Part shown: piece after piece, positions 1-64,000 of the stretch | Layout of the letters: each line of letters starts with the position of its first letter | Position numbering within the stretch: position 1 is the first letter of the stretch | Assembly: GCA_963825595.1 (NCBI GenBank) | Contig: CAWGUE010000031.1 | Location: forward strand, 2,270 to 66,269 | Reading direction: 5' to 3' | Length of the DNA: 64,000 bases | Source of the DNA: an uncultured delta proteobacterium | Lineage (GTDB): Bacteria > Desulfobacterota > Desulfobacteria > Desulfobacterales > SG8-13 | Made by a program: the position numbers and the translations under genes | The notes under the pieces: model-generated | Databases searched by the model: none | Told to the model about the DNA's origin: nothing | The model's input: only the letters and a program-made list of their open reading frames with translations

Positions 1-45
1 TCAATGTCAGTGTCCAAAATCTATTAACTCGTTACAAAGGAGAAA

Positions 46-562
46 ATGACCATGAAGAACAACACGTTAACCAAAGGGAATTGTCATTCTTGCGGCCATC
101 GCTACGGTGGGACTTATCGCCACGGCCTATGCTGGTTGGGGCAGCGGCGGCTACGGTCACATGGGTCGCGGCTGGGGCCACATGGGATGGGGCGGGCCCG
201 GAAACGGTGGAGATTACCCGGCCTTGACCGACGAGCAGCGCCAGACTATGGAGCAAGAACGCCGGACATTCTTTGAGGAAACCAACGATCTGCGGCAAAA
301 TCTGTATACCAAGGAACTCGCGCTGAGGAGCGAACTGGCCAAATCCGATGCGGATGCGCAAAAGGCCGCTGCAATTCAGAAAGACATATCCAAACTCGAG
401 GCGGAATTGGACCAGAAACGGTTGAATCACGTCGTCAAAATGAAACAGGTTAACCCCGATGCCGGGCGCGGATTTATGATGGGCGGCAGAGGCCGTGGTG
501 GAAGAATGGGCTATGGTCCGGGAACCGGGCGCGGTCCTGGAGGCGGATACTGCTGGGATTGA
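46..562 (+). CDS. ZraP/Spy/CpxP-like periplasmic heavy-metal sensor/chaperone (apparent +1 frameshift near nt 75-80)
   Basis: AAGGAG RBS before ATG46. MTMKNNTLTK(G)IVILAAIATVGLIATAYA signal peptide is restored by removing one G in 'aaagggaatt'. Core LTDEQ..FFEET..LRQ.LY.KELAL.SEL..PD with Gly/Met/His-rich ends. Confidence 0.8.
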
Positions 563-590
563 TACAGACGGAATTCATAGTTCAGTCTGC

Positions 591-616
591 GGGGCGGTTT
601 CATGATAAACCGCCCC
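591..616 (+). terminator. stem-loop, probable terminator
   Basis: GGGGCGGTTT-catgat-AAACCGCCCC perfect 10-bp stem just after the ZraP-like gene. Confidence 0.55.
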
Positions 617-1026
617 CCATAGGACTTTCGAAATAGTTGATCCATAAACGTCCTGGGAACCCATTGGGGCAAATAATCTGGAACTCGGTGATATAATTCA
701 TCGCCACTTCTCATTTATAGGACATCTTACCGAACAACGCCTCGACACCCTGGTCAATCAGACAGCCCCAAGAACCACTGATTTACTGAAAGAAGACGGC
801 ATCGACTGTCCCGTCCGCAACGCTTAGAAGCAAACCTTTACCGGGATATGATCCCGGTTCGACATTTCCGCTTTAGCAATCTGCAGATGTCTTTCCCGAC
901 ATTCCATCGATACACTGCGTGACTTCCCGGGCATCAGGTCTTATACTTCTATCGGGGTGTCCCAATTGAGGTTGATAAATCTATAACACGCCCAGTGGGA
1001 CGCCACCCCCTAAGGAGAATCGAATA

Positions 1027-1287
1027 ATGATACCAAAATCAAACAACACGGCGACGGTCATTGACCCGGTGTGTGGAATGACTGTGGACCCACAAGACCG
1101 CTCGTTCGTAGCCAACTACAAAAACAGCGTCTACCACTTCTGTGCCGAGGCCTGCCGGATAGCTTTCGACAAAAACCCGGAAGAATATCTGACTGACAAA
1201 GCCCATAAGCCGAAAGGCTTCTGGAAGCGTTACCTCGACCGATTGAACAAAGCTACCGGTGGCAAGCCCCCCCAATGCTGCCAGTGA
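1027..1287 (+). CDS. YHS-domain metal-binding protein
   Basis: DPVCGM..YHFCAEAC..F..NPEEY motif, C-terminal PQCCQ, AAGGAG RBS. Confidence 0.85.
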   Translation: MIPKSNNTATVIDPVCGMTVDPQDRSFVANYKNSVYHFCAEACRIAFDKNPEEYLTDKAHKPKGFWKRYLDRLNKATGGKPPQCCQ

Positions 1288-1337
1288 CATATGACACCGC
1301 GATTGCGCCGGGTGCCGTCTTCCGGGGAGATTGAACC

Positions 1338-1889
1338 ATGCCGTACAAAAACGGAAACGTCGTCAACGTAGAAGGGAACGGATGGGCTGAGGTGGTCACC
1401 GATAAACTCGACGCATGTGCCGACTGCGTGTCGGCACGCAATTGTCCATCAGACTGCAGAAGTGCCAAGATGGTGACAAGGGTCAGGGATGAGATCGGAG
1501 TCCGGGTCGGTGATACTGTCTCTATCTACATCAGCAGAGGATCGATGTTGAAGAGTGCAGCCATCCTCTATCTGGTTCCGGTTGTATTTCTTCTGATCGG
1601 TGCCGGTATAGGTTCAACTATCGCACATCGTCTTAGTTTGGGGAACACCTCGGCAGCCATCATGGTCGGTTTGGCGGGTCTTTGCTTGGGCTATTTTTTG
1701 GTAAAAGCTTTCTCCATGCGCCTGTCGTCGGAAAGCGGCTTTTTCCCAAAAATCGACCGCATTCTGTACGGAAGTACCGACACCGACCCCGTGGCACCGA
1801 CCCGTATCAGTATCGGCGTCGTGGGCCCGATTGAAGATTGGAGGGAGACAGCGAACAACCAGCCGCCCCCACCTCAAAACATCGAATAA
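1338..1889 (+). CDS. SoxR reducing system RseC family membrane protein
   Basis: ACADC..RNC motif, 'VGDTVSI', 'AAILYLVP', two TM helices. Confidence 0.8.
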   Translation: MPYKNGNVVNVEGNGWAEVVTDKLDACADCVSARNCPSDCRSAKMVTRVRDEIGVRVGDTVSIYISRGSMLKSAAILYLVPVVFLLIGAGIGSTIAHRLSLGNTSAAIMVGLAGLCLGYFLVKAFSMRLSSESGFFPKIDRILYGSTDTDPVAPTRISIGVVGPIEDWRETANNQPPPPQNIE

Positions 1890-2375
1890 TACGATCCCTA
1901 CACCGCGTTGCCGCCATCAGGGTAGAGTTGCTTTAATGATGATGCGCCGCGGCATAGCTGGGGATGGTGCCGCATTGTGACATAAACCCCAATTGAGCTA
2001 TTTTTAAGGCTTGCTCGCCTTTGGCGATGTTGCTGCAGATACAGCGTAGCGAAATCCCGCCCCAGCGGGAGAAACTGACGCTCCGCTAATCTCTGCTATG
2101 CGGGTCCCGCTTACGGGGAGGTGCGGTGACCCGCCTGAGTCGGATAAAAATTGTAAATCTCATAAGGGCTATATATTTACGAAAATATGAAACGCTCGAA
2201 TTGGGGCACCACCGAAAGGTAACCGGTGAAACGCCTCGTGGCCTATCTTTCAGGATAATCCAATGCCCTGGTTTTAACCAAACCTTTGCGGGAAGTTTTT
2301 CAGGCAACTAGGAAATCTTCAAAAAAATATCCACTATCGCCACTTATAGAAAATTCAAATTAGTTGAGGGTGCCA

Positions 2376-4539
2376 ATGCGCATTCGCTGGAAGCTTCTTA
2401 TAGTTCTGTTGAGTCTTTCACTGGTTCCCATACTCATGCTTCGGGTAAACGGACAGCGCGGCATGCAGAGAATGGGCAACGACCTGGCATCAATTGCCCG
2501 TGAGGTTCTCATTAAGAAAGCCGGTCTCGAACTGACCCTGCTGGTTGAGGAGCATGCATGGGCGTTGCGGCTCGAGAGAGAATTGATCGAGATGATCCTA
2601 CGCGTTCAGGCCTCTGAGCTTGAAAAACGAATCGCCGGTGCCCATCACACCACCTCGTTCGGCAATGGTAAACTCACAGCCCAGACCGAATTGGCTCGAA
2701 GCGCAAGCGAAAAATCGGCCCCACGATTTCGAATCACCGGCATGGGACGTTTTGCACCGCTGTCGGTCGACTACGATAGTCTGAGCCAGAAATTCACCAA
2801 TGAAACGGTAAGGGAAAACGGTGAAATATCGTCCGTTCTCCTCTCGATGGTACCGGTATTCCACGACCTTGTCCTTTCTCATCCGGATCTCATTCATTGG
2901 CAAATTGTGGCTTTGAATGACGGGACGCAAGGCGTTTATCCCGCATTGTCCAAAATTCCCATGGCATACAATGCCTTGCACACGGAATGGTATCGGTCGG
3001 CTGTAGACGCAGAAACGGGTCGTTTGGTCGCAAGCCGTCACCGGACCCCTTCACGCGCCAGTTCAGCTTCACTGTATCGATGCCCCTTTACTCTCCCGAC
3101 CGGTCAAATCCTCGGCGCCACTGCGATTTCCGTTCCGGTCAGCGTCCTTGCTGCAGGAGGACGAACACTTCCGACTTTTCTCGGAAAACATCCAGCTTTT
3201 CCTCGTCCGCGCAGAATCGTCAACTGATACAGACACCCCCACCATCGAGTCGTTGCCCGGGAACACAAAGTTGAACAGAGGCACCATCATTGGTGGACAC
3301 TCACTCGATTGAAAGCTTGCCGATTAATGATCCGGAAATCGTTCGCAAGATGACCTTGGACTTGCAGGCCCAGCGCACGGGGGTCGTCGAAACAAAATAC
3401 GACGGTGTCGATAGTCTATTGGTCTATGGCAGCATCGATGAGTTCGGTACGGCCCTGCTTTTGATCGTTCCCAAGGTCGACTTCGTTGCCGAGGCCGTCG
3501 CCATGGAAAAAACCGTTCACGAACGGGTAGAGGCAAACATTCAAATTACCGGTATCATCCTCATCCGCCATAATTGTACTGGTTATCGTCCTCGCCTTCG
3601 TGCTGGCCAAGTCGATGACGATGAACATTCAGAAACTGGTCGAGGTCACACGCAGAGTTGCCGACGGGGATTTCAACAGCCAGGGCCGAGATCCGCTCTC
3701 GAGATGAGATGGGGGAACTGGGCCGAACATTCGATCAGATGGTGCCCGCCCTGGATGAGCGGGTCCGTATGAAGCAAGCGTTGGATGTGGCCATGCAAGT
3801 ACAGCAGAACCTGTTGCCGAGGAAACTACCGCAACCCGACGGATTGGAGGTTGCCGGACGCAGTATGTATTGCGATGAGACCGGCGGCGACTTTTTCGAT
3901 TTTATGGATTTCTGCTGCCGGGAAGACAGCACCCTGGGGGTTGCCGTGGGTGATGTCTCGGGGCACGGCATATCGGCCGCACTGCTGATGTCGACCACCA
4001 GGGCGTTCCTGCGAAGTCGGGTCAACCAGCCCGGCGGTCTCGGTGATATTGTCAACGATGTCAATGTGTTGCTATCTAAAGACACCGGCAACTCGGGAGA
4101 ATTTGTCACGCTTTTTTACACCGAAATCGACCGATCCCGTGGTGAAATCCGCTGGGCCCGTGCCGGGCACGATCCGGCGCTGCTGTATGACCCGCAAAGC
4201 GACCGGTTTGACGAACTACAGGGGGAAGGCCTGGCGATGGGAATCGATCCATTCTTTCAGTACGCGGAAAATGTTAAAAACGGCCTGGCGGAGGGGCAGA
4301 TCATTGTTATCGGTACCGACGGCATCTGGGAAACCCGTAATGACTCCGGTGAAATGTTCGGAAAAAATCGCCTGGAGGGTTTGATACGGTTAACATGCCA
4401 ACGATCCGCCGACCAAATTGCGACTGCAGTGTTTGATGAGCTCGAGGCTTTCCGGGCGGGGACAAAACAGTCAGACGATGTCACCCTGGTGGTGATCAAA
4501 ATCAACGGTGCCGATGGCCGTGAACGCTTGCCAGGTTAG
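2376..4539 (+). CDS. membrane-bound Cache/HAMP + SpoIIE (PP2C-type) phosphatase, broken by several frameshifts
   Basis: N-terminal TM, HAMP (DEMGELGRTFDQM), SpoIIE motifs GGDFFD, GDVSGHG, TDGIWE, DDVT. Pieces lie in frames 2364, 2987, 3290 and 3658. Confidence 0.8.
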
Positions 4540-4601
4540 TCCGTATATTTCATGAATATTGTTTTAACCACTTCTGAACAGACGGCCTGGCAGGTACCAA
4601 T

Positions 4602-6056
4602 TCACAGCACGGGCCCAAGCATGGCAATGGCGTTATTCCAGAGCTGGCGACGCAAGGTCCAGCGCGCGACTATTTCGGCGGTAACCGGTTTGGATTTGGC
4701 GATGTAACTGTCCTGCCGCTGACGCATGACATCCGTCAGCGTTGGGTCGTAGAACAAGATGTTGTTCTCGTAATTGAGTTCGAAACTTCGACGGTCCATG
4801 TTGGCGGAACCGATCAGCGTTATCTCCCCGTCAAGGGTCAGGGACTTAGTGTGCAACAGCCCGCCCTCGTATTCGAAAATTCGGACACCGGCTGCGAGCA
4901 GATCGCCGTAGTAACTTCGACTGGCCGCTCCGACGATCCATGAGTCGTTCCTGGCCGGAAAAATAATGGTCGTATCGACCCCGCGACGGGCGCTCGCACA
5001 CAAACCGACCTGCATGGCTTCATCGGGAACGTAATACGGGGTCGAGATAACCAACTCTCGGCGGGCGGTGTACATCAACGACTCGAACATCTCGGGCATG
5101 GCGGAGTAGCGAATTGTCGGCCCGGTCCCGACCACCTGGGCCGGCAACCCGGGTTGAACCGGCGCAAGCGGCTGCTTCAACAGATGGCTGATATCTTCGT
5201 CCACGCCGGACATCCAGTCACCGATGAACAGATATTGGTTCTGGCGGGCGATCGGCCCCTCGAAGCGCATCATGGCGTCCACCCATGGGGCATACTTCGC
5301 CTTGACCAGAAACTCCGGGTCGGCGCAGTTCTGGCTTCCGCAATACGTGATGTGATTGTCAATGACGACGATCTTGCGGTGATTGCGCAAGTCGATACGC
5401 CCCTTCAGCGGTCGCAACAACGGGTTGCCGATCGGCAGGGCGTCGGCCAGATGGACGCCCGCTTTGCGCATGGCCGGCCAATGTTCCGAGTGGATCATGG
5501 TGCGCGAGCCCAGGCTGTCCGCCATGGCCCGGCAGGTGACGCCGCGCGCAGCAGCCCGCTTGAGCGCCTCGACCACCTTGAGACCGTTATTGTCCGGCAG
5601 CCAGATGTAGAACAAGAGATGGACGTGGTCTTTGGCGGCATCGATGTCGGCGACGATAGAGGTGATGGACGCGTTCGAATCCTGCATTAACTGCGCCCGG
5701 TTGCCGCCCACCGGATCGAACCCGTTGATGGATTTTCCGACTTGAAACAGATGGGCATAGCGTTGCGGCACATCGACTTGCAGATTCGTCGCGTCCGCTC
5801 CTGCCGCGGCGGCCACATCCGGCAGCCGAGAGAGAACCGCATGCGCCCGCTCCACTCGGTGTCGGCCGATGTTCGTTTCACCAAACAGGATATATGCCAG
5901 AATGCCCAACACCGGAACGGCAATAATGACCACGATCCAGGCGATCCGCGACGCCGGTTCCCGATGGGGTCGCAGCAGTACCCTCACAATAAGAGCGATC
6001 TGGATGAGAATGTGTAGGGTCACGAACATGGACGTTGTAAATGAGCTTTCGCTCAT
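4602..6056 (-). CDS. cls: cardiolipin synthase
   Basis: two HKD motifs (NHRKIVVID, LHTKSLTLD), GSANMDRRSF.LNYE, N-terminal PLDc_N TM pair. Confidence 0.9.
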   Translation of the reverse strand: MSESSFTTSMFVTLHILIQIALIVRVLLRPHREPASRIAWIVVIIAVPVLGILAYILFGETNIGRHRVERAHAVLSRLPDVAAAAGADATNLQVDVPQRYAHLFQVGKSINGFDPVGGNRAQLMQDSNASITSIVADIDAAKDHVHLLFYIWLPDNNGLKVVEALKRAAARGVTCRAMADSLGSRTMIHSEHWPAMRKAGVHLADALPIGNPLLRPLKGRIDLRNHRKIVVIDNHITYCGSQNCADPEFLVKAKYAPWVDAMMRFEGPIARQNQYLFIGDWMSGVDEDISHLLKQPLAPVQPGLPAQVVGTGPTIRYSAMPEMFESLMYTARRELVISTPYYVPDEAMQVGLCASARRGVDTTIIFPARNDSWIVGAASRSYYGDLLAAGVRIFEYEGGLLHTKSLTLDGEITLIGSANMDRRSFELNYENNILFYDPTLTDVMRQRQDSYIAKSKPVTAEIVARWTLRRQLWNNAIAMLGPVL

Positions 6057-6129
6057 CGATCGAATTCTCCCTTCACGAGCGATCTCTCCGTTTATATTAT
6101 CTTGTCCTTTTTAACCCAAATCGATTCAA

Positions 6130-6818
6130 TCAGGGTTTTCGGTCTTCCACTAATGGTTGTCCATACCCGGGCAGGTCGAGCCAACTGATGACCCGTGTAT
6201 TTTCGCGGGTGTAACTTTCATCGCCGCCATAAACAACATTGGAATTTCAAACGTTGATAAATCTTTTACATTGATCAGAATCCTGAGATCGCGTTCCACA
6301 TAAGTATTAACATAAAACATCATAGCATCAACAGCATCCAAGTTTTGATCAAAAATTCGTGGATAGAAACCTGTATGCAATACCTTGTTGATGCTAACGT
6401 CCTTGAGTGAATCCGCATATGCCTCTGTCAAGGTAAACGGAAGGAGGCGAATAATTGCAGTTCGACCGGCAAGGGATTGCGAAATACTTTTTAGCAGATC
6501 AAACTGTTGGCTACCTGTTAAAATGTAAAAACCTGCCTCTTGTTTCTCATCCACTATGGTTTGTATATAGGACATCAGGTCCGGAGCTCTTTGAATCTCA
6601 TCTAAAACAACACCATTGAGATATTGGTTTAAAAAACCGCGGGGGTCGTTTTGGGCATACTGGCGTTTGTCTATATCTTCGAGGGATACATATGCTTTGT
6701 TTTTAAAAAGCATTTTGCACAGTGTTGTCTTGCCTGATTGCCTGGGACCGGTGATCGTTACAACAGGATATTGGCTGGCATACAACAGCGTCTTGGTTGC
6801 AATATCTCTTGGTATCAT
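6130..6818 (-). pseudogene. AAA_14/DUF4143 ATP-binding protein with internal deletion
   Basis: GPRQSGKTT, LDEIQ, TGSQQF, SLAGR and TYVERD are present. After KDLSTFE the sequence jumps to the family C-terminus (VVYGGDESYTRENTRVISW) in another frame. The 3' boundary is approximate. Confidence 0.75.
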
Positions 6819-7322
6819 ACAGGCACCTGATATCCTTTTTGGGTTATGCTGGAGTATTTTTCCAATCGAGGCATAGAAATATTACATATAATTTCAGAAT
6901 GTTCAATAGATTCTTACAAATTGGGAATCGAATTCCCAATCTGTACGCAGAAATAAACGCAGAGAATTCGGAACAGTCGCCTGGAATCCGATGAAAATGT
7001 ATTGACAAAAGGCACACGTATATCTTTGTTAAAGGATATCTTCAAATGTGAAAACAAGGGTAGCATTTTGATGACGGCTTTGCGCGTTGAAAAGGGCCGG
7101 AATCGACAGGTGAAACAAACGGAAATGAGACCGGATACTTTTTACCCACCCGCCCTGTTTATCTGGATACTTTCAACGCAGTATCATGGTCTCGTTGCCC
7201 AAAACCGCGGAACTCATCTTTCTCTCCGACAAGATCAGATTTTTCTTTTTTCTTAACAATATAGATACCATACAAAATCGGGTGCCTCTGCAACCACATA
7301 CCCCACCCTCATCTCTACCTGA

Positions 7323-7338
7323 TGGCACGGTATATGCT
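7323..7338 (+). promoter_or_regulatory. sigma54 (-24/-12) promoter
   Basis: TGGCACG-GTAT-ATGCT upstream of a ZraP-like gene; paired enhancer-like boxes at 7132-7148 and 7164-7180. Confidence 0.7.
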
Positions 7339-7449
7339 CTACTTGAAGATATGAATTCCGATCCATTACGAAAACCTGTTGGAATTACTATTATTGATTT
7401 CAGAAGTTTCACGAAAGTTCAAAAAAACTTAACCCAAAGGAGATAGACA

Positions 7450-8299
7450 ATGAAAGTCATATTCAAATCGACACCCCTTCTCGTCGCAGCTTTTCTGATG
7501 TTAATGGGCATTGCCGACACGGCGACAGCCGGCCGGGGGATGGGATATGGGCACCGCGGCGGGTACGCCGGCGATCTCAGCGAAGACGACATCAAAGCTT
7601 TGAATAAAGAACGCCAGACCTTTTTCGAGGCCACCCGCGACCTGCGCCAGGACATGTACCGCAAAGAACTGGAACTGCAAACCGAACTGGCACAGAAGAC
7701 TCCGGATGCCAAAAAAGCCGCCGCTTTGCAGGAAGACATTTCCAAGCTTGAATCAGAGTTCGACCAGAAGCGTCTATCGCACATGATGAACATGCGAAAG
7801 ATCGCTCCTGAAGCCGGTATGATGGGACCGGGTATGATGGGTCCAGGCATGATGATGGGACCGGGAATGATGGGCGACGATGACGGAGACTGGAACTGCC
7901 CGTACGGCGGCGGCACCATGGGTCGGGGAGGCGGACACGGCATGATGGGACGCGGTTATGGAGTAGGGAAGCGGAATGATGATGGGACGCGGATCTGGTA
8001 TGGGTCCCGGTATGATGGGGCGCGGTTACGGCGCAGGCAGAGAATGGATGCGTGGTACCCCTGAAGCGGGAGAATCAGGCCAACGTTCCGGCGGGACGCA
8101 AACGCCCCTCAAAGAGGACGACGCCCGATCGGTTGTCGAGAAATATTTGACATCCACCCGCAACCCGAACTTGAAACTTGGAAAGATCACCGAAAGGGAA
8201 GATGTTTTTGAAGCCGAAATCGTCACCAAGGACGGCTCCCTGGTGGACAAGGTCATCGTCGACAAATCCAACGGGTGGATGCGTCCAGCCTACGAATAA
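7450..8299 (+). CDS. ZraP/Spy-like periplasmic protein with Met/Gly-rich repeats and a C-terminal PepSY-like domain (frameshift near 7960-7980)
   Basis: signal peptide, ZraP-like helical core, GPGMM repeats; continues in frame 7976-8299 (FEAEIVTKDGSLVDKVIVDK..GWM). Confidence 0.7.
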
Positions 8300-8325
8300 C
8301 GCAATGCAACTATTTGAGGACGAAC

Positions 8326-9808
8326 ATGGGCGACACGTTTAACGCCGGCATCCCCATCACCAGACGAAAATTCCTGAAAACCTCAGCGGGCGTCGTGCTC
8401 GGCACCTGCCTGCCGACACCCCTGCTGTCACTGGCTGAAGCGGCGCCATCGAAAAGGATCAAAGAATTTCACTTCTCCGCTTCTCCGGCCAGGGTCCATC
8501 TCGGCCAGGGGCCGGAATTTACCGCCTGGACATACAACGGTCAGGTTCCGGGACCGGAAATCCGGGTCACGGAAGGTGACATCGTCAGGGTATATCTGAA
8601 GAATTTTTTGCCTGAAGGGACAACCATTCACTGGCACGGCATTCCACTCAAAAATGCCATGGACGGTGTTCCCCACGTGACCCAGCCGCCGGTCATGCCG
8701 GGTGATAGTTTTGTCTACGAATTCGAAGCCCGAACCCCGGGCAGTTTCATGTATCATTCGCATGCCGGGTATCAACTCGATCAGGGGCTCTACGGGCCCC
8801 TGATCATCGAACCGACAAGGATGGATGAATCCTACGACCGGGAATACACCCTCGTTCTGGAAGATTGGGTCATGCGCGACGGGGGCGGTACGGCCCGCAC
8901 CGAGCGCCGCCCGCCCATGGGAATGATGCACGGTATGATGGGAAGAAGGCGCCGCTTCTCCAGTCCCGATGGTGGGACTCTTTGGGAACCGGTTTACGAC
9001 GGCTATGCCGTTAATGGTAAGGTGGCCAGGGCAATCGAACCGATATCGGTCGTCCGGGGCGATCGGGTCAAATTGCGGTTGATCAATGCGTCTTCAGCGA
9101 CGGTTTATTATTTGAGACTGTCGGGTCACACGCTGACAATCACCCATGCCGATGGCAATCCCATCCGTCCCATCGTTTCCGATGTGGTGCGTATCGGAAT
9201 GGGTGAGCGCTACGATGTCATGTTTACCGCCGACAATCCCGGCCGCTGGATGCTGGCCGCCGCCGACACGGGCCTGGGTGAAAACCGACTGCGGGTTCCG
9301 GTCGTCTACAAGGGCGTTAACTCGAAAGAAGAAGAGCCGCCGCTGTTTCACCGGGGCTTGTATCCCGCTGCGTATGCAGATTTCGAAGCCCGTCACCCGA
9401 GAAATGAATCCGAAGACACGTTCGACAAAGCCTACGATCAGATGCTCAGTGGCGGCATGCACGGATCTTCATGGACAATCAACGGTCAGGTCTATCCCGC
9501 TGCCGATAACCTTGTTGTCGCAAGCTGGCGAACGGGTGCGCCTGCGCTATGGAAACCACAGTATGATGGCCCATCCCATGCACCTGCATGGCCATTTTTT
9601 CAAGGTAGTGAACCCGGAACTTCCCCGCAGCCGTTGGGTACTGAAGGATACGATCATTGTCGATCGCATGCAGCGCATCGAGGTGGAGTTCCTGGCCGAC
9701 AACCCGGGCCGCTGGTTTCATCACTGCCACAACCTCTACCACATGGAGGCCGGGATGGCCAACGTGGTGGCGTACAGCGGTGGTACGGTTGATTCGGGCA
9801 ACGCCTGA
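8326..9808 (+). CDS. multicopper oxidase, Tat-exported (frameshift near 9520)
   Basis: TRRKFLK Tat motif, IHWHG, MYHSH; HPMHLHGH and HCHNLYHMEAGM in frame 9146-9808. Confidence 0.9.
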
Positions 9809-9961
9809 TCGAACGATATAACAGGGAGGCTTTCTGCTGTGAACATCGAAGGGTAACGATACCGTTTGTATTTGGCGGTAGCGGAAAGGCGTCGTTTTGA
9901 CTCCAGGGAGCAAATCGTCTATAATTCGACAAATTCATGTAAATCAAAGGATTTACTCAAT

Positions 9962-11482
9962 TTGCCGCCACCACCCAGAAACCCCAAAGCCTGCCGCTTC
10001 CCACTGTTCACTGTCGTTTTGACGGGGCTTTTGGTTGCCCAATTCGTGGCCATGGCCCAGGTATACGGGTCCAATCTGCGGCTTTTCCAGGACGTCTCCG
10101 CCCTGAACCGGGCGGGCTACCTGTCCATCCCCACACTTAAATCTCTTGAGGCATTGAAAACAATCGGTCCAGTAGTTTTCGGCGGACTTTTCTTCACCTT
10201 GAGCACCGGTGCGGGGCTCACCCTGGCCACCATCATCGGTATCTGGATCTGGCACAATCTGTCGCAGCGCAATCGGCCCATCATGATCCTGTTGCTTATC
10301 ATCTGGGTTGCCGGCCTTCTGATGGTCAACATCAACGGCTTTAACCTCTTCGGCTCGCTTTACTTTGCTTTGGTCCCAGCGGCCGTCTCTCTCGTTTATC
10401 TTCGCTGTCTGCCGCAGGCGTCCGACCGCAAAGGATTTTTGAACCGGCTGCTGCCCCTCTACCCGCTGGCATTCCTGGCCGTCATCTGGGGCATGCAAGC
10501 CGACAACCGCCTCTTCGTCAATATCAGGGATTTTCTTTTGCTTTCCAACCCGGTCGGCAAGTCAGTCAATGACTTTTACTACCGCTACACGCTTTATCCG
10601 GCCGAGGCGTTCAAATCGCTGGAACAGAAACTGCAGCGACCGATCAGGCTGACCGATATCCGGCCCGCCGCACTCGGTCGCAGGGTGGCGTCCCAATTGC
10701 GGTCCCGTGATTATCTGGTGGTGGGTAGCGATGAGCCGGTCGATTTGCAGATTAAACAGACGGGAGATCATCTGGACTGGCTGAATGACGGCACGCGAAT
10801 CCTGGCCGTCACGCCCGAATCGTTCCTTTCGAACCCGAACGCCGCACTTGCACAGGTCAGCCGCCAAACGGACCGATCGGCGTTCTTGCGCACATTTACC
10901 TTTTTCGGCATTCTGTTTGCATTTCCTGTCCTTCTCTACTGTGGCGTTTACGGTATTCTGCGGCTGCTGACGGGCCTTTTTCTGAAGCCTTCCGGTGCCA
11001 TCCTTCTCTCCAGCATACTGTGCTTTCTGATCGGAGTCGTGCTTCTGGTACCCGTATACCAGGGCGGTCGACGGCCGGTGAACACAGGAAACCTGGCGGC
11101 GGCATTAAACTCTGCCGACTGGCGTGATCGGGTAGCGGCCCTGAAACTGATAGAACAGCAGCAGCTGGAAATCAAGGCATACCCGTCCTATGAAAAATCG
11201 ATTTCCAGTCGGCATCTTCCCGAGAGATACTGGCTGGCCCAAGCACTGGGTTCGAGTAAAGAGGACCGCACGATTGACGAGCTATTGACGCTTCTGAACG
11301 ACCCTCAGCCCAATGTCGTGTGCCAGGCCCTCTATGCCCTTGGCAAGCGGGGGGGAGACAGACGTCCCGATATCGTCGAAACGATACTTGCAAAAATCGG
11401 CTCGACCGACAACTGGTATGTTCAGCGATACGCATACCTTGCCTTGAGGTCTCTCGGATGGCGTCAGCCCGCATCGAGCTGA
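9962..11482 (+). CDS. multi-TM membrane protein with C-terminal HEAT repeats
   Basis: long ORF with several TM segments and HEAT-like 'ERYWLAQALG..LLNDPQPNVVCQALYALG'; TTG start after AAAGGA is a best guess. Confidence 0.7.
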   Translation: MPPPPRNPKACRFPLFTVVLTGLLVAQFVAMAQVYGSNLRLFQDVSALNRAGYLSIPTLKSLEALKTIGPVVFGGLFFTLSTGAGLTLATIIGIWIWHNLSQRNRPIMILLLIIWVAGLLMVNINGFNLFGSLYFALVPAAVSLVYLRCLPQASDRKGFLNRLLPLYPLAFLAVIWGMQADNRLFVNIRDFLLLSNPVGKSVNDFYYRYTLYPAEAFKSLEQKLQRPIRLTDIRPAALGRRVASQLRSRDYLVVGSDEPVDLQIKQTGDHLDWLNDGTRILAVTPESFLSNPNAALAQVSRQTDRSAFLRTFTFFGILFAFPVLLYCGVYGILRLLTGLFLKPSGAILLSSILCFLIGVVLLVPVYQGGRRPVNTGNLAAALNSADWRDRVAALKLIEQQQLEIKAYPSYEKSISSRHLPERYWLAQALGSSKEDRTIDELLTLLNDPQPNVVCQALYALGKRGGDRRPDIVETILAKIGSTDNWYVQRYAYLALRSLGWRQPASS

Positions 11483-12099
11483 GAGTTTTACTCCTCGCGG
11501 TTCTGAGTATCTCTTTTATCGAGATCCTCGCTTCCGCTGCCGTGACCCGTTTCACGGCGAACGGGCTCGTGATCACCGGCAGCGCCCGGTTGCTGGAACT
11601 CTCGGCGATGGTCGCTATCCTTATCCATGCGAATCGCGGATTAACCGTCATCGGCCTAACGAAAGCCTCCGCCTTGCAAGGATTGTGGCGTGGCCTTTAC
11701 TGGTCGGCAGGTTTCGGGCTCCTTGCTTTGTTTGCCGGTATCGCTCTGTTTATCTCGGGAATAAACCCGCTCGACTTGATCGGCACGGCCCCGCAGACCG
11801 CACCCTCCCAAATTTTTCTGTTGTTCCTTGTCGGTGGTTTGATCGGACCGGTGGCCGAAGAATTTTTTTTCCGGGGCATCATCTACGGCTATTTCAGGCG
11901 ATGGGGAATACTGCCGGCCCTGCTTCTCAGCACCCTTCTATTCGTTCTCATGCATCCGGTCTTGACCTTTGCCCTCACCCAAACTATTGGCGGCATCGTC
12001 TTTGCGCTGGCTTATGAACGTGAAAGAAATCTGATGGTGCCGATGACAATTCACGTGCTGGGTAATGGTGCGATATTCGCCTTGACATTTTTAGTGTAG
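11458..12099 (+). CDS. CPBP (Abi/CAAX) family intramembrane glutamic endopeptidase
   Basis: PVAEEFFFRG, F..MH, H...N motifs. Confidence 0.85.
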   Translation: MASARIELRVLLLAVLSISFIEILASAAVTRFTANGLVITGSARLLELSAMVAILIHANRGLTVIGLTKASALQGLWRGLYWSAGFGLLALFAGIALFISGINPLDLIGTAPQTAPSQIFLLFLVGGLIGPVAEEFFFRGIIYGYFRRWGILPALLLSTLLFVLMHPVLTFALTQTIGGIVFALAYERERNLMVPMTIHVLGNGAIFALTFLV

Positions 12100-12304
12100 T
12101 TGATTGCAATTATGGTTTTCGGTCTTACAATAATCGATGACTGAACAGCAATAGCGTACGATTTAACGAACCCTCGGTGAGTTTTCCTAACTCGGAACTG
12201 CCGGGACGGAGAATGATCAACGACTTCAGCGCGCCTTGCGCGATAATATTGGAAAATAATAGCCAAAACTGAGCGTTTATGGCATTTTAAAAGGATTATT
12301 CAAA

Positions 12305-12718
12305 ATGAAGAAATTAGTCGGAAAGCTTATCACTGCCATCCTGATATTTTCGGTCGTCAGCGGATGTGCCACTTCGCCGTTTGCCGACGATGCGGTTCCG
12401 CGGATGAGCAAGGAAGAACTCAAACAGCGGATTGGTGCACCGGACATCATCATTCTGGACACCCGCACGGGCAGCGATTGGAACGACAGCGATCGAATTA
12501 TATTAGGGGCAGTGCGCGCCGAACCCAAGGAATTCAGCAAGTGGGCCGAAGCATACCCCAAGGATGCCACCATCGTATTGTACTGAGCGTGACATGACGA
12601 ATACACCAGTGCCAGGATGGCACGGCAACTCATCGGCAGAGGATACAATAAAGTGTACGCGCTTAAAGGCGGTTGGATCGAATGGCAAGGTTCCGGTTAC
12701 CCGATGGAGAAGAAATGA
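12305..12718 (+). CDS. rhodanese-like seleno-lipoprotein with U-x-U motif (Sec94, Sec96; 137 aa)
   Basis: lipobox VSGC. Reading through TGA 12584 and TGA 12590 gives IVLY-U-A-U-HDEYTSARMARQLIGRGYNKVYALKGGWIEW, a complete rhodanese fold. Hairpin GTGCCA-GGA-TGGCAC at 12609-12623. Confidence 0.85.
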
Positions 12719-13376
12719 TCGTAAAAATGGGTATGGGCGAGGGGCAGAGATCGTTCATTTCCAATAGATCTTTCTCGCTGCAGTACCCCTTGGAAGCATA
12801 ACCCTTCTCCAGGCCTTTTCGAGTGATCACCTGGATATGCGTGTGGTGGAACCAATTGCCGTTTTCGTGAAAATCACCGATCTCGGCAAAGGGTACACCG
12901 GCTGGGAACGTTTGACCGACTGCCGGCAGGTGGTCCCTGCACAGATGACCGTAGAAGCTGTAAAACGCCTCGAAATTGGGGCTCTCGTGCTTCAAGAGTA
13001 CGAAGCCGCCATAGTTACCTTCCCCGCTCTCGTAGCCGCTCCCTGAAACGGTGGCATCAAGCGGCGCATGCAGCGGTGTGCCCAAGCCCACGATGACATC
13101 CAGGCCCAGGTGGATGAATCGTTTTTCGGCCACCATCTGCGGGCAGTCCCCGAGCAGGGTGTCGCGTCGCTCGAAATAGGGCGAAACCCCCCATCGGTAT
13201 TCGGATCCCATCTTCTCCTCAAGGACCCGTTGGAATCCTTTCTGGTCCCGCACATTCTTCCCTTTGAGCAGTGGACTGTTGGTTGAGAGATCCGCGATAA
13301 AGGGATCTCCCTTCAGTCCCGGAAAGACAGGCCGGTGTTGGATCTTCTCACTGTAAAGCAAAAAAGGATAGTACAT
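12663..13376 (-). CDS. M23/peptidoglycan DD-metalloendopeptidase-like domain protein
   Basis: HLGLD, GTPLHAPLD, YGHL, ENGNWFHHTHIQ; no signal peptide. Confidence 0.75.
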   Translation of the reverse strand: MYYPFLLYSEKIQHRPVFPGLKGDPFIADLSTNSPLLKGKNVRDQKGFQRVLEEKMGSEYRWGVSPYFERRDTLLGDCPQMVAEKRFIHLGLDVIVGLGTPLHAPLDATVSGSGYESGEGNYGGFVLLKHESPNFEAFYSFYGHLCRDHLPAVGQTFPAGVPFAEIGDFHENGNWFHHTHIQVITRKGLEKGYASKGYCSEKDLLEMNDLCPSPIPIFTIISSPSGNRNLAIRSNRL

Positions 13377-13388
13377 GCGGCCTCCGGG

Positions 13389-15851
13389 TCAGGATAACGC
13401 AAAATCGGTGGTTTTCAGCAATCCGGCAACCGCAACGATCGGCTTGCCGTCATCACCTTCTTTGATATCATCGGGCCAGGTGAAATCCGGTGATAGGCCC
13501 CTGAAGTAGGAGAGCTCGTAGGGAAGCAGTTTTATCGACAGATTCTCACCTTCACCGATAATGGTGGATGACAAACCGAAATCAACCTCACCCAGGACCG
13601 TGCGGATAATGTAGCGCGGCACCTCCCTGCCGCTGCCTTCCCGGCGGACCCGTGTGGCGATGTCCACCACATCGTAAAGCGCCACCGGGTTGCGCTTATT
13701 CCAATGGTCTTGCACGGGAAGTCCGGCCACGTACAGGTGGTGAAACTCGATGCCGGCCTTCCGGCAGCTGTAGGCGAGGTGGTGAATGGCCTCCGGCGTG
13801 TCGTTGATTCTGCCCAGCAGGGGCGTGTTGTTATAAACGGTGATGCCCTTGTTGTTCAGCAGGCGCGTCAACCGGGTGTGCGCCGGCCGAAACTCGTCCG
13901 CAACCAGAAATTGGGTTTCAATTTCCAGCCGTTGCGGATTGACGATGGTCAGTTTGTTCAGGCTGGCCAGCTTGTCGATCACCACCGGCGAGTAGCGATC
14001 CGGTTCGTAGTTGAATTTCAGGCTGCGCAACCGGACGGCATTGACATGCGGGATGTCTTCCAGGGCCCTGATGATTTTACTGATTTGGAACAGAGATTCG
14101 GTGGCGTCTATCTCGGAAACGATCACCACGTCGGTAATGCGTTCGTCACCCTGGATGTAATTTAGATCCGCTTCGGTGCCATCGGCATCGATCTCGACCC
14201 GGGTTTCGTGGACGCGTGACATCGTCGAAGATCCGGTATCGACAAGCGATGGCGCAATTTTTTCATTTTTCAGTACCATTGGCAGAATCGCATCGGTACT
14301 TTCTGTCTTCATTGTCACGCCGTCGCCAAGTCTAGACGGCCGCGCTCCCAGAAAGAGCGATTGATCCCCGATCTGCGCCATGTACTGAATGTCGATGGTC
14401 CCCTCCTCGTTGACCCGGATATTTTCCAACTTGTTGGCAACAGGTGCAAATTGCTTGAAATAGTCCGGTGTGTAAGGACTTCGGATCCACATGAAGTTGT
14501 CGTTTCCCGCCACCGGCTCCACGGCCCAGCCGCTGGTGTGCCAGTCCATCTTGCCGATGGGGGTGGCCGTGCAGATCCTCGGAATAACGCGGTCAGACAG
14601 GTGCGCCCGCAGGTATTTTCCTGCGGCCAGACCTTTTGATATCGGCGACCAGTAGACGCTGTTTCCATGGATGGGACTGCAGGGGATGTAAATATAATGG
14701 AGTTCGGCCCCGGCGCCACGCAGCAGACTGAACAGCCGGACCAGTTCAGGGCCTTCATCGTTGCAGTTATTTAAAAACGGTGTCTGAACGTATACTGCAA
14801 TGCCGCTTTTCACCAGATCGGTGATAATCATCAGGCTCTGGGGGGAAATCTCGTCGGGATGGATGAAGTGGGTGGCCACCTCCATGCGTTTGCCGCGTTC
14901 CTGAAGCGCGAGGTTTTTGCGCTTCAGATAATTCAACAGTTTGGCATCCTCGGACAGGAACATATGCGGGTAGTAGGCAATGGAACGGGTGGCCAGGCGC
15001 AGGGTCTGGACATGTTCGATCTCCATGAGGCCGTCGATGGCGCTGGCCATGTTTGCCCGGTTCATGAAGGGATCGCCCCCGGTGATCACGATCTCCTTGA
15101 TGGAAGGCGAATTTTTAACATGCGCCACCGCCTTTTTGACTTCCGCAGGGGTGGGGTTGGTTTCGTTGCGAGATTCCTTGTGCTTGCGGAAGCAGAACCG
15201 ACAGTACACCGGGCAGCTCATGTTCAGCAGAAAGATGACACGGTTCTGGTACATCTGCTCCAGCAGCCCCTGGTGGAACTGGCCGATCCAGGTGTTGGTG
15301 TGTCCGGCGACATCCAGTTCCTGGGTGAACGGTAAATATTGATAGGTGACATCTCGAGATACGCGCATCTGGCGGATGGTATGCATGGAGAGCCTCACCG
15401 GATAGGTGTCGATCACCTTTTGCATATCCCCCCGCTTCGCTTCCGCAAATGAGATGTTGGCGAACTTTTCCAGCTGATCGGTCGTCTTGATGGAAATGAA
15501 TGCATTGCCGGGAAGAACAATCTCCAGAATCGCCATCAGCATCAGGTGGGGCAGTTCAATACCGTTAATACAGATCTTTTGGGTGCCGTTTGCTTTTCCC
15601 AGCAGCATGAGCAGTTCAGAGAAAAAACCCTTTGGATTGTCGCTATGCCCGCAAGCGTCGAGCAGTCTTGAAAGTTTTGTTCGCCCGTCACCGGTCTGTA
15701 TAATGTCAAAAAACGTTTTGCCGACAAGTGACATCACGCCCATATGGTCGAGGAAACCGGTGAGGGCGGCAACCAAATGTGCGAGGGGCACCTGGTTCTC
15801 TTCGCCTGAATTTTCGTAAACAATCTTTAAAAATGGTTCGTCTCGCGACAT
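13389..15851 (-). CDS. KamA (lysine 2,3-aminomutase)-like radical SAM protein with a duplicated degenerate second domain
   Basis: CPVYCRFCFRK, ITGGDP, THFIHPDE, QTPFL..CND, PIGK; second half repeats NTPLL..IND/LYVA/VPRY without the CxxxCxxC. Confidence 0.85.
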   Translation of the reverse strand: MSRDEPFLKIVYENSGEENQVPLAHLVAALTGFLDHMGVMSLVGKTFFDIIQTGDGRTKLSRLLDACGHSDNPKGFFSELLMLLGKANGTQKICINGIELPHLMLMAILEIVLPGNAFISIKTTDQLEKFANISFAEAKRGDMQKVIDTYPVRLSMHTIRQMRVSRDVTYQYLPFTQELDVAGHTNTWIGQFHQGLLEQMYQNRVIFLLNMSCPVYCRFCFRKHKESRNETNPTPAEVKKAVAHVKNSPSIKEIVITGGDPFMNRANMASAIDGLMEIEHVQTLRLATRSIAYYPHMFLSEDAKLLNYLKRKNLALQERGKRMEVATHFIHPDEISPQSLMIITDLVKSGIAVYVQTPFLNNCNDEGPELVRLFSLLRGAGAELHYIYIPCSPIHGNSVYWSPISKGLAAGKYLRAHLSDRVIPRICTATPIGKMDWHTSGWAVEPVAGNDNFMWIRSPYTPDYFKQFAPVANKLENIRVNEEGTIDIQYMAQIGDQSLFLGARPSRLGDGVTMKTESTDAILPMVLKNEKIAPSLVDTGSSTMSRVHETRVEIDADGTEADLNYIQGDERITDVVIVSEIDATESLFQISKIIRALEDIPHVNAVRLRSLKFNYEPDRYSPVVIDKLASLNKLTIVNPQRLEIETQFLVADEFRPAHTRLTRLLNNKGITVYNNTPLLGRINDTPEAIHHLAYSCRKAGIEFHHLYVAGLPVQDHWNKRNPVALYDVVDIATRVRREGSGREVPRYIIRTVLGEVDFGLSSTIIGEGENLSIKLLPYELSYFRGLSPDFTWPDDIKEGDDGKPIVAVAGLLKTTDFALS

Positions 15852-15970
15852 TCCCCCACCTCATACGTTGGATGAAAATTAGGAATTGACATTCATTCCG
15901 GGATCTGGTTTTAACTATAATAGTAATGCTGTTCACATTATAGTACGATACTAAATCGCCCCTCCACAGA

Positions 15971-16765
15971 ATGTCAAAAGGAAAATACTATTTCTCAAAA
16001 TCGCTGGAAAAAGGGCTGAAGATTTTAGCCCTTTTCAACCGAGAAACCCCTGTGACGACCCAGAGTGAAATCGCCAGGAGGCTGGGTCTCAACATGACCT
16101 CAACCTATCGTTACATCAACACACTGGTGGAATTGGGTTACCTGGAAAAAGACGCAAAAACAAAAGAAATCCGACCTTCCGCTCTTTGCCTTCTGTTCTG
16201 CGCCAATTTGATGCGAGCCACCGATCATCTGAAGATGATCAAGGAGATCGTGGACCGGATCCACAGTAAAAATAATATCAGCATCGATGTGGCCTTTGTG
16301 GTCGATGACACGATAGTGCATATCTATCATCGGGAGGCGGAGGAGACCCTCACCTACAGCCTGCCGGATTTCTCGAGAAATTGCCTGCACAACACGGCAT
16401 TGGGTAAAGCGTATCTTTCCAGTCTTCCGAACGGACTTATCGCTGACAAAATCGAGACGATGCCCCTTACCGCCAGGACTTCAAAGACCATCGTCGACAA
16501 AGATGCGCTCTTGGCGGAGATACAAGTAACCAAGGCGCGTGAGTTCTCAATGTCCGAGGAAGAGTATCTCCCCGGCTTGCTGGCCATCGGCGCACCCTTG
16601 ATTGATCCCATTAGCGGAAAGGGCGTCGGTGCGGTATCATTTGATTTTTCGGTGCTGCAGCAGAGTGCAAAGGAAATCGTGGTGAGGTACAGCGAAATGA
16701 TCAGGGAAACGGCCAGGTCACTGTCCGAGATCTTGATAGCGGGAAATGGCCGCAGGTCGTCATAA
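15971..16765 (+). CDS. IclR family transcriptional regulator
   Basis: SLEKGLKIL HTH, TALGKAYL, EEYLPGLLAIGAP. Confidence 0.9.
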   Translation: MSKGKYYFSKSLEKGLKILALFNRETPVTTQSEIARRLGLNMTSTYRYINTLVELGYLEKDAKTKEIRPSALCLLFCANLMRATDHLKMIKEIVDRIHSKNNISIDVAFVVDDTIVHIYHREAEETLTYSLPDFSRNCLHNTALGKAYLSSLPNGLIADKIETMPLTARTSKTIVDKDALLAEIQVTKAREFSMSEEEYLPGLLAIGAPLIDPISGKGVGAVSFDFSVLQQSAKEIVVRYSEMIRETARSLSEILIAGNGRRSS

Positions 16766-16846
16766 TCCGACGCGAACATTGTAGTTTAATTCGATTAGGC
16801 TCTGAATGGTATCACTTTACACGCTTAATTCTTCAAGGCGACACCC

Positions 16847-17713
16847 ATGAAATCGGTCCGCTGGAAACCATGGGCACTTCTGGCACCATCCATGAGTGCT
16901 GTTTTTTTACTTCTGGTCATACCGGTTTGCTTCGTCGTTGTATACAGCTTCTGGCTGCGTGCCCCCAGCGGAGCAGATATTCCTGCGTTCCAGTTTGGTA
17001 ATTACGCCAAGTTCTTCGAAGACTTCTTTTATCCCAAAATTCTTATTCGTACGATTCGCATTTCCTTTGAGACGGTCATTCTCTGCGTTGTCATGGGCTA
17101 TGTCCCGGCCTATTTTTTCTACCGCAGCGAAAGCCGCTATAAACAGGCTTTTCTTCTGCTCATCATGCTGCCGTTTTGGGTCAGCTTCATCATCCGCACC
17201 ATGAGCTGGATCAACATCATGGGGGATTCGGGACTGATCAACCATTTCCTGTTGAAGATCGGGCTGATTCACGCGCCTATATCCATGTTATACAACGAGT
17301 TCACCGTGCTCATGGGATTGATCATGTATCTGCTGCCGTTCATGGTTCTGAATATCTACGTCAGCCTGGAAGGCATCGACAAGAGCCTTCTCGAAGCCGC
17401 ACGCTGCATGGGCTGCACCGAATGGCAGGCGTTTCGGGAAGTAACGCTCCCCTTGAGCCTTCCCGGGGTCAGCGCCGGCTGTTTGCTGGTCTTCGTGCTG
17501 ACGGCCGGCACCTATCTACCGCCCATGATATTGGGCGGTCCGGGCAACGACATGATCGCCAATCTGATTTTCAAGCGGGTGATCGGCACGCTGGACTGGC
17601 CGTTCGGCTCGGCCATCAGCGTGATCCTTATATCCCTTTTGTTCGTGATCGTATGGACCTACAACCGATACCTGGGAATCAACCAGATCTTCAAAAGCTT
17701 TCAGGGTAATTGA
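16847..17713 (+). CDS. ABC transporter permease, PotB-like
   Basis: LPFWVSFIIRT, EAA motif LLEAARCMG, DWPFGSA. Confidence 0.9.
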   Translation: MKSVRWKPWALLAPSMSAVFLLLVIPVCFVVVYSFWLRAPSGADIPAFQFGNYAKFFEDFFYPKILIRTIRISFETVILCVVMGYVPAYFFYRSESRYKQAFLLLIMLPFWVSFIIRTMSWINIMGDSGLINHFLLKIGLIHAPISMLYNEFTVLMGLIMYLLPFMVLNIYVSLEGIDKSLLEAARCMGCTEWQAFREVTLPLSLPGVSAGCLLVFVLTAGTYLPPMILGGPGNDMIANLIFKRVIGTLDWPFGSAISVILISLLFVIVWTYNRYLGINQIFKSFQGN

Positions 17714-17716
17714 CCC

Positions 17717-18514
17717 ATGAAACAATTTTCACCGGGATGGACGTTAATGAAAATTTACACGGTTCTCGTCTACGTGTTCATGTTCACCCCCATCGTCGTC
17801 GTTATCGTGCTGGCATTCAACCCCAAGCAATTCGGCATTTTTCCCATGGAGGGCATCAGCTTGCGGTGGTTTATCAAACTGGCTCAAAATGAATCGATCA
17901 TCGACGCTTTTAAAAACTCGCTCGTTTTGGGCTCGCTGACCGCGGTCATAACCACCGCCATCGGCATCCTTGCCGCCCTGGCATTCATCCGTTTCGAATT
18001 TCCCGGCAAAAACACCCTCAACACCCTGCTGCTTTCACCGATCATGATTCCGGAAGTGGTTTTGGGTGTCGCGCTGCTTCTTTTTTTGCGGTTTCTTCAG
18101 CAGCCCAAGAGCTTTGCCCTGTTGCTGATCGGCCACGTAGTGTTGACCCTGCCCTATGTCCTTTTGATCGTCCAGGCCCGTCTGGTGGGCATTAAAAAAG
18201 AGTACGAAGAGGCGGCCAAATCGCTGGGCGCCAATGCATTTCAAACCTTCAGGGAAGTCACCTTCCCGCTTTTGCTGCCGGCCATACTGGCCGGTGCCCT
18301 TTTTTCCTTTACCATTTCTTTTGATGACATCACGGCAACGCTTTTCTGGGCCACGGCGCAGAACCAAACCGTTCCGGTCAAAATTTTCAGCATGCTGAGA
18401 AATTCGATCAGCCCGGAAATCAACGCCCTGGGCGCCGTCATGATCGTGCTGACCGTGGCCACCCCTCTGCTGGCCGGTTACCTGTCCCGCAAGTTTTCAA
18501 AGGTAAAAGCATAA
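17717..18514 (+). CDS. ABC transporter permease, PotC-like
   Basis: SLRWF, PEVVLG, EEAAKSLGA, FTISFDD, SPEINAL. Confidence 0.9.
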   Translation: MKQFSPGWTLMKIYTVLVYVFMFTPIVVVIVLAFNPKQFGIFPMEGISLRWFIKLAQNESIIDAFKNSLVLGSLTAVITTAIGILAALAFIRFEFPGKNTLNTLLLSPIMIPEVVLGVALLLFLRFLQQPKSFALLLIGHVVLTLPYVLLIVQARLVGIKKEYEEAAKSLGANAFQTFREVTFPLLLPAILAGALFSFTISFDDITATLFWATAQNQTVPVKIFSMLRNSISPEINALGAVMIVLTVATPLLAGYLSRKFSKVKA

Positions 18515-18544
18515 CCATAAAACCATCAACCGGAAGGAGAAACA

Positions 18545-19708
18545 ATGGCCATCGTAACCAAAGAAAAACTGGATCGGGTGTATGACGCGTATAAAAACGG
18601 CAAGCTCAGCCGGCGTCACTTTCTCAAATACCTCGGCCTTGCCGGCGCCTCCATCGGGTTGGTGGGATCACCCTTCGCAAACGTCGTAAGGGACGCTTGG
18701 GCCGCCAAGTCCATCCGGTTCGACGGTTGGGGTGGATCGGTTTCCGAAGCATTTCGTGAACACGCATTCAAGCCTTTTACCAAAGCGACGGGTATCGAGG
18801 TCATCGATGGTGAATTCGGTGACATGAACTCCTATCTGACGCGCGTCAAAGCCTCATATCCGCCGGGTGGAGAGTTCAATATCGCCCATCTTAGTGCTGT
18901 TTTCGACTATGCCCGTTATGTGGAATTGGGTTTTTCATCGGTTTTGGATGAATCGAAAATTCCCAATCTCAAAAATGTCATGCAGGCCATGATCAAACCG
19001 CTGCGGGAGATAACCAAAGGCACCCTGTCGGCTGTTCCCTACGATCTGGGGCAGACCGGCATCGCCTATAACACCAAGCATGTCAGCAAAGAGACGGCCG
19101 AGAAGCTCGGTGCTTCCCTGTTGTGGGACAAGGCCTTGAAAGGCAAACTGGGCAGTTGGGGCGGCGACTTCAGGACCAACATGTGGTACGCGGCGCTACA
19201 CACCGGTCAGAGCCCCAACAATATGACCGACCTCGAGGCCATCTGGGCGGCATTGCGTGAACAGCGCGGCCTGATGAAAAAATATTGGAGTTCCGGCGCC
19301 GAACTGATGAGCCTGCTGGCCAACGAGGAGATCTTTGCCACCGTGGCCTGGTCCGGACGGGTGGCCGCGCTTCAGCAGGAAGGTCATCCCATTGGCTACC
19401 TCTCTCCCAAGGGCACCTACTCCTGGATGGAATATCTCTTCGTCCTGAAAGGCACCGATCTGGAAGTCGCCCAGCAACTGCTCAATTTCATGCTGGAACC
19501 CAGCGCGGCCATCGCTGTGGCCGAGGGACAGAATTATCCGCCCAGCCTTGATCCGTCCAAAGTGGAATTGACCGAGAAGATCAAAAAGATGCCGGCCTTC
19601 GACCCCACCGGTAAACTGGACGGGTACCTTTTTGCGAATCCTTCCTACTGGAACGCCAACCAGGTGGATTGGACCGAAAAATGGGATCGCATCAAAGCCG
19701 GCAGTTAG
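18545..19708 (+). CDS. ABC transporter substrate-binding protein, PotD/PotF-like, Tat-exported
   Basis: SRRHFLK Tat motif, GWGG, PF.KATGIEV, GIAYN, WSGR. Confidence 0.85.
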   Translation: MAIVTKEKLDRVYDAYKNGKLSRRHFLKYLGLAGASIGLVGSPFANVVRDAWAAKSIRFDGWGGSVSEAFREHAFKPFTKATGIEVIDGEFGDMNSYLTRVKASYPPGGEFNIAHLSAVFDYARYVELGFSSVLDESKIPNLKNVMQAMIKPLREITKGTLSAVPYDLGQTGIAYNTKHVSKETAEKLGASLLWDKALKGKLGSWGGDFRTNMWYAALHTGQSPNNMTDLEAIWAALREQRGLMKKYWSSGAELMSLLANEEIFATVAWSGRVAALQQEGHPIGYLSPKGTYSWMEYLFVLKGTDLEVAQQLLNFMLEPSAAIAVAEGQNYPPSLDPSKVELTEKIKKMPAFDPTGKLDGYLFANPSYWNANQVDWTEKWDRIKAGS

Positions 19709-19716
19709 TGCCGATC

Positions 19717-19834
19717 TTTAAATTTCCGTGTCCCCCCGCGCAGAATAAAGCATGAGGCTCGGGTTAATACCGAAATGCCACTCTAAGCCTTTGCTGGTTC
19801 CCCCTTTGACAAAGGGGGACACGGGGATTTTAAA
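19717..19834. repeat. intercistronic palindromic (REP-like) element
   Basis: CCGTGTCCCCC ... GGGGGACACGG outer inverted repeat overlapping TCCCCCTTTG-A-CAAAGGGGGA; a partial related motif lies near 29184-29200. Confidence 0.5.
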
Positions 19835-19901
19835 AGCGGCACCCATTGGAATAAATTTCTGAGATTCGCTTTAAGCATTTCAAAACGGGGAGACAGGGCC
19901 A

Positions 19902-21002
19902 TTGGCGACCGGTAAAAAACAACCCATAGTGCAGTTCCGGGGCATATTGAAGCGGTTCGGAAACGTTGTCGCCGTGGAGAAAATGGATTTTGATATCGAA
20001 GAGGGCAGCCTGGTGACGCTGCTGGGCCCTTCCGGATGCGGCAAGACCACCTTGCTGCGCATGGTGGCCGGACTGGAGAAACCCACCGAGGGCGATATTT
20101 ACATCAAAGGGGTTCGAATCAACGACACACCGATCCACAAGCGAAACCTGGGCATGATTTTTCAGAACTATGCCCTGTTCCCCCATAAAACCATTTATGA
20201 CAATGTGGCCTTCGGACTTAAATACCGGGATGTGTCCAAGGAAGCGATCAAGGAAAAGGTGAAGCGGGCCCTGGAGATGGTTCGCCTACCCGGTGTGGAA
20301 AACCGTATGCCGAGCCAGCTATCCGGCGGGCAGCAGCAGCGCATCGCCATGGCGCGGGCGATCGTGATCGAACCGGACGTGCTGCTGATGGACGAGCCCC
20401 TTTCCGCCCTTGACGAAAACCTGAGGGAGGAAATGCGGCGCGAGGTGGACAACCTCCAGCAGATGCTCGGCGTCACCACGATCTTTGTCACCCATGATCA
20501 GCGTGAAGCATTGAGCATGTCGGACAAGATCCTCGTCATGGAAAATGGCCGCAAGCAACAGGAGGGCAGTCCCGAGGCGGTCTACAATGAGCCGGCCAAT
20601 CATTTTGTGGCCGATTTTCTGGGCCACTCCAATTTCATTCCGGGCGATGTCGTAGAGGTCGATAACAACCGTGTCAACGTCAAGATTGAAACCGGCGATA
20701 TCCTCATTGCGGAGAACAAAGGCGGATTCTCGATCGGTGACCCGGTGGAGATAATCGTCCGCGCGCAGCGGTTCGATGCCTTTTCCATGGATGCATACAA
20801 ACCGGTGGAGGGAATGAACCACTTCACGGGCCGCATCAAAGACCGCAGTTACATGGGCGGAGAGGTCAGTTACTTCGTTGAACTGGGTACCGACCGTGAA
20901 ATTCATGTTATCAGTATGATGAGAACACGGATCTACGACATCGGCGAGGAGGTCAGCATGAGGGTATCGCCACACCACTGCCATCTGATTCCCAGGGAGT
21001 GA
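19902..21002 (+). CDS. ABC transporter ATP-binding protein, PotA-like
   Basis: GPSGCGKTT, LSGGQQQR, LMDEP, VTHDQ, TOBE tail. Confidence 0.92.
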   Translation: MATGKKQPIVQFRGILKRFGNVVAVEKMDFDIEEGSLVTLLGPSGCGKTTLLRMVAGLEKPTEGDIYIKGVRINDTPIHKRNLGMIFQNYALFPHKTIYDNVAFGLKYRDVSKEAIKEKVKRALEMVRLPGVENRMPSQLSGGQQQRIAMARAIVIEPDVLLMDEPLSALDENLREEMRREVDNLQQMLGVTTIFVTHDQREALSMSDKILVMENGRKQQEGSPEAVYNEPANHFVADFLGHSNFIPGDVVEVDNNRVNVKIETGDILIAENKGGFSIGDPVEIIVRAQRFDAFSMDAYKPVEGMNHFTGRIKDRSYMGGEVSYFVELGTDREIHVISMMRTRIYDIGEEVSMRVSPHHCHLIPRE

Positions 21003-21148
21003 GCTGGCAAACCGTTTTTGCCGCAATCCTGTCGACCTGAAACCTGAAGGCAGACCCTGTCGTTTTCAGGTTTTGTTTTTTTGTGCGGTTGTGGGCCGAC
21101 CTGAACGTGATGATGCTATCCAATTGACCAAGGGAAGGGGGTACGCGC

Positions 21149-22186
21149 ATGCTCAAACTGGATCGGATCGAAAGCGGATTTTTCGATCGCTATCCGGATC
21201 GAATCGTTACCATCGATTCTCATACCCAGGGGGAACCGACCCGATTGCTGATTAACGGCGTGGGCCCCCTGCCCGGCAACACAATGAAAGACAAACGAGA
21301 CGCTTTCGAATCCCATTACGATCATGTCCGCATGCTGTTGACCCGCGAACCCAGGGGGCATCGGGGCATCATGGCGGCCGTGGTGACCGAACCGGTCAGT
21401 CCGGAAGGAAAGTTCGGGCTGTTTTACATGGATGCCCGGCGCTACCCTTATTTGTGCGGCCACGCCACCATCGGTGCGGTGACCACTCTGATCGAAGCCG
21501 GGGCCCTGGACGCCGAAGACGGCGACACGGTTATCACGGTAGACACCCCGTCCGGACCGCTGGATGCCCATACCCGGATTCGATACGGCCGTGTGGCATC
21601 CGTGGCCATTGACATGGTGCCGTCATTCGTTTTTGATACCGGTCGTGAACTTGAGATCGCCGGATTCGGCAGGGTTCCCGTAGACCTGGTCTGCGTGGGC
21701 GGGTTTTTCGCCATGGTGTCGGCCCGGTCGGTCGGCATCGACCTGGTCCCGGAAAACAGCCACCGCTTGATTCCATTGGGGATGGAAGTCATCGCGGCGG
21801 CCAATCAGGCCTTTGGCGTTTACCATCCAGCGCGGCCGGAGGTGAACACGGTGGATGTGACCGAATTCTATGATGAAGACCCGGAAACAGGAACCGGCAA
21901 AAGCGTGGTGATCTACGGCGAATCCCACATGGACCGTTCACCATGCGGTACCGGCACCACAGCCAAGATGACGCTGCTCCACCACAGGGGAAAGCTCGCT
22001 CCCGGTCAGTTCTACAAAAATGCCAGCCCATTGGGCACGGCGTTCGAGGGACAAATCGTTAAAACATTGTCCATCGGAGAATTTGCCGGCATCGTAGGCC
22101 AGGTTCGGGGAAACGCCCAGATTACCGGGTATCATCAATTTGTTCTGGACGCCAATGACCCCTTTCCCAAAGGATTTTTATTGTGA
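21149..22186 (+). CDS. proline racemase / hydroxyproline epimerase family protein
   Basis: DSHTQGEPTR, EPRGH, LCGHATIG and DRSPCGTGT (both catalytic Cys present). Confidence 0.9.
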   Translation: MLKLDRIESGFFDRYPDRIVTIDSHTQGEPTRLLINGVGPLPGNTMKDKRDAFESHYDHVRMLLTREPRGHRGIMAAVVTEPVSPEGKFGLFYMDARRYPYLCGHATIGAVTTLIEAGALDAEDGDTVITVDTPSGPLDAHTRIRYGRVASVAIDMVPSFVFDTGRELEIAGFGRVPVDLVCVGGFFAMVSARSVGIDLVPENSHRLIPLGMEVIAAANQAFGVYHPARPEVNTVDVTEFYDEDPETGTGKSVVIYGESHMDRSPCGTGTTAKMTLLHHRGKLAPGQFYKNASPLGTAFEGQIVKTLSIGEFAGIVGQVRGNAQITGYHQFVLDANDPFPKGFLL

Positions 22187-23811
22187 ATAGAGCCAAACCC
22201 TCTCCCGCAATCATCCTCTTTAACGGCAGCATTGCCACTCAAATTCCCCAAAAGCCACTGGCACAGGCCGTGGCCGTCGGTCAGGGACGCATCCTGGCCG
22301 TCGGCAACAACGACGATGTGCTGCATCTGTCCGGCGCAGGCACCGAAAAGATCGATCTCCACGGTCGCCTGGTGATCCCGGGGTTTATCGACACCCATAT
22401 CCACTTCTATGAATGGGCTCTCAAGCGTCAGGATATGAAACTGGATGACATCACCTGCCTTGAGGACCTGCTGGAACGCGTTCGTCGAGCAGTCAAAGAC
22501 CGGCGGCCAGGCCAATGGATCATGGGACAGGGATGGAACGAGACGGACTGGACCGTACCCCACATGCCCACTCGCGAAACACTGGACCAGGTGGCCCCGG
22601 ACCACCCGGTGCTGCTGTGGCGCTGCGATCTTCACCTGGCCGCCGCCAACACCACAGCCCTGAAAATGGCCGGGATCGACGCCGGCACACCGGATCCACC
22701 CGAAGGCCGGATCGAGCGCGACGCCGCAGGAGAACCGACCGGGATATTAAGGGAACTGGCCATCAATCTCGTGCGAGAGGTCGTCGCCCCCCCCCAGGCG
22801 GCCCAGGTGATGGAAGCCTTTGAAGAAGCGGCCGGGGCCCTTCACCGCCGAGGGGTGACCGGCATTCACGACATCCGTTTGATGGCGGATAAAGACGGCG
22901 CCAGAGCATTTCAGACCTTTCAAAAGCTCGAACGGGACAGCCGCCTCGATCTTCGTTGCTGGGTGACCCTACCCGGGCACCAGTTAGACGACATCATCGG
23001 TCTCGGGCTTCGTACGGGATTCGGCAACGACAGGCTGCGCGTCGGTCATGTCAAATTTTTTTGCGACGGCGGGATGGGCGCCCGCACCGCCTGGATGATC
23101 GATCCCTTCCTGGATGCAGGGTGCGGCATGCCCCTGATGGACATGGCCTCTCTGGCAAGGGATATCGACAAGGCGGATGATGCCGGTCTATCGGTGATGG
23201 TTCATGCGGTGGGGGATCGCGCCAACCGGGAACTGATCAACATTTTTGAAGCCCTTGCATCCCGCCGCGCCCACTCCGGCTCACCGTCCACTCCCATTCC
23301 CCATCGTATCGAACACGTGCAGATGATCCGGCCTGAAGATGCCGATCGACTGCGAAGACTCAATCTGGCGTTGTGCGTGACACCGGCCAACATGATTCTG
23401 GACATGAATCTGATCGATTCGGCCGTCGGGGAAAAGGGCAAGTGGGCCTATTCCTTTCGTCAACTGATGGATACCGGTGCGCCGGTCATGTTCAGTTCCG
23501 ACTGCCCGGTTTGCGACCCTGATCCGTTGTTGGGCATTCATGCCGCCGTAACACGACAACGGGCCGACGGAACACCAAAGGGCGGCTGGTATCCGGATTC
23601 GCGGGTGACGACAGTCGAGGCGCTGAAAGCGTATACATCGACGCCGGCATCCGTTCACCAAACGACCGACGTCGGCGCCATTGCCCCAAACAAAAAGGCG
23701 GACCTGGTGGTTCTCAGTGAAAATATTTTAACCCGGCCACCCTCGCGGATACCGCATGTGAAAGTGGATCTGACCCTGTTTGACGGTCGGATCGTGTATC
23801 GGAACGATTAA
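22183..23811 (+). CDS. amidohydrolase, YtcJ-like (Amidohydro_3)
   Basis: PGFIDTHIH, HAVGDRAN, RIEH, SSDCPV, GAIAP.KKADLVVL. Confidence 0.9.
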   Translation: MNRAKPSPAIILFNGSIATQIPQKPLAQAVAVGQGRILAVGNNDDVLHLSGAGTEKIDLHGRLVIPGFIDTHIHFYEWALKRQDMKLDDITCLEDLLERVRRAVKDRRPGQWIMGQGWNETDWTVPHMPTRETLDQVAPDHPVLLWRCDLHLAAANTTALKMAGIDAGTPDPPEGRIERDAAGEPTGILRELAINLVREVVAPPQAAQVMEAFEEAAGALHRRGVTGIHDIRLMADKDGARAFQTFQKLERDSRLDLRCWVTLPGHQLDDIIGLGLRTGFGNDRLRVGHVKFFCDGGMGARTAWMIDPFLDAGCGMPLMDMASLARDIDKADDAGLSVMVHAVGDRANRELINIFEALASRRAHSGSPSTPIPHRIEHVQMIRPEDADRLRRLNLALCVTPANMILDMNLIDSAVGEKGKWAYSFRQLMDTGAPVMFSSDCPVCDPDPLLGIHAAVTRQRADGTPKGGWYPDSRVTTVEALKAYTSTPASVHQTTDVGAIAPNKKADLVVLSENILTRPPSRIPHVKVDLTLFDGRIVYRND

Positions 23812-23824
23812 TGATCGTGGAATA

Positions 23825-25723
23825 ATGAGTAAATTCTCTTTTTTCGGAAAGCACATTTTGATCACCGGTGCCGGTGGCGGGTTGGGTTCGGCCCTGTCAC
23901 GCGCACTGGTCGAATTGGGTGCCCGTCTGGTGCTGTCGGACCGGTCGCTCGAAAACATCGCGGAGTTGAAATCGACTCTCCCCGAAGACGCTGCGATTAT
24001 TCCTATCCCGGCAGACCTGTCGGTCCCCGGTGAGGCCGAAAATCTCGCTTTAAAAACGATCGACGTTCTCGGGCATATTGACGTTCTCATAAATAATGCC
24101 GGTGTCGGTTACCATGCGTTGATGCAGGAAACGACCGAAGACAGACTTCGGACGGTCTATGAAGTAAACACATTCTCTCCTCTGGCTCTGGTCAAATCCC
24201 TATTGCCCTCGATGCAACGCAGAGAATCCGGCATGGTCATTAACGTTCTCTCCTGTGCCGGTTTCATTCCGATCCCGACTGCAGGCGTTTACAGCGCCAG
24301 TAAAGCCGCTTTTTCAACTATGGCACGGGCGATGCGCCTCGAATTGGAACCGGCGGGAGTGAAAGTTTTCAACTTTTATCCCGGCCCCATCAATACCTCT
24401 TTCAATGAAAATGCATTTCGCGAAAACGAGCGCCTTGGCCTGCATGCCTGTGGTACCGCCGGTACCCAACCGGAGATAATTGCCCAAAAAATTCTTTTAG
24501 AGGCAACCGGTCGGCCGGGTGATATCTGGCTGGATCGCCGATCCAAATGGTTGGCACTCATAGGAACGATCTGGCCCAAACTGTCTGATCGCCGTCTCCT
24601 CCCTCTGCGAGATGCGGCGCTGCTGCACAGAACGGGACAACCACCACCAGTCCAGAGACGCTGGCGGTTGTGGCAGCTGGAAACTTCTATCGCCTGCAAT
24701 CTGGATTGTATCATGTGTCCCTGGAAAGAAGAGCGCCGGCAAAATTTCAAGACCGGGGATATGACGGCCGAAACATGGGCGGCACTTCGTCCCTATCTTC
24801 CGGAAACGCGCTCGATCGATTTTAGCGGCGGGGGGGAACCATTGCTCCAGCCGCGGCTGATGGAATGGCTCCAGGAGGCGAGTGCCGCCGGATGCGAGAC
24901 GGGTTTTCTGACCAACGGTATCATCCTGAATCGTGAAATGAGCCGTCGTTTTATCCAGGCCGGGCTTGACTGGATCGGGTTTTCTATAGACGGGGCCACG
25001 GCAGAAATCTACGAAAAAATCCGCAAAGGCGCCGATTTCAGAAAATTGTGTGAAAACATTTCTGCCTTATCCGGCATGAGAGGGGAGAAAAATCCCTTCA
25101 TCATGATAAATTTTGTGCTCATGCCGGAAAATATTCACCAGCTGGAAGAAATTGTAAAGCTTGCCGCCCGGCTGGGTGTCGATCAGGTCAACTTCAAACA
25201 GTGCGATGTCGTCAGGGGCGAGCATGGCAAAGGTCACGGGCTCTTTGCGTCAAAAGAAGACCGGTCCATCCGCCGACTTAAAAAAGCATTGGGAAAGGCA
25301 CGCCGCCTGGCAAACAGATTAGACATAAAAACAACGGCATTCAAATTCGTTCCGGATGAACTGCCTGTGTGCGATCAGGATCCGAGGAATTCACTGTTCG
25401 TTGGACATGACGGCCGTGTCGCCCCGTGTATCAACCTCACCAATGGCGGTCCCAGCTTTTTTCTGGGCAAGGAGGTTACGATACCCTCGGTGCATTACGG
25501 TCGTCTATCGGACCGAGATTTGATGGAACTCTGGGAAACATCGACCTGCAGGTTCTACCGCACGCGGTTCGAAAAAAGGGAGCAAGCGTACAATGCGGTC
25601 ATCGCTGATAGCTCGATTGAATCTTCACTGATCAAACTTAAAGAAACCCTGTCGGCTGCAAGGGAAGCCATGCCCCAGGCGCCGGAGGGATGCGAGATCT
25701 GCCATTACTTGTACGACATTTGA
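23825..25723 (+). CDS. SDR oxidoreductase fused to a radical SAM/SPASM domain
   Basis: TGAGGGLG, NNAG, YSASK, then CNLDCIMC, SGGGEP, FSIDGA and SPASM Cys (CDQDP, PCI, CEIC) in one uninterrupted frame. Confidence 0.8.
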   Translation: MSKFSFFGKHILITGAGGGLGSALSRALVELGARLVLSDRSLENIAELKSTLPEDAAIIPIPADLSVPGEAENLALKTIDVLGHIDVLINNAGVGYHALMQETTEDRLRTVYEVNTFSPLALVKSLLPSMQRRESGMVINVLSCAGFIPIPTAGVYSASKAAFSTMARAMRLELEPAGVKVFNFYPGPINTSFNENAFRENERLGLHACGTAGTQPEIIAQKILLEATGRPGDIWLDRRSKWLALIGTIWPKLSDRRLLPLRDAALLHRTGQPPPVQRRWRLWQLETSIACNLDCIMCPWKEERRQNFKTGDMTAETWAALRPYLPETRSIDFSGGGEPLLQPRLMEWLQEASAAGCETGFLTNGIILNREMSRRFIQAGLDWIGFSIDGATAEIYEKIRKGADFRKLCENISALSGMRGEKNPFIMINFVLMPENIHQLEEIVKLAARLGVDQVNFKQCDVVRGEHGKGHGLFASKEDRSIRRLKKALGKARRLANRLDIKTTAFKFVPDELPVCDQDPRNSLFVGHDGRVAPCINLTNGGPSFFLGKEVTIPSVHYGRLSDRDLMELWETSTCRFYRTRFEKREQAYNAVIADSSIESSLIKLKETLSAAREAMPQAPEGCEICHYLYDI

Positions 25724-26289
25724 TCAGGGCCCTTGGCGCCTTTGCCGGTGGGGCAAATGTAATGATCGGAATACAAACAGCATCGGCGACAACACAGTAC
25801 GGCATCCTTGGCCAGACAGCCCCGGAGCTAAAGCTAAAGACATGGATCGATGGAAACGGAAAAGAAATGGAGCCCATCAGTCTTAACGACTATCGTAGTA
25901 AAGTCGTTTATCTCTATTTTTTCCAAGACTGGTGACCGGGATGTCGGAAGGTGGGGTTCCCAACACTTAAAAAAGTAACAGAGGCGTTTGAAGGTGACGA
26001 TCAGATCCAATTTATTGCCATACAAACTGTGTTCGAGGGATACAATTTCAATACGCAGGATAAACTTCGGCAAAACCAGTTAAAATACGACCTGAAGATC
26101 CCCATGGCACATGTGGCCGGTAATCCTGAAACCCATGGAGTGCCGGAGATTATGCGAAAATATCGGGCGGGCGGGACGCCTTGGACGGTTATTATCGACC
26201 GATCCGGAAAAGTCGTTTTCAACGATTTTCATATTAAGGTTGCCCGGGCTATTTCATTCATCGAACTGTTGACAGAAAAACGGGACTGA
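25690..26289 (+). CDS. peroxiredoxin-like/TlpA (AhpC-TSA) thioredoxin-fold selenoprotein, U-x-x-C
   Basis: ORFs 25690-25935 and 25951-26289 share a frame; read-through of TGA 25933 gives FQDW-U-PG-C-RKVGFPTL..AIQTVFEG..GTPW. Start may be 25762. Confidence 0.85.
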
Positions 26290-26309
26290 CATCCATTCAT
26301 ATCATGAAA

Positions 26310-27161
26310 TCAGCGGGCGAATACCTTTTCCAATCGATCGGGTTTGAATTTTCTCGATACAAGCGGTCCATCAGAGAGAGCGGCAATTTGATCCGTAAAA
26401 TGCGGCTTTTCTTTCTGAAAAAATATTCCGATCGGTATCTTGCTTTCCTCCCGGGTGGCCATCATCAAAGCTTTCTCATAATCTCCAGGATCATGCTGAC
26501 TGTCGTCAAGCGGATTGACGCGCTGCTTGTACCACTGGTAAATATCCTTGGGGTTAAATGAAACACAGGGCTGAAGTATATCAATGATACTAAACCCCTT
26601 GTGTTGAACGCCGGCCCGGATCAATTCACTCAGATGTTGGCTGTCTCCCGAAAAACCTCGGGCGACAAAACCGGCACCTAAAGAAAGGGCCAACAGCATC
26701 GGCTTCAGAGGGGTATTTATGACACCCTTTTGCTGCATCTTGGTCACCATACCGATCTGAGCGGTTGGTGATGCCTGCCCTCTCGTCAAACCGTAAACCG
26801 TATTGTTATGAACCAGTACGGTAAGATCGATATTCCGCCTGATGGCATGCAGCAAATGATTGCCCCCTTCGGCATAACAATCCCCATCGCCGGTGTTAAC
26901 TATTATGGTTAACTCATGATTGGCGATTTTGGCACCTGTGGCCAAAGGCAGCGCGCGTCCGTGCAATGAATGAAAAAAATTACACTTCAAAAAATGGGGG
27001 GTCTTTGCCGCTTGTCCGATTCCCGAGACAAGTAAAATTTGATGCGGTAAGATGTTTAGTTGAACCAGCGCTTCCTGCATGGCTTTCAGGATACCGAAAT
27101 TGCCACAACCGGGGCACCACTGGTTGTCATAATCCGACTCGTAGTCCTTGATACTGACCAT
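26310..27161 (-). CDS. 2-oxoacid:ferredoxin oxidoreductase beta subunit
   Basis: WCPGCG, SGIG, LHGRALP, GDGD, YGLT.GQ.SPT, QPCVSFN. Confidence 0.92.
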   Translation of the reverse strand: MVSIKDYESDYDNQWCPGCGNFGILKAMQEALVQLNILPHQILLVSGIGQAAKTPHFLKCNFFHSLHGRALPLATGAKIANHELTIIVNTGDGDCYAEGGNHLLHAIRRNIDLTVLVHNNTVYGLTRGQASPTAQIGMVTKMQQKGVINTPLKPMLLALSLGAGFVARGFSGDSQHLSELIRAGVQHKGFSIIDILQPCVSFNPKDIYQWYKQRVNPLDDSQHDPGDYEKALMMATREESKIPIGIFFQKEKPHFTDQIAALSDGPLVSRKFKPDRLEKVFAR

Positions 27162-27164
27162 GGT

Positions 27165-28865
27165 TCACCTCAAATGTCGCTGAATGTCCTTTGTAATTTC
27201 GATCGGGAAAAACGGTCGTCCATCATATTTTAAAATGGCTCCGGCGGCACGAAGACCTGTTTGCATCTGAATGATCTGCCCTAACTGTGCGCCACTATTT
27301 TGCTCTACCATGATAAAAGACCGCGCCTTTTGAAGCGCTTCGGTGGCGAGCCGGCCAGGAAAAGGCCACAGATCGCCGAAGATTACCGCTCCTACGTTTT
27401 CCCCATCGGATCTAAGGATGTCAATAGCTTCTAAAATGGCCCCTTGCGTCGATCCCCAACCAACCAGAAGAGCGTCGCTATCGCCGTAATAAACATCGGG
27501 AGCCTGCATTTCATTGAGCATGTCTTTAAGCTTGGCATTGCGCTTATCAACCATTTTTATCCGCTCAGTGCTGTCTTCGGTAATGTGACCGTCTTCGGAG
27601 TGCTCATCGCTACAAACCATAACCAGTGCTTTGCCGCGACAGGGCAGCGCGCGGGGTGACACGCCTGACTTTGTCACTTTAAAGCGTCTGTAGTTGGATG
27701 GATTATCCAAATCTTCATCGGTCGCATAAAACAATTTTACAGCCGACGGTATGTCAAAAGACTGTTCCGTGGTGAACCATGAGTCACAAAGGAATTGGTC
27801 GGCCATGATGATAGCAGGCACCTGATATTTATCCGCGAGATGAAACGCGCGGGCAGTGGTCGCATATGCATCGTAGACGTTTCGTGGAGCAAACACAAAA
27901 CGAGGAAATTCATCTTGCGAAGCGTGGATAACAAATAGTAAATCCGCCTGGGCTGTTCTCGTTGGCAAGCCGGTGGCGGGACCCGGGCGTTGGGCGTTAA
28001 TGATGACAATGGGGGTTTCGGTAATTGCAGCGAGTCCCAAAGCTTCGGTCATCAGGCAAAAACCACCCCCGGATGTGGCGGTCATGGCTCTTACCCCTGC
28101 GAAGGCTGCACCGATCGCCATGTTTATCGCCGCGATCTCATCCTCGGCCTGCTCGACCACCAGGGGTAAATGGTCCATCTGCTCAACGAGATGGCCCATA
28201 ATACCGGTGGCCGGGCTCATGGGGTAAAAAGCCCCGAAACGACAATCTGCTGACAAAGCCCCCAGGGCGATGGCCTCGGAGCCTTCAAACAGTCTTCCTC
28301 TGGATTTGCCGGACACGCCTGTAAAAACGCCTTCAAAGGCCGCCGCTTCGACGAACTGATAACCCAGCCGGGCCGCTTTCAGATTCATCTTTAAAATTGC
28401 TTTAGATTTGGCGGCAAAGCGCTGCGTGAGGACCTCGTCAATCAATTGCTTCGGCGCCCCCAGCAGTGCCAGACACACACCGGCCGCCACAGTGTTTGAC
28501 GTAATCTTTCCGCCGGCATCTTGAGCGAGCTTCTCAAAGGGTACGCCTTTCAATTTGTCATCCTTAATATTGGCGTCCTCTTCGATGAGGATAATGCCGC
28601 TCGATACGACTTCATTTTTGTGAAGCGTGTATGTATTTTGATCCATGGCAACCAGTATGTCGATCGCATGATGCGGCGCATGAACAGGTTGATCGCTGAT
28701 TCGAATTTGAATGAAGCTGTGACCACCGCGAATGCGAGATTCAAAATCATTGATGGCCATGACGTAAAGACCGGCTCGCTGGCAAACCCAAGACAAAAGA
28801 CTGCCAACCGTTTGAATACCTTGACCGGCCTCTCCGCCGATTTTAATCGTTATATCAAATGCCAT
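27165..28865 (-). CDS. 2-oxoacid:acceptor oxidoreductase alpha subunit (gamma-alpha fusion)
   Basis: GGEAGQG, ESRIRGG, YPMSPAT, QAEDE, ATSGGG, QRPGPATGLPT. Confidence 0.92.
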   Translation of the reverse strand: MAFDITIKIGGEAGQGIQTVGSLLSWVCQRAGLYVMAINDFESRIRGGHSFIQIRISDQPVHAPHHAIDILVAMDQNTYTLHKNEVVSSGIILIEEDANIKDDKLKGVPFEKLAQDAGGKITSNTVAAGVCLALLGAPKQLIDEVLTQRFAAKSKAILKMNLKAARLGYQFVEAAAFEGVFTGVSGKSRGRLFEGSEAIALGALSADCRFGAFYPMSPATGIMGHLVEQMDHLPLVVEQAEDEIAAINMAIGAAFAGVRAMTATSGGGFCLMTEALGLAAITETPIVIINAQRPGPATGLPTRTAQADLLFVIHASQDEFPRFVFAPRNVYDAYATTARAFHLADKYQVPAIIMADQFLCDSWFTTEQSFDIPSAVKLFYATDEDLDNPSNYRRFKVTKSGVSPRALPCRGKALVMVCSDEHSEDGHITEDSTERIKMVDKRNAKLKDMLNEMQAPDVYYGDSDALLVGWGSTQGAILEAIDILRSDGENVGAVIFGDLWPFPGRLATEALQKARSFIMVEQNSGAQLGQIIQMQTGLRAAGAILKYDGRPFFPIEITKDIQRHLR

Positions 28866-29440
28866 CTGGTAAACCTTTCGGAAGAAATATTTCGTAGGAG
28901 GAACAACAACATTTCTAATATTGGCTTATGGTATTCTGAGATTTGTAAAGGATAATAAATTTATGTATAATTATTACATTAAAGTTTTGCAACTCTTTAT
29001 CCATAAGGCCTCGACCCAAAATCCAGTAGTTAGTGCCCATCCACTGTTTTATGATAAGCCCAGATAAGTTTCCGATTCTGAAATTATATTATGTCCCGTT
29101 TAATCTAAGTCGATTATACTGAATATAAAAATTTTCTTCCGATGGGCTCTTTTTTAAATCCCTATGTCCCCGAATCTATACATCTTTGTCAAAGGGGGAA
29201 TGGTAATTGCCGGAAGTGCTTTCAACACAGGTATTGCGTCAAAAGGAAATGCCGGTGAGCAAGTGTTGCCCTCTTTTTTACAAGAACGCAGAGGAGAAGT
29301 TCTACTCGGTGTACTCACCCTCTCATCTTTATATATTTATGACAACACCTATAAAGGAGAAATTCTGGATGGATGGGAAAGTGCAAAAAGGAATTATCGA
29401 AAAAATGGATGGATATCCAAATTGCGATTCGATCTAAATT

Positions 29441-29923
29441 TTATGGAAAAAAGTTCTTCACGATCACTAAACGAATTGAACGACTGGAATTATAGGTCTC
29501 CCGGACGCGATAGGTCTTTTTCCATGGCTGCTGCTTAATGTTGTTGTAATCGGCGAGGGCGCGATACAAAGCGCCCACCGCAAGTTCGGCACAATGGAAG
29601 TGTTCCACCGGCAGGGTTTCCAGGAAATTGATGACAGCCTCAGGAGTGATTTCCCAGGCTTCGTTTATTGTTTTCCCTTCTGCCAAGTTTGCAACGGTGT
29701 TGGCGCAGGCGTTGGTATGCAGGCAGCCGTTGGTTTGATACGCAACCGACTGGATAGTCCTTTCACGAACGATCAGGTAAACTTCGACGGTATCTTTGCA
29801 AGCGCCGGTATGCTTCCCATATCCATCGGGGTTTTCAATGGATTCGCGGCGATCAGAACGAAAAGCCATTTCGAGAAATTGTCTTGAGTGATCCTGCCAG
29901 AAATTAAAGGTTCTTCCGGTCAT
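29441..29923 (-). CDS. IscU/NifU N-terminal-like Fe-S scaffold protein
   Basis: GACKD, GC..TNAC, HCAELA. Confidence 0.85.
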   Translation of the reverse strand: MTGRTFNFWQDHSRQFLEMAFRSDRRESIENPDGYGKHTGACKDTVEVYLIVRERTIQSVAYQTNGCLHTNACANTVANLAEGKTINEAWEITPEAVINFLETLPVEHFHCAELAVGALYRALADYNNIKQQPWKKTYRVRETYNSSRSIRLVIVKNFFP

Positions 29924-29997
29924 TTTACGAATACCAGCCCGCCAAAGACGTCAGAAACGAAGAGCAAACCACTTTACAACAACCCGGGCGTATGAAG

Positions 29998-30864
29998 TTA
30001 ACACCTAATGTTTTCCAGCAGGCCTTCCCATATTGATTTTACCGCTTTCCCCGCCGCGGTGGCTGGGTCGTATTCGAAAATCGCCTGGCCCTGAACCATG
30101 GCGTGGGTGAATACCGGGTCAAACGGGATGTTTCCCACCATGGTCAAACCATTTTGTAACGCGTGGGATTGTATTCTTTGGGTCATTTCCGGGTTGAGAT
30201 CGTGCTTATTCACACTGACCATGGCCGGTATGTTAAAGTGGGCGGCCAGTTCCACGACCCGCTGCATGTCGTGTATGCCCGACACTGTCGGCTCGGTAAC
30301 GATCAGTACGGCGCTCGCGCCGCCAATGGCGGCAATGACCGGGCATCCGATACCCGGTGGTCCATCTGTTATAATGAGGGGAAATTCCAATTTTTCAGCA
30401 AGTTTTCTGGCTTCCTGACGGACCAGGGTCACCAACTTGCCCGAATTTTCCTCGGCAATCCCCAGACGTGCGTGTACCATCGGTCCAAACCGGGTGGAAG
30501 ACATAAACCATTGCCCGCATGTATTCAATGGAAAATCCACTGCCTTCTCGGGGCAGAAATGATGGCACACACCGCAACCCTCGCAGGCCGTCTTATCCAC
30601 CACAAAGTCGTCGCTGATGGCCTCAAAGAGGCAGAGATCTTTACATATCCCGCAGCTTGTGCATTTTTCGCTGTCAATGATGGCTGTATGACCGGACTGA
30701 AAATCATGGCGCTCTTTAACATCGGGGGCCATGATCAAGTGAAGATCGGCCGCGTCGACGTCGGCGTCGCAAAGAACCTTGTTCTGGGACAACGCGGCAA
30801 AGGCGGATACAAGACTGGTTTTTCCCGTCCCCCCCTTTCCGCTGATAACAATCAACTCTTTCAT
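29998..30864 (-). CDS. MinD-superfamily P-loop ATPase with inserted 2x[4Fe-4S] ferredoxin domain
   Basis: SGKGGTGKT, DADVD, CTSCGIC/CEGCGVC, DGPPGIGCP, VTEPT. Confidence 0.9.
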   Translation of the reverse strand: MKELIVISGKGGTGKTSLVSAFAALSQNKVLCDADVDAADLHLIMAPDVKERHDFQSGHTAIIDSEKCTSCGICKDLCLFEAISDDFVVDKTACEGCGVCHHFCPEKAVDFPLNTCGQWFMSSTRFGPMVHARLGIAEENSGKLVTLVRQEARKLAEKLEFPLIITDGPPGIGCPVIAAIGGASAVLIVTEPTVSGIHDMQRVVELAAHFNIPAMVSVNKHDLNPEMTQRIQSHALQNGLTMVGNIPFDPVFTHAMVQGQAIFEYDPATAAGKAVKSIWEGLLENIRC

Positions 30865-30928
30865 TCGGTTAGCTCCTGTTTGCGGAATCACATTCTGGAT
30901 GTAATCTGAAGTATAAATCTCCGGAATT

Positions 30929-31774
30929 TCAGCCTAGCTGAACTATTTCGTTTATGTGTCGATAAAGATCCAGAAACTTTTCTTTGTATTCCGGCAACGC
31001 GTGGACAATCATTTCACCGTTTGAATATGCTTCGGCGATCCGGCGATCAAACGGGATCTCCATTAAGACTGGCAAGCCGACTCGATCCGCATAGTCGCGC
31101 ACCTTATCATCGCCCAGCCCCATGCGGTTGACGACCAGCCCGGAGGGTATGTTCAGGGTTTGTACCGCCTCAAACGCCAGTTTCAAATCATGCAGGCCAA
31201 ACGGTGTGGGCTCGGTCACCAGCAATACGAAATCCGTATCGCGCATGGATGTGATGACCGGACAGGACGTACCAGGCGGTGCATCGATGATGGTCAGCTT
31301 GTCAGGATTGGCGTAGGAACGCACCTTTTTGATCAGCGGTGGTGCCATGGCTTCACCGACCCTCAGGCGCCCGTGAACGAATTCGAGCCGGCCGTGATGA
31401 CCGCGTTCAACCGTGCCGATGTCACGTTCTCCCTTCCTGATGGCATCCACCGGGCAAACCTCCCAACATCCTCCGCAGCTGTGGCAAAGTTCCGGAAAAG
31501 TCAAGATGGCTGTGTCGGGCATGACCGCAATGGCTTTGAACTGACATAGTTCACCGCATTCTCCACAAAAGGTGCATTTTTTTTCATCAATTTCCGGAAC
31601 CGAAACGGTAACACGCTCTGTTGGTTCGAATTCGGGCCGAATAAACAAATGGGCATTGGGTTCCTCAACATCACAATCAAGAAGCTGAACGCCCTTTTCA
31701 ATCGTAATGGCCAGGTTGGTGGCGACCGTGGTTTTGCCGGTACCCCCTTTCCCGCTGGCTATACTGATAATCAT
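30929..31774 (-). CDS. MinD-superfamily P-loop ATPase with inserted 2x[4Fe-4S] ferredoxin domain
   Basis: ASGKGGTGKT, DCDVEEPN, CTFCGEC/CHSCGGC, DAPPGTSCP, VTEPTPFG. Confidence 0.9.
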   Translation of the reverse strand: MIISIASGKGGTGKTTVATNLAITIEKGVQLLDCDVEEPNAHLFIRPEFEPTERVTVSVPEIDEKKCTFCGECGELCQFKAIAVMPDTAILTFPELCHSCGGCWEVCPVDAIRKGERDIGTVERGHHGRLEFVHGRLRVGEAMAPPLIKKVRSYANPDKLTIIDAPPGTSCPVITSMRDTDFVLLVTEPTPFGLHDLKLAFEAVQTLNIPSGLVVNRMGLGDDKVRDYADRVGLPVLMEIPFDRRIAEAYSNGEMIVHALPEYKEKFLDLYRHINEIVQLG

Positions 31775-32232
31775 GCACCGCCTCCTCTTCGACCAGCGCC
31801 ACCCATGCCTCTACCGCCACCCATGCCTCTACCGCCACCCAGCCCCTGACCGCCACCCAACCCCTGACCGCCGGTTCCGGCATGCAGAGGCGCATTTGCC
31901 GCGGTGGACGAATCCATCTCACCCTTTTGGCAGGCTTTGACAAGATCTTTGATCGTGCCGGCTTGGCCGGTATACAGGATGATGCCGGCCGCATTCAAAG
32001 TTTGCACGGCATTGGGACCGCAATGCCCGGTGATGAGTGCTTCGGCCCGCTGGGAAGAAATAAACTGGGCTGATTGAATGCCGGCACCGCCGCCAAGCAT
32101 GGCGTTTTTGTTTTCTAAGACCTCAAAGCTCATGTCCTCGGAGTCGACGATGAGAAAATAGGCGCATCTTCCGAACCTGGGATCGAGTTGGGCATTAAGG
32201 TCTTTTCCGGACGAACTGACTGCGATTTTCAT
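31771..32232 (-). CDS. NifB/NifX family (Orange-protein-like) metal-cluster-binding protein with Gly-rich tail
   Basis: KIAVSS.G, DPRFGRC.YF, GAGIQ, TGHCGPNA. Confidence 0.88.
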   Translation of the reverse strand: MKIAVSSSGKDLNAQLDPRFGRCAYFLIVDSEDMSFEVLENKNAMLGGGAGIQSAQFISSQRAEALITGHCGPNAVQTLNAAGIILYTGQAGTIKDLVKACQKGEMDSSTAANAPLHAGTGGQGLGGGQGLGGGRGMGGGRGMGGAGRRGGGA

Positions 32233-32275
32233 TTTTCATTCCTCCTGTGTTTTCAATTACGGATGTTCTATCCCG

Positions 32276-32348
32276 TTATGAGTATATTCCCATAATAGGA
32301 TCGCGAGACCGTTCCGTCAAGCAAAATATTTTTGGCATATGCTCATAA
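32276..32348. promoter_or_regulatory. two palindromic operator sites in the divergent promoter
   Basis: TTATGAGTATATTCCCATAA (32276-32295) and TTTTTGGCATATGCTCATAA (32329-32348) flank divergent TTGAC -35 boxes. Confidence 0.6.
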
Positions 32349-32410
32349 TAAAATTGACAGCCGGATGAAGGGAACTATATTATGGTCAAATGATCAAAAA
32401 GGGTTTACCT

Positions 32411-32746
32411 ATGACACGACCCAAGAAGCCAAGATGCGTATCCACTTATCCTCTAACGGCATCATTTGTTCCGAGGGGAATACCTGTGACAGGTGAGCTC
32501 CACCTGACGCTGGAAGAGCTCGAGGCCATCCGTCTCAGTGACGTTGAAGGTCTGGATCAGCAGGCAGCGGCAGATCTGATGGAGGTATCCCGCCAGACTT
32601 ACGGCCGGGTATTGTCCAGAGCCAGAAACATTGTCGGAAAAGCTCTGATTGCAGGGCAAAAAATTAAGATCGGCGGCGGCGTGTTCAAGTTCCGCGGAGC
32701 GCAAAGGCGCTGCCGCAGAAGGGGAAACAGAAGACCGGGTGAGTAA
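32411..32746 (+). CDS. DUF134 family HTH DNA-binding protein
   Basis: RPKKPRC, LTLEELEAIRL.D.EGL.Q..AA..M.VSRQT. Confidence 0.88.
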   Translation: MTRPKKPRCVSTYPLTASFVPRGIPVTGELHLTLEELEAIRLSDVEGLDQQAAADLMEVSRQTYGRVLSRARNIVGKALIAGQKIKIGGGVFKFRGAQRRCRRRGNRRPGE

Positions 32747-32859
32747 TACAATAAGCATGGCATGCTCCGCGTGTAAAATGCACTCGGATCCAGCTGGCCC
32801 GAATGGCCATTTTAATCACACGAAAGAAACAGGCACGTATCAGGAAGGAGGTGAAACAA

Positions 32860-33042
32860 ATGCCGCAAAAAGACAGATCCGGTCCGCAAGGTCAAGGTTC
32901 TAAAACCGGCCGCGGTCTCGGCAGATGCAATCCTCAAGGCGGATCCAACCCAACGAAAGGAAGAGGCGGATTGGGCTCCGGTCGAGGTGCCGGCAAAGGC
33001 CGGGAAAAGGGTCGCGGCAAAGGTGGCCGGAAGGGTAGCTAA
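32860..33042 (+). CDS. DUF5320-like Gly/Arg-rich small protein
   Basis: MP..D.SGP.GQG..TGRGLG.C, AAGGAGGTG RBS. Confidence 0.75.
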   Translation: MPQKDRSGPQGQGSKTGRGLGRCNPQGGSNPTKGRGGLGSGRGAGKGREKGRGKGGRKGS

Positions 33043-33144
33043 CGGCCTGTGCTCAATGTGAAACGAAAGTGCACCGGTATACACGGACACTGTAGTAACT
33101 ACGATAAACAATTATTCATTTGGAGTAATCGCTGTATGCCAATC

Positions 33145-33183
33145 TATCGACATTGGATCTAATATCGACATTGGATCTAATAT
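33145..33183. repeat. 18-bp tandem direct repeat
   Basis: TATCGACATTGGATCTAA x2 + TAT. Confidence 0.8.
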
Positions 33184-33279
33184 AGTACCCCCATCCAACA
33201 CCTCACCAGTTTCAGGTCAAATTTTTTCATTCTCGGACATCAAAAATATTGACACACTATTGTCTGACGCGTATAGAGT

Positions 33280-33299
33280 TTATGAGTATATTCTCATTA
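33280..33299. promoter_or_regulatory. third copy of the palindromic operator
   Basis: TTATGAGTATATTCTCATTA just downstream of a TTGACA..TATAGA promoter of the DsrE gene. Confidence 0.6.
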
Positions 33300-33413
33300 A
33301 ATCATGTTAGCGGCCGTATTAAGTTCAGAATCAAAGATTCAGGGTCAAAACGATGACGAAATTTGCGGCTATGTAACGGAATATTTTAATGGAAACATGC
33401 AAGGGAGGTTAAT

Positions 33414-33764
33414 ATGGCTAATTTTCTATTCGTGCTCAGCAAAGATGATAATGAAGCTGCGACAAGATGTTTTCAGTTTGCAAACATCGCCCACACAAAG
33501 GGGCATCATGTCGATTTGTTCTTCATTGACGGTGGGGTTATGTGGGCCAACAAGGAAAGGGATTTTACGATCAAAACCCCGACAGGGGATTGCCCCCAGG
33601 ATTACATCAACTACCTTGTCGAAAATGAGGTCAAGATCGGGATTTGTACACCCTGCGCAAAAAATCGCCATCTGGACGAGGCCGATTTTTTCTCAAATAT
33701 GCAGCTGGACGGCGGACCCCATCTGATTGATATGGCCGCTGAAGCGAAGGTGTTCAATTTTTGA
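33414..33764 (+). CDS. DsrE/DsrF-like family protein
   Basis: LFFIDGGV, ICTPCA..R, GGGAGG RBS. Confidence 0.85.
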   Translation: MANFLFVLSKDDNEAATRCFQFANIAHTKGHHVDLFFIDGGVMWANKERDFTIKTPTGDCPQDYINYLVENEVKIGICTPCAKNRHLDEADFFSNMQLDGGPHLIDMAAEAKVFNF

Positions 33765-33843
33765 ACAAGGTCCTGTTTACGCGTCAATTCGCAACGTGGA
33801 AGAGACGACCCTGAATGGTGCCTGATTCGATAACACAACGATT

Positions 33844-35262
33844 TTAGGTCGTGCTGTTGTCTTTTGGCTGAAGTGGAATGTCGAACTTTTTCATGAATTT
33901 CCAGATGGCAGTCCGACTCCAGCCTGTCCGGCGTGCGACTTCGGCTTTGTTCCAGTTGGTTTCCGCAAGTAGAGCGAGCAGGTCCTTTTTTGACGGTTTT
34001 TTACGCGTCACCTGTCTGTGCACAGGTGGGGACGGTAGGTCCGAACAGGCGGCAGTGTAATCGGGCTGATGGATTTCAATCGGCAGGTCGAACGGTTCGA
34101 TCTGGTCACGATTGCAGAGCACAAAGGCGTGTTCTATGGCGTTTTCGAGCTCGCGTACATTTCCAGGCCAGTGGTAATCCATGAACAACCGCAAAACCAT
34201 TCGTGACAGACCCTGAACGTGTTTGCCCGTTTTCTGGTTCATCACCTGAATGAAATGATTGACGAGCAGCGGAATATCCTCTTTGCGGTCCCGAAGCGGG
34301 GGGATGAAAATCGGAAATACCTTGAGCCGATAGTACAGGTCATCCCGGAAATTCCCTTCGCGCACCATACCGTAAAGGTCTTTGTGTGTGGCGGTGACAA
34401 CCCGAATATCGATCTTGCGTTTTTTCGATTCCCCGACACGTTCGATTTCCCGTTCCTGCACCACCCGCAACAGCTTGACCTGGATGAGCGGACTCATTTC
34501 ACCGATCTCGTCCAAGAAAATGGTGCCGCCACCCGCCTCTTCAAAACGACCGGCCCGATCTCGAACGGCGCCGGTGAAAGCACCTTTTACGTGCCCGAAC
34601 AGCTCGCTTTCCAAAAGCGTTTCTGACAATGCACTGCAGTTGACAGTGATCAACGGGCTGTCGCGCCTTTCACTGTTGTAGTGAATCGCCCCTGCCACGA
34701 GTTCCTTGCCCACGCCGCTCTCTCCCTGGACCAGAATGGTTGCGTCGCTGGCGGCGGCGGCCCGGATAGCCGCAAACACCTGGCGCATGGCATTGCTCTT
34801 GCCGATAATGTTGTCCATTCGGTGAACTTCACCCAGTCGACGGGTGGCTTCTTCAGCCTCCTGGCGAGCCCGGGTCAGTTCGGTAATGTCGGTTACGGTT
34901 TCGACCACCCCGATGATTTTATTGTTCTCGTCTGTGACCACACCGGCATTCTTGATGACCGGCACATCATGACCGTCTTTGTGGCGCACGTTGCACTCCT
35001 TGGCCTCCGATGTTCCGTGTTCAATGACACCGCATTTCTTGATGCCGGCCGGGCATTTTTTCCCAAAGCAACGGCTGCATTCTAACAGTTCGCAAGTTTG
35101 TCCCAATGCTTCCCGGGCCGTATAGCCGCTGATACGCTCCATGGATCGATTCCAGAATGAAATCCGTCCGTCGATATCCAAGGTAAACACACCATCTGCC
35201 ATGGAGTGGACAATCTGATTGGCAAATTGGATATTCCAGATTTGGTGGGTTTGTTCGTCCAT
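33844..35262 (-). CDS. sigma54-dependent activator with Cys-rich PAS domain (OrpR-like)
   Basis: PAS with CELLECSRC..KC...KKC, GESGVGKE, GAFTGA, WPGNVRELEN, Fis HTH. Confidence 0.9.
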   Translation of the reverse strand: MDEQTHQIWNIQFANQIVHSMADGVFTLDIDGRISFWNRSMERISGYTAREALGQTCELLECSRCFGKKCPAGIKKCGVIEHGTSEAKECNVRHKDGHDVPVIKNAGVVTDENNKIIGVVETVTDITELTRARQEAEEATRRLGEVHRMDNIIGKSNAMRQVFAAIRAAAASDATILVQGESGVGKELVAGAIHYNSERRDSPLITVNCSALSETLLESELFGHVKGAFTGAVRDRAGRFEEAGGGTIFLDEIGEMSPLIQVKLLRVVQEREIERVGESKKRKIDIRVVTATHKDLYGMVREGNFRDDLYYRLKVFPIFIPPLRDRKEDIPLLVNHFIQVMNQKTGKHVQGLSRMVLRLFMDYHWPGNVRELENAIEHAFVLCNRDQIEPFDLPIEIHQPDYTAACSDLPSPPVHRQVTRKKPSKKDLLALLAETNWNKAEVARRTGWSRTAIWKFMKKFDIPLQPKDNSTT

Positions 35263-35697
35263 TGATTTGAATGCTCCTGATGCTTTGTAGGACGTTACTG
35301 TAACGTTACGGACCGATTGCCTATCTCTAATTAACATTCGTCGGTTCTGTCAATAACGAAAAAAAGTGGTACGCCGGCTTAATCCATGAATGACCGAGAA
35401 CCGGGGAACTCGAAGAATCGAGTTTAACATCCCTTTCTCCGAGATACGAGCTTAACAGATCATAAACCAGTCAAGGGCCGATGTTATTCATTGGTGCGAT
35501 TTTTTCGCACCCATCTAAGAAATGGTCGGGCATGTTTGGATATTTTGCGTTACATGAACGTTACTTTCCGGTGAATTCAACAACCGTAACGCCTTGTAAC
35601 GCCAGGAATTCACCCCGAATTTCCTCAGCAACCCTTCTCTTGAATTCTAACACACTGAAATCAATATTAATTATTTCAAACCAATTCTCGTAAGTTT

Positions 35698-35713
35698 TGG
35701 CATGATTGTTGAT
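35698..35713 (+). promoter_or_regulatory. sigma54-like promoter, divergent from the PAS activator
   Basis: TGGCATG-ATTG-TTGAT; perfect 7-5-7 palindrome GGTGCGA-TTTTT-TCGCACC upstream at 35493-35511. Confidence 0.5.
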
Positions 35714-35781
35714 ATACATGAGTGTATGCAATCGATCTTTATCAGTACCCTGAATAACACTTTGACCCGAAAGAACCGACG

Positions 35782-36096
35782 ATGCTCATTGTTACACCAT
35801 CAGCAACCGAAATGATCTCAACATACTTCGAAGGTAAAGAAGTTTCACCGATTCGTATTTTTCACCAGTCCGGCGGGTGAGGTCCGCCATCATTAGCAAT
35901 GGCTCTGGATGAGCCCAAAGAAACAGACGCAGTCTATAACATCGACGGATTTGAGTATATCATCGACGATGATCTGCTGAATGCGTTTCAGCCCATTACA
36001 ATCGATTACAAAGCCGTCGGTTTTCTAATTACCGGCGGCAATAAGACGGCGGATTCCCGTTTCGGCTGTAGGACCGAGCGCCCCTGCAGCTGCTGA
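35782..36096 (+). CDS. IscA/HesB-like selenoprotein (Sec33; 104 aa)
   Basis: MLIVTPSATEMI..PIRIFHQSGG-U-GPPSLAMALDEPKETD via in-frame TGA 35878; hairpin GGCTC-TGGAT-GAGCC at 35901-35915; C-terminal C..CSC. Confidence 0.88.
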
Positions 36097-36222
36097 TTGA
36101 CGACCCCAAATTCTGCGCCTGCTGCTCGGACGATACACATAGCCTGCGTCATTAAGTGAGGGCGGATATATACACAAGGATTCTGTTCAGCTTTTTCGAT
36201 AGTAACCGCTGGGAGAAATACG

Positions 36223-36546
36223 ATGATTGAATTAGATCAGTTATCCCACAGAGATTTTAAAAACACGATCTCAAAGGGCGTGAGCATCGTTGATTTCAAC
36301 ACTCCCTGGTGCGCTCCGGGTCGCGCCCAGGAGCTCATTATCGCAGAACTGGGAAAAGCTTACCAGGGCACAGCAACCGTTGCCACGGTAAATATCGATC
36401 AAAGCCGGGAAATTGCATTGAACCTAGAAATACAAAGTATACCGACAATCATTATTTTTAAGGATGCGATAGAAGTGAAACGTTTTGTCGGCCTTCAAAC
36501 CGCAGAAACACTGAACAGGGCCTTAAAAAGCCTATTGGCGGTGTAG
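36223..36546 (+). CDS. thioredoxin family protein with atypical WCAPG site
   Basis: VDFNTPWCAPGR, VNID, IQSIPT, G.Q. Confidence 0.8.
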   Translation: MIELDQLSHRDFKNTISKGVSIVDFNTPWCAPGRAQELIIAELGKAYQGTATVATVNIDQSREIALNLEIQSIPTIIIFKDAIEVKRFVGLQTAETLNRALKSLLAV

Positions 36547-36576
36547 CTGTTAACGATTACAAGAAAGGAGGAAGGC

Positions 36577-36840
36577 ATGTATGCACTAATATACGACGAA
36601 TATGATCTTCAAAAACCCAAGAAAAAGGTTATTTCAGTTCACAGAAAAAGGCAGACAGCGGAAAAAGCTTTGGAAAAACGTCAAAGGGATCTGGGCCGGT
36701 CAATTGAAGAGTGCAACACGCGGATTGTTTGGGTGAAAGGCACAGTCAGAAAAGGCAATTATCTTACCGCGCCCGATTTTGAAACTTGGCGCCCGGGAGA
36801 AAAAATCCCCGTCGGTGAGCTTTATTCAGACACGGACTAG
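36577..36840 (+). CDS. hypothetical protein
   Basis: AAGGAGG RBS, 87-aa ORF within the operon. Confidence 0.7.
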   Translation: MYALIYDEYDLQKPKKKVISVHRKRQTAEKALEKRQRDLGRSIEECNTRIVWVKGTVRKGNYLTAPDFETWRPGEKIPVGELYSDTD

Positions 36841-36947
36841 GATTTTTGCCGTATAGCTACATTGAATTATTTTTGACAAATGCTGTCGTCTAAATTTCAG
36901 CCGAGCGATTATCTTTGTATCGTTGAGAGTTATCATTCAAAAGGGAG

Positions 36948-37175
36948 ATGAATCGGATGGGTTCGTGCGCGTGCCACCCTGAAATCGATACCAATTTCTT
37001 GTGTATGAAGCACAATATCTACCTCTGCAAGGATTGCCTTTCCTGCCGGGATCCTAAAATTTACTGTAAATACCGGTCGTCCTGTCCGATCTGGTTCATG
37101 CAAAAGCGCAAGGAGGGTTGGGATCATTTCCATACCAACTCGGCGATGTCAGATTCCCGTATTACATCGGCGTGA
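36948..37175 (+). CDS. small Cys/His-rich (zinc-finger-like) protein
   Basis: C..HP....C.KH..YLC..C..CRDP..YCK.R.SCPI; GGGAG RBS. Confidence 0.7.
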   Translation: MNRMGSCACHPEIDTNFLCMKHNIYLCKDCLSCRDPKIYCKYRSSCPIWFMQKRKEGWDHFHTNSAMSDSRITSA

Positions 37176-37299
37176 AAAACTGTGCCAACGAACCGGCAAG
37201 GATTATTTACTCTCAGCTGGGCCAAATTACAGACCCCGATAAATTTGTTAAATTGATCCTTCGCCGTTCAGAAGACATTAAACCATAGGGAGTTCACAT

Positions 37300-38283
37300 A
37301 TGCCATCACTATCGCGCAGAAAATTTCTCAAACAAGGACTGGCGGCGGCCTGCGCCGCCTGTGCGTCTCAGGTTCCTCTCCCTGCCTCAGCAAAACCGAC
37401 CGAGCCGGGAGAGCTGGCCACGTTAATCGACATCCGTAAATGTATCGGGTGCGAATCGTGCGTCGAAGCGTGCCGCGAGGTCAACGACTTCAAATACCCC
37501 GAGCCGAAGCAGCCTTTCCCCAAAATGTATCCCCGTCGCGTGAAGGTGGCGGATTGGTCCAGTGCTGAAAAACGAGAGGTGCGGGATCGTCTTACCCCTT
37601 ATAATTGGTTGTATATTCAAGAAGCTACCGTAAGCATCGATGGTGAAGAAACAACGCTCAACATTCCCCGACGCTGCATGCACTGCCAGAATCCGCCGTG
37701 CGCCGACCTCTGCCCCTGGGGGGCATCGCGAAAACTCGAGAACGGGATTACGCTGATTGATTCGGACCTCTGTCTTGGCGGGCGTAAGTGCCAGGTGGTT
37801 TGTCCCTGGGACATTCCCCAACGCCAGACCGGTGTTGGTCTTTATCTCGACCTGCTGCCCAATTTCGCCGGCAACGGTGTGATGTATAAGTGCGATCGCT
37901 GTTACAATCGTATCGAAAATGGCGAACTGCCGGCCTGCATCGACGCATGTCCCGAAAACGTCCAATCCATCGGCCCGCGGCATGAGATTATTAAAGAAGC
38001 GCATCGAATTGCAAAGGAAGAAGGCGCCTACATTTACGGAGAAACGGAAAATGGCGGCACAAACACCATCTACCTGTCACCGGTTCCTTTCGAAATGCTG
38101 AATGGAGCTGTCGCCAAGGGGAAAGGACAGCCGCATTTAGACAAGGTCAGGAACCAGATGGCGAGCGCCGATAACCTCGCCAAGGCCATGTTGATTGCAC
38201 CCTTAGCAGGTTTGGCAGCCGCCGCCGGCCGGATCTACAGCGCGACCAAAACCAAAAGCTCTGAAAAAGGAACGGTAGCATGA
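37300..38283 (+). CDS. Tat-exported 4Fe-4S dicluster protein (HybA/NrfC-like)
   Basis: SRRKFLK, CIGCESC, CMHCQNPPC, CLGGRKC, KCDRC, PACIDACP, GGTNTIYLS. Confidence 0.88.
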   Translation: MPSLSRRKFLKQGLAAACAACASQVPLPASAKPTEPGELATLIDIRKCIGCESCVEACREVNDFKYPEPKQPFPKMYPRRVKVADWSSAEKREVRDRLTPYNWLYIQEATVSIDGEETTLNIPRRCMHCQNPPCADLCPWGASRKLENGITLIDSDLCLGGRKCQVVCPWDIPQRQTGVGLYLDLLPNFAGNGVMYKCDRCYNRIENGELPACIDACPENVQSIGPRHEIIKEAHRIAKEEGAYIYGETENGGTNTIYLSPVPFEMLNGAVAKGKGQPHLDKVRNQMASADNLAKAMLIAPLAGLAAAAGRIYSATKTKSSEKGTVA

Positions 38284-38780
38284 AACCAAAATCCGTCGAA
38301 TATATCTTTGCCGAGCAGAAGTTTATCAAACCGATCTATCTTTTCCTTCTTTTCCTCATGGGGCTCACAGGCTTTGCCCAGATGCCGATATTTAAAAGAT
38401 ACTACGTTGCCGATATTCCCGGCTTGGGTTGGCTGGCTCAATTTTACGTCACCCATGCCCTCCACTACATCGGCGCGATTTTGCTTCTGATCGTCATGAT
38501 TTACAGCGCCGCTATCTATCTGGGGGTGATGCGCAAGCGGTTTGATCTGACAATTGCCGCATACGTTAACATAATCCTTCTGGGAGCTATCGTTGGTACA
38601 GGTATTTTTCGCGTTCTGAAAAATCTGCTGGATGTGGTTTTCTCGTCCGGTTTTACCATGTTTATCGATATTGCTCACCTTGGATTCATGTTGGCACTGT
38701 CGCTTTGCGGTGTTATTACCTTGATCACCAAAAGCCCATGGTTACGACAAATTCAATGTATCGAAAAGGGGCAAGCCTGA
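38280..38780 (+). CDS. membrane partner of the Fe-S protein (cytochrome-b-like TM subunit)
   Basis: four TM helices with His (HALHY, DIAH), QMPIFKRYY motif, ATGA overlap with upstream gene. Confidence 0.7.
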   Translation: MKPKSVEYIFAEQKFIKPIYLFLLFLMGLTGFAQMPIFKRYYVADIPGLGWLAQFYVTHALHYIGAILLLIVMIYSAAIYLGVMRKRFDLTIAAYVNIILLGAIVGTGIFRVLKNLLDVVFSSGFTMFIDIAHLGFMLALSLCGVITLITKSPWLRQIQCIEKGQA

Positions 38781-38906
38781 TTCCCGAACAGAAGGATGTT
38801 GAAATACTCTAACCGAAAAGTCGTTCTGTTTTTCAAGTTGAGGTTGCCGAGCACCAGGCAAACCCATGTCCCAAGGGCTCGTAAAGAAATGAGGAGCATA
38901 AACTCT

Positions 38907-39752
38907 ATGAAAATTCGTAAATTAACCTCTTTGACCGTGTCGCTGGCCTTCATCCTGATGGTGCTGACCAGCATCGTTCTCTATATTGTTCCCCAGGGCC
39001 GGGTGGCCTACTGGGCCGACTGGCGCCTGTGGGGGCTGACCAAAACCGATTGGGGAAACATCCATATCAATATGGGCTTGCTGTTTCTCATCGCCCTGTT
39101 TCTGCATATTTACTACAATTGGAAGCCCCTGATGTCCTACCTCAAAAACAAGGCCAAGCAGATGAAAGTGTTTACGCCCGAGTTCAATGTGGCCTTGGTC
39201 ATTATGGTGGTATCGATTGTGGGCACTTATTTCCTGGTGCCGCCTTTTAACTGGGTCATGGCGTTGAATGACAATTTCAAAGATGCCGGCGCAGAAAGAT
39301 ATGGTGAACCGCCATACGGACATGCCGAATTGTCTTCGCTGAAAACGTTCAGTAAGAAGATGAACCTCGATCTCGAAAAAAGCCTGACGCTGTTGACGCA
39401 AGCAGGATACCCCGTCGAGAGTGGAGAGATGACCCTGGAAAAAATAGCGCGGATGTACAACGTTCCGCCCCAGAAGATTTACGAGACCATCAAAGCGGCG
39501 CAAGTCATAGCGGAGCAACAAACAGAAGAAAAAAGCCTGTTACCGCAATCTCCACCTCCGGGATCGGGCAATCTAACACTGGCCGATTTTTGCACACAGT
39601 TCAATTTAAAAATGAAATTGGTGGTTCGGGAACTGAAAAAACTGGGAATTACAGCAACCGAAAAATCGACCCTCAAAGAGATCGCGACGGTCAATGGTAC
39701 CAGCCCGATAGACATTTACGAAAGTATTAAAGAAATTGTGAATCGGAACTGA
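38907..39752 (+). CDS. DUF4405 domain membrane protein
   Basis: TSIVLYIVP.GRVAYWADW, W.NIH, HIYYNW, PPYGHAE. Confidence 0.8.
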   Translation: MKIRKLTSLTVSLAFILMVLTSIVLYIVPQGRVAYWADWRLWGLTKTDWGNIHINMGLLFLIALFLHIYYNWKPLMSYLKNKAKQMKVFTPEFNVALVIMVVSIVGTYFLVPPFNWVMALNDNFKDAGAERYGEPPYGHAELSSLKTFSKKMNLDLEKSLTLLTQAGYPVESGEMTLEKIARMYNVPPQKIYETIKAAQVIAEQQTEEKSLLPQSPPPGSGNLTLADFCTQFNLKMKLVVRELKKLGITATEKSTLKEIATVNGTSPIDIYESIKEIVNRN

Positions 39753-40138
39753 TCTGGAATACGGCTGATAAAGCGTCCTATAGGAAACTGAGTTGCTGCA
39801 TTGTCATCACATTTTGACGGGATAACTCAAGGTGTTTCAGGCATTTTTAGCAATGCATTCTCGATGATCCGAGGCCTTCACCTGATCGGAAGTCCCTATT
39901 ACTTCATTATTTTGCCAGATATCTTGCCTTTCAGATTCAATACCTTCACGCCGTGTTTATACGTTCAGCAAAACCCATCATCATGTGAAACAATTGGGAT
40001 CTTGAAACTAGAGACGTCGACGTTGGCGTTCTTAGAGAAGTAGCATTCAGCTGACTCGCATTACTCTAATATTCGAGATTTATTACCTTCACGCCGGTTT
40101 TTATCGATCCGGAAAAAGATTGGCAGAAGTTTTCAGGC

Positions 40139-41362
40139 TTAAAATTCACACGTCGCCCGCACCCCGGCAATCCAACCGTCCACGTTGTTTCCACTGGCAG
40201 CGGCCACATACCGGTCCTTCATGTACTGCAAATCGAAAGTCAGAGACAGGTATTCGTACAGACCGAAGTTGACGTAAGCTTCGGCCACGTGGGTATTCTT
40301 GAGGCTCTCCTCGGTCTGTTCGGCGCCGTCGAGATAGCCGTAACCGATACCGATGTTGTCCTGTTCGCGGTCCCACAAATTACCGCTGATGTTGATGCCG
40401 CCCGAGTAGACGCTCTTGTAGTTGATCAATGCTTTTGGTTCCTGGAAGCCAAATCGGATCCAGGTGCCGAAAACGTCGCCCAAAGCCTGATCAAAGGAAA
40501 ATATCAAACAGCCGCACCGCTCCTTTAATGACCCCTCCGGATCGAGAAACGCCTCACTAGACCAATTGTAACTCACCCGATAGTGGCCTTGCCCCAGCGA
40601 GGTGTCCAGGGTGTAATTAAATTGAACGCCGTAAAAATTGAAATTGTTGCCGTCGTCGTTTTCCCCAATGTTCATATAGACACCTCTGAGTCCAAAATGG
40701 CGGTAGTCCCACTCGACGGCACCGCCAATATCATCGGACGGTAGAAAGGCGTTGGGCGCATTGACAAGGGCCTCATTCATGAATTGTGTATACTCATCGT
40801 TGGAATATTCGTTGTCGTCCAGGTAGTCGGTAGCATCGATGATTCCACCGGTCAGTCCGAGTGTGTGTTCTTGGCCCAAAGTGAATTCGTGTTTGTACCA
40901 GACCTGAAGCAGGTAATCACGGTTGCGACCGTTGATGTCTTTAACATCATCTTCCAAAGCCGCTGCCCAAGGCGCCAGGCTAAATGCGGTCACACCGGTC
41001 AGGCCGTTGCCGGCCGCGAAGCCGAACTTGATGAAAATCTCGTCGTTTTCGGTGGGTGTGATGCTGATTTCCGGCTTAAAAGACAGCGCTCCACGGCCAT
41101 TGTCATCGATGCCTGAAGGACCGTCAACCCATTCGTACTGATAGGCGCCGGATATGACGCCCCCGAGGGACACGTACTTGGCGATAGCCGACAATCCGTT
41201 GGGCTCGTGAGATTCCGCATCTTCGGTTGCCTGTTTCTTCTCCAGTTCTTCGATCCGCTGCCTGAGGTCTTCAATCTCTTCTTTTCGCGCGTCATCTTCC
41301 GCCCAGGCATTCAATGTCAGAACCATGCCGAATATCACCGCCATCGCAAGGTACTTTTTCAT
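40139..41362 (-). CDS. OprB-like (carbohydrate-selective) outer-membrane porin
   Basis: signal peptide + coiled coil, DATDYLDDN...DE..QFMN, E.Y.N, FDLQY, C-terminal Phe. Confidence 0.75.
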   Translation of the reverse strand: MKKYLAMAVIFGMVLTLNAWAEDDARKEEIEDLRQRIEELEKKQATEDAESHEPNGLSAIAKYVSLGGVISGAYQYEWVDGPSGIDDNGRGALSFKPEISITPTENDEIFIKFGFAAGNGLTGVTAFSLAPWAAALEDDVKDINGRNRDYLLQVWYKHEFTLGQEHTLGLTGGIIDATDYLDDNEYSNDEYTQFMNEALVNAPNAFLPSDDIGGAVEWDYRHFGLRGVYMNIGENDDGNNFNFYGVQFNYTLDTSLGQGHYRVSYNWSSEAFLDPEGSLKERCGCLIFSFDQALGDVFGTWIRFGFQEPKALINYKSVYSGGINISGNLWDREQDNIGIGYGYLDGAEQTEESLKNTHVAEAYVNFGLYEYLSLTFDLQYMKDRYVAAASGNNVDGWIAGVRATCEF

Positions 41363-41485
41363 CTCGTTGCAATCCTCCTGACATCAACAACGGTTGTCGA
41401 AACTTAAATACCAGCAATCAGACCGAGCTTTTGTTCCGCAAAAAGCCTCGCAATACGCCTCATACACCAGAATAGAAGTGAACCG

Positions 41486-42367
41486 TCAAAAGTGGCTCAG
41501 TGGGCCGCCGGCGTGGTCGACCCAGATATCGACGAAAGGATCGTATTCCGCGGTTCCTTTGAGAATGGGAATGCATTCGATCCCGGCCTTTGTTAGGACC
41601 GACTTCCATGAATCGTCTTCGTCACCGGCCATGTCGTTCTTGGCGTGGTCACCAGCGACGGACATAAACGGCATCAGGTAAGCTTTTTTGATTTTCCTTT
41701 TAAGCAGCAGATCCTTGATCAAATCGACTTCGGGGTAGCCTTCCACCGTGCCGACGAAAACGTTCGGGTCCTGCAGTTGCAGCTGAAACATGAGGGCGGC
41801 ATAAAACGCATTAGACGGGTGATGCGTGCCGTGGCCCATCAGAACCACAGCGTCGATTTTTTTACGGTCTTCGGGAATAATTTTCAAGATCGCGTCCACG
41901 GTCCGCTGCATATCCTGCTGGGTCGCCATCAGGGGGTAGCCCAGGATGATGCTTTGAAAACCGCCCATCATTTTATATGCCCCGACAGTGCGGCGTAGAT
42001 CATGGTATTCCTGCCCGGCAATCGTGTGCAGTGACTGCACGGCCACGTGAGTAAATTTTTCATCCTGCATTTTGGCCAAGGCGACTTCAGGCGAATCCAA
42101 ATACTTTCCTTGCTTGGCCAGTTTTTCGCGTATGATGTGAGAAGTATACGCCCAGCGTACCGGGATGTCGGGATATTTACTTTTAACCTTCCGATCGATA
42201 TTTTCGAAGGAAACTTGAGCGGAAGCTTCACTTGACCCAAAAGCAACGAGGAGAATACCGACCTTCTTGGGATTTTGATGACCATGCCCGCCGGAAGTGA
42301 AACTATTAACGGCAAAAAGAACGATAGCAGCAAAAACTATGACCCCGATCCATCGTTTGCTCTTCAC
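41486..42367 (-). CDS. cbiK: sirohydrochlorin cobaltochelatase CbiK (exported CbiK-P type)
   Basis: LLVAFGSS, AYTS.II, QSLH..AG.EY, MGHGT, GTVEGYP, PFMSVAGDHAKNDMAG; N-terminal signal peptide. Confidence 0.92.
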   Translation of the reverse strand: MKSKRWIGVIVFAAIVLFAVNSFTSGGHGHQNPKKVGILLVAFGSSEASAQVSFENIDRKVKSKYPDIPVRWAYTSHIIREKLAKQGKYLDSPEVALAKMQDEKFTHVAVQSLHTIAGQEYHDLRRTVGAYKMMGGFQSIILGYPLMATQQDMQRTVDAILKIIPEDRKKIDAVVLMGHGTHHPSNAFYAALMFQLQLQDPNVFVGTVEGYPEVDLIKDLLLKRKIKKAYLMPFMSVAGDHAKNDMAGDEDDSWKSVLTKAGIECIPILKGTAEYDPFVDIWVDHAGGPLSHF

Positions 42368-42421
42368 TTTTTTCCTCCTTTATTTAATGCTTTATACTCA
42401 ACGGTATAATGAAAAATTTTT

Positions 42422-42716
42422 GTCCTTATTCAGAGGGTTAATTTCACCGCCCATTCGCTGCGCTCATTAGAGGCATAATGTTCGCAGAGAATTTTCTTTC
42501 TATTTCTTTTCGCTGAAAGGGCAAAAAGAAATAAACCACAGCCCTTACGGGCAGGAAAAGCTATATTTATTTTGCCGAAGGTATTCTGGGTTTCATTTGC
42601 CGGCGTCTCAGCGGCAAATAAAGGATGAAAATTCACTCTGCGCCCTCTGCGACTCTGCGGTGAACAAATGGTCAAATTGACAGCATAGATTACATCGTTA
42701 CCCCCTGAACAAATAC
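42422..42716. mobile_element. MITE-like insertion (295 bp)
   Basis: absent from copy 2; imperfect TIRs GTCCTTATTCAGAGGGT / ACCCCCTGAACAAATAC; 9-bp direct repeat AAAATTTTT at 42413-42421 and 42717-42725. Confidence 0.75.
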
Positions 42717-42736
42717 AAAATTTTTGATGAGAGAAC

Positions 42737-42772
42737 AAAAAAGCCCTTCAACCACCAGCGGCTTGAAGGGCT
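42737..42772 (-). terminator. intrinsic terminator (riboswitch expression platform)
   Basis: minus strand AGCCCTTCAA..TTGAAGGGCT followed by a T-tract, between aptamer and cbiK. Confidence 0.7.
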
Positions 42773-42837
42773 GCACCCAGTTTACTTAACCCTATTGTCT
42801 ATCCGTGCGGTCCCATCTTCCGAAGTTGCACGGCGTA

Positions 42838-43008
42838 TCGTCAAGGCAGGTCTTCTGGCTCCCGGATCAACCGACGATCTGCGCCTTCCCATCCCGCTGA
42901 ATCTCGAAACAGTGGTATCTGCAGATTTCGTCCCCGGTGACAGCGGCGGGACCGCTCCCGATTCACACGGGATTCCCTATTAAGCCGCAAGCGGCACCTT
43001 GATCGATG
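42838..43008 (-). ncRNA. cobalamin riboswitch
   Basis: minus strand AAGGTGCC..AATAGGGAATCCCGTGTGAATCGGGAGCGGTCCCGCCGCTGT..CCACTG..GGGAAGG..GAGCCAGAAGACCTGCC upstream of cbiK. Confidence 0.92.
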
Positions 43009-43055
43009 ACGTACTAATCATCTTATATTCTGTCAATAGGAAACCAAAAATGAGT

Positions 43056-43094
43056 TTGACAAAATTACAATCAACATATAAATAAACATTTATA
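43056..43094 (+). promoter_or_regulatory. sigma70 promoter with overlapping palindrome (candidate ArsR-type operator)
   Basis: TTGACA at 43056; TATAAAT-AAAC-ATTTATA inverted repeat at 43077-43094 over the -10. Confidence 0.55.
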
Positions 43095-43141
43095 CATTAA
43101 TAAATCGTAACGTACCTCTACGACGATGCCATTTAGGGGAG

Positions 43142-43498
43142 ATGCTCCCTGATTCAACGGAAACCATGCTTTTAGAAAAAAACAAAGACAAAAAGGATGC
43201 GCCGAATCTCCAGCATCCTGCTTTTCTTGCGAAAAGTCTCAGTGACGAAAACCGGCTGCGAATTTTGCTTTCAATCAGTGTGCACAAAAAGTCGGTGTCG
43301 TCAATTGTCGAAGAACTCGCCCTGTCACAACCGCTGGTTTCCCATCACCTTAGAGAATTAAAGCGCGCCCTATTGGTTAACATCGAACGCAACGGCCCTT
43401 TTGTATTGTATAAACTTGCCGACAAGCGCGTCATAGAAATCGTTGCCAAGTTGCAAGGTCTGGCAAATGACCTGATCGCCAACAGAACCGGTTTCTAG
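43142..43498 (+). CDS. tsoR: ArsR/SmtB family metalloregulator heading the selenoprotein operon (TsoR-like)
   Basis: KSLSDENRLRIL, LSQPLVSHHLRELK, R.G..V.Y; symbol recalled from memory and assigned by operon context. Confidence 0.85.
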   Translation: MLPDSTETMLLEKNKDKKDAPNLQHPAFLAKSLSDENRLRILLSISVHKKSVSSIVEELALSQPLVSHHLRELKRALLVNIERNGPFVLYKLADKRVIEIVAKLQGLANDLIANRTGF

Positions 43499-43595
43499 TT
43501 CGTGCCATCCACGAATGTTCGCTGGCGTTTTTCAGCGTCCAGCGTAAAAATGACCTTTTGGGATTGATCACGAAGTCTATAGGAGTCACACATAG

Positions 43596-44045
43596 ATGAA
43601 AGAGCTTGAAAGTTTGATAGACCGCATGGACCCGGAAGCGGCGATGGCCGCGATTATCGGCATCGTCAGAAAACTATTTCCTCAAGTCGGCGAATCGTCA
43701 CAGCTGAACTTCGTTTATGCCCTCACCGGCGGCGCCGAGGGAGGCAGTGCTGCCGACCTTGTGCATCTCTGACTGGCCGAGTGCATGGACGAAGGTGTCG
43801 ATCCAACGAAAATGTGCCAGAGTCTGGTAAACAAAGTCGCCCAATCGAAACAGCTTCAGGCGGTTACCGACCCTGAAATCCTTGTCTTGTTCGAGGACTG
43901 GCTGAATGAAATCGAAAATGAAGTGGTGTCATCGGTAAAGAAAACCGGCTCTGACAATCACGCCCAAATTGCCGAACAGACGGGGCTCTCCCGATCGGGT
44001 GCCAATTTCATCATTACCAAGTTGAAACGCGAAGGACGCCTTTAA
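43596..44045 (+). CDS. tsoA: LULAxC-motif selenoprotein (TsoA-like; Sec59; 149 aa)
   Basis: AGGAG RBS + ATG43596 in frame with ORF 43785; TGA 43770 gives VHL-U-LAE-C-MDEG; hairpin TGGA-CGA-AGGTG-TCG-A-TCCA follows; TGA retained in copy 2. Confidence 0.82.
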
Positions 44046-45788
44046 ATGACCACAGGATCATCGCGTTCAAGGACAATGTGGATCGCTCTGGCGGCAGTTC
44101 TGGCGACTATAGCCGCAGTCTGGAGCATTAACCTGCCGCCGGAAATCGTTAAGGCGACAATGGACGATGTGCGGGTCGAAGCCGAGAAGGGCGGCTATCG
44201 ACTCGTGGACATAGACACGCTGGCTGACCTTTATGAAACCCGCCGCGACCGGATCCTGCTTATCGATACGCGACAGCAGTGGGAATATCGCAGCGGTCAT
44301 ATTTCCGGCGCGATTGTTTTCCCAATGGAACCGACGTGGTGGGCGAGATGGCGCAAGAAGGGCGAACTGAAGGCACTCCTGGGTCCGGATAAGCAGAAAT
44401 CGATCGTCTTCTACTGAGCGGGGCTGGCATGAGTCCGCAGCGACTCGGCGGCTCGGGTAGCCGTTCAACTGGGATATCAGAACGTGTTTCGCTATCCGGA
44501 AGGGTATCCGCAGTGGCAGTCAAAAGGGTTGCCGGTAGCCGAAAGTAAGACGAAACCCCTGGCAGATGGTCCCAAATCAGACCTCGCCGGTTCTTTTACT
44601 GGCTGGCAGCTCGTCTGGACGCTCCTCGGCATTTTTGCCGGAGGGTTGGCCTTGAACTTGACCCCTTGTGTCTATCCGCTGATACCCATCACCGTTTCCT
44701 ACTTCGGCGGCAGGAGCGGCACGGGTAAAAGCGGGCTTGTCGGACACGGTATCTGCTACATCGGCGGGCTCTCCCTGACGAATTCGTTTCTGGGCGTCAT
44801 GGCCGCGCTGACCGGCGGCCTGATGGGGGCCATGCTCCAGAATCCTCTGGTGCTTGTCGCCATCGCGGCAGTGATGATCGTCTTTGCATCGAGCCTGTTC
44901 GGGTTATGGGAACTCAGGCTGCCATTCTGGCTGACCCAGGCGGCATCAAAATCATACACGGGATTATTCGGTTCTTTCTTCATGGGGATAACCCTGGGAG
45001 TCGTGGCCGCGCCCTGCATCGGCCCGTTCGTGCTGGGGTTGCTGACCTGGGTGGCCGCCCTAAGTGATCCTCTGGTGGGTTTTGTCGTCTTTTTCATCCT
45101 CAGCCTCGGATTGGGTGCACCGCTTTTCGTGTTGGCCCTTTTTTCGGGTCGGCTGACGCAACTGCCGAAATCCGGCGAATGGATGAACTGGGTCCGGCGG
45201 TTAATGGGCTGGGTTCTTGTGGCCATGGCCGCTTATTTTCTCAAACCGATCCTTCCGGTGGTCATGCAGAAGTATTTGCTGCCGGCAATCGCCATTGCGG
45301 CTGGATGGCAATTGGGATGGCTGGACAAAACCACCGCGACGTTTCGATCGTTTGCCGTGATCAAGATTTTGGTCTCCATTGTCTGCCTGGTTGCCGGCAC
45401 GTATCTGGCCGGCAACCAGTTTTTCAAAGGCCCATCGGTCAGGTGGCATCAATATTCAGATCAACTGTTGGCGGATGCAGTAGGTCAAAACAAACCGGTC
45501 ATCATCGATTTTTATGCCACCTGGTGCGCCCCCTGCCGCGAACTCGACGACATCACCTTCCATCATCCCGATGTGGTCAAATTTTCCCACGATGATTACA
45601 TCATGGTGAAAGTAGATCTGACCAAACAGGGTGATCGACAATATGACCGGTTGTTGGAGACGTACGCGGTCAAAGGGGTACCCACCGTCATTTTTTTGGA
45701 CACCTCGGGACATGAAAGGCAGGACCTACGGCTGGTCGATTTTATTGGACCGGATGCATTTTTGAATCGGATGGTTTCATTGCGGTGA
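44046..45788 (+). CDS. tsoB: rhodanese + DsbD/CcdA membrane domain + thioredoxin fusion selenoprotein (TsoB-like; Sec124, Sec129; 580 aa)
   Basis: ORFs 44046 and 44484 share a frame; SIVFY-U-AGLA-U-VRSDSAARVAVQLGYQNVFRYPEGYPQW completes the rhodanese; LTPCVYP and AAPCIGP (DsbD-beta); WCAPC (Trx). Confidence 0.88.
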
Positions 45789-45857
45789 CACCGGGCAACT
45801 GAACAATAACCCGATGAACCGAATACTGCCCGCAACCCTTACCTAAGGAGACAGCCA

Positions 45858-46175
45858 ATGCTGACCGTGCACTTTTTTCTCAACGAACCCAACGGCAAAC
45901 CGTGAAAGCATTTTAAAAAGATGATGCCCGGTCTGGGCAATACATATGACATTCGAATCGAAACGACATCCAAGCCCAAAGCGGATTACATGACGGACGC
46001 GTACTTCGAGCTCGACCTGCCTGTGGCCCCGGCCGTCATGGTGGGCGAAGAGATCGTGGTGGAAGGAGCGGATCTGGCCCAGAGTGAAATAGAGGCGGCT
46101 ATCTGTAGGCATTTGAATTTGCCGCTCCCGGAAAAGGAAGAAAAGAGGTTTTTTCGAAAAATATTCAAAGAATGA
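45858..46175 (+). CDS. tsoC: NEPxGxxU-motif thioredoxin-like selenoprotein (TsoC-like; Sec16; 105 aa)
   Basis: AAGGAG RBS + ATG45858, MLTVHFFLNEPNGKP-U-KHFKKMMPG via TGA 45903; hairpin TGCCC-GGTCT-GGGCA at 45925-45939; cis-Pro-like VAPAV. Confidence 0.88.
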
Positions 46176-46325
46176 AATGCTCGGATTGTCATTATCTATC
46201 TAGTACCCATCCACGAATATGAGATGGCACCGTTGAGTGTCCCTTAATTTTGGGATGGGAGAGGTCATTAGCGACTTCAGCGCGCAACCCATGCATAAGG
46301 CAGCCTAAGGAAAGGATTCACGGGA

Positions 46326-46628
46326 ATGGATCGTCGAAGGGTTATGGTTGAGATTGTTGCGAAAAAAAAAGGGTGTATGATGTGCGATCTTGCGATTGGC
46401 ATTCTCGAGGAAATCACTCCTGAATTCGATGCTGGGATTCTGCAGTGGCAGGTCGTCGATGTCGGTTCGCGTGAAGGGGTTGCACGCCATGCCGAACTTG
46501 GTTCCATTTGCGGGCGTATGCCGGCTGTACCTTCGATTGTGATTAACGAAGCCATCGCCTTTGACAACATACCAGACATGGCGTCCTTGACAGTGGCGGT
46601 GCGAAAGGCAAGCCACTCGAATGCTTGA
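46326..46628 (+). CDS. small thioredoxin-fold protein, CMMC
   Basis: VEIV..KGCMMCD, AVPSIVIN. Confidence 0.75.
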   Translation: MDRRRVMVEIVAKKKGCMMCDLAIGILEEITPEFDAGILQWQVVDVGSREGVARHAELGSICGRMPAVPSIVINEAIAFDNIPDMASLTVAVRKASHSNA

Positions 46629-46707
46629 ATTTTAACACTGAATAAGGGATAGATAATGCTGAAAAGATATTTTAGAAGGAAGTGAGGCAGATGTGGTATT
46701 ATGGAAT

Positions 46708-47048
46708 GTGTGCAGTGACTCACGGCCACGTGAGTAAATTTCTCATCCTGATTTTGGCAAAGGTTCTTCAGGCGAATCCAAGTACTTTCCCTGCTTGGCC
46801 AATTTTTTGCGTATGATGTGAGAAGTATACGCCCAGCGTACCGGTATGTCGGGATATTTACTTTTAACCTTGCGATCGATATTTTCGAAGGAAACTTGAG
46901 CGGATGCTTCACTTGACCCAAAAGCAACGAGGAGAATACCAACCTTCTTGGGATTTTTATGACCATGTCCACCGGAAGTGAAACTATTAACGGCAAAAAG
47001 AACGATAGCAGCAAAAACTATGACCCCGATCCATCGTTTGCTCTTCAC
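46708..47048 (-). pseudogene. cbiK: cbiK 5' fragment (duplicate, truncated and frameshifted)
   Basis: first ~94 aa nearly identical to 41486-42367, then breaks at the duplication junction. Confidence 0.85.
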
Positions 47049-47217
47049 TTTTTTCCTCCTTTATTAATGCTTTAAACTCAACGGTATTATGAAAAATTTT
47101 TTACTATGAGAGAACAAAAAAGCCCTTCAAACACTATCGGTTTGAAGGGCTGCACCCAGTTTACTTAACCCTTTTGTCTATCCGTGCGGTCCCATTCTCG
47201 CGAAGTTGCACGGTGTA

Positions 47218-47390
47218 TCGTCAAGGCAGGTCTTCTGGCTTGCGGATCAACCGACTATCTGCGCCTTCCCATCACGTTGAATCACCAAACAGTGGTGTTT
47301 GCAGATTTCGTCCCCGGTGACAGCGGCGGGACCGCTCCCGATTCACACGGGATTCCCTATCAAGCCGCAAGCGGCACCTTTGATCGATGA
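47218..47390 (-). ncRNA. cobalamin riboswitch (copy 2)
   Basis: same conserved elements as 42838-43008; terminator at 47116-47151. Confidence 0.88.
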
Positions 47391-47545
47391 CCTACTAATC
47401 ATCTTATATTCTGTCAATAGGAAACCAAAATTGAGTTTGACAAAATAACAATCAACATATAAATAAACACTTATATATTAATAAATAAAACGCGCCCATA
47501 CGACGATGCAATTTAGGGGAGATGCTCCCTGATTGAACGGAAGCC

Positions 47546-47880
47546 ATGCTTTTAGAAAAAAACAAAGACAAAAAGGATGGCGCGAATCTCCAGCATCCTG
47601 CTTTTCTTGCGAAAAGTCTCAGTGACGAAAACCGGCTGCGAATTTTGCTTTCAATCAGTGTGCACAAAAAGTCGGTGTCGTGCAATTGTCGAAGAGCTCG
47701 CCCTGTCACAACCGCTGGTTTCCCATCACCTCAGAGAATTAAAGCGCGCCCTATTGGTTAACCATCGAACGCAACGGCCCTTTTGTATTGTATAAACTTG
47801 CCGACAAGCGCGTCATGGAAATCGTTGCCAAGTTGCAAGGTCTGGCAAATGACCTGATCGCCAACAGAACCGGTTTCTAG
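47546..47880 (+). pseudogene. ArsR/TsoR-like copy 2, frameshifted
   Basis: indels near 47680-47700, 47760 and 47815 relative to copy 1. Confidence 0.75.
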
Positions 47881-47977
47881 TTCGTGCCATCCACGAATGT
47901 TCGCCGGCGCTTTTCAGCGTCCAGCGTAAAAATGGCCTTTTGGGATTGATCACGAAGTCTATAGGAGTCACAAATAG

Positions 47978-48427
47978 ATGAAAGAGCTTGAAAGTTTGAT
48001 AGATCGGATGGACCCGGAAGCGGCGATGGCCGCGCTGGCCGGCATCGTCAGAAAACTCTTTCCTCAAGTCGGCGAATCGTCACAGCTGAACTTCGTTTAC
48101 GCCCTCACCGGCGGCGCCGAGGAAGGCAGTGCTGCCGACCTTGTGCATCTCTGACTGGCCGAGTGCATGGACGAAGGTGTCGATCCAACGAAAATGTGCC
48201 AGAGTCTGGTAAACAAAGTCGCCCAATCGAAACAGCTTCAGGCGGTTACGGACCCTGAAATCCTTGTCTTGTTCGAGGACTGGCTGGATGAAATCGAAAA
48301 TGAAGTGGTGTCATCGGTAAAGAAAACCGGCTCTGACAATCACGCCCAAATTGCCGAACAGACGGGGCTCTCCCGATCGGGTGCAAATTTCATCATTACC
48401 AAGTTGAAACGCGAAGGACGCCTTTAA
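47978..48427 (+). CDS. tsoA: TsoA-like selenoprotein, copy 2 (TGA 48152)
   Basis: same frame and VHL-U-LAEC motif as copy 1. Confidence 0.8.
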
Positions 48428-50171
48428 ATGACCACAGGATCATCGCGTTCAAGGACAATGTGGATCGCCCTGGCGGCAGTTCTGGCGACTATAGCCGCAG
48501 TCTGGAGCATTAACCTGCCGCCGGAAATCGTTAAGGCGACAATGGACGATGTGCGGGTCGAAGCCGAGAAGGGCGGCTATCGACTCGTGGACATCGACAC
48601 GCTGGCTGACCTTTATGAAACCCGCCGCGACCGGATCCTGCTTATCGATACGCGACAGGAGTGGGAATATCGCAGCGGTCATATCTCCGGCGCGATTGTT
48701 TTCCCAATGGAACCGACGTGGTGGGCGAGGTGGCGCAAAAAGGGCGAACTGAAGGCACTCCTGGGTCCGGATAAGCAGAAATCGATCGTCTTCTACTGAG
48801 CGGGGCTGGCATGAGTCCGCAGCGACTCGGCGGCTCGGGTAGCCGTTCAACTGGGATACCAGAACGTGTTTCGCTATCCGGAAGGGTATCCGCAGTGGCA
48901 GTCAAAAGGGTTGCCGGTAGCCGAAAGTAAGACGAAACCCCTGGCAGATGGTCCCAAATCAGACCTCGCCGGTTCTTTTACCGGCTGGCAGCTCGTCTGG
49001 ACGCTCCTCGGCATTTTTGCCGGAGGGTTGGCCTTGAACTTGACCCCTTGTGTCTATCCGCTGATACCCATCACCGTTTCCTACTTCGGCGGCAGAAGCG
49101 GCACGGGTAAAAGCGGGCTTGTCGGACACGGTATCTGCTACATCGGCGGGCTCTCCCTGACGAATTCGTTTCTGGGCGTCATGGCCGCGCTGACCGGCGG
49201 ACTGATGGGGGCCATGCTCCAGAACCCTCTGGTGCTTGTCGCCATCGCGGCAGTGATGATCGTCTTTGCATCGAGCCTGTTCGGGTTATGGGAACTCAGG
49301 CTGCCATTCTGGCTGACCCAGGCGGCATCAAAATCATACTCGGGATTTTTCGGTTCTTTCTTCATGGGGATAACCCTGGGAGTCGTGGCCGCGCCCTGCA
49401 TCGGCCCGTTCGTGCTGGGGTTGCTGACCTGGGTGGCCGCCCTGGGTGATCCTCTGGTGGGTTTTGTCGTCTTTTTCACCCTCAGCCTCGGATTGGGTAC
49501 ACCGCTTTTCGTGTTGGCCCTTTTTTCGGGCCGGCTGACGCAACTGCCGAAATCCGGCGAATGGATGAACTGGGTCCGACGGCTAATGGGCTGGGTTCTT
49601 GTGGCCATGGCCGCTTATTTTCTCAAACCGATCCTTCCGGTGGTCATGCAGAAGTATTTGCTGCCGGCAATCGCCATAGCCGCCGGTTGCCATTTAGGAT
49701 GGCTGGACAAAACCACCGCGACGTTTCGATCGTTTGCCGTGATCAAGATTCTGGTCTGCCATTATTTGCCTGGTTGCAGGCACGTATCTGGCCGGCAACC
49801 AGTTCTTCAAAGGCCCATCGGTCAGATGGCATCAATATTCGGATCAACTGTTGGCAGATGCAGCCGGTCAAAACAAACCGGTCATCATCGATTTTTATGC
49901 CACCTGGTGCGCCCCCTGCCGCGAACTCGACGACATCACCTTCCATCATCCCGATGTGGTCAAATTTTCCCACGACGATTACATCATGGTGAAAGTAGAT
50001 CTGACCAAACAGGGTGATCGACAATATGACCGGTTGTTGGAGACGTACGCGGTCAAAGGGGTACCCACCGTCATTTTTTTGGACACCTCGGGACATGAAA
50101 GGCAGGACCTGCGGCTGGTCGATTTTATTGGACCGGATGCATTTTTGAATCGGATGGTTTCATTGCGGTGA
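48428..50171 (+). CDS. tsoB: TsoB-like selenoprotein, copy 2 (TGA 48797 and 48812; +1 frameshift near 49758)
   Basis: same U-x4-U motif; the Trx domain continues in frame 49851-50171. Confidence 0.8.
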
Positions 50172-50240
50172 CACCGGGCAACTAAACAATAACCCGATGA
50201 ACCGAATACTGCCCGCAACCCTTACCTAAGGAGACAGCCA

Positions 50241-50558
50241 ATGCTGACCGTGCACTTTTTTCTCAACGAACCCAACGGCAAACCGTGAAAGCATTTTAAA
50301 AAGATGATGCCCGGTCTGGGCAATACATATGACATTCGAATCGAAACGACATCCAAGCCCAAAGCGGATTACATGACGGACGCGTACTTCGAGCTCGACC
50401 TGCCCGTGGCCCCGGCCGTCATGGTGGGCGATGAGATCGTGGTGGAGGGGGCGGATGTGGCCCAGTATGAAATAGAGGCGGCTATCTGCAGGCATTTGAA
50501 TTTGCCGCTCCCGGAAAAGGAAGAAAAGGGTTTTTTACGAAAAATATTCAAAGAATGA
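50241..50558 (+). CDS. tsoC: TsoC-like selenoprotein, copy 2 (TGA 50286)
   Basis: same NEPNGKP-U motif and GGTCT hairpin. Confidence 0.85.
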
Positions 50559-50708
50559 AATGCCCGGATTGTCATTATCTATCTAGTGCCCATCCACGAA
50601 TATGAGATGGCACCGTTGAGTGTCCCTTAATTTTGGGATGGGAGAGGTCATTAGCGACTTCAGCGCGCAACCCATGCATAAGGCAGCCTAAGGAAAGGAT
50701 TCACGGGA

Positions 50709-51011
50709 ATGGATCGTCGAAGGGTTATGGTTGAGATTGTTGCGAAAAAAAAAGGGTGTATGATGTGCGATCTTGCGATTGGCATTCTCGAGGAAATCAC
50801 TCCTGAATTCGATGCTGGGATTCTACAGTGGCAGGTCGTCGATGTCGGTTCGCGTGAAGGGGTTGCACGCCATGCCGAACTTGGTTCCATTTGCGGGCGT
50901 ATGCCGGCTGTACCTTCGATTGTGATTAACGAAGCCATCGCCTTTGACAACATACCAGACATGGCGTCCTTGACAGTGGCGGTGCGAAAGGCAAGCCACT
51001 CGGATGCTTGA
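50709..51011 (+). CDS. small thioredoxin-fold protein CMMC, copy 2
   Basis: differs from 46326-46628 only near the C-terminus. Confidence 0.75.
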   Translation: MDRRRVMVEIVAKKKGCMMCDLAIGILEEITPEFDAGILQWQVVDVGSREGVARHAELGSICGRMPAVPSIVINEAIAFDNIPDMASLTVAVRKASHSDA

Positions 51012-51178
51012 ATTTTAACACTGAATAAGGGATACGATGAGCGACCGTCTATCCAAGATCGATGAACACATATAGAGAAATCTTTAAAACAGATCAATTT
51101 CGATACTGTGACTGTCGCGGACAGGAGATCGACTAAGCGGGAACCGGGCAGGATGACGATATCCGCGCCGGTCTAATG

Positions 51179-51229
51179 GTGGTTGTCAAAAAAACGTTCC
51201 GTTATTCGAACGTTTTTTTCTACAACCAC
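51179..51229. terminator. long hairpin between convergent units
   Basis: GTGGTTGTCAAAAAAACGTTC-N7-GAACGTTTTTTTCTACAACCAC. Confidence 0.5.
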
Positions 51230-51330
51230 TTATACCACCCTTCCGTATTTCGGAATTTAATTCTTAAAAGCGGTATAAATGGCCGATGCCGCGATTCGAA
51301 GCGGGGGAGGCGGTTAGGATTTTAGGTGAT

Positions 51331-51504
51331 TAGAAGTGGTTTCAAAACCTTAGATCACGCCCAAGGACAAGGCGTGGGCCGACGAAAAAACGCAGCATAC
51401 ATGAGGGTATGTCTTTATTGTCAGGGGAAGGGCCCCCTGACAATGACCGAAGAGGACCACAAAACCGCAATTGGGTGTTAGATGGGGTTTTGAAACCACT
51501 TCTA
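51331..51504. mobile_element. MITE-like element (174 bp)
   Basis: perfect 19-bp terminal inverted repeats TAGAAGTGGTTTCAAAACC / GGTTTTGAAACCACTTCTA, no transposase. Confidence 0.7.
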
Positions 51505-51915
51505 TTCTATTTGTCCGTCCATCTCAACCAGATTGCTGCAGCAAGGCCCCAAATTGCATTGAAAACAATTACCAATAAAGGTGTGAGCAGGCCAAGATCT
51601 AGTCCCATAACTCCCTTTGCCTGCTTTGATGGGAAAGACAATGAAAAGCTGAACGATGGTCGGCCCTAAGCTGAAAATCAAACCTCTGTATAAAAACCGT
51701 TTTTCCATGAGTGGGAGCAAAAATAACACACCCCAAATCCCTCCCCAGACAATGCGAGGATACAACCAAGTGGCGGAGAGTTGAGGCGCAATCTTTACCC
51801 CAAATGCAGAAGTAATCCCTATTTCTCCGAATATCCAAACAGCCAAACTGTTTAAAAGGCCACCGATGCAGCCCGCGGCAAATACGAGACTGAGTTTCTT
51901 TGCGAGATTTTTCAT
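51502..51915 (-). CDS. hypothetical membrane protein (frameshift near 51610)
   Basis: GGAGG RBS; TM-rich, WLYPRIVWGGIWG; hydrophobic C-terminus GLDLGLLTPLLVIVFNAIWG in the alternative frame. Confidence 0.7.
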   Translation of the reverse strand: MKNLAKKLSLVFAAGCIGGLLNSLAVWIFGEIGITSAFGVKIAPQLSATWLYPRIVWGGIWGVLFLLPLMEKRFLYRGLIFSLGPTIVQLFIVFPIKAGKGSYGTRSWPAHTFIGNCFQCNLGPCCSNLVEMDGQIE

Positions 51916-52179
51916 CTACACCCTCCAACTGTCTTTGAACATCTATTTTGTTTGAGCAAAATTAAAGCTATTTTAATACAAGATGATGGATATTACACTG
52001 GATGAATGCCACCCTATCGTCCGTTATCTACACATATATTAGGAAGATTACTGGGCTCTCGATATTTTGAGGGCGGAAGGAAGGCCGAAACAAACGCAAA
52101 ATAAATAGGGAAGGCATTCCGGTTGCGTTTGGGGGCTTTATGTTCTTTCCCAATCACTTATAAATTTAACCCAAAAAGG

Positions 52180-52743
52180 TCACTGAAGTTGCATAGTGGT
52201 TATGCAGGTGTTGCTACCGTCTGTGGTCGTTATTATGCCAGCAACTGAACGGCTGAGACCCTCGATGGTTAGATTGATCGTACGATCTCTTGGCAACCAA
52301 AGTTCCATGAATCCGTTTTTCAAAGTAGAGACAGGCATATCAGTAATAACAGTGCCTGATTGATCGACGGCTTTGACATTGAATTTCGTCTGAGTCAATT
52401 CCCCCTGACAGGAGGACATGAAGTGAACGCCTCATTTGTGGGTCTTCCTGATAAAGGGAGCGACGGCAATCATGACCTTTTCTTCAGGAAGTGCAATTTT
52501 TTTGGCATTACCGCTTTCAAACTGAAAAACAACTTCTTGGGTGGTGATATGAGTTTTCACGGGCTGCTTTTCCCAGTGCCACTGGTTAGCAAGGGCCAGT
52601 GCTTGGTACGCGTCTATCCCATCAAGTTGCTTTATCAGCTTGGATTCCACCATTGAATGAGAGGCGGTAGACAAAATAACCAATGAGAGTGCCGTCAAAG
52701 GCACTATGATAAACAGCTTGTTTATAGAACATCTTATGGTCAT
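52180..52743 (-). CDS. cueP: CueP family periplasmic copper-binding protein containing Sec (Sec104; 187 aa)
   Basis: ORFs 52432-52743 and 52180-52419 share a frame; AVAPFIRKTHK-U-GVHFMSSCQGE..NGFMELWLPR..SNTCITT matches the CueP pattern TH.C..H...GCQGE. Confidence 0.85.
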
Positions 52744-53111
52744 GAGATTTTTCTCCTTTAAAAGACGAAATCAACCCGATTCTTTTCGGCGTTAATGAAC
52801 GTAATATTAGTGGTGATGGCAATTTTGTCAATTCTGTGACCTCTATTGCCAATTCAGGATCAGGCCGCCTGAAAATCAGAAACCTTTTTTCTCGACTTGA
52901 GATATTTTGATAGTACCAGTCCCAAAACAAAAAATGCCATACGGACTATCATGTAAACCTGTGTAAAACATACACGGTCACGACTGAATGAATGAAAGCG
53001 GTGGGTCATTATTACGCAGATTCAATGACCTCCGCGAAGCCGGAGAAATGGCTTGTGAACCGATAAAGGGGAACTCTTAAACCATTAATTCAGGCAAAAC
53101 ATTTATATGCA

Positions 53112-54053
53112 ATGAACATGAATTCGACACTTTACCAAACAGATCAAATCCGGTGTTATGATGTCCGTGGGCAGGAGATCGACTGCACAGGAACCGGACA
53201 GGATGGGGACATCCGTGCCGGCCTTATCTGGCCGAAGCCGCGCTTCAAAGAGCAAGAGGCGATGGTAATAGATTCCCTCAGTGGCTTGATGTGGACGATA
53301 AACGCCACACCGGCTGAGTTCCCCCGGACGTGGGGGGAAGCTTTTGAATATATCAACCAGATGAATGCGTCTTGCAGCCATGGATATGAAGACTGGCGGC
53401 TGCCGGATCGGCGCGAGTTGTTCAGTCTGATCAGCCACAGCCGAATCAATCCGGCCCTGCCGGCCGCTCATCCTTTTACTAATGTCTTTGCAGGATATTA
53501 CTGGACGTCCAGCCCGTGCGCCCAGTGGCCCAAACAGGCATGGTATGTAAATCTCGGCGGTGGTAGGGTATTTAAGGGTATGAAGCAGGGCTCCTATCTG
53601 GTTTGGCCGGTGAGGCGATTGCAATCACCAAACCCGATTGCCCCTGGTGATCGCTTCGAAATCTCCGACCATCTCGTTTCCGATCGATTGACCGGATTGG
53701 TGTGGTTGCGTTCGACAATGGGGTCGAAAGACGTTTTGAACTGGCCAGCAGCCCTGTTAGACGTAGAGCGCTTGAACGCAAATAGCGCATACGGTTATAA
53801 TGACTGGCGGCTGCCAAATATCCGAGAACTTGAGAGTCTGGTTGCGCTCGATCAACACAGCCCGGCACTTCCCGAATCCCATCCCTTCCAAAATATCGGT
53901 GAAGGGTATTGGTCTTCCACAACGAGTGTTTACGACCCTTCATATGCCTGGGTTCTGTACAGTGGCGATGGCAATGTGGGGGTGGGGTTCAAGGCAAAAG
54001 CAGATTTCTCTATCTGGCCCGTCCGTAGTGGGACTTCTTCCCGTTTTCGATGA
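53112..54053 (+). CDS. DUF1566 (Lcl C-terminal) tandem-domain protein
   Basis: two repeats of D..[S/T]GL.W..G[Y/H].DWRLP..REL.SL..YW[T/S]S. Confidence 0.85.
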   Translation: MNMNSTLYQTDQIRCYDVRGQEIDCTGTGQDGDIRAGLIWPKPRFKEQEAMVIDSLSGLMWTINATPAEFPRTWGEAFEYINQMNASCSHGYEDWRLPDRRELFSLISHSRINPALPAAHPFTNVFAGYYWTSSPCAQWPKQAWYVNLGGGRVFKGMKQGSYLVWPVRRLQSPNPIAPGDRFEISDHLVSDRLTGLVWLRSTMGSKDVLNWPAALLDVERLNANSAYGYNDWRLPNIRELESLVALDQHSPALPESHPFQNIGEGYWSSTTSVYDPSYAWVLYSGDGNVGVGFKAKADFSIWPVRSGTSSRFR

Positions 54054-54784
54054 AATGGTCATTATTTGCCGATACAAGCAACCTATCAATGAAATCCTTC
54101 TTCCGAAAAATCGCTAAAAATCCGCAGCGAGGGATACTGCCCCTGGACAGACAGATCAAAGCATGGCGCAAGGCAAACCGCAGAATGAACTGGGAGATCG
54201 GACAGGTTCAATTCGAAGCGATCGGTCTGGAACCGGAGTTGTCGCAAACGGACCGTCGCGATGGGTTTTCAGGCGTCATCCTGTCCTATGGTTTCGGTGA
54301 TGACGGTCACGGCAATTCCGACGCCAAGTTGTCCAGTCGAAACACCTGGGATTTTGCTGCCAAGCGAAGAAAACCGAAAATCTGGCAGTGCGAATACATC
54401 GATTTCGAACACAGCGAGCATTTGCGTCTTCGGCCAGCCGCACCACTGCGACCCAAAGGCTTTTACTTCTCGAAGTTCCGGCATGGGGACCGGTTTCAAC
54501 ATGTAACAGTTGCCGAGTTCCGGAAACGGATAGGCCCGCAAGACGCCGGTTGCGGTCCGGAAGGGTTTCAGCTATTGACCATCACCCATCCGCACTTCGC
54601 TTCCATGATGAATTCGCGCCAGATGATGTTCATGACAATTGCCGACTTCGATGTCGCCCCATACGGCTACGGCGATTTCTTCGATGCGCCCCAAATATTC
54701 TGCAGCAATGACACCTTGGGGCTGGGCATCGGTCATGTAGACCGGGTTTACCCTCTGTTCGGTATACCAACCCTGAGATTTTAG
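54050..54784 (+). CDS. hypothetical protein
   Basis: 244-aa ORF with ATGA overlap to the upstream gene; start uncertain. Confidence 0.6.
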   Translation: MKWSLFADTSNLSMKSFFRKIAKNPQRGILPLDRQIKAWRKANRRMNWEIGQVQFEAIGLEPELSQTDRRDGFSGVILSYGFGDDGHGNSDAKLSSRNTWDFAAKRRKPKIWQCEYIDFEHSEHLRLRPAAPLRPKGFYFSKFRHGDRFQHVTVAEFRKRIGPQDAGCGPEGFQLLTITHPHFASMMNSRQMMFMTIADFDVAPYGYGDFFDAPQIFCSNDTLGLGIGHVDRVYPLFGIPTLRF

Positions 54785-54947
54785 CCTATCGGATCCCCAT
54801 CTTGATACCACCCCGCGGCTCCATAGATAAGTACAGGAACCAAAATGCGCATTTGTAAATTTTAGATGGGTGATTAAAGTGTGAATTGACCTCCCTTGCC
54901 GGCGGGATAATAATTCCGACAAGTCAAAACGTTAATAAAGGATTGAT

Positions 54948-56288
54948 ATGCAAATCATCGCAAAAATAATTTTGTTGCTCATGGTTATCGGTTTTTCAAC
55001 GCCGGTATCGGCAGTCAGTGCACAAAAGTTAAAGCTAACAGCAGAACAATCATCACATCAATTTCCGTTTTTCGACGCGCAAACCCCGGTCTGGTCGTAC
55101 AATGGTTCGATACCCGGCCCTACCATTCGCGGCCAGGTGGGACAAACCATCGAAGTTGAATTCATCAACAATCTGGACGAGCCTTCCAGCATCCATTGGC
55201 ACGGATTGATTGTCGATAACGCCATGGACGGTGTCCCAGGCGTCACCCAGGACCCGGTAAAAGCCGGAGATCGCTTTTCCTATCGGCTTAAACTCCGGGA
55301 TGCCGGAACATACTGGTATCACCCCCACCTCAATGGCAGCGAGCAGTTGGGGCGCGGACTTAAAGGTGCGCTTATCGTGGAACCGAAGGAAAAACTTCCC
55401 TGGTCTCAGGACATTGTCTGGCTTATCGACGACTGGCTCCTTGAAAAAAGCGGAGATATCTTTCCAAGCTTCAACACCGGCCGCGACCTGATGCACGACG
55501 GCCGCTGGGGAAATGTCGTCACTATCAACGGTAAATATCAACCCAAGGTTTCGGTAACTCCGGGTGAACGCATCCGCATCCGCCTCATAAATGGTGCTAA
55601 TGCACGGGTCCTTATGCCCCTCTTTAACGGAATCGATGCCCATGTAATCGCAGTGGATGGAAAACCGGTTTCACAAATTTTCAAATACAACGGCTTCGAT
55701 CTCGCCCCAGGCAACCGAATCGATCTGGACATCATCATACCGACCGAAGCGCAGGGCCACACCTACGTTGTTGAAGATGGGTTCACACGAAACAAGTTTC
55801 CGTTGGCATCAATAGAGGTAAAAGAGGTTCAACCGGTCCAGACACCGGTATTCGATCCAACGACAGCTGAAGATTTTTTACCGGCAAATGTTTTTTCAAA
55901 GGTCACACCTTCAAAAACGTGGGATCTCGATGCCATCCGAGGAGGAAAATTCGGCATCGGATGGGCAATGAATCGTCTGCTGTGGCCCAATAGCGACACG
56001 GCCGACATTCCGATGGGACAACCACAAAAAATTGTGTTCAGAAACAATAGTTCGCGGCTGCATCCGATGCACATCCACGGAACATTCTTCAGGGTGTTGG
56101 AACGCAACGGAAAACCTGAAGCAGAGCCATTTACGAGGGATACCGTTCTGCTGAGTGCCCGGGAATCTGTTGTCATCGGGCTTGTGCCGACTGAACCAGG
56201 CATTTGGATGTCGCATTGCCACATACAATCTCACGCGGAAGCGGGTATGATGACTACCGTCAATGTGGCCCCCCAACGCTCAGATTAA
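54948..56288 (+). CDS. multicopper oxidase
   Basis: signal peptide, IHWHG, WYHPH, HPMHIHG, HCHIQSHAEAGM. Confidence 0.92.
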   Translation: MQIIAKIILLLMVIGFSTPVSAVSAQKLKLTAEQSSHQFPFFDAQTPVWSYNGSIPGPTIRGQVGQTIEVEFINNLDEPSSIHWHGLIVDNAMDGVPGVTQDPVKAGDRFSYRLKLRDAGTYWYHPHLNGSEQLGRGLKGALIVEPKEKLPWSQDIVWLIDDWLLEKSGDIFPSFNTGRDLMHDGRWGNVVTINGKYQPKVSVTPGERIRIRLINGANARVLMPLFNGIDAHVIAVDGKPVSQIFKYNGFDLAPGNRIDLDIIIPTEAQGHTYVVEDGFTRNKFPLASIEVKEVQPVQTPVFDPTTAEDFLPANVFSKVTPSKTWDLDAIRGGKFGIGWAMNRLLWPNSDTADIPMGQPQKIVFRNNSSRLHPMHIHGTFFRVLERNGKPEAEPFTRDTVLLSARESVVIGLVPTEPGIWMSHCHIQSHAEAGMMTTVNVAPQRSD

Positions 56289-56559
56289 TTTCGGGCGGTT
56301 CTCATTGAAAATGCCTGCCCAAGCCAAATCCTCATCGAGCCCTCTGGTTATGCCTGTCTGATACTATTCCGGCCCTCTCTTCCCATTTTCTATAACCGTC
56401 TCGGCCGATCTCAACCGCGCATTTTTTACCCGCTTTACCCGACAGATTGTTAATGTGGGTAATTTTTACTCGTTTTAAAGCCACCTATCCCTGAAGTCTT
56501 ATTTACGAAAATAAAAAAATATCATTAATTCAGAACACTTAAACAGGCATGCCACAATG

Positions 56560-56575
56560 TGGTATGCTTTGTGCT
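56560..56575 (+). promoter_or_regulatory. sigma54-like promoter
   Basis: TGGTATG-CTTT-GTGCT with paired enhancer-like boxes at 56416-56432 and 56456-56472. Confidence 0.55.
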
Positions 56576-56651
56576 TAATTATTGGCTACCGTGATAAAAT
56601 ACGGAAAAACGGCATCAACGCTTAGCGTTAACCCGATTTAAACCCCATAAG

Positions 56652-56960
56652 GAAAGTGGCGTCCGGGTAGATGCCAAACCCGTGGAACTGAAATAGGGGC
56701 GTAACGCCCGCTTCGAAGTTCGATTGAACACGCATTCGGTTGAGCTCGATCAGGATCTGGCAGCTATCAGCAGTCTCAAAGACAACAAGGGCAACACCTT
56801 TCAAGCGACCGGTTGGGACGGATCGCCGCCCGGTGGCCACCATCGCAGCGGCACGCTTTCCTTTCCAACTCTCGCGCCGGGCACCGAATCCGTCCCTCTG
56901 ATTATCAGAAGTTTCGGCAATGATTCGGAGCGCATCTTTTCCTGGCAAGTACAACCATAA
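56652..56960 (+). pseudogene. remnant of an exported hypothetical protein (5' lost, in-frame TAG at 56694)
   Basis: GVRVDAKPVELK*GRNARFEVRLNTHSVELD..WDGSPPGGHHRSG.L.FP; no start or signal peptide. Confidence 0.55.
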
Positions 56961-57034
56961 TTCAACCGGTAATCGCACCATGTCGACTGCCGCTTACAAC
57001 AGCATCACTTAGAGCGTAAAAGGAGGTGATTACA

Positions 57035-57538
57035 ATGGCCGAACGAACCGGATTAATTCTCCATACTTTTGACAATGGCATGGCGGAGGTGGTTACCGAC
57101 CGCAAAAACGCCTGCGGAGGGTGCGAGCACTCGCACGGATGTCGATCATGTCTGACCAGCGCCAAAATGGTCGCTATGGTGAAAAACCCCATTGGGGCCG
57201 ATCAAGGGGACGTGGTTTCGATCTACCTGAAGGAATCCGCGCTCTGGACCGGCGCCGTTTTCCTTTACATCATCCCGGTCTTGTGGCTGATGGCCGGGGC
57301 TTTTGTCGGCGCCAGCGTGGGCAGCGAGTGGCAGATGGGTGAAACCGGTGCTGCCATCTTGGTGGGCCTATTAGGACTCGCCCTTGGTTTTATGATGACC
57401 ATGGCCATCTCAAAGTCAGCGAGCTTTGGCCTGAAGCTCGTCCCTCAGATCACACGGGTCATCGAGCGTGCAAAAACAGCTGTAGTTAAGGGCACCACCG
57501 GCATCAATACAACCCCGAATGCCGCTTGTTGTGGATAG
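57035..57538 (+). CDS. RseC family membrane protein (second copy)
   Basis: ACGGC...GC.SC, N.IGA..GD.V, LYIIP, C-terminal ACCG; AGGAGGTG RBS. Confidence 0.82.
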   Translation: MAERTGLILHTFDNGMAEVVTDRKNACGGCEHSHGCRSCLTSAKMVAMVKNPIGADQGDVVSIYLKESALWTGAVFLYIIPVLWLMAGAFVGASVGSEWQMGETGAAILVGLLGLALGFMMTMAISKSASFGLKLVPQITRVIERAKTAVVKGTTGINTTPNAACCG

Positions 57539-57694
57539 AGCAAGAGCAATATCCATTGTCGAGAACAATAAAAGCAATACGCTGGACCTTTTTTCGACAG
57601 TCACTGCCGATAACTGGACAAATATGAGTGCGCACGTTCCCACCCGGCGGACAGGGTATTATTATGGATAAAGATGAATTGAAAAATCGCTTGA

Positions 57695-57883
57695 CTGGAT
57701 ATCATGCATGGAGACTGTTTCCTCTTGTCCTCCGACGGACTTCATGGTTTGGTTCCAAGGAAAACTATCCAAGACACACGCAAACGCCATGCCGACTCGA
57801 GGCAATCCGCCCAAAAACTCCTGCAAGCGGCGCTGGAAAACGGCGGTAAGGACAACATTACCATAATTGTTATCCAAATCTGA
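57695..57883 (+). pseudogene. C-terminal remnant of a PP2C (Stp1/PrpC) phosphatase
   Basis: GDCFLLSSDGLHGLV...LLQAALENGGKDNITIIVI* with no N-terminal half. Confidence 0.7.
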
Positions 57884-57912
57884 TCAAGAAAACCTTTGGA
57901 GCGGTACGTACT

Positions 57913-58461
57913 GTGAACGTTTATGAAACCGGATTGATCGCCGTGTCTCTCGGCTGCGATGCTTTTGCAGTCGGGCTTGGCGTGGGTACGCGCTGTGGTG
58001 CGCCCCGGCAGGTATTTCGGCTGTCGTTTCATTTCGGTCTCTTTCAGTTCATGATGCCGCTGATCGGCTGGATGGCCGGCCATTACTTAATGGACTGGAC
58101 GCAAAGGTGGGGAGGCTGGATAGCTTTCGGTCTCCTTATTTTTATCGGTGCCAGGATGGTTCGAGAAGGCGCGTTACATGATGAAGAAAAGGTATCATGC
58201 CCCGACCCCACAAAAGGCATGAGTTTGGTGATGCTTTCCCTGGCCACAAGTATCGATGCCCTAGTCGTCGGATTTGGCATCGGTATTATGGGACAAAGCT
58301 TTTATTGGATGGCGGTGTGGATCGGCATCACGGCAGCCGGGATGACCTGGCTGGCCATGAAGTTGGGCAACAAACTATCCGGCAGATTTACCCAGCGGAT
58401 GGAAATTTTTGGGGGTCTTCTCCTGATAGCGATCGCTTTTAAACTGCTGCTTGCCGGATGA
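57913..58461 (+). CDS. mntP: manganese efflux pump MntP
   Basis: DAFAV, FGLFQ..MP.IGW, LATSIDAL.VG, E..GG..LI. Confidence 0.9.
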   Translation: MNVYETGLIAVSLGCDAFAVGLGVGTRCGAPRQVFRLSFHFGLFQFMMPLIGWMAGHYLMDWTQRWGGWIAFGLLIFIGARMVREGALHDEEKVSCPDPTKGMSLVMLSLATSIDALVVGFGIGIMGQSFYWMAVWIGITAAGMTWLAMKLGNKLSGRFTQRMEIFGGLLLIAIAFKLLLAG

Positions 58462-58632
58462 TTCCCCTGCGGTATTGCGGGTAATTTGGAATGATATCCT
58501 GTTTACGCAATTAAAGGAAACCTGTGCCGACATCATGATGAGCCCCGCCGTGTCATGCAATCGCCACGTCGGTTTCACATGTTAACAGCATTAGTGATTT
58601 GGATGTTTCCTGAATTAGAGAAACGGGGTCAA

Positions 58633-59112
58633 ATGGTGACAGACGATTTGCAATACCCTCAGATTCTGCAGCACCGGACATGGTACGGGGTCAACGCAAC
58701 CGTAACCCTTGCGTCTAAATTTATTCATAAGACGGGTTTCGGGAATATTTTGATTCCTCATCCAGCCGCGGTGAACTGGCTTCTCAGGCGGGGACTGAAA
58801 TTGAAGAACGGGGTTTCCCTGTGCATCCAACATGAGGTGGGGCATCTACAGACCGTGCCTTTAGCGCTGTTATATGTAGGCATACTGCTGTCGATGGCTA
58901 TTGGGGAAGGTAGAATATCCTGGTTCAAGATGCTGTTCTTGGTGGTGTCTGCGCAAGCCGTCTGGGAGATAATGTCCGAGTTTTTCACTATGTTCAGCGA
59001 TATTGAAAGTTACCGCGCCTGTTACGCCGGTGTCACAAAACTCCCAAGGATCATTTTTTGGTTGACGTCCGTCTTGGCGGCCCTCACCGGTGCGCTCATC
59101 CTCTTGAATTGA
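58633..59112 (+). CDS. hypothetical membrane protein with HExxH
   Basis: QHEVGHLQ followed by TM helices and a WE..SE motif; start uncertain. Confidence 0.6.
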   Translation: MVTDDLQYPQILQHRTWYGVNATVTLASKFIHKTGFGNILIPHPAAVNWLLRRGLKLKNGVSLCIQHEVGHLQTVPLALLYVGILLSMAIGEGRISWFKMLFLVVSAQAVWEIMSEFFTMFSDIESYRACYAGVTKLPRIIFWLTSVLAALTGALILLN

Positions 59113-59336
59113 TAACTTTGATTTGACGATGATTTTTCTCACTGTATGGTTTTAGCAAGAAATCTAATAAACATTGATTATTCTCCGTTCGTTCATATAC
59201 TTTCCATTCTTAAAGAAAGGCAGCATCGGTTGGTGCGGCGGGCTCGATAGGCACCACACCCCTCAACAAACCAAGCCGCCGGTCGATGGAGAATTCTCGC
59301 ATTAATAGAATGCATCGGCCATCGAACTTGGCAAAT

Positions 59337-60215
59337 ATGACTATGAGGTCGTATCAATTGAGAAAAATAAACAGATTTGAAGCGCCTGTAGCAATAAGAA
59401 GACTCATTCATCAGGGAATTGCCCGCCTGACGACCTATTGGCCGTACCTCTCCAATAAGCTGATAGAAGCATTTAAGCCACTGGCACTCGACAACATCCC
59501 ATGGGCACAGGTGACCAAACCGCTGAATGAATCCAAGATCGCCGTCGTCACCACTGCCGGTTTACACCACCGAAACCAGGCAGCATTTAACATGGCCGAT
59601 TCCCAAGGCGACCCGACGTATCGCATTCTCGATGCCGCCAGCATAGAAAACGACTACACGATCACCCACGATTACTACGATCACCGCGACGCCGACAAAG
59701 ATATCAATATCGTGTTTCCCATTACCCGCCTCAAAGAGATGGCCGCAGCCGGCTGCATCGGAGCCCTGGCCAAACGGCATATCAGCTTCATGGGCCATAT
59801 TGACGGCAACCATGTCAATACGTTGAAAAACCAGACAGCTCCCAAAGTGGCGGAACTCCTCGAAAAAGATGCGGCGGATGTGGTTCTGCTGACGCCAGCC
59901 TGAGGTATATGCAATCAATCCGTTGGATTGATTCAACGAGTCATCGAAGCCGTCGGCATCGCCACCATCAGCATATCCATCGTGCGAAAATACACCGAAG
60001 CCATCAAACCACCGCGATCGATCTTCTTGCGTTGGCCGTTTGGGCATCCGTTAGGAGAAGCCCACAACATCCCGCAACAGGCCGCCGTACTTGGAAAGGC
60101 CTTCGAAGCCCTCTATCAGATCGACAGGCCGGGTGAGATTATCGATGTGAACTGGCGCTGGCGCAGGAAATCGTATCCTCCGGCCCCTTGGATGGTTGAT
60201 CCGCCGAGTTGTTGA
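59337..60215 (+). CDS. GrdB/PrdB-like (glycine/betaine/proline reductase selenoprotein B family) selenoprotein, U-x-x-C
   Basis: KIAVVTTAG, GDPTYR, H.YYDH, D.NIVFP, VLLTPA-U-GI-C-NQSVGLIQR.IE..GIAT, PPRS...WPFGHPLG via TGA 59901; 9-bp hairpin at 59913-59933; start uncertain (59286 or 59337). Confidence 0.9.
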
Positions 60216-60623
60216 AAAACCTGGTCTCAATCCCTCTATGCGGAAAGCACCCACCTTTTCTGGGTGTAAAGTTTTGCTTATTCTATGTATGATGCCATAG
60301 GCATGGCTCGTAGCAAAAAAAATGTTATCCCCTTTTGCCTGTCGTTGTTCTTTCTCCAAAATCTATCCGTCTGAATATAAACTGAAATTTTACTACCTAT
60401 TTGTGGTGTTCTCGCTACAACGGCACCTGAAATCGATTTCGACGACATAACGATTGGACTAAGGTGTGTAATCTATACACAGCAGCAGTATAAGGTTTCC
60501 ACAAATGTGGGTATAAACTATCCACTCGGCCAAATCACCCAAACATCCATCAAGCACTTGCTCTCTAAATTGTTATTGGTCAGTCAAGTACTTGCACGAA
60601 TGATTGCCACAACGTGGTAGTGT

Positions 60624-60639
60624 TGGCACGCTTTATGCT
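60624..60639 (+). promoter_or_regulatory. sigma54 (-24/-12) promoter
   Basis: TGGCACG-CTTT-ATGCT; paired boxes at 60465-60481 and 60508-60524. Confidence 0.7.
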
Positions 60640-60776
60640 CATACATAGTGGTAAAGGACAATGGAACAGGTTGGAAATAAATGACAATGGAAAATTTCCA
60701 TCCGATATTTAAACTGGTAATCGAATGAGTCAACGCCCAATCTCCAGGGTAGATATCAACCAACAGGAGGCAAAAA

Positions 60777-61274
60777 ATGAACACGAAAGCAAAAGGAATA
60801 ATGATACTAATGATTTTAGCAATCTTTGGCATAACTACCCTGTCGATTGCCGGTTGGGGCCGGGGATACGGACATATGATGGGTCCGGGTTGGAATCAAA
60901 TGGGTGGATATGGGTATGGCCAAGAAGGATACTCGGGCAACCTTTCAAGTAAGGAGATAGCAAAACTGAATCAACAACGTGCTGAATTCTTCAAAGCGAC
61001 TGAAAATACCCGGCAACAGCTTTACGAAAAAGAGCTTGCCCTGAGAAGCGAGATGGCCAAGGAAAATCCGGACATCGCGAAAGCATCGAGTCTGCAAGGT
61101 GAAATTTCCAAGCTTCAAGCTGACCTCGATAAGAAAGGGCTGGATTATGAACTTCAGGCCAGAAAATCAGCACCCAATTATGACCGTGGCTATGGAGGAT
61201 ATGGCCCAATGATGGGAAATGGCCCGATGATGGGCTATGGTCCCAATAGTGGTGAATATTACTGCAGGTGGTAA
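60777..61274 (+). CDS. ZraP/Spy-like periplasmic heavy-metal sensor/chaperone
   Basis: signal peptide, GWGRGYGHMMGPG, LYEKELALRSEM..NPD, C-terminal YCRW; paralog of 46-562. Confidence 0.85.
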   Translation: MNTKAKGIMILMILAIFGITTLSIAGWGRGYGHMMGPGWNQMGGYGYGQEGYSGNLSSKEIAKLNQQRAEFFKATENTRQQLYEKELALRSEMAKENPDIAKASSLQGEISKLQADLDKKGLDYELQARKSAPNYDRGYGGYGPMMGNGPMMGYGPNSGEYYCRW

Positions 61275-61301
61275 ATCTAATAACGCAGTGAACACTTGTA
61301 A

Positions 61302-61330
61302 GGGGGCGGCGACAGTCGCCCCGTTCATTT
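61302..61330 (+). terminator. probable intrinsic terminator
   Basis: GC-rich GGGG..GCGAC-A-GTCGCCCC hairpin followed by a T-rich tract. Confidence 0.45.
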
Positions 61331-61443
61331 TTATAATATTATACGGCCAGGTAAAACCAAAAAAAATAGTTCTGTGATCTTGTGAAAATGGTCAATTTAC
61401 GGCCTATTTATGGCATTTGGCGATTTCGTTCAGGGTGTATAAA

Positions 61444-61812
61444 ATGAAAGACAAAAACAGGTTCCGAAAAGTGTTGGCGGGATCCTTATCCGTGTTGGTA
61501 CCAGGCAGTTTATTTTTAGCAAATCCCACTTTGGCCCAATCAGGCCGGTACAATGACTGGCACATGGGGCGTTGGATGATGGACGGGTGGGGAATGGGAT
61601 GGTTCGGTATGATTTTTATGATTATATTCTGGGGCCTGATTGTTGTCGGCCTCGTGTCGCTGATTCGATGGCTGATTCAGAAAACGAGCCGTAAAGGGCA
61701 TTCTGGTGTAAGCGTGGGCCCTAAAGCGATTGATATTCTCAAAGAGCGCTATGCCAAGGGAGAAATCTCCCAGGATGAATTTGAAACCATGAAAAAGGAC
61801 ATACTCCAATAA
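61444..61812 (+). CDS. SHOCT-domain membrane protein (Met/Gly/Trp-rich)
   Basis: HMGRWMM..WGMGWFGM TM segment; ILKERYAKGEISQDEF. Confidence 0.85.
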   Translation: MKDKNRFRKVLAGSLSVLVPGSLFLANPTLAQSGRYNDWHMGRWMMDGWGMGWFGMIFMIIFWGLIVVGLVSLIRWLIQKTSRKGHSGVSVGPKAIDILKERYAKGEISQDEFETMKKDILQ

Positions 61813-61831
61813 ACTTTACAGGGATTTAAAA

Positions 61832-63427
61832 ATGAAAAAGAGAACTGCGGGTAAATGGAATGAGGACAGGAATAACAGAAGACAGTTTCTGAAACTGGCC
61901 GGATTCGGAACGCTGGGCATGTTAACAGGTGGGGCTTGGCCCCTATTAAAGCAATCAGTTGCAAGTCAAAATCAAGAGACGAATCCGGGAACAGAATTTA
62001 ACCCTGACCTTGATATTTCACTCACAGCGCGACCTGGAGAGGTAACTATTTTCCCAGGAGATCCCACACGGGTTTGGCAGTACCATGCGACTGTGAATAA
62101 AGGCGATAAAAACCGGGTGATCGAGCTCCCGCGAAGCTATCTTGGCCCGATCATAAAAGTTCATCAGGGAGAGAATATACGAATTCGTTTCTTCAACTCA
62201 ATCCAGGAAGAATCTATTGTGCATTGGCATGGCCTTCATGTCCCCGCGATTATGGACGGTCATCCGCGCTACGTGATTCCACAAGGACAATCTTACTTAT
62301 ACGAGTTCGAGGTCAATAACAGAGCCGGTACATATTGGTACCACCCCCATCCCCACGGTAGAACAGGCCCACAGGTTTATAAAGGGCTGGCGGGCCTTTT
62401 TCTTGTTTCTGATGAGGAAGAACAGGCCGTGGGCTTGCCCGATGATGAATATGATATTCCCCTGGTGTTGCAAGACCGCATGTTTGATCCAGACAATCAG
62501 CTCGTATACACCTCAGGTCACAGGATGGAGCAGATGACCGGGTTTTTGGGTGATTGGATAATGGTTAACGGTATGGTTGATTTCACCCTGCCTGTAGCGA
62601 CCAGTGCCTATCGATTACGCCTGTTAAATGGTTCTAATTCACGAATTTATAAAATAGCGTGGAAAGATGGCCGCCCTCTTACCATCATCGGTACGGACGG
62701 AGGATTGTTGGAAAGACCTGTGTACCGAAAGTATGCGTTTTTAAGCCCTGGGGAAAGGTTGGAGATCTGGGCCGATTTTAGTGACAGTCCGATCGATTTT
62801 GAGACATCCCTAATAAGCCTTCCTTTCGACGTTGGAGGAATGGGTGGGGGACGGATGGGGCGTGGAATGATGATGGGCGGAGGAATGAGTCAGAATCAAA
62901 GCCTTCCAAACGGGGCTGGCTTTACTGTATGCAAAATTAAAGTTTCAAAGCGTGTGGCAAAAAAACAGTCGCTGCCGGAATACCTTTCTGAAATTACACC
63001 CCTCCGAATAGATGAAGCTGTTAACTATTACAACCCCCGGCAATTTTATCTCACGATGCGGCATATGCAATGGTCGATCAATGGTCGAGTGTTTCAGATG
63101 GAAGGTGTGGCGGATGACGAGATTGTTCAATTAGGCTCAAAGGAGATTTGGGAATTCCATAATACCGGCGGTGGAATGATGAACATGATGAATATGCCGC
63201 ATCCCATTCACCTCCACGGTAAGCAGTTTCGAGTCCTTGAACGTAGCGGTGTCAGGCATCAAGGCTATGTGGATGAGGGATGGAAAGATACTGTTTTACT
63301 GATGCCCGGTGAGCGAATAAAAATCTTGGTGGACTTTGATGATTACCCCGGTATGTTCCTGTACCATTGCCACAATTTGGAACATGAGGATATGGGAATG
63401 ATGCGCAATTATTACGTGAAGGTATAA
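61832..63427 (+). CDS. multicopper oxidase (CueO-like, Met-rich insert), Tat-exported
   Basis: NRRQFLK, VHWHG, WYHPHPH, HPIHLHG, YHCHNLEHEDMGMM. Confidence 0.92.
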   Translation: MKKRTAGKWNEDRNNRRQFLKLAGFGTLGMLTGGAWPLLKQSVASQNQETNPGTEFNPDLDISLTARPGEVTIFPGDPTRVWQYHATVNKGDKNRVIELPRSYLGPIIKVHQGENIRIRFFNSIQEESIVHWHGLHVPAIMDGHPRYVIPQGQSYLYEFEVNNRAGTYWYHPHPHGRTGPQVYKGLAGLFLVSDEEEQAVGLPDDEYDIPLVLQDRMFDPDNQLVYTSGHRMEQMTGFLGDWIMVNGMVDFTLPVATSAYRLRLLNGSNSRIYKIAWKDGRPLTIIGTDGGLLERPVYRKYAFLSPGERLEIWADFSDSPIDFETSLISLPFDVGGMGGGRMGRGMMMGGGMSQNQSLPNGAGFTVCKIKVSKRVAKKQSLPEYLSEITPLRIDEAVNYYNPRQFYLTMRHMQWSINGRVFQMEGVADDEIVQLGSKEIWEFHNTGGGMMNMMNMPHPIHLHGKQFRVLERSGVRHQGYVDEGWKDTVLLMPGERIKILVDFDDYPGMFLYHCHNLEHEDMGMMRNYYVKV

Positions 63428-63631
63428 AAGTAAAAATTCAGATTAAATCCTCAAGATTAAAGATACTTGTGCCGCATATACAAATAGCCGCTGAGCATTT
63501 TGTTTAAATCGTCACGGTAGCCTTCGATATCTCCTGCAGTATCTTGATACTGCCACCAATTGTGATTAAAGTTATAGCATTTACTAAAACAATAGACTTG
63601 GTATGAAAACAGGTAAATGGGAGAAATCTAA

Positions 63632-64000
63632 ATGATTCGCGATAATACCAAACCTATACGAGGCAACTCCATTCGAATAACTCTATTTATGTTTTTGATT
63701 TTGTTATTTGCAGCGGCAGTTGTCTTCGCCCACGGTGGTAAAACACACGCAATGGGCGAATTCACACATCTGGCCGCCCTAAAGAAAGCCACTGAGCTTT
63801 ACGACAAGTTGATCGACAGCCAAAAATTGGATCCAGCCTGGGAAACCGGTCTTGAAAGGGTCGAGGTTTCTCATCGGCAGAAGGGAAACGATACCGAGGT
63901 GGTCGTAGCCTTCCATCGCGCAGAGGGCGACCCGAAATCAGTCTTTATATTTTTTACTCTAAATGGAGAGTATGCCGGTTCTAACTTTACGGGCGAATAG
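63632..64000 (+). CDS. DUF6488-like exported protein
   Basis: signal peptide then AHGG..H, KLD..W, C-terminal FF...GEY..SNFTG. Confidence 0.65.
   Translation: MIRDNTKPIRGNSIRITLFMFLILLFAAAVVFAHGGKTHAMGEFTHLAALKKATELYDKLIDSQKLDPAWETGLERVEVSHRQKGNDTEVVVAFHRAEGDPKSVFIFFTLNGEYAGSNFTGE

Follow-up and report, generated by a model that had tools for sequence, protein, structure and literature searches.

A rhodanese gene of the NF041203 selenoprotein family with two in-frame UGA codons and one conserved SECIS-type hairpin

A gene in which two UGA codons are separated by a single sense codon raises the question of whether both are read as selenocysteine (Sec) and, if so, which RNA signal serves them. 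Such a gene lies in the window, the 64,000-nucleotide stretch of DNA from an uncultured Desulfobacterales bacterium that was analysed here (Table 1). The codons at 12581-12601 are TAC TGA GCG TGA CAT GAC GAA. The table-11 ORF listing ends this frame at 12586 with 93 amino acids, and translation of TGA as Sec gives 137 residues ending at the third TGA. A preliminary description, made from the DNA letters, had proposed a rhodanese lipoprotein with two Sec residues one residue apart. Both TGAs are present as described, and the C-terminal half of the rhodanese, which read-through was said to restore, is recovered in the Pfam Rhodanese match, which spans both TGAs. In our reading, the product is probably a periplasm-facing lipoprotein with one rhodanese domain, the UxU form of NF041203, and both UGAs would be decoded via one bacterial SECIS (bSECIS). 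We give this reading, which is drawn from sequence comparison, a probability of about 0.82.

Table 1. Features of the rhodanese locus and its neighbourhood (window coordinates).
Feature	Position	Strand	Basis or remark
Metal_resist (ZraP/Spy-like) gene, first of the unit	7450..8064	+	PF13801, E 1.1e-12; position filled in 4/5 genus relatives
Multicopper oxidase, split over two frames	8275..9808	+	Frameshift near 9488-9519; intact, 485-524 aa, in four relatives
Membrane protein with C-terminal HEAT repeats	9866..11482	+	PF13646, E 1.2e-9; upstream in relatives too
CPBP/Rce1-like intramembrane protease ORF	11320..12099	+	PF02517, E 2e-18; true start probably later
rhodanese_LYCAU-family selenoprotein precursor, complete gene, 137 residues	12305..12718	+	Stop TGA included; NF041203 match; orthologues
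Signal peptide with lipobox V-S-G-C (12356-12367, residues 18-21)	12305..12367	+	Pattern match; Cys21 is the predicted lipidated first mature residue
Rhodanese domain, residues 36-128	12410..12688	+	Pfam PF00581, E 5.3e-14; profile matches solved rhodaneses
UGA-94, probably read as Sec	12584..12586	+	Canonical rhodanese catalytic-Cys position; aligns with Cys of 6mxv
UGA-96, family-signature Sec (U of L-Y-C-A-U)	12590..12592	+	TGA in 72/72 Sec forms
bSECIS-type hairpin GUGCCA-GGA-UGGCAC	12609..12623	+	Perfect inverted repeat, 6-bp stem; extends to 12606-12625 with bulged A
Third TGA, true stop	12716..12718	+	Stop (TGA or other) at the same column in homologues
Convergent M23-peptidase ORF, not part of the system	12663..13376	-	Last 56 nt overlap the rhodanese 3' end

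The integrity of the gene is shown by its relatives. Three same-genus orthologues that contain both TGAs (89, 82, and 68% identity) are equal to it in length, and TGA-GCG-TGA is identical in three other species of the genus. More widely, TGA-x-TGA is shared with 22 other genes from other genomes. The double TGA is therefore more than chance, since homologues have Cys or TGA at both of the columns concerned and the same arrangement recurs in these 22 genes. Compared with the orthologue in genome G004, the region after the TGAs differs by 7 synonymous and 7 nonsynonymous codons among 41, and the region before them by 18 synonymous and 34 nonsynonymous codons among 93. Judged from these substitutions, the sequence 3' of the TGAs is evolving in a coding manner. 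The preliminary description had considered that this part of the frame might be constrained only by the overlapping end of the minus-strand gene. Apart from the coding-type substitution, the frame is kept in homologues without the minus-strand gene; the M23-peptidase ORF is absent beside the 89%-identical orthologue in genome G007.

RNA-library contigs of two runs cover both TGAs and the hairpin with no difference listed at the site; each contig has one difference of unlisted position, and the contigs are not proof of transcription. A 99%-identical RNA-library contig diverges from the window immediately 3' of 12719. Near the gene, DNA run X2 covers only 12823-13100, outside the rhodanese gene. 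That the TGAs are assembly or sequencing errors, or that TGA is a sense codon in the code of this organism, might be suspected from the draft state of the assembly and from the frameshift in a neighbouring gene. The probability of this is negligible, given the recurrence of TGA-GCG-TGA in three other species, the two further runs that cover the site without a listed difference, and the presence of selA, selB, and selD. TGA also serves as the stop codon of this gene and of many homologues, so an alternative genetic code is rejected. These comparisons confirm a genuine two-Sec selenoprotein gene, for which we infer insertion of Sec at both codons.

For Sec synthesis and insertion, the genome encodes selA (607.9 bits), selB, and selD (375.7 bits each), all above their cut-offs, and selD has an in-frame TGA of its own. 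In this assembly, a draft of 36 contigs, ARAGORN and a loose anticodon/T-loop pattern found no tRNA-Sec gene (selC). selC is present in 11 of 15 other genomes of the genus (74.6-76.5 bits). The flank of the G007 copy matches contig C36 of the window's genome to the very end of that contig, so selC is apparently located immediately beyond that end.

The N-terminus of the protein consists of M-K-K, a hydrophobic run, and V-S-G-C, which fits the lipobox pattern [LVI][ASTVI][GAS]C and agrees with the lipobox of the preliminary description. Lipobox-like patterns were matched in 15 of 25 Sec homologues, and the remaining 10 have other hydrophobic N-termini; lipidation of the present protein is a prediction from this pattern. 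Thiosulfate sulfurtransferases typically have a six-residue active-site loop. The best profile match among solved structures is 6mxv_A (1.5e-30), in which the Cys of 'YCG--GGFRS' aligns with U94, and a two-residue insertion in the active-site loop is needed for this alignment. Owing to this insertion, the protein is described as having a rhodanese fold and not as a demonstrated standard sulfurtransferase. The activity of a sulfur/selenium transferase, as proposed in the preliminary description, may be suggested from sequence. The model of the chromate-resistance rhodanese ChrE matches weakly (37.5 bits against a cut-off of 120).

The NCBIfam model NF041203, 'rhodanese_LYCAU, rhodanese-related (seleno)protein', matches with 170.8 bits and E 9.1e-51 (cut-off 115), pairing residues 14-137 with model positions 3-126 of 126. 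At the U position of LYCAU, the TGA of this gene is aligned with the TGA of 71 other Sec forms. The C position is occupied by Sec (UGA-94), as in 23 of 72 Sec-bearing homologues, and the HMM score above the cut-off would place this substitution within NF041203. By its profile score, the protein is a member of this curated selenoprotein family, in the two-Sec form L-Y-U-A-U.

How the two positions vary was followed in surveys that together covered about 460 related genomes, from which 72 usable Sec-bearing and 11 non-Sec homologues were compared. Among the loci read in the first survey of 61 relatives, there were 9 UxU, 17 CxU, and 3 CxT forms. In the second, 92 of 401 genomes of the phylum had a match at E<=1e-15; the 124 entries from other genomes contained one TGA in 102 cases, two in 14, and none in 8, and all 14 two-TGA entries were UxU. 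One of nine two-TGA entries at E<1e-20, G001:C23, was rejected as a UxU gene, being CAU with another TGA. The Sec-bearing set comprises 49 CxU and 23 UxU genes. At column 94, Cys is found in the 49 CxU forms and in 11/11 non-Sec forms, and TGA in the 23 UxU forms. At column 96, all 72 Sec forms have TGA, and the non-Sec forms have Cys (4), Thr (4), Ser (2), or Ala (1). CxC forms occur as YCSC, YCDC, and YCTC (loci L107, L108, L109, and L118). The alignment of homologues that the preliminary description had proposed as a check therefore yields CxC, CxU, and UxU variants alike, and Cys is present in homologues at both columns. A quick tree of 104 columns places at least six exchanges of Cys and Sec at residue 94 on well-supported branches, and closely related CxU and UxU genes show no accompanying change in the RNA. 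In seven homologue genes, six of them UxU, the domain is fused to an octahaem cytochrome part of about 400 residues. A search of the window's genome for a stand-alone close relative of this cytochrome found none, and returned weak multihaem matches of 41.6 and 34 bits.

The usual view of Sec insertion in bacteria is that the UGA must be followed by a hairpin at a defined distance, and in E. coli this distance is tight. It is therefore not self-evident that one hairpin can act at two distances. In the window, the distances from the first and second TGA are 22 and 16 nt to the start of the stem and 28 and 22 nt to that of the loop. The energy is -7.2 kcal/mol for the 15-nt core and -9.5 kcal/mol with a 2-bp extension. 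As far as the available text of the published consensus goes, a bSECIS has a loop of 3-9 nt with G in its two initial positions, a stem of >=4 bp, a distance to the UGA of 16-37 nt, and an energy of at most -7.5 kcal/mol. The loop GGA (or A-GGA-U), the stem, and both spacings fit, and the energy fits only with the extension. Folded by itself, the 111-nt RNA around the hairpin is no stabler than chance (z -0.86; 36 of 200 shuffles fold equally well; the minimum-energy fold omits the hairpin), so that the support for the hairpin is comparative, not thermodynamic.

The five core pairs of the hairpin are formed in 72/72 Sec forms, compared with 1/11 non-Sec forms, at the same distance. The third positions of the paired Ser and Ala codons co-vary (U-A 58, C-G 8, U-G 6, and C-A 0). 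The Ala codon of the 5' arm is GCC in 63 genes and the Val codon GTC in 9, the Ala codon of the 3' arm is GCA or GCG in 71/72, and the codon that ends the loop has a final G in all, across 7 different codons. Compensations that change the amino acid, such as AGG/AUG to GGG/ACG, are also seen. In the first alignment set, 94% of cells pair and double changes occur at 3 of 6 pairs, each in one sequence, so independent double changes are few. No second conserved element was seen in the Sec homologues, and Rfam at permissive thresholds returned only two chance snoRNA matches in 12200-12800. The single hairpin assigned to both UGAs in the preliminary description is thus kept in every Sec form and lies at distances that fit the bSECIS rule for both codons; its dual use is the step that we infer.

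Two other ways of reading the UGAs can be weighed against these data. The first is that UGA-96 is the only Sec codon and that UGA-94 stops most ribosomes or is read by a near-cognate tRNA (Cys or Trp), so that UxU genes are leaky or decaying CxU genes. The family signature and the available published description do have one Sec (CxU), the hairpin lies at the distance typical of CxU genes with UGA-94 6 nt farther off, TGC or TGT becomes TGA by one base change, and gene callers end these genes at 93 residues. Against this, the 23 UxU genes come from many genera and retain an intact, conserved downstream frame. The UxU state recurs on six or more supported branches and persists in four species of the genus at 68-89% protein identity, and the 28-nt spacing is within the consensus range. 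Moreover, termination at UGA-94 would cost the six UxU-octahaem fusions their entire cytochrome. We consider this explanation very improbable. The second is that the two codons have separate signals, the hairpin serving UGA-96 and another element (a longer lower stem, an upstream element, or one at the protein level) serving UGA-94. A candidate would be the extension by two C-G pairs around the bulged A (12606-12625), which is found in four same-genus UxU genes and not in CxU genes of the genus. The extension is missing from most other UxU genes, however, and the stems and loop types are common to UxU and CxU forms; together with the close pairs that differ without RNA change and the Rfam result, this makes separate signals improbable.

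With both UGAs decoded via one bSECIS, U94 would replace the canonical catalytic cysteine, and U96 would be the signature Sec in a loop two residues longer than ordinary. The G+C-rich hairpin with its G-G loop would act as the bSECIS, bound by SelB and Sec-tRNA. Delivery of Sec would occur with UGA-94 in the A site, 28 nt ahead of the loop, and two translocations later a second SelB complex would deliver Sec at UGA-96, 22 nt ahead of the loop. The third UGA, which has no hairpin, would lead to termination. As single-base changes have exchanged Cys and Sec at the first codon six or more times while the RNA stayed as it was, the positional window of the SelB-SECIS complex in this phylum would be at least 6 nt wide, with reloading within two translocation steps. 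The mature protein would present two adjacent selenols that may cycle between a selenolate pair and a diselenide or Se-S(n)-Se bridge, and in the periplasm this pair may accept, transfer, or reduce sulfane sulfur, other chalcogens, or soft metals.

In the genus, the gene is found beside a copper/metal-stress gene set. The preliminary description had placed the gene at the end of a ZraP-multicopper oxidase-HEAT-CPBP unit, and this order was recovered in the window and in four of the five genus relatives whose upstream region was examined. In the fifth relative, G007, genes for an outer-membrane efflux protein and a multicopper oxidase are found upstream instead. The CPBP gene immediately precedes the rhodanese gene both in G007 and in 7 CxU relatives of the genus. 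The UxU orthologues in G002 and G004 have a different gene context. Outside the genus, the neighbours include an amino-acid permease, a second rhodanese with a pyridine-nucleotide disulfide oxidoreductase, MsrA/B, FxsA, an FGE-sulfatase, and a metallo-beta-lactamase fold. The metal-stress synteny holds within the genus only.

This neighbourhood bears on the chemistry of the selenols, which might serve chiefly as a site for soft metals (Cu(I), or Hg/Ag/Cd) or as a redox buffer under metal stress, and not as a sulfur carrier. The gene order from Metal_resist to rhodanese and the weak likeness to ChrE point in this direction, as does the 2026 review, whose available text connects many bacterial selenoproteins of recent discovery with resistance to metals or metalloids. 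The neighbours vary outside the genus, however, the multicopper oxidase is frameshifted in this genome, and the seven octahaem fusions suggest electron transfer rather than metal buffering, so a predominantly metal-binding role appears rather unlikely. The full proposal, in which one minimal SECIS licenses two UGAs 6 nt apart and a diselenide-capable loop operates in an uncharacterised periplasmic chalcogen/metal redox module, is put forward tentatively, at slightly less than even odds. If true, it would be a natural Sec-x-Sec loop that one genus has tied to a copper/metal-stress unit and others have fused to an octahaem cytochrome.

The family has been modelled and its UxU form was noted in 2007, so the discovery value is small, and the worth of the locus is that of a natural test bed. 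In this gene and 22 relatives, two UGAs, at 22 and 28 nt, apparently share one small hairpin, an arrangement that offers a test of the defined-distance view, and the close CxU/UxU pairs form a natural series for positional tolerance and SelB reloading. With Sec-x-Sec in its catalytic loop, a rhodanese would provide a natural site, of a rare kind, for a diselenide or selenenyl persulfide in the periplasm of an anaerobe. The ZraP-like/multicopper oxidase/HEAT/CPBP link and the octahaem fusions give two functional leads. The top 13 database matches are 93-residue stubs, called 'hypothetical protein' where named; with truncation at 93 residues by gene callers, the family is under-annotated in metagenomes.

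Among known systems, NF041203 is the closest. The present protein shares with it the full-length match, the enlarged active-site loop, the U96 position, and, with 49 CxU members, the hairpin. It differs in that the Cys of L-Y-C-A-U is Sec: the available text of the 2026 review gives the family as "form 3, CxU, 1 Sec", and the gene here has two. A UxU form of the 'rhodanese-related sulfurtransferase' selenoprotein was reported from the Olavius algarvensis symbiont metagenome (Zhang & Gladyshev 2007, PMC1976440). The family name and the motif are the same, and identity of the columns is suggested by the available text, which concerns another organism and gives the form one sentence, without analysis of SECIS, recurrence, lipoprotein, or gene context. 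On these available texts, both the protein family (NF041203) and its UxU form (PMC1976440, 2007) are already described, and UxU members may already be mentioned in Haft & Tolstoy 2025 or in the NF041203 record text. Literature searches found no paper that combines selenoprotein, rhodanese, and two selenocysteines, and none, judged by titles and abstracts, on two UGAs served by one bacterial SECIS. A search for 'LYCAU' found only unrelated words, and the Haft & Gwadz preprint has no rhodanese passage.

A second rhodanese selenoprotein with two Sec is TsoB (NF045694), given in the available text of PMC13188914 as a rhodanese/DsbD fusion-like protein with UxxxxU (Haft & Tolstoy 2025). Like the present protein, it is bacterial and has two Sec close together in the active-site loop of a rhodanese domain, and the window's genome also encodes one (G000:C30, Y-U-A-G-L-T-U, 207.9 bits for the rhodanese part alone). 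The product studied here was rejected as a TsoB: it scores 31.5 bits against a cut-off of 805, is a single domain of 137 residues without a DsbD part, and has UxU, not UxxxxU. ExtH, a rhodanese-family lipoprotein of the Geobacter extHIJKL cluster, which adjoins the multihaem selenoprotein MccSep (PMC6148476, PMC13510729), is likewise a rhodanese lipoprotein of an anaerobe tied to multihaem cytochromes and to sulfur, selenite, or tellurite reduction. The available texts do not describe ExtH as a selenoprotein, and the likeness is one of description.

The single-domain rhodaneses 6mxv, GlpE (1gmx), and 1qxn have the same fold, and the first Sec stands at the position of their catalytic Cys. We take 1qxn to be Sud of Wolinella, a periplasmic polysulfide-sulfur transferase. 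Sud and PspE are exported rhodaneses, like the lipoprotein predicted here. Relative to 6mxv, GlpE, and 1qxn, the present protein has a loop two residues longer, a second chalcogen residue at +2, Sec in place of Cys, and a predicted lipid anchor.

On comparative sequence evidence, the gene at 12305-12718 (+) is a genuine and intact two-selenocysteine (Sec) member of a known selenoprotein family. Under translation table 11, it appears as a 93-amino-acid ORF ending at 12586. When TGA is read as Sec (U), the product has 137 residues and the frame ends at a third TGA (12716-12718). The preliminary description had reported two TGAs one residue apart, a VSGC lipobox and a rhodanese domain restored by read-through, and all of these are seen in the sequence. 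The rhodanese domain (Pfam PF00581, residues 36-128, E 5.3e-14) spans both TGAs. On the NCBIfam model NF041203 ('rhodanese_LYCAU, rhodanese-related (seleno)protein', cut-off 115), the read-through product reaches 170.8 bits. When the family profile is aligned with solved rhodaneses (best 6mxv_A, E 1.5e-30), residue 94 falls on the catalytic Cys, and against 6mxv_A the active-site loop is two residues longer, residue 96 being part of this insertion. U94 is thus placed at the canonical catalytic position and U96 is a family-specific Sec. Close relatives are deposited in public protein collections as 93-residue stubs; the top 13 matches show 68-94% identity, each covers 67% of the query, and they are called 'hypothetical protein' where named.

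Features of the two-Sec rhodanese gene, its surroundings and the related fusions
Feature	Position	Strand	Remark
Metal_resist (ZraP/Spy-like) gene	7450-8064	+	upstream of the rhodanese gene
Multicopper oxidase	8275-9808	+	upstream of the rhodanese gene
Membrane protein with HEAT repeats	9866-11482	+	upstream of the rhodanese gene
CPBP/Rce1-like protease	to 12099	+	upstream of the rhodanese gene
Lipobox V-S-G-C	residues 18-21		end of signal peptide, read-through translation
TAC TGA GCG TGA CAT GAC GAA	12581-12601	+	read directly
First TGA	12584-12586	+	in frame
Second TGA	12590-12592	+	in frame
Perfect hairpin GTGCCA-GGA-TGGCAC	12609-12623	+	stem begins 22 and 16 nt after the first and second TGA
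M23-peptidase ORF	12663-13376	-	convergent; overlaps the rhodanese gene by 56 nt (12663-12718)
Octahaem fusions, UxU	L050, L096, L097, L098, L100, L105
Octahaem fusions, CxU	L106

Homologues carry Sec or Cys at the residue-94 and residue-96 columns, written here as UxU, CxU or CxC. Some match is present in 56 of 61 genomes from the same assembly, genus, family and order. The loci read from this set comprise nine UxU genes (the window's included), 17 of CxU type (CAU, CTU, CSU) and three non-Sec C-S-T paralogues. One further gene flagged as having two TGAs (G001:C23) proved on reading to be CAU, not UxU. A further 400 genomes were sampled evenly across the phylum, and 91 of them match at E<=1e-15. 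Counted from the rows listed, there are 124 matches: 102 contain one TGA, 14 contain two and eight contain none. All 14 two-TGA genes are UxU on reading (YUAU, YUTU, YUSU or YUDU). UxU accounts for about a tenth of the copies in the sample. Among the homologues free of TGA are genuine CxC forms (YCSC twice, YCDC, YCTC), and others are C-x-S or C-x-A. Since CxU, UxU and CxC forms all occur, as the proposed alignment check for Cys at these sites had looked for, both columns show the Cys/Sec pairing that serves as a criterion for selenoproteins.

The frame after the TGAs might be constrained only by the end of the overlapping minus-strand M23 ORF. Across codons 97-137, three same-genus UxU orthologues differ from the window's gene by 4, 7 and 7 synonymous and 4, 3 and 7 nonsynonymous changes out of 41 codons; across the 93 codons upstream of the TGAs, the counts are 14, 18 and 18 synonymous and 9, 19 and 34 nonsynonymous. 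The synonymous/nonsynonymous ratio is therefore no worse after the TGAs than before them. The C-terminal G-G-W-x-E-W...Y-P-x-E-K-K is kept across the family, also in genes that lack a convergent neighbour; the G007 orthologue (a same-genus gene, 89% identity) has none within 580 nt. Coding-type substitution and a C-terminus kept without the neighbour lead us to reject constraint by the M23 ORF, one of the conditions under which the preliminary description would have fallen. The overlapping tail of this ORF lies outside its Pfam M23 match (residues 88-183 of 237) and may be an unconstrained extension.

The single perfect hairpin that had been described downstream of the two UGAs is present at the distances reported. 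Its 15 nt fold at -7.2 kcal/mol; two more pairs around a bulged A bring this to -9.5. The surrounding 111 nt folded alone are not unusually stable (z -0.86). Because of these modest values, a single sequence is insufficient and comparison is needed. We compared 66 nt from the Tyr codon onward in 83 genes, of which 72 bear Sec (23 UxU, 49 CxU) and 11 do not. The duplicate L085b was left out of the count, as were nine rows failing the motif filter (L057, L006, L064b, L083, the first copy of L110, L111, L113, L116 and L117; L083 and L113 are CxU genes at contig ends). Five core pairs occur at the same columns in 72/72 Sec-bearing genes and in only one of the 11 non-Sec homologues, which is CxC. 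This gene (L109, G139:C38, YCDC) retains the full hairpin GCGCC-AAUGU-GGCGC, and it could reflect a recent Sec-to-Cys replacement.

Because the arms lie within Ser-Ala ... Ala-x codons, a conserved protein sequence might look like a conserved structure. Of the 72 Sec genes, 63 have GCC as the 5'-arm codon and nine have Val GTC, with no other Ala codon there; the 3'-arm Ala codon is GCA in 58 and GCG in 13, and the loop-closing codon always ends in G (72/72, over seven codons and six amino acids). The third bases of Ser and the 3'-arm Ala combine as U-A 58 times, C-G eight times, U-G six times and C-A never. Non-Sec homologues use GCT or GCC freely. This synonymous-site bias argues against protein conservation as the sole cause of the pairing. 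Some changes in two residues also keep a pair, e.g., Arg-Met to Gly-Thr via AGG/AUG to GGG/ACG. In the first 26 sequences, 94% of cells pair, three of six pairs show double changes, and shuffles and slid registers never reach the observed pairing. In the loop, the second base is invariably G and the next one is G or U. [quoted passage not shown] The window hairpin fits it, with both distances (28 and 22 nt) in range. Stems and loop types are common to UxU and CxU genes, and no second conserved element was seen in the homologue comparison or from Rfam.

Residue 94 has switched repeatedly between Cys and Sec. On a quick maximum-likelihood tree of 82 domains (104 columns, both motif columns masked), the UxU label requires 13 changes, at least six of them forced by branches with SH-aLRT >=95. 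Several UxU genes lie nearest to CxU genes: L071 neighbours L073 and L094, L106 neighbours L096-L100, and L095 falls within a CxU clade. TGY to TGA is a one-base change, and the RNA is unchanged between UxU and CxU. The simplest reading is that the existing hairpin would already work for UGA at either position. The single-base switch in an unchanged RNA is the main, indirect support for one SECIS serving two codons.

The window's own genome (G000; 36 contigs, 95% complete) encodes selB (375.7 bits, cut-off 242), selA (607.9 bits, cut-off 268) and selD (375.7 bits, with its own in-frame TGA). A tRNA-Sec gene was not found in this assembly, the best Rfam match (46.2 bits) being tRNA-Ser according to ARAGORN. 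A 94-nt tRNA-Sec (74.6-76.5 bits) is present in 11 of 15 other genomes of the genus. The 1.4 kb beside that of G007 matches contig C36 of G000 to its last base (42697), about 90 nt short of the expected tRNA, and selC was probably lost in an assembly gap there. Contigs of two metatranscriptome-labelled runs cover the rhodanese site, although such contigs do not show strand or transcription. The longer (486 nt, 12289-12774) aligns without gaps and differs at 29 positions; the 28 listed all lie outside both TGAs and the stem, and one changes His97 to Pro, the residue of most homologues. The other, of 166 nt (12554-12719), has two differences, one of them listed, and diverges from the window right past the stop codon.

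The rhodanese gene ends the ZraP-multicopper oxidase-HEAT-CPBP unit, as first described, and the full five-gene order recurs in four of five genus relatives (8 kb upstream each). In the fifth, G007, the upstream genes encode an outer-membrane efflux protein and a multicopper oxidase. HEAT, CPBP and rhodanese genes are adjacent in G007 (UxU) and in seven CxU genomes of the genus. In G002 and G004, a Fer4/FAD oxidoreductase and a 2-oxoacid:ferredoxin oxidoreductase beta subunit flank the UxU orthologue, and neighbours vary outside the genus. The window's multicopper oxidase is in two frames (residues 1-430 of the G001 orthologue to ~9519, residues 420-515 from ~9488) and is intact in four genus relatives (485-524 aa); the frameshift near 9488-9519 reflects either true pseudogene formation or a fault in the assembly. 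In four genus relatives (loci L122, L123, L124, L125), the Metal_resist gene is preceded upstream by a GrdB-like ORF fragment (glycine/sarcosine/betaine reductase selenoprotein B family, Pfam E ~1e-7), possibly part of a further selenoprotein gene that an in-frame TGA interrupts. Beyond the M23 ORF, an 820-residue radical-SAM protein (13389-15851, -) with C-x3-C-x2-C in 'CPVYCRFC' adjoins an IclR-type regulator (15971-16765).

Seven genes fuse the LY(U/C)AU rhodanese to a ~400-residue cytochrome c with eight CxxCH motifs, of hydroxylamine/hydrazine-oxidoreductase type. Hydrazine dehydrogenase and multi-haem cytochrome models give the octahaem part weak matches; one genus accounts for the CxU fusion and for four of the six UxU ones, and G000 has no close relative of the fused cytochrome. 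The fusions may point to a function in the periplasmic redox chemistry of sulfur or nitrogen. Because the context differs, with a metal-stress unit in the genus and varied neighbours and octahaem fusions elsewhere, we infer the function only broadly: the UxU rhodanese would be a periplasmic two-chalcogen redox or carrier site, linked to metal stress in the genus and to multihaem electron transfer elsewhere.

A second two-Sec rhodanese of G000 resembles TsoB (C30:202653-202985, locus L006, motif ~L006:1708), with Y-U-A-G-L-T-U and TGAs 15 nt apart; its rhodanese part alone scores 207.9 bits on NF045694. A hairpin found by eye, GCGGCC-CGUGU-GGCCGU, begins 15 nt downstream of the second TGA, its loop lying 21 and 36 nt from the two codons; the MFE that RNAfold gives for an 87-nt stretch here lacks it. 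In the literature, judged by titles and abstracts, we found no experiment that tests whether one bacterial SECIS serves two UGAs. The preliminary reading was right in all testable parts, and the kind of protein is already described. The 2026 review gives TsoB as a rhodanese with UxxxxU and two Sec, and the rhodanese_LYCAU family as form 3, CxU, with one Sec (PMC13188914). The UxU form of a rhodanese-related selenoprotein was reported in 2007, in passages without SECIS analysis (PMC1976440). What our analysis contributes beyond these is proof of the hairpin by comparison, repeated switching between Cys and Sec at the catalytic residue, a figure for how frequent UxU is, the fusions to octahaem cytochromes and the conserved metal-stress synteny. 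The gene is mainly of value as a natural system in which the positional tolerance of SECIS and the chemistry of diselenides could be studied.

Follow-up and report, generated by a model that had tools for sequence, protein, structure and literature searches.

A dense and composite cluster of predicted selenoprotein genes around a duplicated tso operon in a Desulfobacterales-like genome

The stretch of DNA analysed here (64,000 nucleotides, hereafter the window) carries, within 47.9 kb, 14 in-frame TGA codons in 11 genes, all of them located in the sequence, 10 distinct and 4 duplicates. The genes belong to eight families: an LYUAU rhodanese, a WUPGC redoxin, an IscA/HesB selenoprotein, TsoA, TsoB, TsoC, CueP and a PrdB/GrdB-like protein. 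On the evidence of sequence, all 14 TGAs are read as selenocysteine (Sec), with selenium incorporation predicted. The density of Sec genes is real and above chance. It is probable, in our judgement, that these genes accreted in a plastic, horizontally exchanged region around a copper/metal-stress neighbourhood, the UGAs being recoded within the standard genetic code. The first-pass annotation had counted eight distinct Sec genes and 10 distinct UGAs in 48 kb, and each of these TGAs, together with the four duplicates, was verified in frame. The features are as follows.

8275-9792: multicopper oxidase
12305-12718, + strand: lipoprotein-type rhodanese of the LYCAU family, here LYUAU (NF041203, 170.8 bits, cut-off 115); Sec codons 12584-12586 and 12590-12592; predicted SECIS hairpin about 12609-12623; stop TGA at 12716
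25690-26289 (start may be 25762), + strand: thioredoxin-fold redoxin (AhpC/TSA) with WUPGC motif (Pfam AhpC-TSA over residues 41-176, spanning U82); Sec codon 25933-25935, hairpin downstream
35782-36096, + strand: IscA/HesB-family selenoprotein, GGUGPP (NF038090, 87.3 bits, cut-off 85); Sec codon 35878-35880, hairpin GGCTC-TGGAT-GAGCC
41486-42367, - strand: cbiK (Pfam CbiK, 240.6 bits)
42828-43016, - strand: cobalamin riboswitch upstream of cbiK (RF00174, 109.9 bits)
43142-43498, + strand: ArsR-family regulator directly upstream of tsoA (Pfam HTH_5, 41.2 bits)
43596-44045, + strand: tsoA, LULAxC-motif selenoprotein with C-terminal winged helix (NF045695, 211.3 bits, cut-off 170); Sec codon 43770-43772
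44046-45788, + strand: tsoB, fusion of rhodanese, DsbD transmembrane domain and thioredoxin, YUAGLAU (NF045694, 933.5 bits, cut-off 805); Sec codons 44415-44417 and 44430-44432
45858-46175, + strand: tsoC, NEPxGxxU-motif selenoprotein (NF045708, 144.5 bits, cut-off 45); Sec codon 45903-45905
47210-47396: second cobalamin riboswitch (RF00174, 106 bits)
Upstream of tsoA2: arsR2, frameshifted through 1-bp insertions at 47682 and 47762
47978-50558, + strand: second tandem tso copy, comprising the next three genes
47978-48427, + strand: tsoA2, TGA at 48152
48428 to about 50171, + strand: tsoB2, TGAs at 48797 and 48812; a 1-bp insertion near 49758 breaks the frame
50241-50558, + strand: tsoC2, TGA at 50286
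52180-52743, - strand: CueP-family periplasmic metal-binding protein with Sec at residue 104, THKUGVHFMSSCQGE (PF21172, 108.7 bits; NF038094, 133.9 bits, cut-off 60); Sec codon 52432-52434; predicted SECIS hairpin 52400-52416
54948-56288, + strand: multicopper oxidase near CueP (Pfam Cu-oxidase_3, Cu-oxidase, Cu-oxidase_2)
59286-60215, + strand: PrdB/GrdB-like selenoprotein, TPAUGICNQS (Pfam GRDB, 45.7 bits); Sec codon 59901-59903
61832-63427: multicopper oxidase

The read-through ORFs of all 14 TGAs matched protein families across the TGA in Pfam and NCBIfam, and six of the eight families matched selenoprotein-type NCBIfam models over cut-off, with scores spanning the TGA. In relatives, TGA or a Cys codon was seen at the equivalent position for CueP, the rhodanese, the PrdB-like protein, TsoA and the redoxin; the sites of the HesB-like protein, TsoB and TsoC are backed by paralogues and family models. 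As had been proposed, the Sec codons lie mostly at Cys sites of redox or metal motifs. Downstream of each of the 14 TGAs, starting 14-34 nt on, is a hairpin with a G-containing loop, assigned as SECIS by a simple permissive rule of a kind that random sequence often satisfies. The distance rule for bacterial SECIS elements is 16-37 nt. Conservation of the hairpin was demonstrated for two families, CueP and the rhodanese. Other TGAs in the window (17711, 13391, 27167, 38778, 21125, 4604, 46173 and 50556) are ordinary gene ends or gene junctions.

For CueP, the codon is TGA in 11 of 11 loci of the order, and a wider search with a single protein as query gave Cys codons at 74 of 80 loci and TGA at 6. 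The Sec form occurs in 10 of 201 genomes of the order, and every instance seen came from a delta-proteobacterial or Desulfobacterales-type genome. Its 17-nt hairpin is invariant in all 11 loci, synonymous sites included, with proteins just 42-73% identical. Residues 83-186 align to Salmonella CueP (4GQZ), the Sec standing opposite a Cys that we take to be copper-binding and three conserved Cys positions being retained; the protein has an N-terminal hydrophobic leader. The CueP copper chaperone equivalog NF038095 was not reached (94.2 bits against a cut-off of 195). A Sec form of this periplasmic copper chaperone may be new. Among its database homologues, 35 of 45 cover just 51-55% of the protein, and the single such row that was aligned stops just before the TGA. 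It had been predicted that standard annotation would report such genes as fragments or pseudogenes. Generic callers do fragment them, as the 35 of 45 indicate, but six of the eight families are already named by selenoprotein-type NCBI models, so that modern PGAP would not label all of them as pseudogenes.

In the rhodanese, the second site is TGA in 21 of 21 aligned relatives, while the first is TGA in 5 and Cys in 16 of the 21 aligned loci, the five coming from several families of the order. Its hairpin, GTGCC-N5-GGCAC, is conserved with one covarying (compensatory) pair, and the protein carries a lipobox. This double-Sec UAU variant may also be new. The redoxin codon is TGA in six relatives and TGT (Cys) in one; the protein has an N-terminal hydrophobic leader, and it was not found in congener G175. 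A paralogue of the IscA/HesB protein on contig C8, 48.5% identical over residues 1-103, has TGA at the equivalent place. The PrdB-like gene is present in 63 of 201 genomes of the order, with TGA in 14 of 14 fetched relatives. It missed both the PrdB equivalog TIGR04483 (166.9 bits against 300) and the subfamily TIGR01918 (52.3 against 65.45), and PrdA, GrdA and PrdC had no match among about 50 window ORFs scanned. Since it falls below these cut-offs, has no PrdA, GrdA or PrdC match in those ORFs and lies among metal genes, it would represent a distinct subfamily, widespread in the order. The statement that none of the genes encodes a classical Sec enzyme holds for formate dehydrogenase and hydrogenase, but the PrdB-like protein is distantly related to the D-proline/glycine reductase B selenoproteins.

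TsoA, TsoB and TsoC all score over curated cut-offs and are adjacent and co-oriented (43596-46175, + strand). All 10 fetched relatives have TGA at the tsoA Sec codon, and TsoB has the Pfam domains Rhodanese, DsbD_TM and Thioredoxin_7. The two tso copies are 96.98% identical over 3943 bp, with 104 mismatches and 11 indels, and tblastn splits tsoB2 between two frames. With tsoB2 and arsR2 frameshifted, one or two of the eleven genes may therefore be dead, or the lesions may be assembly indel errors; judged by its broken frames, the second copy is apparently decaying. Public runs held at most 38% of the sampled words of 47000-51200 per run. The 1-bp insertions seen in arsR2 are missing from contigs of sediment metagenomes, although these contigs may stem from copy 1, and cover is absent at the tsoB2 frameshift. 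Contigs from RNA libraries are no sign of transcription. A single-sequence AlphaFold model of TsoC had a mean pLDDT of 50.1, too poor for a fold search.

The surroundings of these genes were then compared with those in related genomes. The Sec genes had been described as interleaved with Cu, Zn, Mn and Co genes. This is so for Cu, Co and Mn in the right half, which contains CbiK, ArsR, CueP, three multicopper oxidases, MntP and Metal_resist proteins. By contrast, amino-acid, radical-SAM, polyamine-type ABC, 2-oxoacid:ferredoxin and Fe-S assembly genes, and not metal genes, occupy the left half (13-32 kb), and no zinc gene was seen. Relative to G175, window positions 12.7-26.3 kb (13.6 kb) and about 28.9-37.3 kb (about 8 kb) are insertions or replacements, and these two blocks carry the redoxin and HesB-like Sec genes. 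A second, diverged copy of the right half lies on contig C30, where the copies of tsoB and the PrdB-like gene have frame-breaking indels. The two diverged copies, the high identity of the C30 copy to G175 (90-99.7%, against 77-85% elsewhere) and the G175 blocks give a pattern of presence, absence and identity at odds with the flanking genome, as in a horizontally exchanged genomic island. Taken together, these comparisons indicate that the region is composite and plastic.

Another possibility is that all eleven genes belong to a single integrated and co-regulated envelope system, built on Sec and handling metal stress and thiol redox, whose parts cluster as co-workers. At least four products would be exported or membrane-bound, given the rhodanese lipobox, the CueP and redoxin leaders and the DsbD domain of TsoB, and the right half is coherent in theme. 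Moreover, in G191 the gene for the LYCAU rhodanese directly neighbours the PrdB-like gene, in G200 the two are separated by 3 kb, and G175 holds CopZ-N, CueP, TsoB, TsoC and the PrdB-like gene within 22 kb. Against this, the genes are spread over both strands and at least six units, with a KamA-type aminomutase, a polyamine-type ABC transporter, a 2-oxoacid:ferredoxin oxidoreductase and a sigma-54 activator in between. Elsewhere in the order, most genomes have these families on separate contigs or far apart (megabases apart in the single-contig G065 and G085), and two of the Sec genes sit in the blocks that the congener is without. A single integrated system thus seems improbable, and accretion in a plastic region is preferred.

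We compared the density of Sec genes inside and outside the window by a scan of the 5.27 Mb genome. The scan gave 195 candidates; 40 outside the window were chosen by eye, and Pfam or NCBIfam scans covered 36 of these (all but L046, L059, L061 and L063). Twelve of the 36 were unsupported there: L024, L034, L043, L050, L051, L052, L054, L057 and L058 were without a family match, L056 and L060 were each two adjacent genes, and in L062 the TGA lay beyond the matched domain. At least 32 Sec genes are supported outside the window, 7 of them by motif or paralogy alone and one unscanned. The thresholds were tuned so that all 14 window TGAs pass, and SelD was missed; because of this fitting the outside count is a lower bound, and the enrichment factor is accordingly uncertain. 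These 47.9 kb thus hold 11 of at least 43 Sec genes, about a quarter, in 0.9% of the genome, a density roughly 20-40 times background. The Poisson probability of such enrichment is 6e-13 for 11 genes and 1e-7 when seven transcription units are counted instead; with the outside count taken twice as large, it is 5e-6. Set against the rest of the genome, as the first-pass annotation had called for, the region is therefore beyond chance, with 11 genes in 47.9 kb against at least 32 outside. Two further TGA-rich clusters were found.

Contig C21, 49.7-101.4 kb: second cluster, 6 Sec genes, including FdhA, two HdrA, two GlpC-like genes and a CoA-disulfide-reductase-like gene
Contig C30, 192.4-213.9 kb: third cluster, 5 Sec genes

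If the window contig, C31, were mis-binned, this comparison would be void. The density would then be a binning artefact, with C31 coming from another population and the C30 copy being the same locus from a co-assembled relative. The reported contamination is 2.33%, and positions 182-226.8 kb of C30 are 90-99.7% identical to G175, as compared with 65-93% for the C31 copy and 77-85% between the two genomes elsewhere. However, the tetranucleotide correlation of C31 (r = 0.977) lies within the spread of values for the other contigs, synteny with G175 runs through the left 40 kb of C31 at 77-85% identity, as in a flanking part of C30, and the high-identity block shares its contig with sequence of ordinary identity. 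Eleven Sec genes in 48 kb would also be dense for any genome, the maxima given in the BSepDB paper being 46-63 selenoproteins per genome. We regard such an artefact as very unlikely.

The genome encodes selA (607.9 bits), selB (375.7 bits) and selD (375.7 bits), all over curated cut-offs, and selD itself contains one in-frame TGA (Sec-containing). The first-pass annotation had staked the Sec reading on selAB and selC; selA and selB are present, and selC was not found in the 36 contigs by RF01852 over the whole genome, by ARAGORN at default and lowered thresholds, by Rfam on 17 candidate or flanking stretches, or by two cloverleaf scans. The best RF01852 match (46.2 bits) proved to be a tRNA-Ser. 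The RF01852 search on relatives gave selC at 74.7-76.5 bits in five of five. In congener G130, selC is followed directly by sequence that matches contig C36 of the present genome (G000) up to base 42694 of 42697, so that selC would sit just beyond the end of C36; it is most likely missing through a contig break.

It could be argued from the absence of selC in the assembly, and from the frame-breaking indels in tsoB2, arsR2 and the C30 copies, that these TGAs are normal stop codons, lesions of pseudogenes or errors of assembly, and that the genes are mere fragments. This is scarcely credible: for each family, 10 to 21 independent genomes have TGA at the site, with coding conserved beyond it, the sites align to Cys in Cys-form homologues, and selenoprotein-specific models exceed their cut-offs across the TGA. 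Genome-wide reading of TGA as Trp or Gly, which some public CueP-homologue gene calls would suggest by showing W at the Sec site (as a TGA=Trp table would give), has practically no likelihood left, because TGA is the commonest stop of long ORFs and ends 1098 of 2433 ORFs of at least 300 codons (45%), as in the standard code, the tRNA-Trp anticodon is CCA, ARAGORN at default found no tRNA with anticodon UCA in the genome, the sites align to Cys and not to Trp or Gly, and selA, selB and selD are present.

The host would be a selenoprotein-rich, Desulfobacterales-like anaerobe, akin to sediment sulfate reducers, with the standard genetic code, in which SelD would supply selenophosphate, SelA would convert Ser-tRNA(Sec) and SelB would read the hairpin 15-35 nt downstream of each UGA. 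The eleven genes would form six or seven separate transcription units and not one machine. The putative core is the arsR-tsoA-tsoB-tsoC unit, already catalogued, of which there are two tandem copies, the second apparently decaying. From domain order and Cys homologues we infer the roles of TsoB and Sec-CueP. The DsbD-like membrane conduit of TsoB probably relays cytoplasmic reducing power via the C-terminal thioredoxin domain to an outward-facing rhodanese, whose two selenols may act on a metal(loid) or a sulfur/selenium substrate. Beside this core stand Sec-CueP, with Sec for a conserved Cys, the multicopper oxidases, MntP and the PrdB-like selenoprotein. The rhodanese, redoxin and HesB-like genes lie leftward amid unrelated metabolic genes, the latter two having presumably arrived in the blocks that the congener lacks. 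The earlier claim that this organism has shifted its toolkit to Sec is too specific, as Sec forms are common to many families of the order.

A bolder idea, which we put forward tentatively and hold to be doubtful, is that an exchangeable, selenolate-based periplasmic copper/metal kit (Sec-CueP, the double-Sec TsoB conduit and the UAU lipoprotein rhodanese) travels among related sediment sulfate reducers. Sec-CueP would then be an undescribed family with Se as a ligand of Cu(I), and the genes would cluster as a metal-resistance module that depends on selenium and can be selected for. Most of the families are already catalogued, and the region is a rich example of the recently described tso-centred pattern, not a new kind of system. 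If Sec-CueP is truly unreported, the selenoproteins gain a copper chaperone, and selenium use would be connected with the handling of copper in anoxic sediments; if not, what has been published on selenoprotein neighbourhoods centred on tso is confirmed and left unchanged. In either case the window is a compact test bed for why bacteria use selenium over sulfur at metal- or redox-active sites (three of the eight families have Cys counterparts demonstrated in this analysis), and it shows how generic gene callers lose the selenoproteome, most public CueP-like homologues of this type being fragments of about half length.

The closest known system is Tso, a three selenoprotein operon to which unrelated selenoprotein genes lie adjacent (Haft and Tolstoy 2025, mSystems 10:e0141724, as cited by the 2026 review PMC13188914). 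The window shares its gene order, tsoA-tsoB-tsoC, and its motifs (LULAxC, U-x4-U and NEPxGxxU), TsoB being tabulated in that review as UxxxxU with 2 Sec. It likewise has unrelated selenoprotein genes nearby, namely Sec-CueP and the PrdB-like, LYUAU rhodanese, redoxin and HesB-like genes. It differs in that the operon is tandemly duplicated with a second copy apparently in decay, and in that TsoX and TsoY had no match in the genome to NF045809 or NF047643; the negative for NF047643 is weak, because that search matched none of the control genomes either. Matches to the TsoX motif within the window occur by chance only, inside riboswitches. In the paralogous copy on C30 and in the congener's copy, tsoB and tsoC are present and tsoA was not found.

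The rhodanese meets the equivalog NF041203 of rhodanese-like protein form 3, for which the table in PMC13188914 gives a CxU motif and one Sec. Like that form, it has Sec at the U of LYCAU, but the motif Cys is also TGA, so that two Sec lie two residues apart with one hairpin. CueP of the window belongs to the same family as Salmonella CueP (4GQZ; PF21172; NF038094) and keeps all three Cys positions; unlike it, the first of the three is Sec, with a conserved hairpin of its own, and NF038095 is missed. The PrdB-like protein shares with PrdB/GrdB (TIGR04483, PF07355) the UxxC motif with Sec and homology over the C-terminal two thirds, but it scores under both cut-offs and sits among metal genes, and none of the scanned ORFs matched PrdA, GrdA or PrdC. 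Finally, frhA-frhD-hdrA-glpC selenoprotein gene clusters are known in Deltaproteobacteria (PMC13188914, section 9), and the C21 cluster of this genome is one of them. The window resembles these in grouping several Sec genes; but whereas they encode energy-metabolism enzymes of one complex, the genes of the window encode small redox and metal proteins in separate units.

All in-frame TGAs listed by the first-pass annotation were present and in frame, and its count of 10 distinct UGAs plus 4 duplicates was matched. Once TGA is read as selenocysteine (Sec, U), eleven genes are open in the window, on both strands and in at least six units; three of them form the three selenoprotein operon tsoA-tsoB-tsoC (tso), which also occurs as a second copy:

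12305-12718, rhodanese, 137 aa, U94 and U96
25690-26289, redoxin, 199 aa, U82
35782-36096, IscA/HesB-like protein, 104 aa, U33
43596-44045, tsoA, U59
44046-45788, tsoB, U124 and U129
45858-46175, tsoC, U16
47978-50558, second copy of tsoA, tsoB and tsoC
52180-52743, minus strand, CueP-family protein, U104
59286-60215, PrdB/GrdB-like protein, U206

Every one of these TGAs is spanned by Pfam domains, and six of the eight families scored above curated NCBIfam cut-offs: the rhodanese (rhodanese_LYCAU, NF041203; 170.8 bits, cut-off 115), the HesB-like protein (IscA_HesB_Se, NF038090; 87.3 bits, cut-off 85), TsoA (NF045695; 211.3 bits, cut-off 170), TsoB (NF045694; 933.5 bits, cut-off 805), TsoC (NF045708; 144.5 bits, cut-off 45) and CueP (NF038094; 133.9 bits, cut-off 60). 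The redoxin matched only general AhpC/TSA and thioredoxin-like models, and the PrdB-like protein is distantly related to D-proline reductase PrdB, scoring 166.9 bits where the cut-off is 300. A relaxed scan gave no further convincing Sec sites in the window; the remaining TGA read-throughs were rejected as gene ends or junctions between adjacent genes. A thioredoxin gene (36223-36546, plus strand; Pfam 62.8 bits) shares its frame with the HesB-like gene, with two TGAs between them; its active site is WCAPG, with Gly at the position where the second Cys is expected.

A reassigned genetic code was ruled out, since 1098 of the 2433 ORFs that reach 300 codons end in TGA and the tRNA-Trp genes carry anticodon CCA. 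The genome contains selA, selB and selD, all above cut-offs, the last with its own in-frame TGA. No search method used found selC in this assembly, while the same search found it in five of five relatives at 74.7-76.5 bits. In the congener G130, the DNA from 90 bp downstream of selC matches contig C36 of our genome up to base 42694 of 42697, so that this flank (about 41285-42697 on C36) reaches within 3 bases of the contig end. Judged from this synteny, selC most probably lies in an assembly gap just beyond that end.

Five window proteins served as queries against 201 genomes of the same order, and the loci retrieved were aligned. CueP occurs in 10 genomes, at 11 loci, each with TGA at the equivalent codon. 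The rhodanese was found in 47 genomes, with an in-frame TGA in 51 of the 55 listed matches and TGA at the second site in all 21 aligned rows. TGA was likewise found in 14 of 14 aligned loci of the PrdB-like protein (63 genomes) and in 10 of 10 of TsoA (28 genomes); the aligned codon of the redoxin (8 genomes) is TGA in six cases and TGT in one. Among the best 80 CueP loci of a scan with one genome per species, 6 have TGA and 74 a Cys codon; of the twelve rows listed, five have TGA, under record titles of delta proteobacterium or Desulfobacterales, and the next seven (Spirochaetes, Bacillales) have Cys. The CueP Sec of the window aligns with a Cys both in the Salmonella CueP of known structure (4GQZ) and in Firmicute CuePs.

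A hairpin lies at SECIS distance 3' of each TGA. In CueP the hairpin (TCCTCCT-GTC-AGGGGGA) does not vary among 11 sequences with protein identities of just 42-73%, which indicates that synonymous sites are frozen there while flanking codons drift. In the rhodanese, 21 rows retain the hairpin GTGCC-N5-GGCAC, with a single compensatory pair. Its distance is 24 nt to the second UGA and 30 nt to the first; one element could therefore serve both. These comparisons identify the UGAs of the window as Sec codons. Recoding of UGA by SelB at local hairpins is the established mechanism and agrees with all data here.

The density of Sec genes in the window proved real when every genomic TGA was scanned, with a dicodon coding score built here, for coding signal on both sides and a hairpin; 195 of 5660 loose candidates passed. 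Forty outside candidates were picked by eye and 36 of these scanned against Pfam or NCBIfam. Seventeen had a family match across the TGA, e.g. FdhA, HdrA, NiFe hydrogenase large subunit, VhuD, Prx/BCP, DsbA-like, DUF3179, DUF1573, DfsP, HUIPC protein, CopZ-N-terminal proteins, URO-D family and CoA-disulfide-reductase-like. For seven more, a motif or a paralogue gave the support (two HdrA, three GlpC-like with UGH, a YHS protein and an ArsM-like protein), and 12 were without support. With one unscanned HdrA paralogue, six paralogues of window proteins and SelD also counted, there are at least 32 Sec genes outside against 11 inside (total at least 43), the outside figure being a lower bound because the scan thresholds had been adjusted to the sites of the window itself. 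Thus 47.9 kb, or 0.9% of 5.27 Mb, holds about one quarter of the Sec genes counted, at a density ratio of about 37, or about 19 with the outside count doubled. Poisson P lies between 6e-13 and 5e-6 according to the treatment of duplicates and operons. The total comes near the 46-63 that the BSepDB paper gives as its top-ten range.

Odd in-frame TGA runs at the start of contig C19 (160-190, minus strand; TQCUTGUGPAFULPAPUF) and at C25:58006 (plus strand; repeat GLULAGLULAGLULAG) may be repeats or non-coding sequence. Classical NiFeSe hydrogenases carry Sec at a C-terminal site, whereas the TGA of the NiFe hydrogenase large subunit at C28:24112-25083 (minus strand, locus L044) falls in the N-terminal RxCGxC motif (CGVU). 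The URO-D family protein (methyltransferase-like) at C8:43910-44668 (minus strand, locus L028) has its TGA within the Pfam match (TFAPGUDMPY); as the word uroporphyrinogen is absent from the available text of the 2026 review PMC13188914, it may be another unlisted Sec family.

The right half of the window (41-64 kb) forms a metal neighbourhood. Here cbiK follows a cobalamin riboswitch and an ArsR-family regulator precedes tsoA; CueP, an RseC/MucC-like protein, MntP, multicopper oxidases (a third at 8.3-9.8 kb) and Metal_resist-family proteins (a second at 7.45-8.06 kb) are also present. At 7450-9924 (plus strand) the Metal_resist-family gene is followed by the multicopper oxidase, whose end and last domain seem to lie in different frames; either a frameshift or an indel in the assembly could explain this. 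The gene content of the left half is unlike that of the right. It includes a 2-oxoacid:ferredoxin oxidoreductase, a sigma-54 activator and NifU-like, Mrp/NUBPL-like and NifB/X-like Fe-S proteins. A 13.6-kb block (12700-26300) is an insertion relative to the congener G175, with the redoxin Sec gene at its end; its genes for an 820-aa KamA-type radical SAM protein, an IclR regulator, a PotABCD-like transporter, a proline-racemase-family protein, an amidohydrolase and an SDR-radical-SAM fusion look like an amino-acid or polyamine catabolic module.

Other parts of the window are also rearranged. About 28.9-37.3 kb, with the HesB-like Sec gene inside, replaces about 3 kb of G175, and in G175 an HdrA-like Sec gene, absent from the window, adjoins the rhodanese. 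A tandem repeat of 97% identity takes in the cbiK 3' end, the riboswitch, arsR and tsoABC. Its second unit shows 104 substitutions and 11 indels. The reading frame of arsR2 is disrupted by two one-base insertions and that of tsoB2 by one; tsoA2 and tsoC2 are still open with their TGAs kept. Of the two riboswitches (both minus strand), that at 42828-43016 precedes intact cbiK and that at 47210-47396 only a truncated remnant (46277-47014), a product of the duplication.

The right half (41500-64000) has a second, rearranged copy, 67-98% identical, at the end of contig C30 (182000-226843), with Sec forms of CueP, TsoB, TsoC and the PrdB-like protein and a CopZ-N-terminal selenoprotein; tsoB and the PrdB-like gene are split across frames there. 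This copy is collinear with G175 contig C12 at 90-99.7% identity, compared with 77-85% for ordinary orthologous sequence of the two genomes, which points to recent exchange. By synteny with G175 the end of the window's contig (C31) abuts the start of C5, where another CopZ-N-terminal Sec gene lies 8 kb further on.

In other genomes of the order the families are mostly scattered. Exceptions are G147, with three of them within 51 kb, and G191 and G200, from two other families of the order, where LYCAU-type rhodanese and PrdB-like genes are adjacent or 3 kb apart (G191 C6:115701-117187; G200 C4:299864-303872). This hints that the two may be functionally linked.

TsoB follows the plan of DsbD, with a two-Cys transmembrane domain and a C-terminal thioredoxin domain (WCAPC), but has at its N-terminus a rhodanese domain whose two Sec lie five residues apart. 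It probably serves as a conduit maintaining an outward-facing diselenol in the reduced state, and the ArsR-family regulator directly upstream could confer a metal(loid) response. TsoA, with a LULAxC site and a winged helix, may be a sensor or partner. In Sec-CueP the Sec occupies the first of three conserved Cys positions, which we take to be the copper-binding Cys96, Cys104 and Cys172 of Salmonella CueP, a numbering that agrees with how the residues are spaced in the alignment to 4GQZ.

The available text of PMC13188914 lists TsoA, TsoB (UxxxxU, 2 Sec), TsoC, rhodanese form 3 (NF041203, CxU), the HesB-like protein, D-proline reductase and thiol-disulfide-isomerase-like proteins as selenoprotein families. 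According to the same review, Haft and Tolstoy (2025) had earlier reported the tso operon with unrelated selenoprotein genes beside it. The review has no mention of CueP, the word copper is absent from the BSepDB text available, the NCBIfam CueP name has no '(seleno)' tag, and a full-text literature search for CueP with selenocysteine or selenoprotein returned nothing relevant. Rhodanese form 3 is a single-Sec protein there, whereas that of the window is a two-Sec UAU form. As far as these literature and database searches reach, Sec-CueP and the UAU rhodanese may be unreported. Of the earlier interpretation, the Sec sites, the cell-envelope character of many products and the metal theme of the right half hold. 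An organism-specific conversion of a toolkit to Sec does not: the region is instead a composite, mobile accretion around the known tso operon, and an unusually rich example of its kind.

Follow-up and report, generated by a model that had tools for sequence, protein, structure and literature searches.

The segment from 43142 to 46628 of the window (the whole 64,000-nucleotide stretch analyzed here) is almost certainly a member of the published Tso operon, tsoR-tsoA-tsoB-tsoC. The best explanation of the system, to which we give a probability of roughly 0.6, is that its TsoB would act as a DsbD-type relay with a periplasmic diselenide rhodanese at its end. Tso, the 'three selenoprotein operon', was described by Haft & Tolstoy (2025, mSystems 10:e0141724), as reported by a 2026 review, which gives the motifs LULAxC, UxxxxU and NEPxGxxU. 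In a search with NCBIfam profiles, TsoR (NF045707) scored 158 bits against a curated cut-off of 115, TsoA (NF045695) 211.3 against 170, TsoB (NF045694) 933.5 against 805, and TsoC (NF045708) 144.5 against 45. The three motifs are matched by HL-U-LAEC, FY-U-AGLA-U and NEPNGKP-U, every U being a TGA codon. The four genes lie in this order on one strand of the segment. Of 80 related loci, 43 show this R-A-B-C order too; contig ends cut through many of the rest. The genes are:

43142..43498, plus strand: tsoR, ArsR/SmtB-type regulator, 118 aa, without cysteine; NF045707 and Pfam HTH_5 match
43596..44045, plus strand: tsoA, selenoprotein of 149 aa, U59 = TGA 43770-43772, a conserved TGA; NF045695
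44046..45788, plus strand: tsoB, 580 aa, TGA 44415 and 44430; NF045694 and Pfam domains
45858..46175, plus strand: tsoC, selenoprotein of 105 aa, U16 = TGA 45903-45905, motif NEPNGKP-U; NF045708
46326..46628, plus strand: thioredoxin-like gene, C17-MM-C20 (GCMMC); NF047660 51.8 bits, TIGR00411 20.6 bits

A preliminary description of this DNA had seen a row of three selenoprotein genes, with four Sec codons among them, behind an ArsR-type gene. Its coordinates and motifs are borne out, and the four family names that it gave were right, since translations with UGA as Sec match the four Tso families above their curated cut-offs. The ribosome binding sites that it reported are present (AGGAG 10 nt before the tsoA ATG, AAGGAG 7 nt before that of tsoC), and the tsoB ATG does abut the tsoA TAA. 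The novelty that it implied is absent, because the operon is already in print as Tso. The literature searched yielded no experimental work on a Tso protein. The points added here are an operator palindrome, a variant operon, a DedA/VTT gene and a metal-gene setting, some of which Haft & Tolstoy (2025) may already contain.

Selenocysteine is very likely inserted at all four UGAs. Among the 80 related loci, TGA stands at the Sec codon in all 51 covering matches for tsoA, all 80 for tsoB (both sites) and all 72 for tsoC, and the coding sequence is conserved among relatives on either side of these codons. Moreover, in 401 sampled genomes of the phylum, all 30 rows above the TsoB cut-off contain exactly two TGAs. 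Replacement of Sec by Cys is seen at the TsoB positions, where 4 of 9 full-length entries (P0007, P0009, P0011 and P0013) have C-x4-C at U124/U129, but not in TsoA: no Cys form was seen, and the 11 full-length database entries fetched all carry W, from gene calls that read TGA as Trp. Neighbouring rhodaneses carry C-x4-C or C-x4-U.

A hairpin with a G-containing loop is predicted to start 13 (tsoA), 13 and 15 (tsoB) and 20 nt (tsoC) downstream of the four TGAs:

43786..43805, plus strand: tsoA SECIS-like hairpin, 6 pairs, bulged A, loop AAGGUGU; consensus structure of 49 sequences
44431..44446, plus strand: tsoB hairpin 1, GAGUC-CGCAGC-GACUC, follows TGA 44415; the second TGA forms part of its 5' arm
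44448..44464, plus strand: tsoB hairpin 2, 15 nt past TGA 44430, 6 pairs, loop CGGGU
45926..45938, plus strand: tsoC SECIS-like hairpin, GCCC-GGUCU-GGGC

In the tsoA hairpin, pair 20-33 changes from G-C to A-U in 12 sequences, a Gly/Asp change being coupled to a synonymous one. For tsoB, pairing holds in 98.2% of cells, slid controls reaching 61.3% at most. Hairpin 1 has 96.8% of cells paired in 80 sequences and a double change in a single sequence, which is weak covariation; hairpin 2 has 99.4% paired, with G-C replaced by A-U in 10 sequences and C-G by U-A in 7. The CCC/GGG stem of the tsoC hairpin does not vary in any of 70 sequences, even at third codon positions, and its closing pair shows four double changes and three breaks. 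Single-sequence folding energies of the window's own stretches were no better than those of shuffles (z of -0.19, -0.37 and -0.54). The predicted hairpins are thus backed by conservation and, for three of the four, by covariation, and not by energy. Both earlier claims on this point, a hairpin after each TGA and GGTCT in the one that follows 45903, agree with these results, compensatory changes being found in three of the four hairpins and the tsoC loop reading GGUCU.

The presence of Sec machinery in the genome is established in part. The genes selA (607.9 bits), selB (375.7 bits) and selD (375.7 bits) all score over their cut-offs, and selD itself has one in-frame TGA. On the other hand, no selC turned up in this draft, which is 95% complete and in 36 contigs: ARAGORN detected 49 tRNAs, none of them for Sec, and our own motif scan yielded nothing. 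No Rfam family was matched by any of 13 low-score candidates. The best RF01852 match (46.2 bits against 47) was rejected as selC, being a tRNA with another anticodon. Contigs of an RNA library made in another study cover parts of tsoA, tsoB, tsoC and the thioredoxin-like gene, and one of them, 55 nt long, is identical across TGA 45903.

The unit is followed by a second tandem copy:

47106..51038, plus strand: second tandem copy, 97.1% identity over 3936 nt, 11 gap positions
47522-47880, plus strand: tsoR2, broken by two frameshifts, TGA at codon 5
47978-48427, plus strand: tsoA2
48428-50171, plus strand: tsoB2, frameshifted by a +1 insertion at 49758
50241-50558, plus strand: tsoC2
50709-51011, plus strand: trx2

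The preliminary description was correct that all four TGAs are kept in this copy, and their flanks are identical over 9 nt; it had missed the damage, namely the frameshifts in tsoR and tsoB. Between the copies, pN/pS ranges from 0.11 to 0.30 overall and from 0.11 to 0.21 across the Tso genes.

TsoB combines an N-terminal membrane anchor, a rhodanese domain with U124-x4-U129, an eight-TM DsbD core with C208 and C324, and a C-terminal thioredoxin domain with C494-x2-C497. The corresponding Pfam matches are Rhodanese (67-159), DsbD_TM (190-403; PF02683, 139.9 bits) and Thioredoxin_7 (466-552). The two Sec and four Cys residues are invariant in 79 of 79 TsoB sequences. Hydropathy places the anchor after SRSR and eight TM segments beyond it, the loop that follows TM1 being basic; this is the layout of DsbD/ScsB as outlined in PMC10907172; the topology that we propose is inferred from hydropathy and charge alone. 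As a side observation, about 110 of the 120 TsoB relatives among the matches listed are truncated proteins named 'DsbD', and 106 of the 120 TsoA relatives among the matches listed are fragments of 86 to 91 aa, other entries reading TGA as Trp.

How might such a protein work? UGA is very likely read as Sec four times, aided by the short hairpins close downstream. A cytoplasmic reductant, thioredoxin or a like donor, would pass electrons to the membrane pair C208/C324, from which they would reach the periplasmic C-terminal thioredoxin domain and its C494-x2-C497 pair. This domain would then reduce TsoB's own periplasmic rhodanese domain, which stands in place of the DsbD alpha domain. U124 occupies the position of the rhodanese catalytic Cys and U129 the end of the active-site loop, and we propose that the two alternate between a diselenide (or a Se-X adduct) and two selenols. 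By this cycle the Sec pair may, in the periplasm, reduce or transport a substrate that contains a chalcogen or is thiophilic. That TsoB is a relay with the periplasmic rhodanese as end acceptor is probable, whereas the direction of electron flow, the diselenide cycle and the substrate class are inferred. Sulfur or selenium species are a tentative choice of substrate, a soft metal(loid) is a rather less likely one, and protein thiol repair is a doubtful candidate for the process served. The electron and chalcogen relay suggested earlier, possibly for metal handling, fits the anatomy predicted here and the local metal-gene neighbourhood.

TsoA and TsoC have no signal peptide and are therefore both assigned to the cytoplasm, TsoC presumably as a thioredoxin-fold protein with one Sec and TsoA as a helical one that carries U-x3-C and ends in an HTH-like part. 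The AF2 model of TsoC has a thioredoxin fold (pLDDT 76, pTM 0.62) in a beta-alpha-beta...beta-beta-alpha order; its best fold match, a weak one, is the arsenic chaperone ArsD (E 1.5e-3, TM about 0.5), followed by thioredoxins. That of TsoA, a weak model (pTM 0.38, pLDDT about 50 in the Sec region), is all-alpha; its last ~45 residues alone resemble HTH domains, and no fold match was found outside that part. Alignment of relatives adds an invariant C74 to the HL-U-LAE-C motif. The fifth gene, which the preliminary description had counted as part of the operon, is separated from tsoC by a terminator-like hairpin (46226-46241) and has no relative in any of the 80 related tso loci; as judged from this comparison, it is a local addition outside the conserved Tso set. 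With 51.8 bits against a cut-off of 105 and the motif GCMMC, it was rejected as a HUIPC member, and a true member with a TGA is found elsewhere in the genome (C8:35041-35310).

TsoR would repress the operon at a conserved palindrome:

43070..43101: candidate TsoR operator, 14-4-14 imperfect palindrome ATCAACATATAAAT-aaac-ATTTATACATTAAT, 41 nt before the tsoR ATG

A similar palindrome, matching at 21 or more of 32 positions, occurs in 36 of 51 tsoR upstream regions; shuffles gave a mean of 16 and a maximum of 21. Allowing up to two mismatches, the core pattern is found in the window only here and at 47456, where 0.02 occurrences are expected, and the whole genome contains only two other, weak, sites. 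As for what TsoR senses, the preliminary description had pointed out that ArsR/SmtB proteins sense metals or persulfides. However, no Cys column is conserved among 55 TsoR sequences, 27 of which have no Cys at all, and an alpha-5 His/Asp site is absent as judged by eye. Scores with the BigR model (36.8 bits, cut-off 155) and the CmtR model (32.8 bits, cut-off 150) are low. Since TsoR lacks a conserved cysteine, it is itself unlikely to sense metals or persulfides, and it would not be a classical sensor of either kind. TsoR and TsoA go together: in the 70 loci with enough upstream sequence, both occur in 45, TsoR alone in 4 and TsoA alone in 1, counts that are not independent because kin share labels. 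In a variant operon, an ArsR HTH fused to a C-x4-C rhodanese precedes tsoB and replaces TsoR and TsoA. Because TsoR has no sensing residues of its own, because it accompanies TsoA, and because this fusion fills the place before tsoB in the other operon type, one may speculate, with low expectation, that TsoA is a Sec-based sensor partnering the Cys-free repressor in a Sec-dependent transcriptional switch. In this equally conjectural scheme, oxidation or loading of U59-x3-C63 (with C74) would reach TsoR or the operator by way of the HTH-like end of TsoA.

The genes around tso loci differ among genomes. A DedA/VTT membrane gene follows tsoC in 31 of the 80 loci, a thioredoxin reductase lies upstream in 8, and a GcvH-related carrier stands between tsoB and tsoC in 6. 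Because of this variation, the neighbours do not fix the substrate.

Three other explanations are considered. That the TGAs are ordinary stops, in a region of split or decaying genes, is hardly credible. Standard ORF calling does break all three genes, tsoB and tsoC use TGA as their own terminators, selC was not found in the draft, and there are real frameshifts in copy 2 and in a tso locus on contig C30; decay is nevertheless at odds with a TGA in every covering match of the 80 loci amid protein conserved on both sides, with Cys at the TsoB positions of non-Sec relatives, with covariation in conserved hairpins, with the presence of selA, selB and selD, and with the low pN/pS of the Tso genes between the copies. 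It is also very improbable that TsoB is a housekeeping DsbD/CcdA protein, serving cytochrome c maturation and disulfide isomerisation, with unrelated small neighbours. Its matches to DsbD_TM and to the DsbD model NF001419, and the DsbD names of truncated forms in databases, point that way, but the 269.2 bits obtained with NF001419 are under the cut-off of 330, and a Sec-rhodanese replaces the alpha domain. Moreover, the order R-A-B-C is fixed in the 43 loci, with a dedicated regulator and a candidate operator, the genome has other DsbD/CcdA-like genes (C14:186986, C21:121642 and C5:91194), and TsoB is confined to 26 of the 401 genomes that were sampled from the phylum (about 6%).

A closer competitor, though still an unlikely one, is envelope metal protection, in which Tso would be the selenium-based equivalent of Scs in Salmonella. 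As ScsB does, TsoB would send electrons to the periplasm, so that thiols or metal sites are kept reduced under copper or other soft-metal stress, or the metal itself is reduced. According to PMC10907172, the DsbD-family protein ScsB is required for copper resistance and hands Cu+ to CueP. Both tso regions lie amid metal genes, with multicopper oxidases (54948-56288 and 61832-63427), a Metal_resist protein, MntP and a weak CueP-like gene, and the second-type tso locus on C30 and locus L032 have these neighbours too; an RND/CzcB-type adaptor is found in 7 of the 80 loci, 13 have an ABC ATPase, and the best fold match of TsoC is ArsD. Yet of the 80 other loci just one has multicopper-oxidase and CueP-like neighbours, the CueP-like match is under its cut-off (26.3 bits against 60) and has no Pfam match, TsoR is devoid of metal-ligand cysteines, and the ArsD match is weak.

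How does the system compare with known ones? With the published Tso operon it shares the four families, their motifs and the gene order; it differs in that the unit is tandemly duplicated, with a damaged second copy, and in that the extra gene is a Cys-type thioredoxin-like one, in contrast to the selenoproteins TsoX, TsoY and HUIPC given in the 2026 review. TsoB has in common with DsbD/ScsB, as PMC10907172 presents them, the eight-TM core, the two essential Cys and the periplasmic C-terminal thioredoxin CxxC; in TsoB, however, the two-Sec rhodanese takes the place of the immunoglobulin-like alpha domain with its Cys pair. Rhodanese-family selenoproteins (forms 1 to 4 in the review's account, for example NF041203) likewise have Sec at the catalytic Cys position, but TsoB, which scores 31.1 bits with NF041203 against a cut-off of 115, has a second Sec five residues on and a fused membrane relay. 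The SAO (Sec-assisted organometallic) operon, also from that review, resembles Tso in having multiple selenoprotein genes per operon and a function inferred from context; it consists of other protein families, and no Sao family was matched here. Like the ArsR/SmtB sensors BigR, CmtR and ArsR, TsoR is a winged-helix repressor adjoining its probable target genes, with a palindromic operator, but without conserved Cys or other evident ligand residues.

The present instance adds nothing fundamental to Tso. It does provide handles for experiments, namely the operator motif, the second type of operon and, among the loci, carriers in culture such as Desulfoprunum benzoelyticum DSM 28570 (L058), for a system in which most TsoA and TsoB database entries are wrong, being fragments or translations with TGA as Trp. 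Tso places four selenocysteines across three neighbouring proteins; its substrate, if known, would explain the selenium cost of one pathway in these anaerobes and would give the DsbD-type envelope redox systems a branch based on selenium.

Under the standard code the region is split into short ORFs, and it resolves into five clean plus-strand genes once TGA is read as selenocysteine (Sec, U). The preliminary description had proposed three adjacent genes with in-frame TGA codons; this observation holds and its reading was correct, the three genes being tsoA, tsoB and tsoC of the following operon.

43142-43498, plus strand: tsoR, 118 aa, no Sec codon
43596-44045, plus strand: tsoA, 149 aa, U59
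44046-45788, plus strand: tsoB, 580 aa, U124 and U129
45858-46175, plus strand: tsoC, 105 aa, U16
46326-46628, plus strand: thioredoxin-like gene, 100 aa, C17-MM-C20

The ribosome binding sites and abutting second gene claimed earlier are present, with AGGAG 10 nt 5' of the tsoA start, AAGGAG 7 nt 5' of the tsoC start, and the tsoA TAA directly followed by the tsoB ATG. Both tsoB and tsoC end in an ordinary TGA stop. The Sec codons stand in the motifs HL-U-LAEC (tsoA), FY-U-AGLA-U (tsoB) and NEPxGKP-U (tsoC). The family names given in the preliminary description are correct: all four proteins score above the curated NCBIfam cut-offs (TsoR 158 bits for a cut-off of 115, TsoA 211.3 for 170, TsoB 933.5 for 805, TsoC 144.5 for 45). 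A 2026 review (PMC13188914), the only paper that literature searches on Tso returned, lists exactly these families and motifs under the name Tso ('three selenoprotein operon'), with a citation of Haft & Tolstoy 2025. The operon is thus a member of an already described system; the points added here, some of which may already stand in Haft & Tolstoy 2025, are leads, not proofs.

Pfam recognizes three domains in TsoB (Rhodanese 67-159, DsbD_TM 190-403, Thioredoxin_7 466-552), a sub-threshold HTH_24 at the C-terminal end of TsoA, and none in TsoC. The product of the fifth gene is only distantly related to the HUIPC thioredoxin-like family NF047660 (51.8 bits, cut-off 105). A true HUIPC selenoprotein is encoded on contig C8 of the organism's own draft genome (35041-35310, 140 bits, one TGA); other thioredoxin-like genes, one of them at 61387-61611, share that contig. 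Searches for TsoX and TsoY are uninformative, as they gave no match in this genome nor in any of the control genomes.

With each species represented by one genome, a scan yielded 124 TsoB relatives, and 80 loci were retained, nearly all from Thermodesulfobacteriota and mostly from metagenome-assembled genomes. Cultivated carriers include Desulfoprunum benzoelyticum DSM 28570 (L058), Desulfobulbus sp. Tol-SR (L048) and the Desulfomicrobium strain to which the model name Dbac_1936 refers. Among the matches covering the Sec positions, the aligned codon is always TGA (51/51 for tsoA, 80/80 at each of the two tsoB sites, 72/72 for tsoC), and protein conservation continues across each of these codons. 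TsoB exceeds its cut-off in 26 of 401 sampled genomes of the phylum, with two TGAs in each.

RNA structure was also conserved downstream of the TGAs. The tsoA hairpin occupies columns 17-36 after the TGA, with six pairs, a bulged A and the loop AAGGUGU; one of its G-C pairs becomes A-U in 12 of 49 sequences, coupling a Gly/Asp replacement with a synonymous change. In tsoB two neighbouring hairpins start 13 nt past the first TGA and 15 nt past the second, and 98.2% of their cells are paired, versus no more than 61.3% once the partners are shifted. Compensatory changes are seen in the second hairpin (10/80 and 7/80 sequences). Because the first contains the second TGA within its 5' arm and is almost devoid of covariation, the second alone might serve both Sec codons. 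The tsoC hairpin is a short GCCC-loop-GGGC located 20 nt downstream of the TGA, whose CCC/GGG is invariant in 70/70 sequences, third codon positions included. In the window itself, the folding energy of the hairpin stretches was no better than that of shuffles, and Rfam found no SECIS family, only two cobalamin riboswitches.

Cysteine at the Sec position of homologues was found for one protein and not for another. Among nine full-length non-Sec TsoB entries examined, the two positions read C-x4-C in four, G/R in one and G/C in one. For TsoA, none of the 11 full-length entries fetched has Cys and all have W at this position, which indicates genes called with TGA as Trp. Public collections are affected more broadly, most TsoB entries being 433-450 aa pieces under the name DsbD and most TsoA entries 86-91 aa pieces, while TsoA entries of full length carry Trp for the Sec codon. 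Of the Sec machinery expected in the genome, selA, selB and selD are present, the last (contig C14, 195262-196185) itself carrying one in-frame TGA, but selC was not found by ARAGORN, the Rfam tRNA-Sec model, a motif scan or inspection of the surroundings of the sel genes in this draft of 36 contigs, 95% complete. Metagenome contigs from sediment (other studies) and one RNA library match parts of the operon with 93-100% identity, and one RNA-library contig is identical across the TGA at 45903. These are assembled contigs of partial cover from which rare variants are dropped, and those of the RNA library may hold DNA; none of 40 listed differences falls on a TGA, a further 147 lie outside that list, and variants reading TGT, TGC or TGG could therefore still occur.

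The operon belongs to a tandem duplication, and a further tso locus is present on contig C30 of the draft genome.

42020-46654 and 46705-51038: tandem duplication of about 4.4 kb, comprising part of cbiK, the cobalamin riboswitch, the tso genes and the thioredoxin-like gene
Contig C30, 201760-204637: third tso locus, of a second type, with a fused ArsR-HTH/rhodanese gene (C-RGPY-C, 223 aa), tsoB and tsoC, and no tsoA

Segments 42727-46654 and 47106-51038 are 97.1% identical, and a further 402 nt of cbiK are repeated at 94.5%. Copy 2 differs by 11 indel positions, with a pN/pS of 0.11-0.30 over the duplication, and its translations retain all four TGAs, as had been noticed. In its tsoR, codon 5 is TGA and the frame shifts twice, and its tsoB has a +1 insertion inside TM8. 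Since pN/pS between the copies remains low for the Tso genes (0.11-0.21) even past the frameshift, the damage to copy 2 is either recent or an assembly error; the insertion is in none of the metagenome and RNA-library contigs compared, which drop rare variants. In the C30 locus, tsoC is intact (71% identical) and tsoB has at least three frameshifts.

The frameshifts of the copy 2 and C30 tsoB genes lie no more than about four codons apart, a proximity that programmed frameshifting might produce. We reject this possibility because the C30 gene is further frameshifted and related tsoB genes are unbroken: in 79 of the 80 loci a single tsoB match begins before residue 40 and extends beyond residue 570, and the ten loci whose match tables were inspected each have a single unbroken main match. 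The tandem copy could have arisen in assembly, as an artefact of two strains; two TsoB genes also occur in other genomes, and tandem tso repeats in related loci. Window positions 41486-64000 and C30 positions 197000-226800 are paralogous at 71-98% protein identity, with a different gene order. The repeated genes include those for CbiK, an Lcl_C protein, two multicopper oxidases and RseC, together with a weak CueP-like gene and others. These neighbours also recur in one related locus (L032). The paralogy could stem from a metal-related island that is repeated, or from a second strain within the bin, whose contamination is estimated at 2.3%.

The genes surrounding the tso copies are as follows.

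40139-41362: OprB-like porin
41486-42367: CbiK-like gene with a signal peptide
42828-43016, minus strand: cobalamin riboswitch, 109.9 bits, leading the CbiK-like gene and the porin
47210-47396, minus strand: cobalamin riboswitch, 106 bits, now leading only a cbiK fragment (46632-47048)
54948-56288, 57026-57538, 57913-58461, 60777-61274 and 61832-63427: metal-related genes (two multicopper oxidases, RseC/MucC, MntP-type efflux, Metal_resist PF13801)

The downstream metal genes lend some local support to a metal-handling role, in this lineage only. Related loci do not keep the riboswitch, CbiK and porin next to tso: CbiK is present in 1/80 and the porin in 0/80. At 37300-39752, upstream of the porin, a gene for a HybA/HmcB-like iron-sulfur protein is accompanied by a 166-aa ORF and by a gene for a DUF4405 membrane protein; together they resemble a small redox module of the membrane. 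The C-terminal part of family GRDB (glycine/sarcosine/betaine reductase selenoprotein B, PF07355) is matched by residues 68-203 of ORF 59286-59903 at 47 bits; this ORF may be a fragment or belong to a further selenoprotein gene.

In other genomes, a DedA/TVP38-type membrane protein (PF09335 VTT) lies directly 3' of tsoC on the same strand in 31/80 loci (for example L031, 10118-10807), and of the 29 loci in which the distance could be measured, 22 have its start no more than about 330 nt from tsoC. The source genome has no close copy near tso, its best matches (28-31% identity) being on contigs C13 and C10. A link between DedA and selenite, for which a single review sentence speaks, is only a lead. 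Less frequent neighbours are an ABC ATPase (13 loci), a methyltransferase (9), a thioredoxin reductase upstream (8), an RND adaptor (7) and a GcvH-related carrier between tsoB and tsoC (6). Such neighbours do not fix a Tso substrate.

TsoR has an ArsR HTH with no conserved cysteine, 27 of 55 sequences lacking Cys altogether. A 14-4-14 palindrome 41 nt 5' of tsoR is its candidate operator. Similar palindromes occur in 36 of 51 tsoR upstream regions, and the core is found within the window at the two tsoR promoters only (0.02 expected) and is otherwise nearly absent from the genome. The palindrome sits in the intergenic region shared with the minus-strand cobalamin riboswitch. TsoR and TsoA occur together in 45 of 70 loci, TsoR alone in 4 and TsoA alone in 1. 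In the second operon type both are replaced by a 223-241 aa fusion of an ArsR HTH and a C-RGPY-C rhodanese, immediately 5' of tsoB. This is a hint, though no proof, that the sensing function missing from TsoR is provided by TsoA. Neither TsoA nor TsoC has a signal peptide. The predicted structure of TsoA is all-helical, with HTH likeness limited to the last ~45 residues and only HTH matches in a fold search (E 0.5-2); that of TsoC is a thioredoxin fold in which Sec lies where helix 1 begins.

Six TsoB residues (U124, U129, C208, C324, C494 and C497) are invariant in 79 aligned sequences. The hydropathy profile places an N-terminal anchor at residues 8-32, behind SRSR, and eight TM segments between 187 and 458, the first of which is followed by a basic loop. 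Combined with the positive-inside rule, this predicts that the rhodanese and thioredoxin domains are both periplasmic, the layout given for DsbD and ScsB in PMC10907172, except that the rhodanese replaces their alpha domain. U124 occupies the catalytic Cys position of the rhodanese, and U129 closes the active-site loop; relatives have C/C, C/U or U/U at this spacing, a pattern that fits a redox-active dichalcogenide. Electrons would then flow from a cytoplasmic reductant to C208/C324, C494/C497, U124/U129 and finally a periplasmic substrate, for which we tend to favour sulfur or selenium species ahead of soft metal(loid)s.

Follow-up and report, generated by a model that had tools for sequence, protein, structure and literature searches.

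The DsbD protein of Escherichia coli is a thiol-disulfide electron conduit composed of alpha, beta and gamma domains. Its transmembrane domain carries two conserved cysteines, its C-terminal thioredoxin-like domain has a CxxC motif, and both soluble domains lie outside the membrane. The single-domain rhodaneses, represented by the solved structures 6mxv, 3d1p and 6k6r, rely on a catalytic Cys, whose position is taken by selenocysteine (Sec) in rhodanese selenoproteins, namely the LYCAU family (NF041203) and a UxU form reported in 2007 (PMC1976440). A double-Sec rhodanese with the motif LYUAU is encoded at 12305-12721 of the window analysed here (the whole stretch of DNA, 64,000 nucleotides); its two UGAs lie 6 nt apart and are followed by a single hairpin, whereas the gene considered below, tsoB, has UGAs 15 nt apart and two hairpins.

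A bacterial SECIS must lie a short distance behind its own UGA, so that the reading of two UGAs 15 nt apart is a real mechanistic question. In the part of PMC8659212 dealing with E. coli, the minimal SECIS stem-loop stands 11 nt from the UGA, a distance from which a single hairpin would not be expected to serve codons 15 nt apart. The generic criteria for bacterial SECIS (bSECIS) in the relevant passages of PMC13188914 comprise a loop of 3-9 nt, a stem no shorter than 4 bp, a G within the first two nucleotides of the loop and a UGA-loop distance of 16-37 nt. According to a passage of PMC10778597, vertebrate Selenoprotein P uses two SECIS elements in its 3' UTR for about 10 UGAs; tsoB likewise combines multiple recoding elements with multiple UGAs, but its elements lie in the coding sequence at a fixed few nucleotides from the UGAs, whereas those of Selenoprotein P are eukaryotic and act from the 3' UTR at a distance.

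Taking the gene, its two Sec codons, the RNA and the proposed role of the protein together, we consider it quite probable that the locus is tsoB, that both of its UGAs encode Sec, and that they are read through by means of a conserved RNA module of two hairpins.

The tsoB gene, its operon and the Sec machinery

The gene at 44046-45788 is tsoB, a member of the already catalogued rhodanese/DsbD-fusion selenoprotein family NF045694. Its product reaches 933.5 bits, where the cut-off is 805, with residues 10-579 matching positions 2-571 of the 572 of the model, and a profile search of the contigs of the genome recovered the same locus at 921.4 bits with two TGAs inside. The protein is not new, and the NCBI model would name it automatically; a table of PMC13188914 lists TsoB with the motif UxxxxU and two Sec, crediting Haft & Tolstoy 2025. 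Length, domain order, the UxxxxU motif with its two Sec and the TsoR, TsoA and TsoC neighbours are all shared with the family, and at the protein level there is no difference. Two close Sec, described as rare in bacteria by an earlier interpretation made from the letters alone (hereafter the sequence-only reading), are indeed uncommon but not unknown, given the several double-Sec bacterial proteins in the same table of PMC13188914 and the UxU rhodanese of PMC1976440.

The single frame of 580 codons with two in-frame TGAs proposed in that reading agrees with the coordinates and the translation: the TGAs at 44415-44417 and 44430-44432, 15 nt apart, are both in frame with the ATG at 44046, and translating TGA as U yields 580 residues that include U124 and U129. 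The gene is the third of a tsoR-tsoA-tsoB-tsoC operon whose other members are adjacent, on the same strand and above the cut-offs of their models (Table 1). Two of them are selenoprotein genes with a SECIS of their own. In tsoA, the TGA at 43770-43772 is followed by a hairpin at about 43786-43805; 78 of 80 homologues have AGGUG as its loop, and one of its pairs is GC in 39, AU in 39 and GU in 2. In tsoC, the TGA at 45903-45905 is followed by GCCC-GGUCU-GGGC at 45926-45938, a conserved hairpin with GGU in the inner loop of 62 of 100 homologues. An Rfam scan of 42300-46700 with E values up to 1 found no SECIS family. The sole Rfam match in the same interval and at the same limit was a cobalamin riboswitch.

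Table 1. Coordinates of the tsoB locus, of its neighbours and of the elements within the gene
Feature	Coordinates	Strand	Details
tsoR, ArsR/SmtB-type regulator	43142..43498	+	NF045707, 158 bits (cut-off 115)
tsoA, LULAxC-motif selenoprotein	43596..44045	+	NF045695, 211.3 bits (cut-off 170)
tsoB	44046..45788	+	580 codons and TGA stop; ATG directly after the TAA of tsoA
N-terminal hydrophobic segment (residues 10-28)	44073..44129	+	signal peptide or anchor; R-S-R ahead of the segment
Rhodanese domain (residues 67-159)	44244..44522	+	PF00581, 56.6 bits (cut-off 22.2); both UGAs inside
UGA1 (Sec124)	44415..44417	+	at the rhodanese catalytic Cys position
UGA2 (Sec129)	44430..44432	+	same loop as Sec124, two residues ahead of the conserved Arg
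Hairpin 1	44431..44446	+	5-bp stem GAGUC/GACUC, loop CGCAGC; starts 13 nt after UGA1
Hairpin 2, core	44448..44464	+	6-bp stem GCGGCU/AGCCGU, loop CGGGU; starts 15 nt after UGA2
DsbD-type transmembrane domain (residues 190-403)	44613..45254	+	PF02683, 139.9 bits
Thioredoxin-like C-terminal domain (residues 466-552)	45441..45701	+	PF13899, 54.7 bits; PF00085, 41.4 bits
tsoC, NEPxGxxU selenoprotein	45858..46175	+	NF045708, 144.5 bits (cut-off 45)
Small thioredoxin-like protein, GCMMC	46326..46628	+	NF047660, 51.8 bits, under the cut-off of 105; last gene of the repeated unit

The host probably uses Sec, and its relatives recovered by our searches belong mostly to Desulfobacterota. Exactly two TGAs were present in all 30 places scoring above the TsoB cut-off, which are spread over 26 of 401 genomes of the phylum. 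Among 607 candidates, one full-length homologue lacks Sec (P0002) and has Gly and Arg at the two positions, while all 46 N-terminal TsoB fragments found in databases stop at UGA1, each ending in FY. Neither Cys variants nor variants with a single UGA were found among the 607 candidates and 46 fragments, the DNA patterns themselves having demanded both TGAs. Since every fragment stops at UGA1 and the lone full-length exception has Gly and Arg rather than Cys, Sec appears to be obligatory in TsoB, and the lack of a Cys form at either position suggests a chemistry beyond the reach of sulfur.

Profile searches of the genome detected selA (607.9 bits), selB (375.7 bits) and selD (375.7 bits), all above their cut-offs, the last with an in-frame TGA of its own. 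No tRNA-Sec was found in the 36 contigs of the assembly (95% complete): ARAGORN at default settings returned 49 tRNAs and none for Sec, none was present around selA, selB and selD, and a still lower ARAGORN threshold gave noise only. The best match to Rfam RF01852, which at 46.2 bits stays under the threshold of 47, proved to be a tRNA-Ser, and a candidate returned by ARAGORN at a lowered threshold was rejected for its poor structure and for having the support of neither Rfam nor ARAGORN at default settings.

Architecture and proposed role of TsoB

The hydrophobic segment at the N-terminus reaches 2.01 in a 19-residue Kyte-Doolittle window, and its probable orientation follows from the positive-inside rule. 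The two Sec codons were correctly assigned by the sequence-only reading to the active-site loop of the rhodanese domain, U124 aligning with the catalytic Cys of 6mxv, 3d1p and 6k6r and U129 lying in the same loop. The fold is shared with these single-domain rhodaneses, and Sec at the catalytic Cys position with the rhodanese selenoproteins; TsoB differs from both in a loop longer by two residues (a gap in the alignments with all three structures), in a second Sec five residues away and in the fusion to a membrane conduit. The sulfurtransferase spacing of Cys, four residues and Arg, as found in the aligned chains, is not matched by TsoB.

The cysteine motifs announced for the remainder of the protein were also located, within the PF02683, PF13899 and PF00085 matches: TPCVYP (residues 206-211) and APCIGP (322-327) provide Cys208 (44667-44669) and Cys324 (45015-45017) of the transmembrane domain, and WCAPC (493-497) provides Cys494 and Cys497 (45525-45536) of the thioredoxin-like domain. 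Two conserved transmembrane cysteines and a C-terminal thioredoxin-like CxxC are thus shared with DsbD of E. coli, as is, by predicted topology, the location of both soluble domains outside the membrane. The DsbD model NF001419 scores 269.3 bits, below its cut-off of 330, and matches at positions 164-570 of 574 only; positions 1-163, which correspond to the alpha domain, are unmatched, and a Pfam search of TsoB gave no DsbD N-terminal domain. Where DsbD has its alpha domain, TsoB has the two-Sec rhodanese domain, as had been proposed from the sequence.

Judging from this architecture, electrons would pass from a cytoplasmic thioredoxin to the membrane domain through Cys208 and Cys324, then to the periplasmic WCAPC domain, and in a last step from the latter to the U124-x4-U129 loop of the periplasmic rhodanese domain. 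The two Sec may act as the diselenide terminal carrier suggested by the sequence-only reading. The ArsR-type regulator, together with the absence of Cys forms, points to a chalcogen or a soft metal(loid) as the putative substrate.

Two hairpins behind the UGA codons

Applied to 28 homologues, RNAalifold returned exactly two adjacent hairpins, which form a conserved 34-nt module behind the tsoB UGAs. In a set of 79 sequences, 98.8% of the cells were paired, versus 22.9-61.1% for slid partners, and the observed pairing value was reached by none of 500 shuffles. The codons between the UGAs and past hairpin 2 vary freely in the alignment of homologues. The minimum free energy structure of 44412-44480 as a single sequence is a different, long-range one (z = -1.17), its stability being equalled or exceeded by 25 of 200 shuffles. 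The comparative support for the hairpins is strong, whereas this single sequence by itself gives none.

For the counts below, a longer pattern was found at no fewer than 201 loci (a lower bound, among the matches listed), which gave 190 distinct segments and a final set of 181 sequences. Three segments with extra stops (L046, L075 and L230) were dropped, and six more were removed by a peptide filter, including L185, with a one-base insertion, and the unrelated L221, L247 and L265. A contig scan yielded 119 stretches among the matches listed, about half of them chance matches in unrelated genomes that the peptide motif removed. The sequence sets demanded both TGAs and an A-G-L/F-A/T spacer, and the final 181 also the peptide [VA]RS[DG]xAAR, so that codon positions one and two in either stem are partly preselected. 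This final set, drawn from the matches listed, is referred to below as the listed sequences.

The hairpins lie where the sequence-only reading had placed them, namely GAGTC-CGCAGC-GACTC at 44431-44446, 13 nt after UGA1, and GGCGGCT-CGGGT-AGCCGTT at 44447-44465, 14 nt after UGA2. A seventh pair proposed at the base of hairpin 2 (44447-44465) was rejected, since it does not form in 11 of 28 homologues or in 105 of the 181 listed sequences; the core pairs 44448-44453 with 44459-44464, and its loop begins 21 nt past UGA2. Conservation in homologues, on which the proposal depended, was found for both elements: of the 181 listed sequences, 178 have an intact hairpin 2 and 165 an intact hairpin 1.

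Covariation was found in one hairpin and almost none in the other. Two pairs of hairpin 2 show compensatory changes: among the 181 listed sequences, the pair of alignment columns 51 and 63 is GC in 131, AU in 32, CG in 9, GU in 6 and unpaired in 3, and that of columns 54 and 60 is CG in 162, UA in 18 and UG in 1. In the 79-sequence set, 23 cells are changed on both sides, a number equalled by none of 500 shuffles. The loop is restricted to C-G-G/U-G-U (CGGGU in 116 and CGUGU in 57 of the 181 listed sequences), its third position being G or U in every listed sequence and never C or A, and the mean folding energy is -10.1 kcal/mol. This loop resembles those of TsoA (AGGUG), TsoC ((A)GGU(U)), selD (GGUC) and the LYUAU rhodanese (AGGAU), and with 5 nt in the loop, 6 bp in the stem, a distance of 21 nt and covariation the hairpin fits the generic bSECIS model as given in the passages of PMC13188914. 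A G-G/U loop, a short G+C-rich stem in frame and the 21-nt distance are shared with bacterial SECIS elements of the E. coli fdhF type; tsoB differs from these in having a second, adjoining conserved hairpin that overlaps the second UGA. From this comparison, hairpin 2 appears to be a canonical SECIS and would be the element bound by SelB.

Hairpin 1 takes in the G and the A of UGA2. The conserved peptide U-V-R-S-D-S dictates most of its pairs and leaves two positions free, which are nearly invariant in the 181 listed sequences: the Val codon of the stem is GTC in 170, GTT in 6 and GCC in 5, never GTA or GTG, and the Asp codon is GAC in 174, GAT in 5 and GGC in 2. Elsewhere in the same alignment, Val and Asp draw on their full sets of codons, with GTA 75, GTT 41, GTG 32 and GTC 27 at Val+16, and GAC 41 and GAT 31 at Asp-9. 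Both sides of a pair are changed in L275 only, with uncompensated changes in L062, L116, L180 and L225 (among the matches listed). The stem is imperfect in 16 of the 181 listed sequences, versus 3 for hairpin 2, for which reason it may be dispensable, and its mean folding energy is -4.35 kcal/mol. The G-G/U motif is missing from its loop, CGNAGY, in 147 of the 181 listed sequences (CGC in 127, CGA in 19, AGA in 1); the G at 44437 is invariant, and the free third position takes all four bases. Hairpin 1 nevertheless passes the generic bSECIS geometry in the passages of PMC13188914, with a 6-nt loop, a G at position 2, a 5-bp stem and a distance of 18 nt. Comparison of the homologues indicates that both hairpins are under selection as structures, hairpin 1 being a real one that probably serves UGA1.

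How two nearby UGA codons may be read

We propose that UGA1 and UGA2 would both be decoded as Sec through the 34-nt module, with hairpin 2 as the SelB-binding SECIS, its loop starting 21 nt after UGA2, and with hairpin 1 serving UGA1. As regards the manner in which it does so, we lean slightly towards hairpin 1 being a fold-out spacer rather than a second SelB site, on the grounds of loop resemblance and geometry. The loop of hairpin 1 mostly lacks G-G/U and its third position is unconstrained; UGA-to-loop distances in the genome and operon range from 17 to 27 nt, and UGA1 is 36 nt from the loop of hairpin 2 unless hairpin 1 folds; and in the LYUAU gene a single hairpin accompanies two UGAs. 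The length of hairpin 1 (16 nt) is close to the 15 nt that separate the UGAs. If hairpin 1 is folded while UGA1 occupies the A site, the base of hairpin 2 would come to lie beside nucleotide 44430, and UGA1 would then stand at approximately the same SECIS register as UGA2 does once the ribosome melts hairpin 1. In its full form, this would be a "register-shifting" module within a coding region, in which one SECIS, hairpin 2, acts at an equal effective distance on UGA1 first and then on UGA2, a mechanism that we put forward tentatively and regard as somewhat unlikely in all its particulars. Neither such a mechanism in bacteria nor the paired hairpins of tsoB were found described in the literature searched, the primary paper on the TsoB family lying outside that search.

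The sequence-only reading had instead proposed tandem SECIS elements, each hairpin binding its own SelB-GTP-Sec-tRNA complex, hairpin 1 for UGA1 and hairpin 2 for UGA2. The part concerning hairpin 2, which is SECIS-like, stands; that concerning hairpin 1 is challenged by a loop unlike the SECIS loops of the operon and genome, since those of hairpin 2, TsoA, TsoC, selD and LYUAU all have GG or GU, as well as by its weak folding and its more frequent imperfections. The similar spacing of the two hairpins, with stems 13 and 15 nt and loops 18 and 21 nt past their own UGAs, argues for this arrangement, as do the agreement of hairpin 1 with the bSECIS criteria in PMC13188914, the synonymous-site selection on its stem and the 11-nt spacing of the E. 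coli stem-loop (PMC8659212), and we regard tandem elements as possible, if doubtful.

That hairpin 1 might be a by-product of the peptide without any role in the RNA, leaving hairpin 2 alone to serve both UGAs at 21 and 36 nt, seems improbable. Of its ten stem bases, eight are dictated by the UGA together with positions one and two of the Val, Asp and Ser codons, the VRSDSAAR peptide is kept in the non-Sec homologue P0002, 36 nt falls within the published range of 16-37 nt, and the breaks in the stem counted above fit this explanation as well. However, the two free positions are nearly fixed at the most stable choice among the listed sequences (GTC over GTT, GAC over GAT), whereas the full range of codons appears in other Val and Asp columns of these sequences, and one-sided changes are still paired through G-U in 12 of the listed sequences.

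Next to negligible is the reading as two genes, a rhodanese fragment of 123 residues ending at 44417 and a DsbD-like protein from GTG 44484, or as a decayed pseudogene: translation table 11 does cut the frame into exactly these two ORFs (44046-44417 and GTG 44484-45788), and the two further TsoB copies in the same genome are both frameshifted, but 44418-44483 is kept in frame as a portion of the rhodanese fold, the PF00581 match (residues 67-159) crosses both UGAs, both TGAs are invariant across every homologue recovered (in sequence sets partly preselected for both), a covarying SECIS lies behind them and the full-length score exceeds the cut-off of a curated selenoprotein model, on which grounds GTG 44484 was rejected as an independent start.

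In the two-hairpin module read as SECIS plus spacer, as in the tandem alternative, the interest lies in the RNA: tsoB offers a clean natural case, with a module conserved in 181 distinct sequences among the matches listed, in which a hairpin with a canonical loop and covariation stands next to one with a non-canonical loop and synonymous-site selection. The spacer and tandem models predict opposite outcomes, and the answer would be useful for engineering proteins with several selenocysteines.

The TsoB gene and its two selenocysteines

The sequence-only reading had placed one frame, its two internal TGAs and two hairpins at the coordinates confirmed here (see table), and had rightly taken the frame for a single read-through rhodanese-DsbD-thioredoxin gene, although the encoded protein is a member of an already known family, TsoB (NF045694), credited to Haft & Tolstoy 2025 in a 2026 review. 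Translation table 11 splits its 580 codons, closed by a TGA stop, into a 123-residue ORF and a 434-residue ORF starting from GTG 44484. NF045694 was matched above cut-off in 26 of 401 sampled genomes of the phylum, and all 30 such places contained exactly two TGAs; all remaining matches in these genomes covered the DsbD-like part only, from about model position 154 on. Named records bearing TsoB belong mostly to Desulfobacterota, with single MAGs labelled Nitrospirae, Gemmatimonadota and Rokuibacteriota.

Features of the TsoB region and of other genes in the window
Feature	Position	Strand	Details
LYUAU lipoprotein-type rhodanese (NF041203)	12305-12721	+	170.8 bits, cut-off 115
1062-residue ORF	12663-15851	-	open only with one TGA read through
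CbiK-like gene	41486-42367	-	riboswitch 42828-43016 ahead of it
Cobalamin riboswitch (RF00174)	42828-43016	-	Rfam, 109.9 bits; divergent from tsoR
TsoR	43142-43498		score above family cut-off
TsoA	43596-44045		one TGA; score above family cut-off
TsoB	44046-45788	+	two in-frame TGAs before the stop
UGA1 (U124)	44415-44417
UGA2 (U129)	44430-44432
Hairpin 1	44431-44446		5 bp
Hairpin 2 core	44448-44464 (within 44447-44465 of the sequence-only reading)		6 bp
TsoB rhodanese domain	residues 67-159		Pfam; spans both TGAs
TsoB DsbD-type transmembrane domain	residues 190-403		Pfam
TsoB thioredoxin-like domain	residues 466-552		Pfam
TsoC	45858-46175		one TGA; score above family cut-off
Small thioredoxin-like gene			next after TsoC
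Truncated CbiK-like copy	46632-47048	-	riboswitch 47210-47396 ahead of it
Cobalamin riboswitch (RF00174)	47210-47396	-	Rfam, 106 bits; divergent from tsoR

Residue U124 aligned to the catalytic Cys of solved rhodaneses and U129 fell within the same active-site loop, which a structure-sequence alignment found to be two residues longer in TsoB than in these structures. The rhodanese part, searched against 5.8 billion proteins, gave 607 candidates and one full-length relative, the database protein P0002, with Gly and Arg, not Cys, at the Sec positions. P0002 is the only full-length relative lacking Sec; Gly and Arg are each one base from TGA, and the VRSDSAAR peptide is otherwise retained. All 46 short database relatives end in FY, indicating that gene callers stopped at UGA1. 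The source genome harbors selB, selA and a TGA-containing selD, all above cut-offs, and the only point missing from the evidence for Sec decoding is tRNA-Sec, not found in its 36 contigs. The selD gene (G000:C14:195262-196185, minus strand) encodes a selenoprotein too, with one TGA in frame, and its hairpin, CAGUCC-GGUC-GGACUG, of textbook form, begins 11 nt past the UGA.

Elsewhere in the window, the LYUAU rhodanese gene encodes the motif LY-U-A-U through a pair of UGAs spaced by 6 nt, followed by just one hairpin, GUGCC-AGGAU-GGCAC, at distances of 16 and 22 nt; PMC1976440 reports a UxU rhodanese form that the protein resembles. The 1062-residue ORF, featuring a KamA-type radical SAM region (aminomutase models matched, all below cut-offs) and a weak PRK06148 match in its C-terminal region, may be another selenoprotein gene.

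Conservation of the paired hairpins

TsoB loci were collected via a scan of the phylum genomes and pattern scans of genome and metagenome contigs. RNAalifold, run on 28 sequences, returned two structures only: hairpin 1, of 5 bp, and hairpin 2, of 6 bp. In a set of 79 sequences, 98.8% of cells were paired, versus 22.9-61.1% when the partners were slid, and 23 cells had changed on both sides, every one in hairpin 2. The observed values were not reached by any of 500 shuffles of this set. The two hairpins of the sequence-only reading proved conserved across homologues, with compensatory change in hairpin 2 and little in hairpin 1.

A comparison of 181 distinct sequences, a lower bound for the copies that exist, shows hairpin 2 intact in 178. 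Its two pairs between free third-codon-position bases vary between GC (131), AU (32), CG (9), GU (6) and unpaired (3) for one, and CG (162), UA (18) and UG (1) for the other, while its loop is mostly CGGGU (116) or CGUGU (57), the third position never being C or A. For hairpin 1 the count of intact copies is 165 of the 181. The UGA, together with first and second codon positions, dictates eight of the ten bases in its stem. The two free bases hardly change: the Val codon is GTC in 170 and GTT in 6, never GTA or GTG, and the Asp codon GAC in 174 and GAT in 5; in the same sequences, Val+16 is GTA in 75, GTT in 41, GTG in 32 and GTC in 27, and other Asp columns have codons near 1:1. Both sides of hairpin 1 changed in one locus, L275 (C-G replacing U-A), with uncompensated change in four (L062, L116, L180 and L225) and loss of an A-U pair in twelve. 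In these five named loci Ala (GCC) replaces the Val after UGA2, breaking the central pair, and L275 alone compensates, with Gly (GGC) for Asp; the structure drawn by the folding program for L062 has instead an extended hairpin 2 that includes a lower stem. Codons between the UGAs and 3' of hairpin 2 vary freely, which confines the constrained RNA to 44431-44464. On this comparative evidence the paired-hairpin RNA is a real conserved feature, described in none of the texts that could be searched.

Proposed roles of the two hairpins in recoding

Other recoding hairpins of the operon and genome present the loops AGGUG (TsoA, 78/80 homologues), GGU within (A)GGU(U) (TsoC, 62/100 homologues), GGUC (selD) and AGGAU (LYUAU rhodanese), at 17-27 nt from the UGA. 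The proposal of tandem SECIS elements, one hairpin per UGA, is in keeping with hairpin 2, whose C-G-G/U-G-U loop, 21 nt from UGA2, fits this set. It fares worse for hairpin 1, whose CGNAGY loop lacks G-G/U in 147 of 181 sequences, takes all four bases at its free position and lies outside the set, despite passing generic published criteria. From UGA1 to the hairpin 2 loop the distance is 36 nt, above the 17-27 nt range. The length of hairpin 1 (16 nt) is close to the UGA spacing (15 nt), a geometry that suggests, as an alternative, a fold-out spacer: with hairpin 1 folded, hairpin 2 would have its base next to nt 44430 and face UGA1 across roughly 13 nt and the width of a helix, and, once hairpin 1 melts, UGA2 would meet hairpin 2 at 15 nt. 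One hairpin serving two close UGAs would not be unprecedented, given the single hairpin of the LYUAU gene and the one SECIS region described for UXXU motifs in a 2026 paper.

Gene copies and the predicted electron path

The unit riboswitch-tsoR-tsoA-tsoB-tsoC-thioredoxin-like gene is tandemly duplicated (42727-46654 and 47106-51038, 97.1% identity, 11 single-base indels). A wider duplication of about 4.4-4.7 kb (42020-46654 and 46705-51038) includes the 5' part of the CbiK-like gene. In copy 2 as assembled, tsoR is broken by two frameshifts and a stop, and an extra base lies at 49758 in tsoB; tsoA, tsoC and the thioredoxin-like gene are intact. A third TsoB copy on another contig (G000:C30:202524-204231; loci L003 and L160; about 52-55% protein identity) keeps both TGAs and both hairpins but is frameshifted several times, in the membrane domain and ahead of the thioredoxin domain. 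The copy at 44046-45788 is the only intact one in the source genome.

Hydropathy and the positive-inside rule predict an N-terminal signal peptide or anchor and, in a DsbD-like topology, about eight membrane segments flanked by a rhodanese and a C-terminal thioredoxin-like domain that both lie outside the membrane. The DsbD model aligns only from its position 164, indicating an absent alpha domain, its place taken by the rhodanese domain. The Sec pair may form a diselenide, as the sequence-only reading proposed, or may instead bind a metal(loid) or carry a chalcogen. Following the DsbD transfer order, electrons would likely pass from cytoplasmic thioredoxin via Cys208/Cys324 and Cys494/Cys497 to U124/U129.
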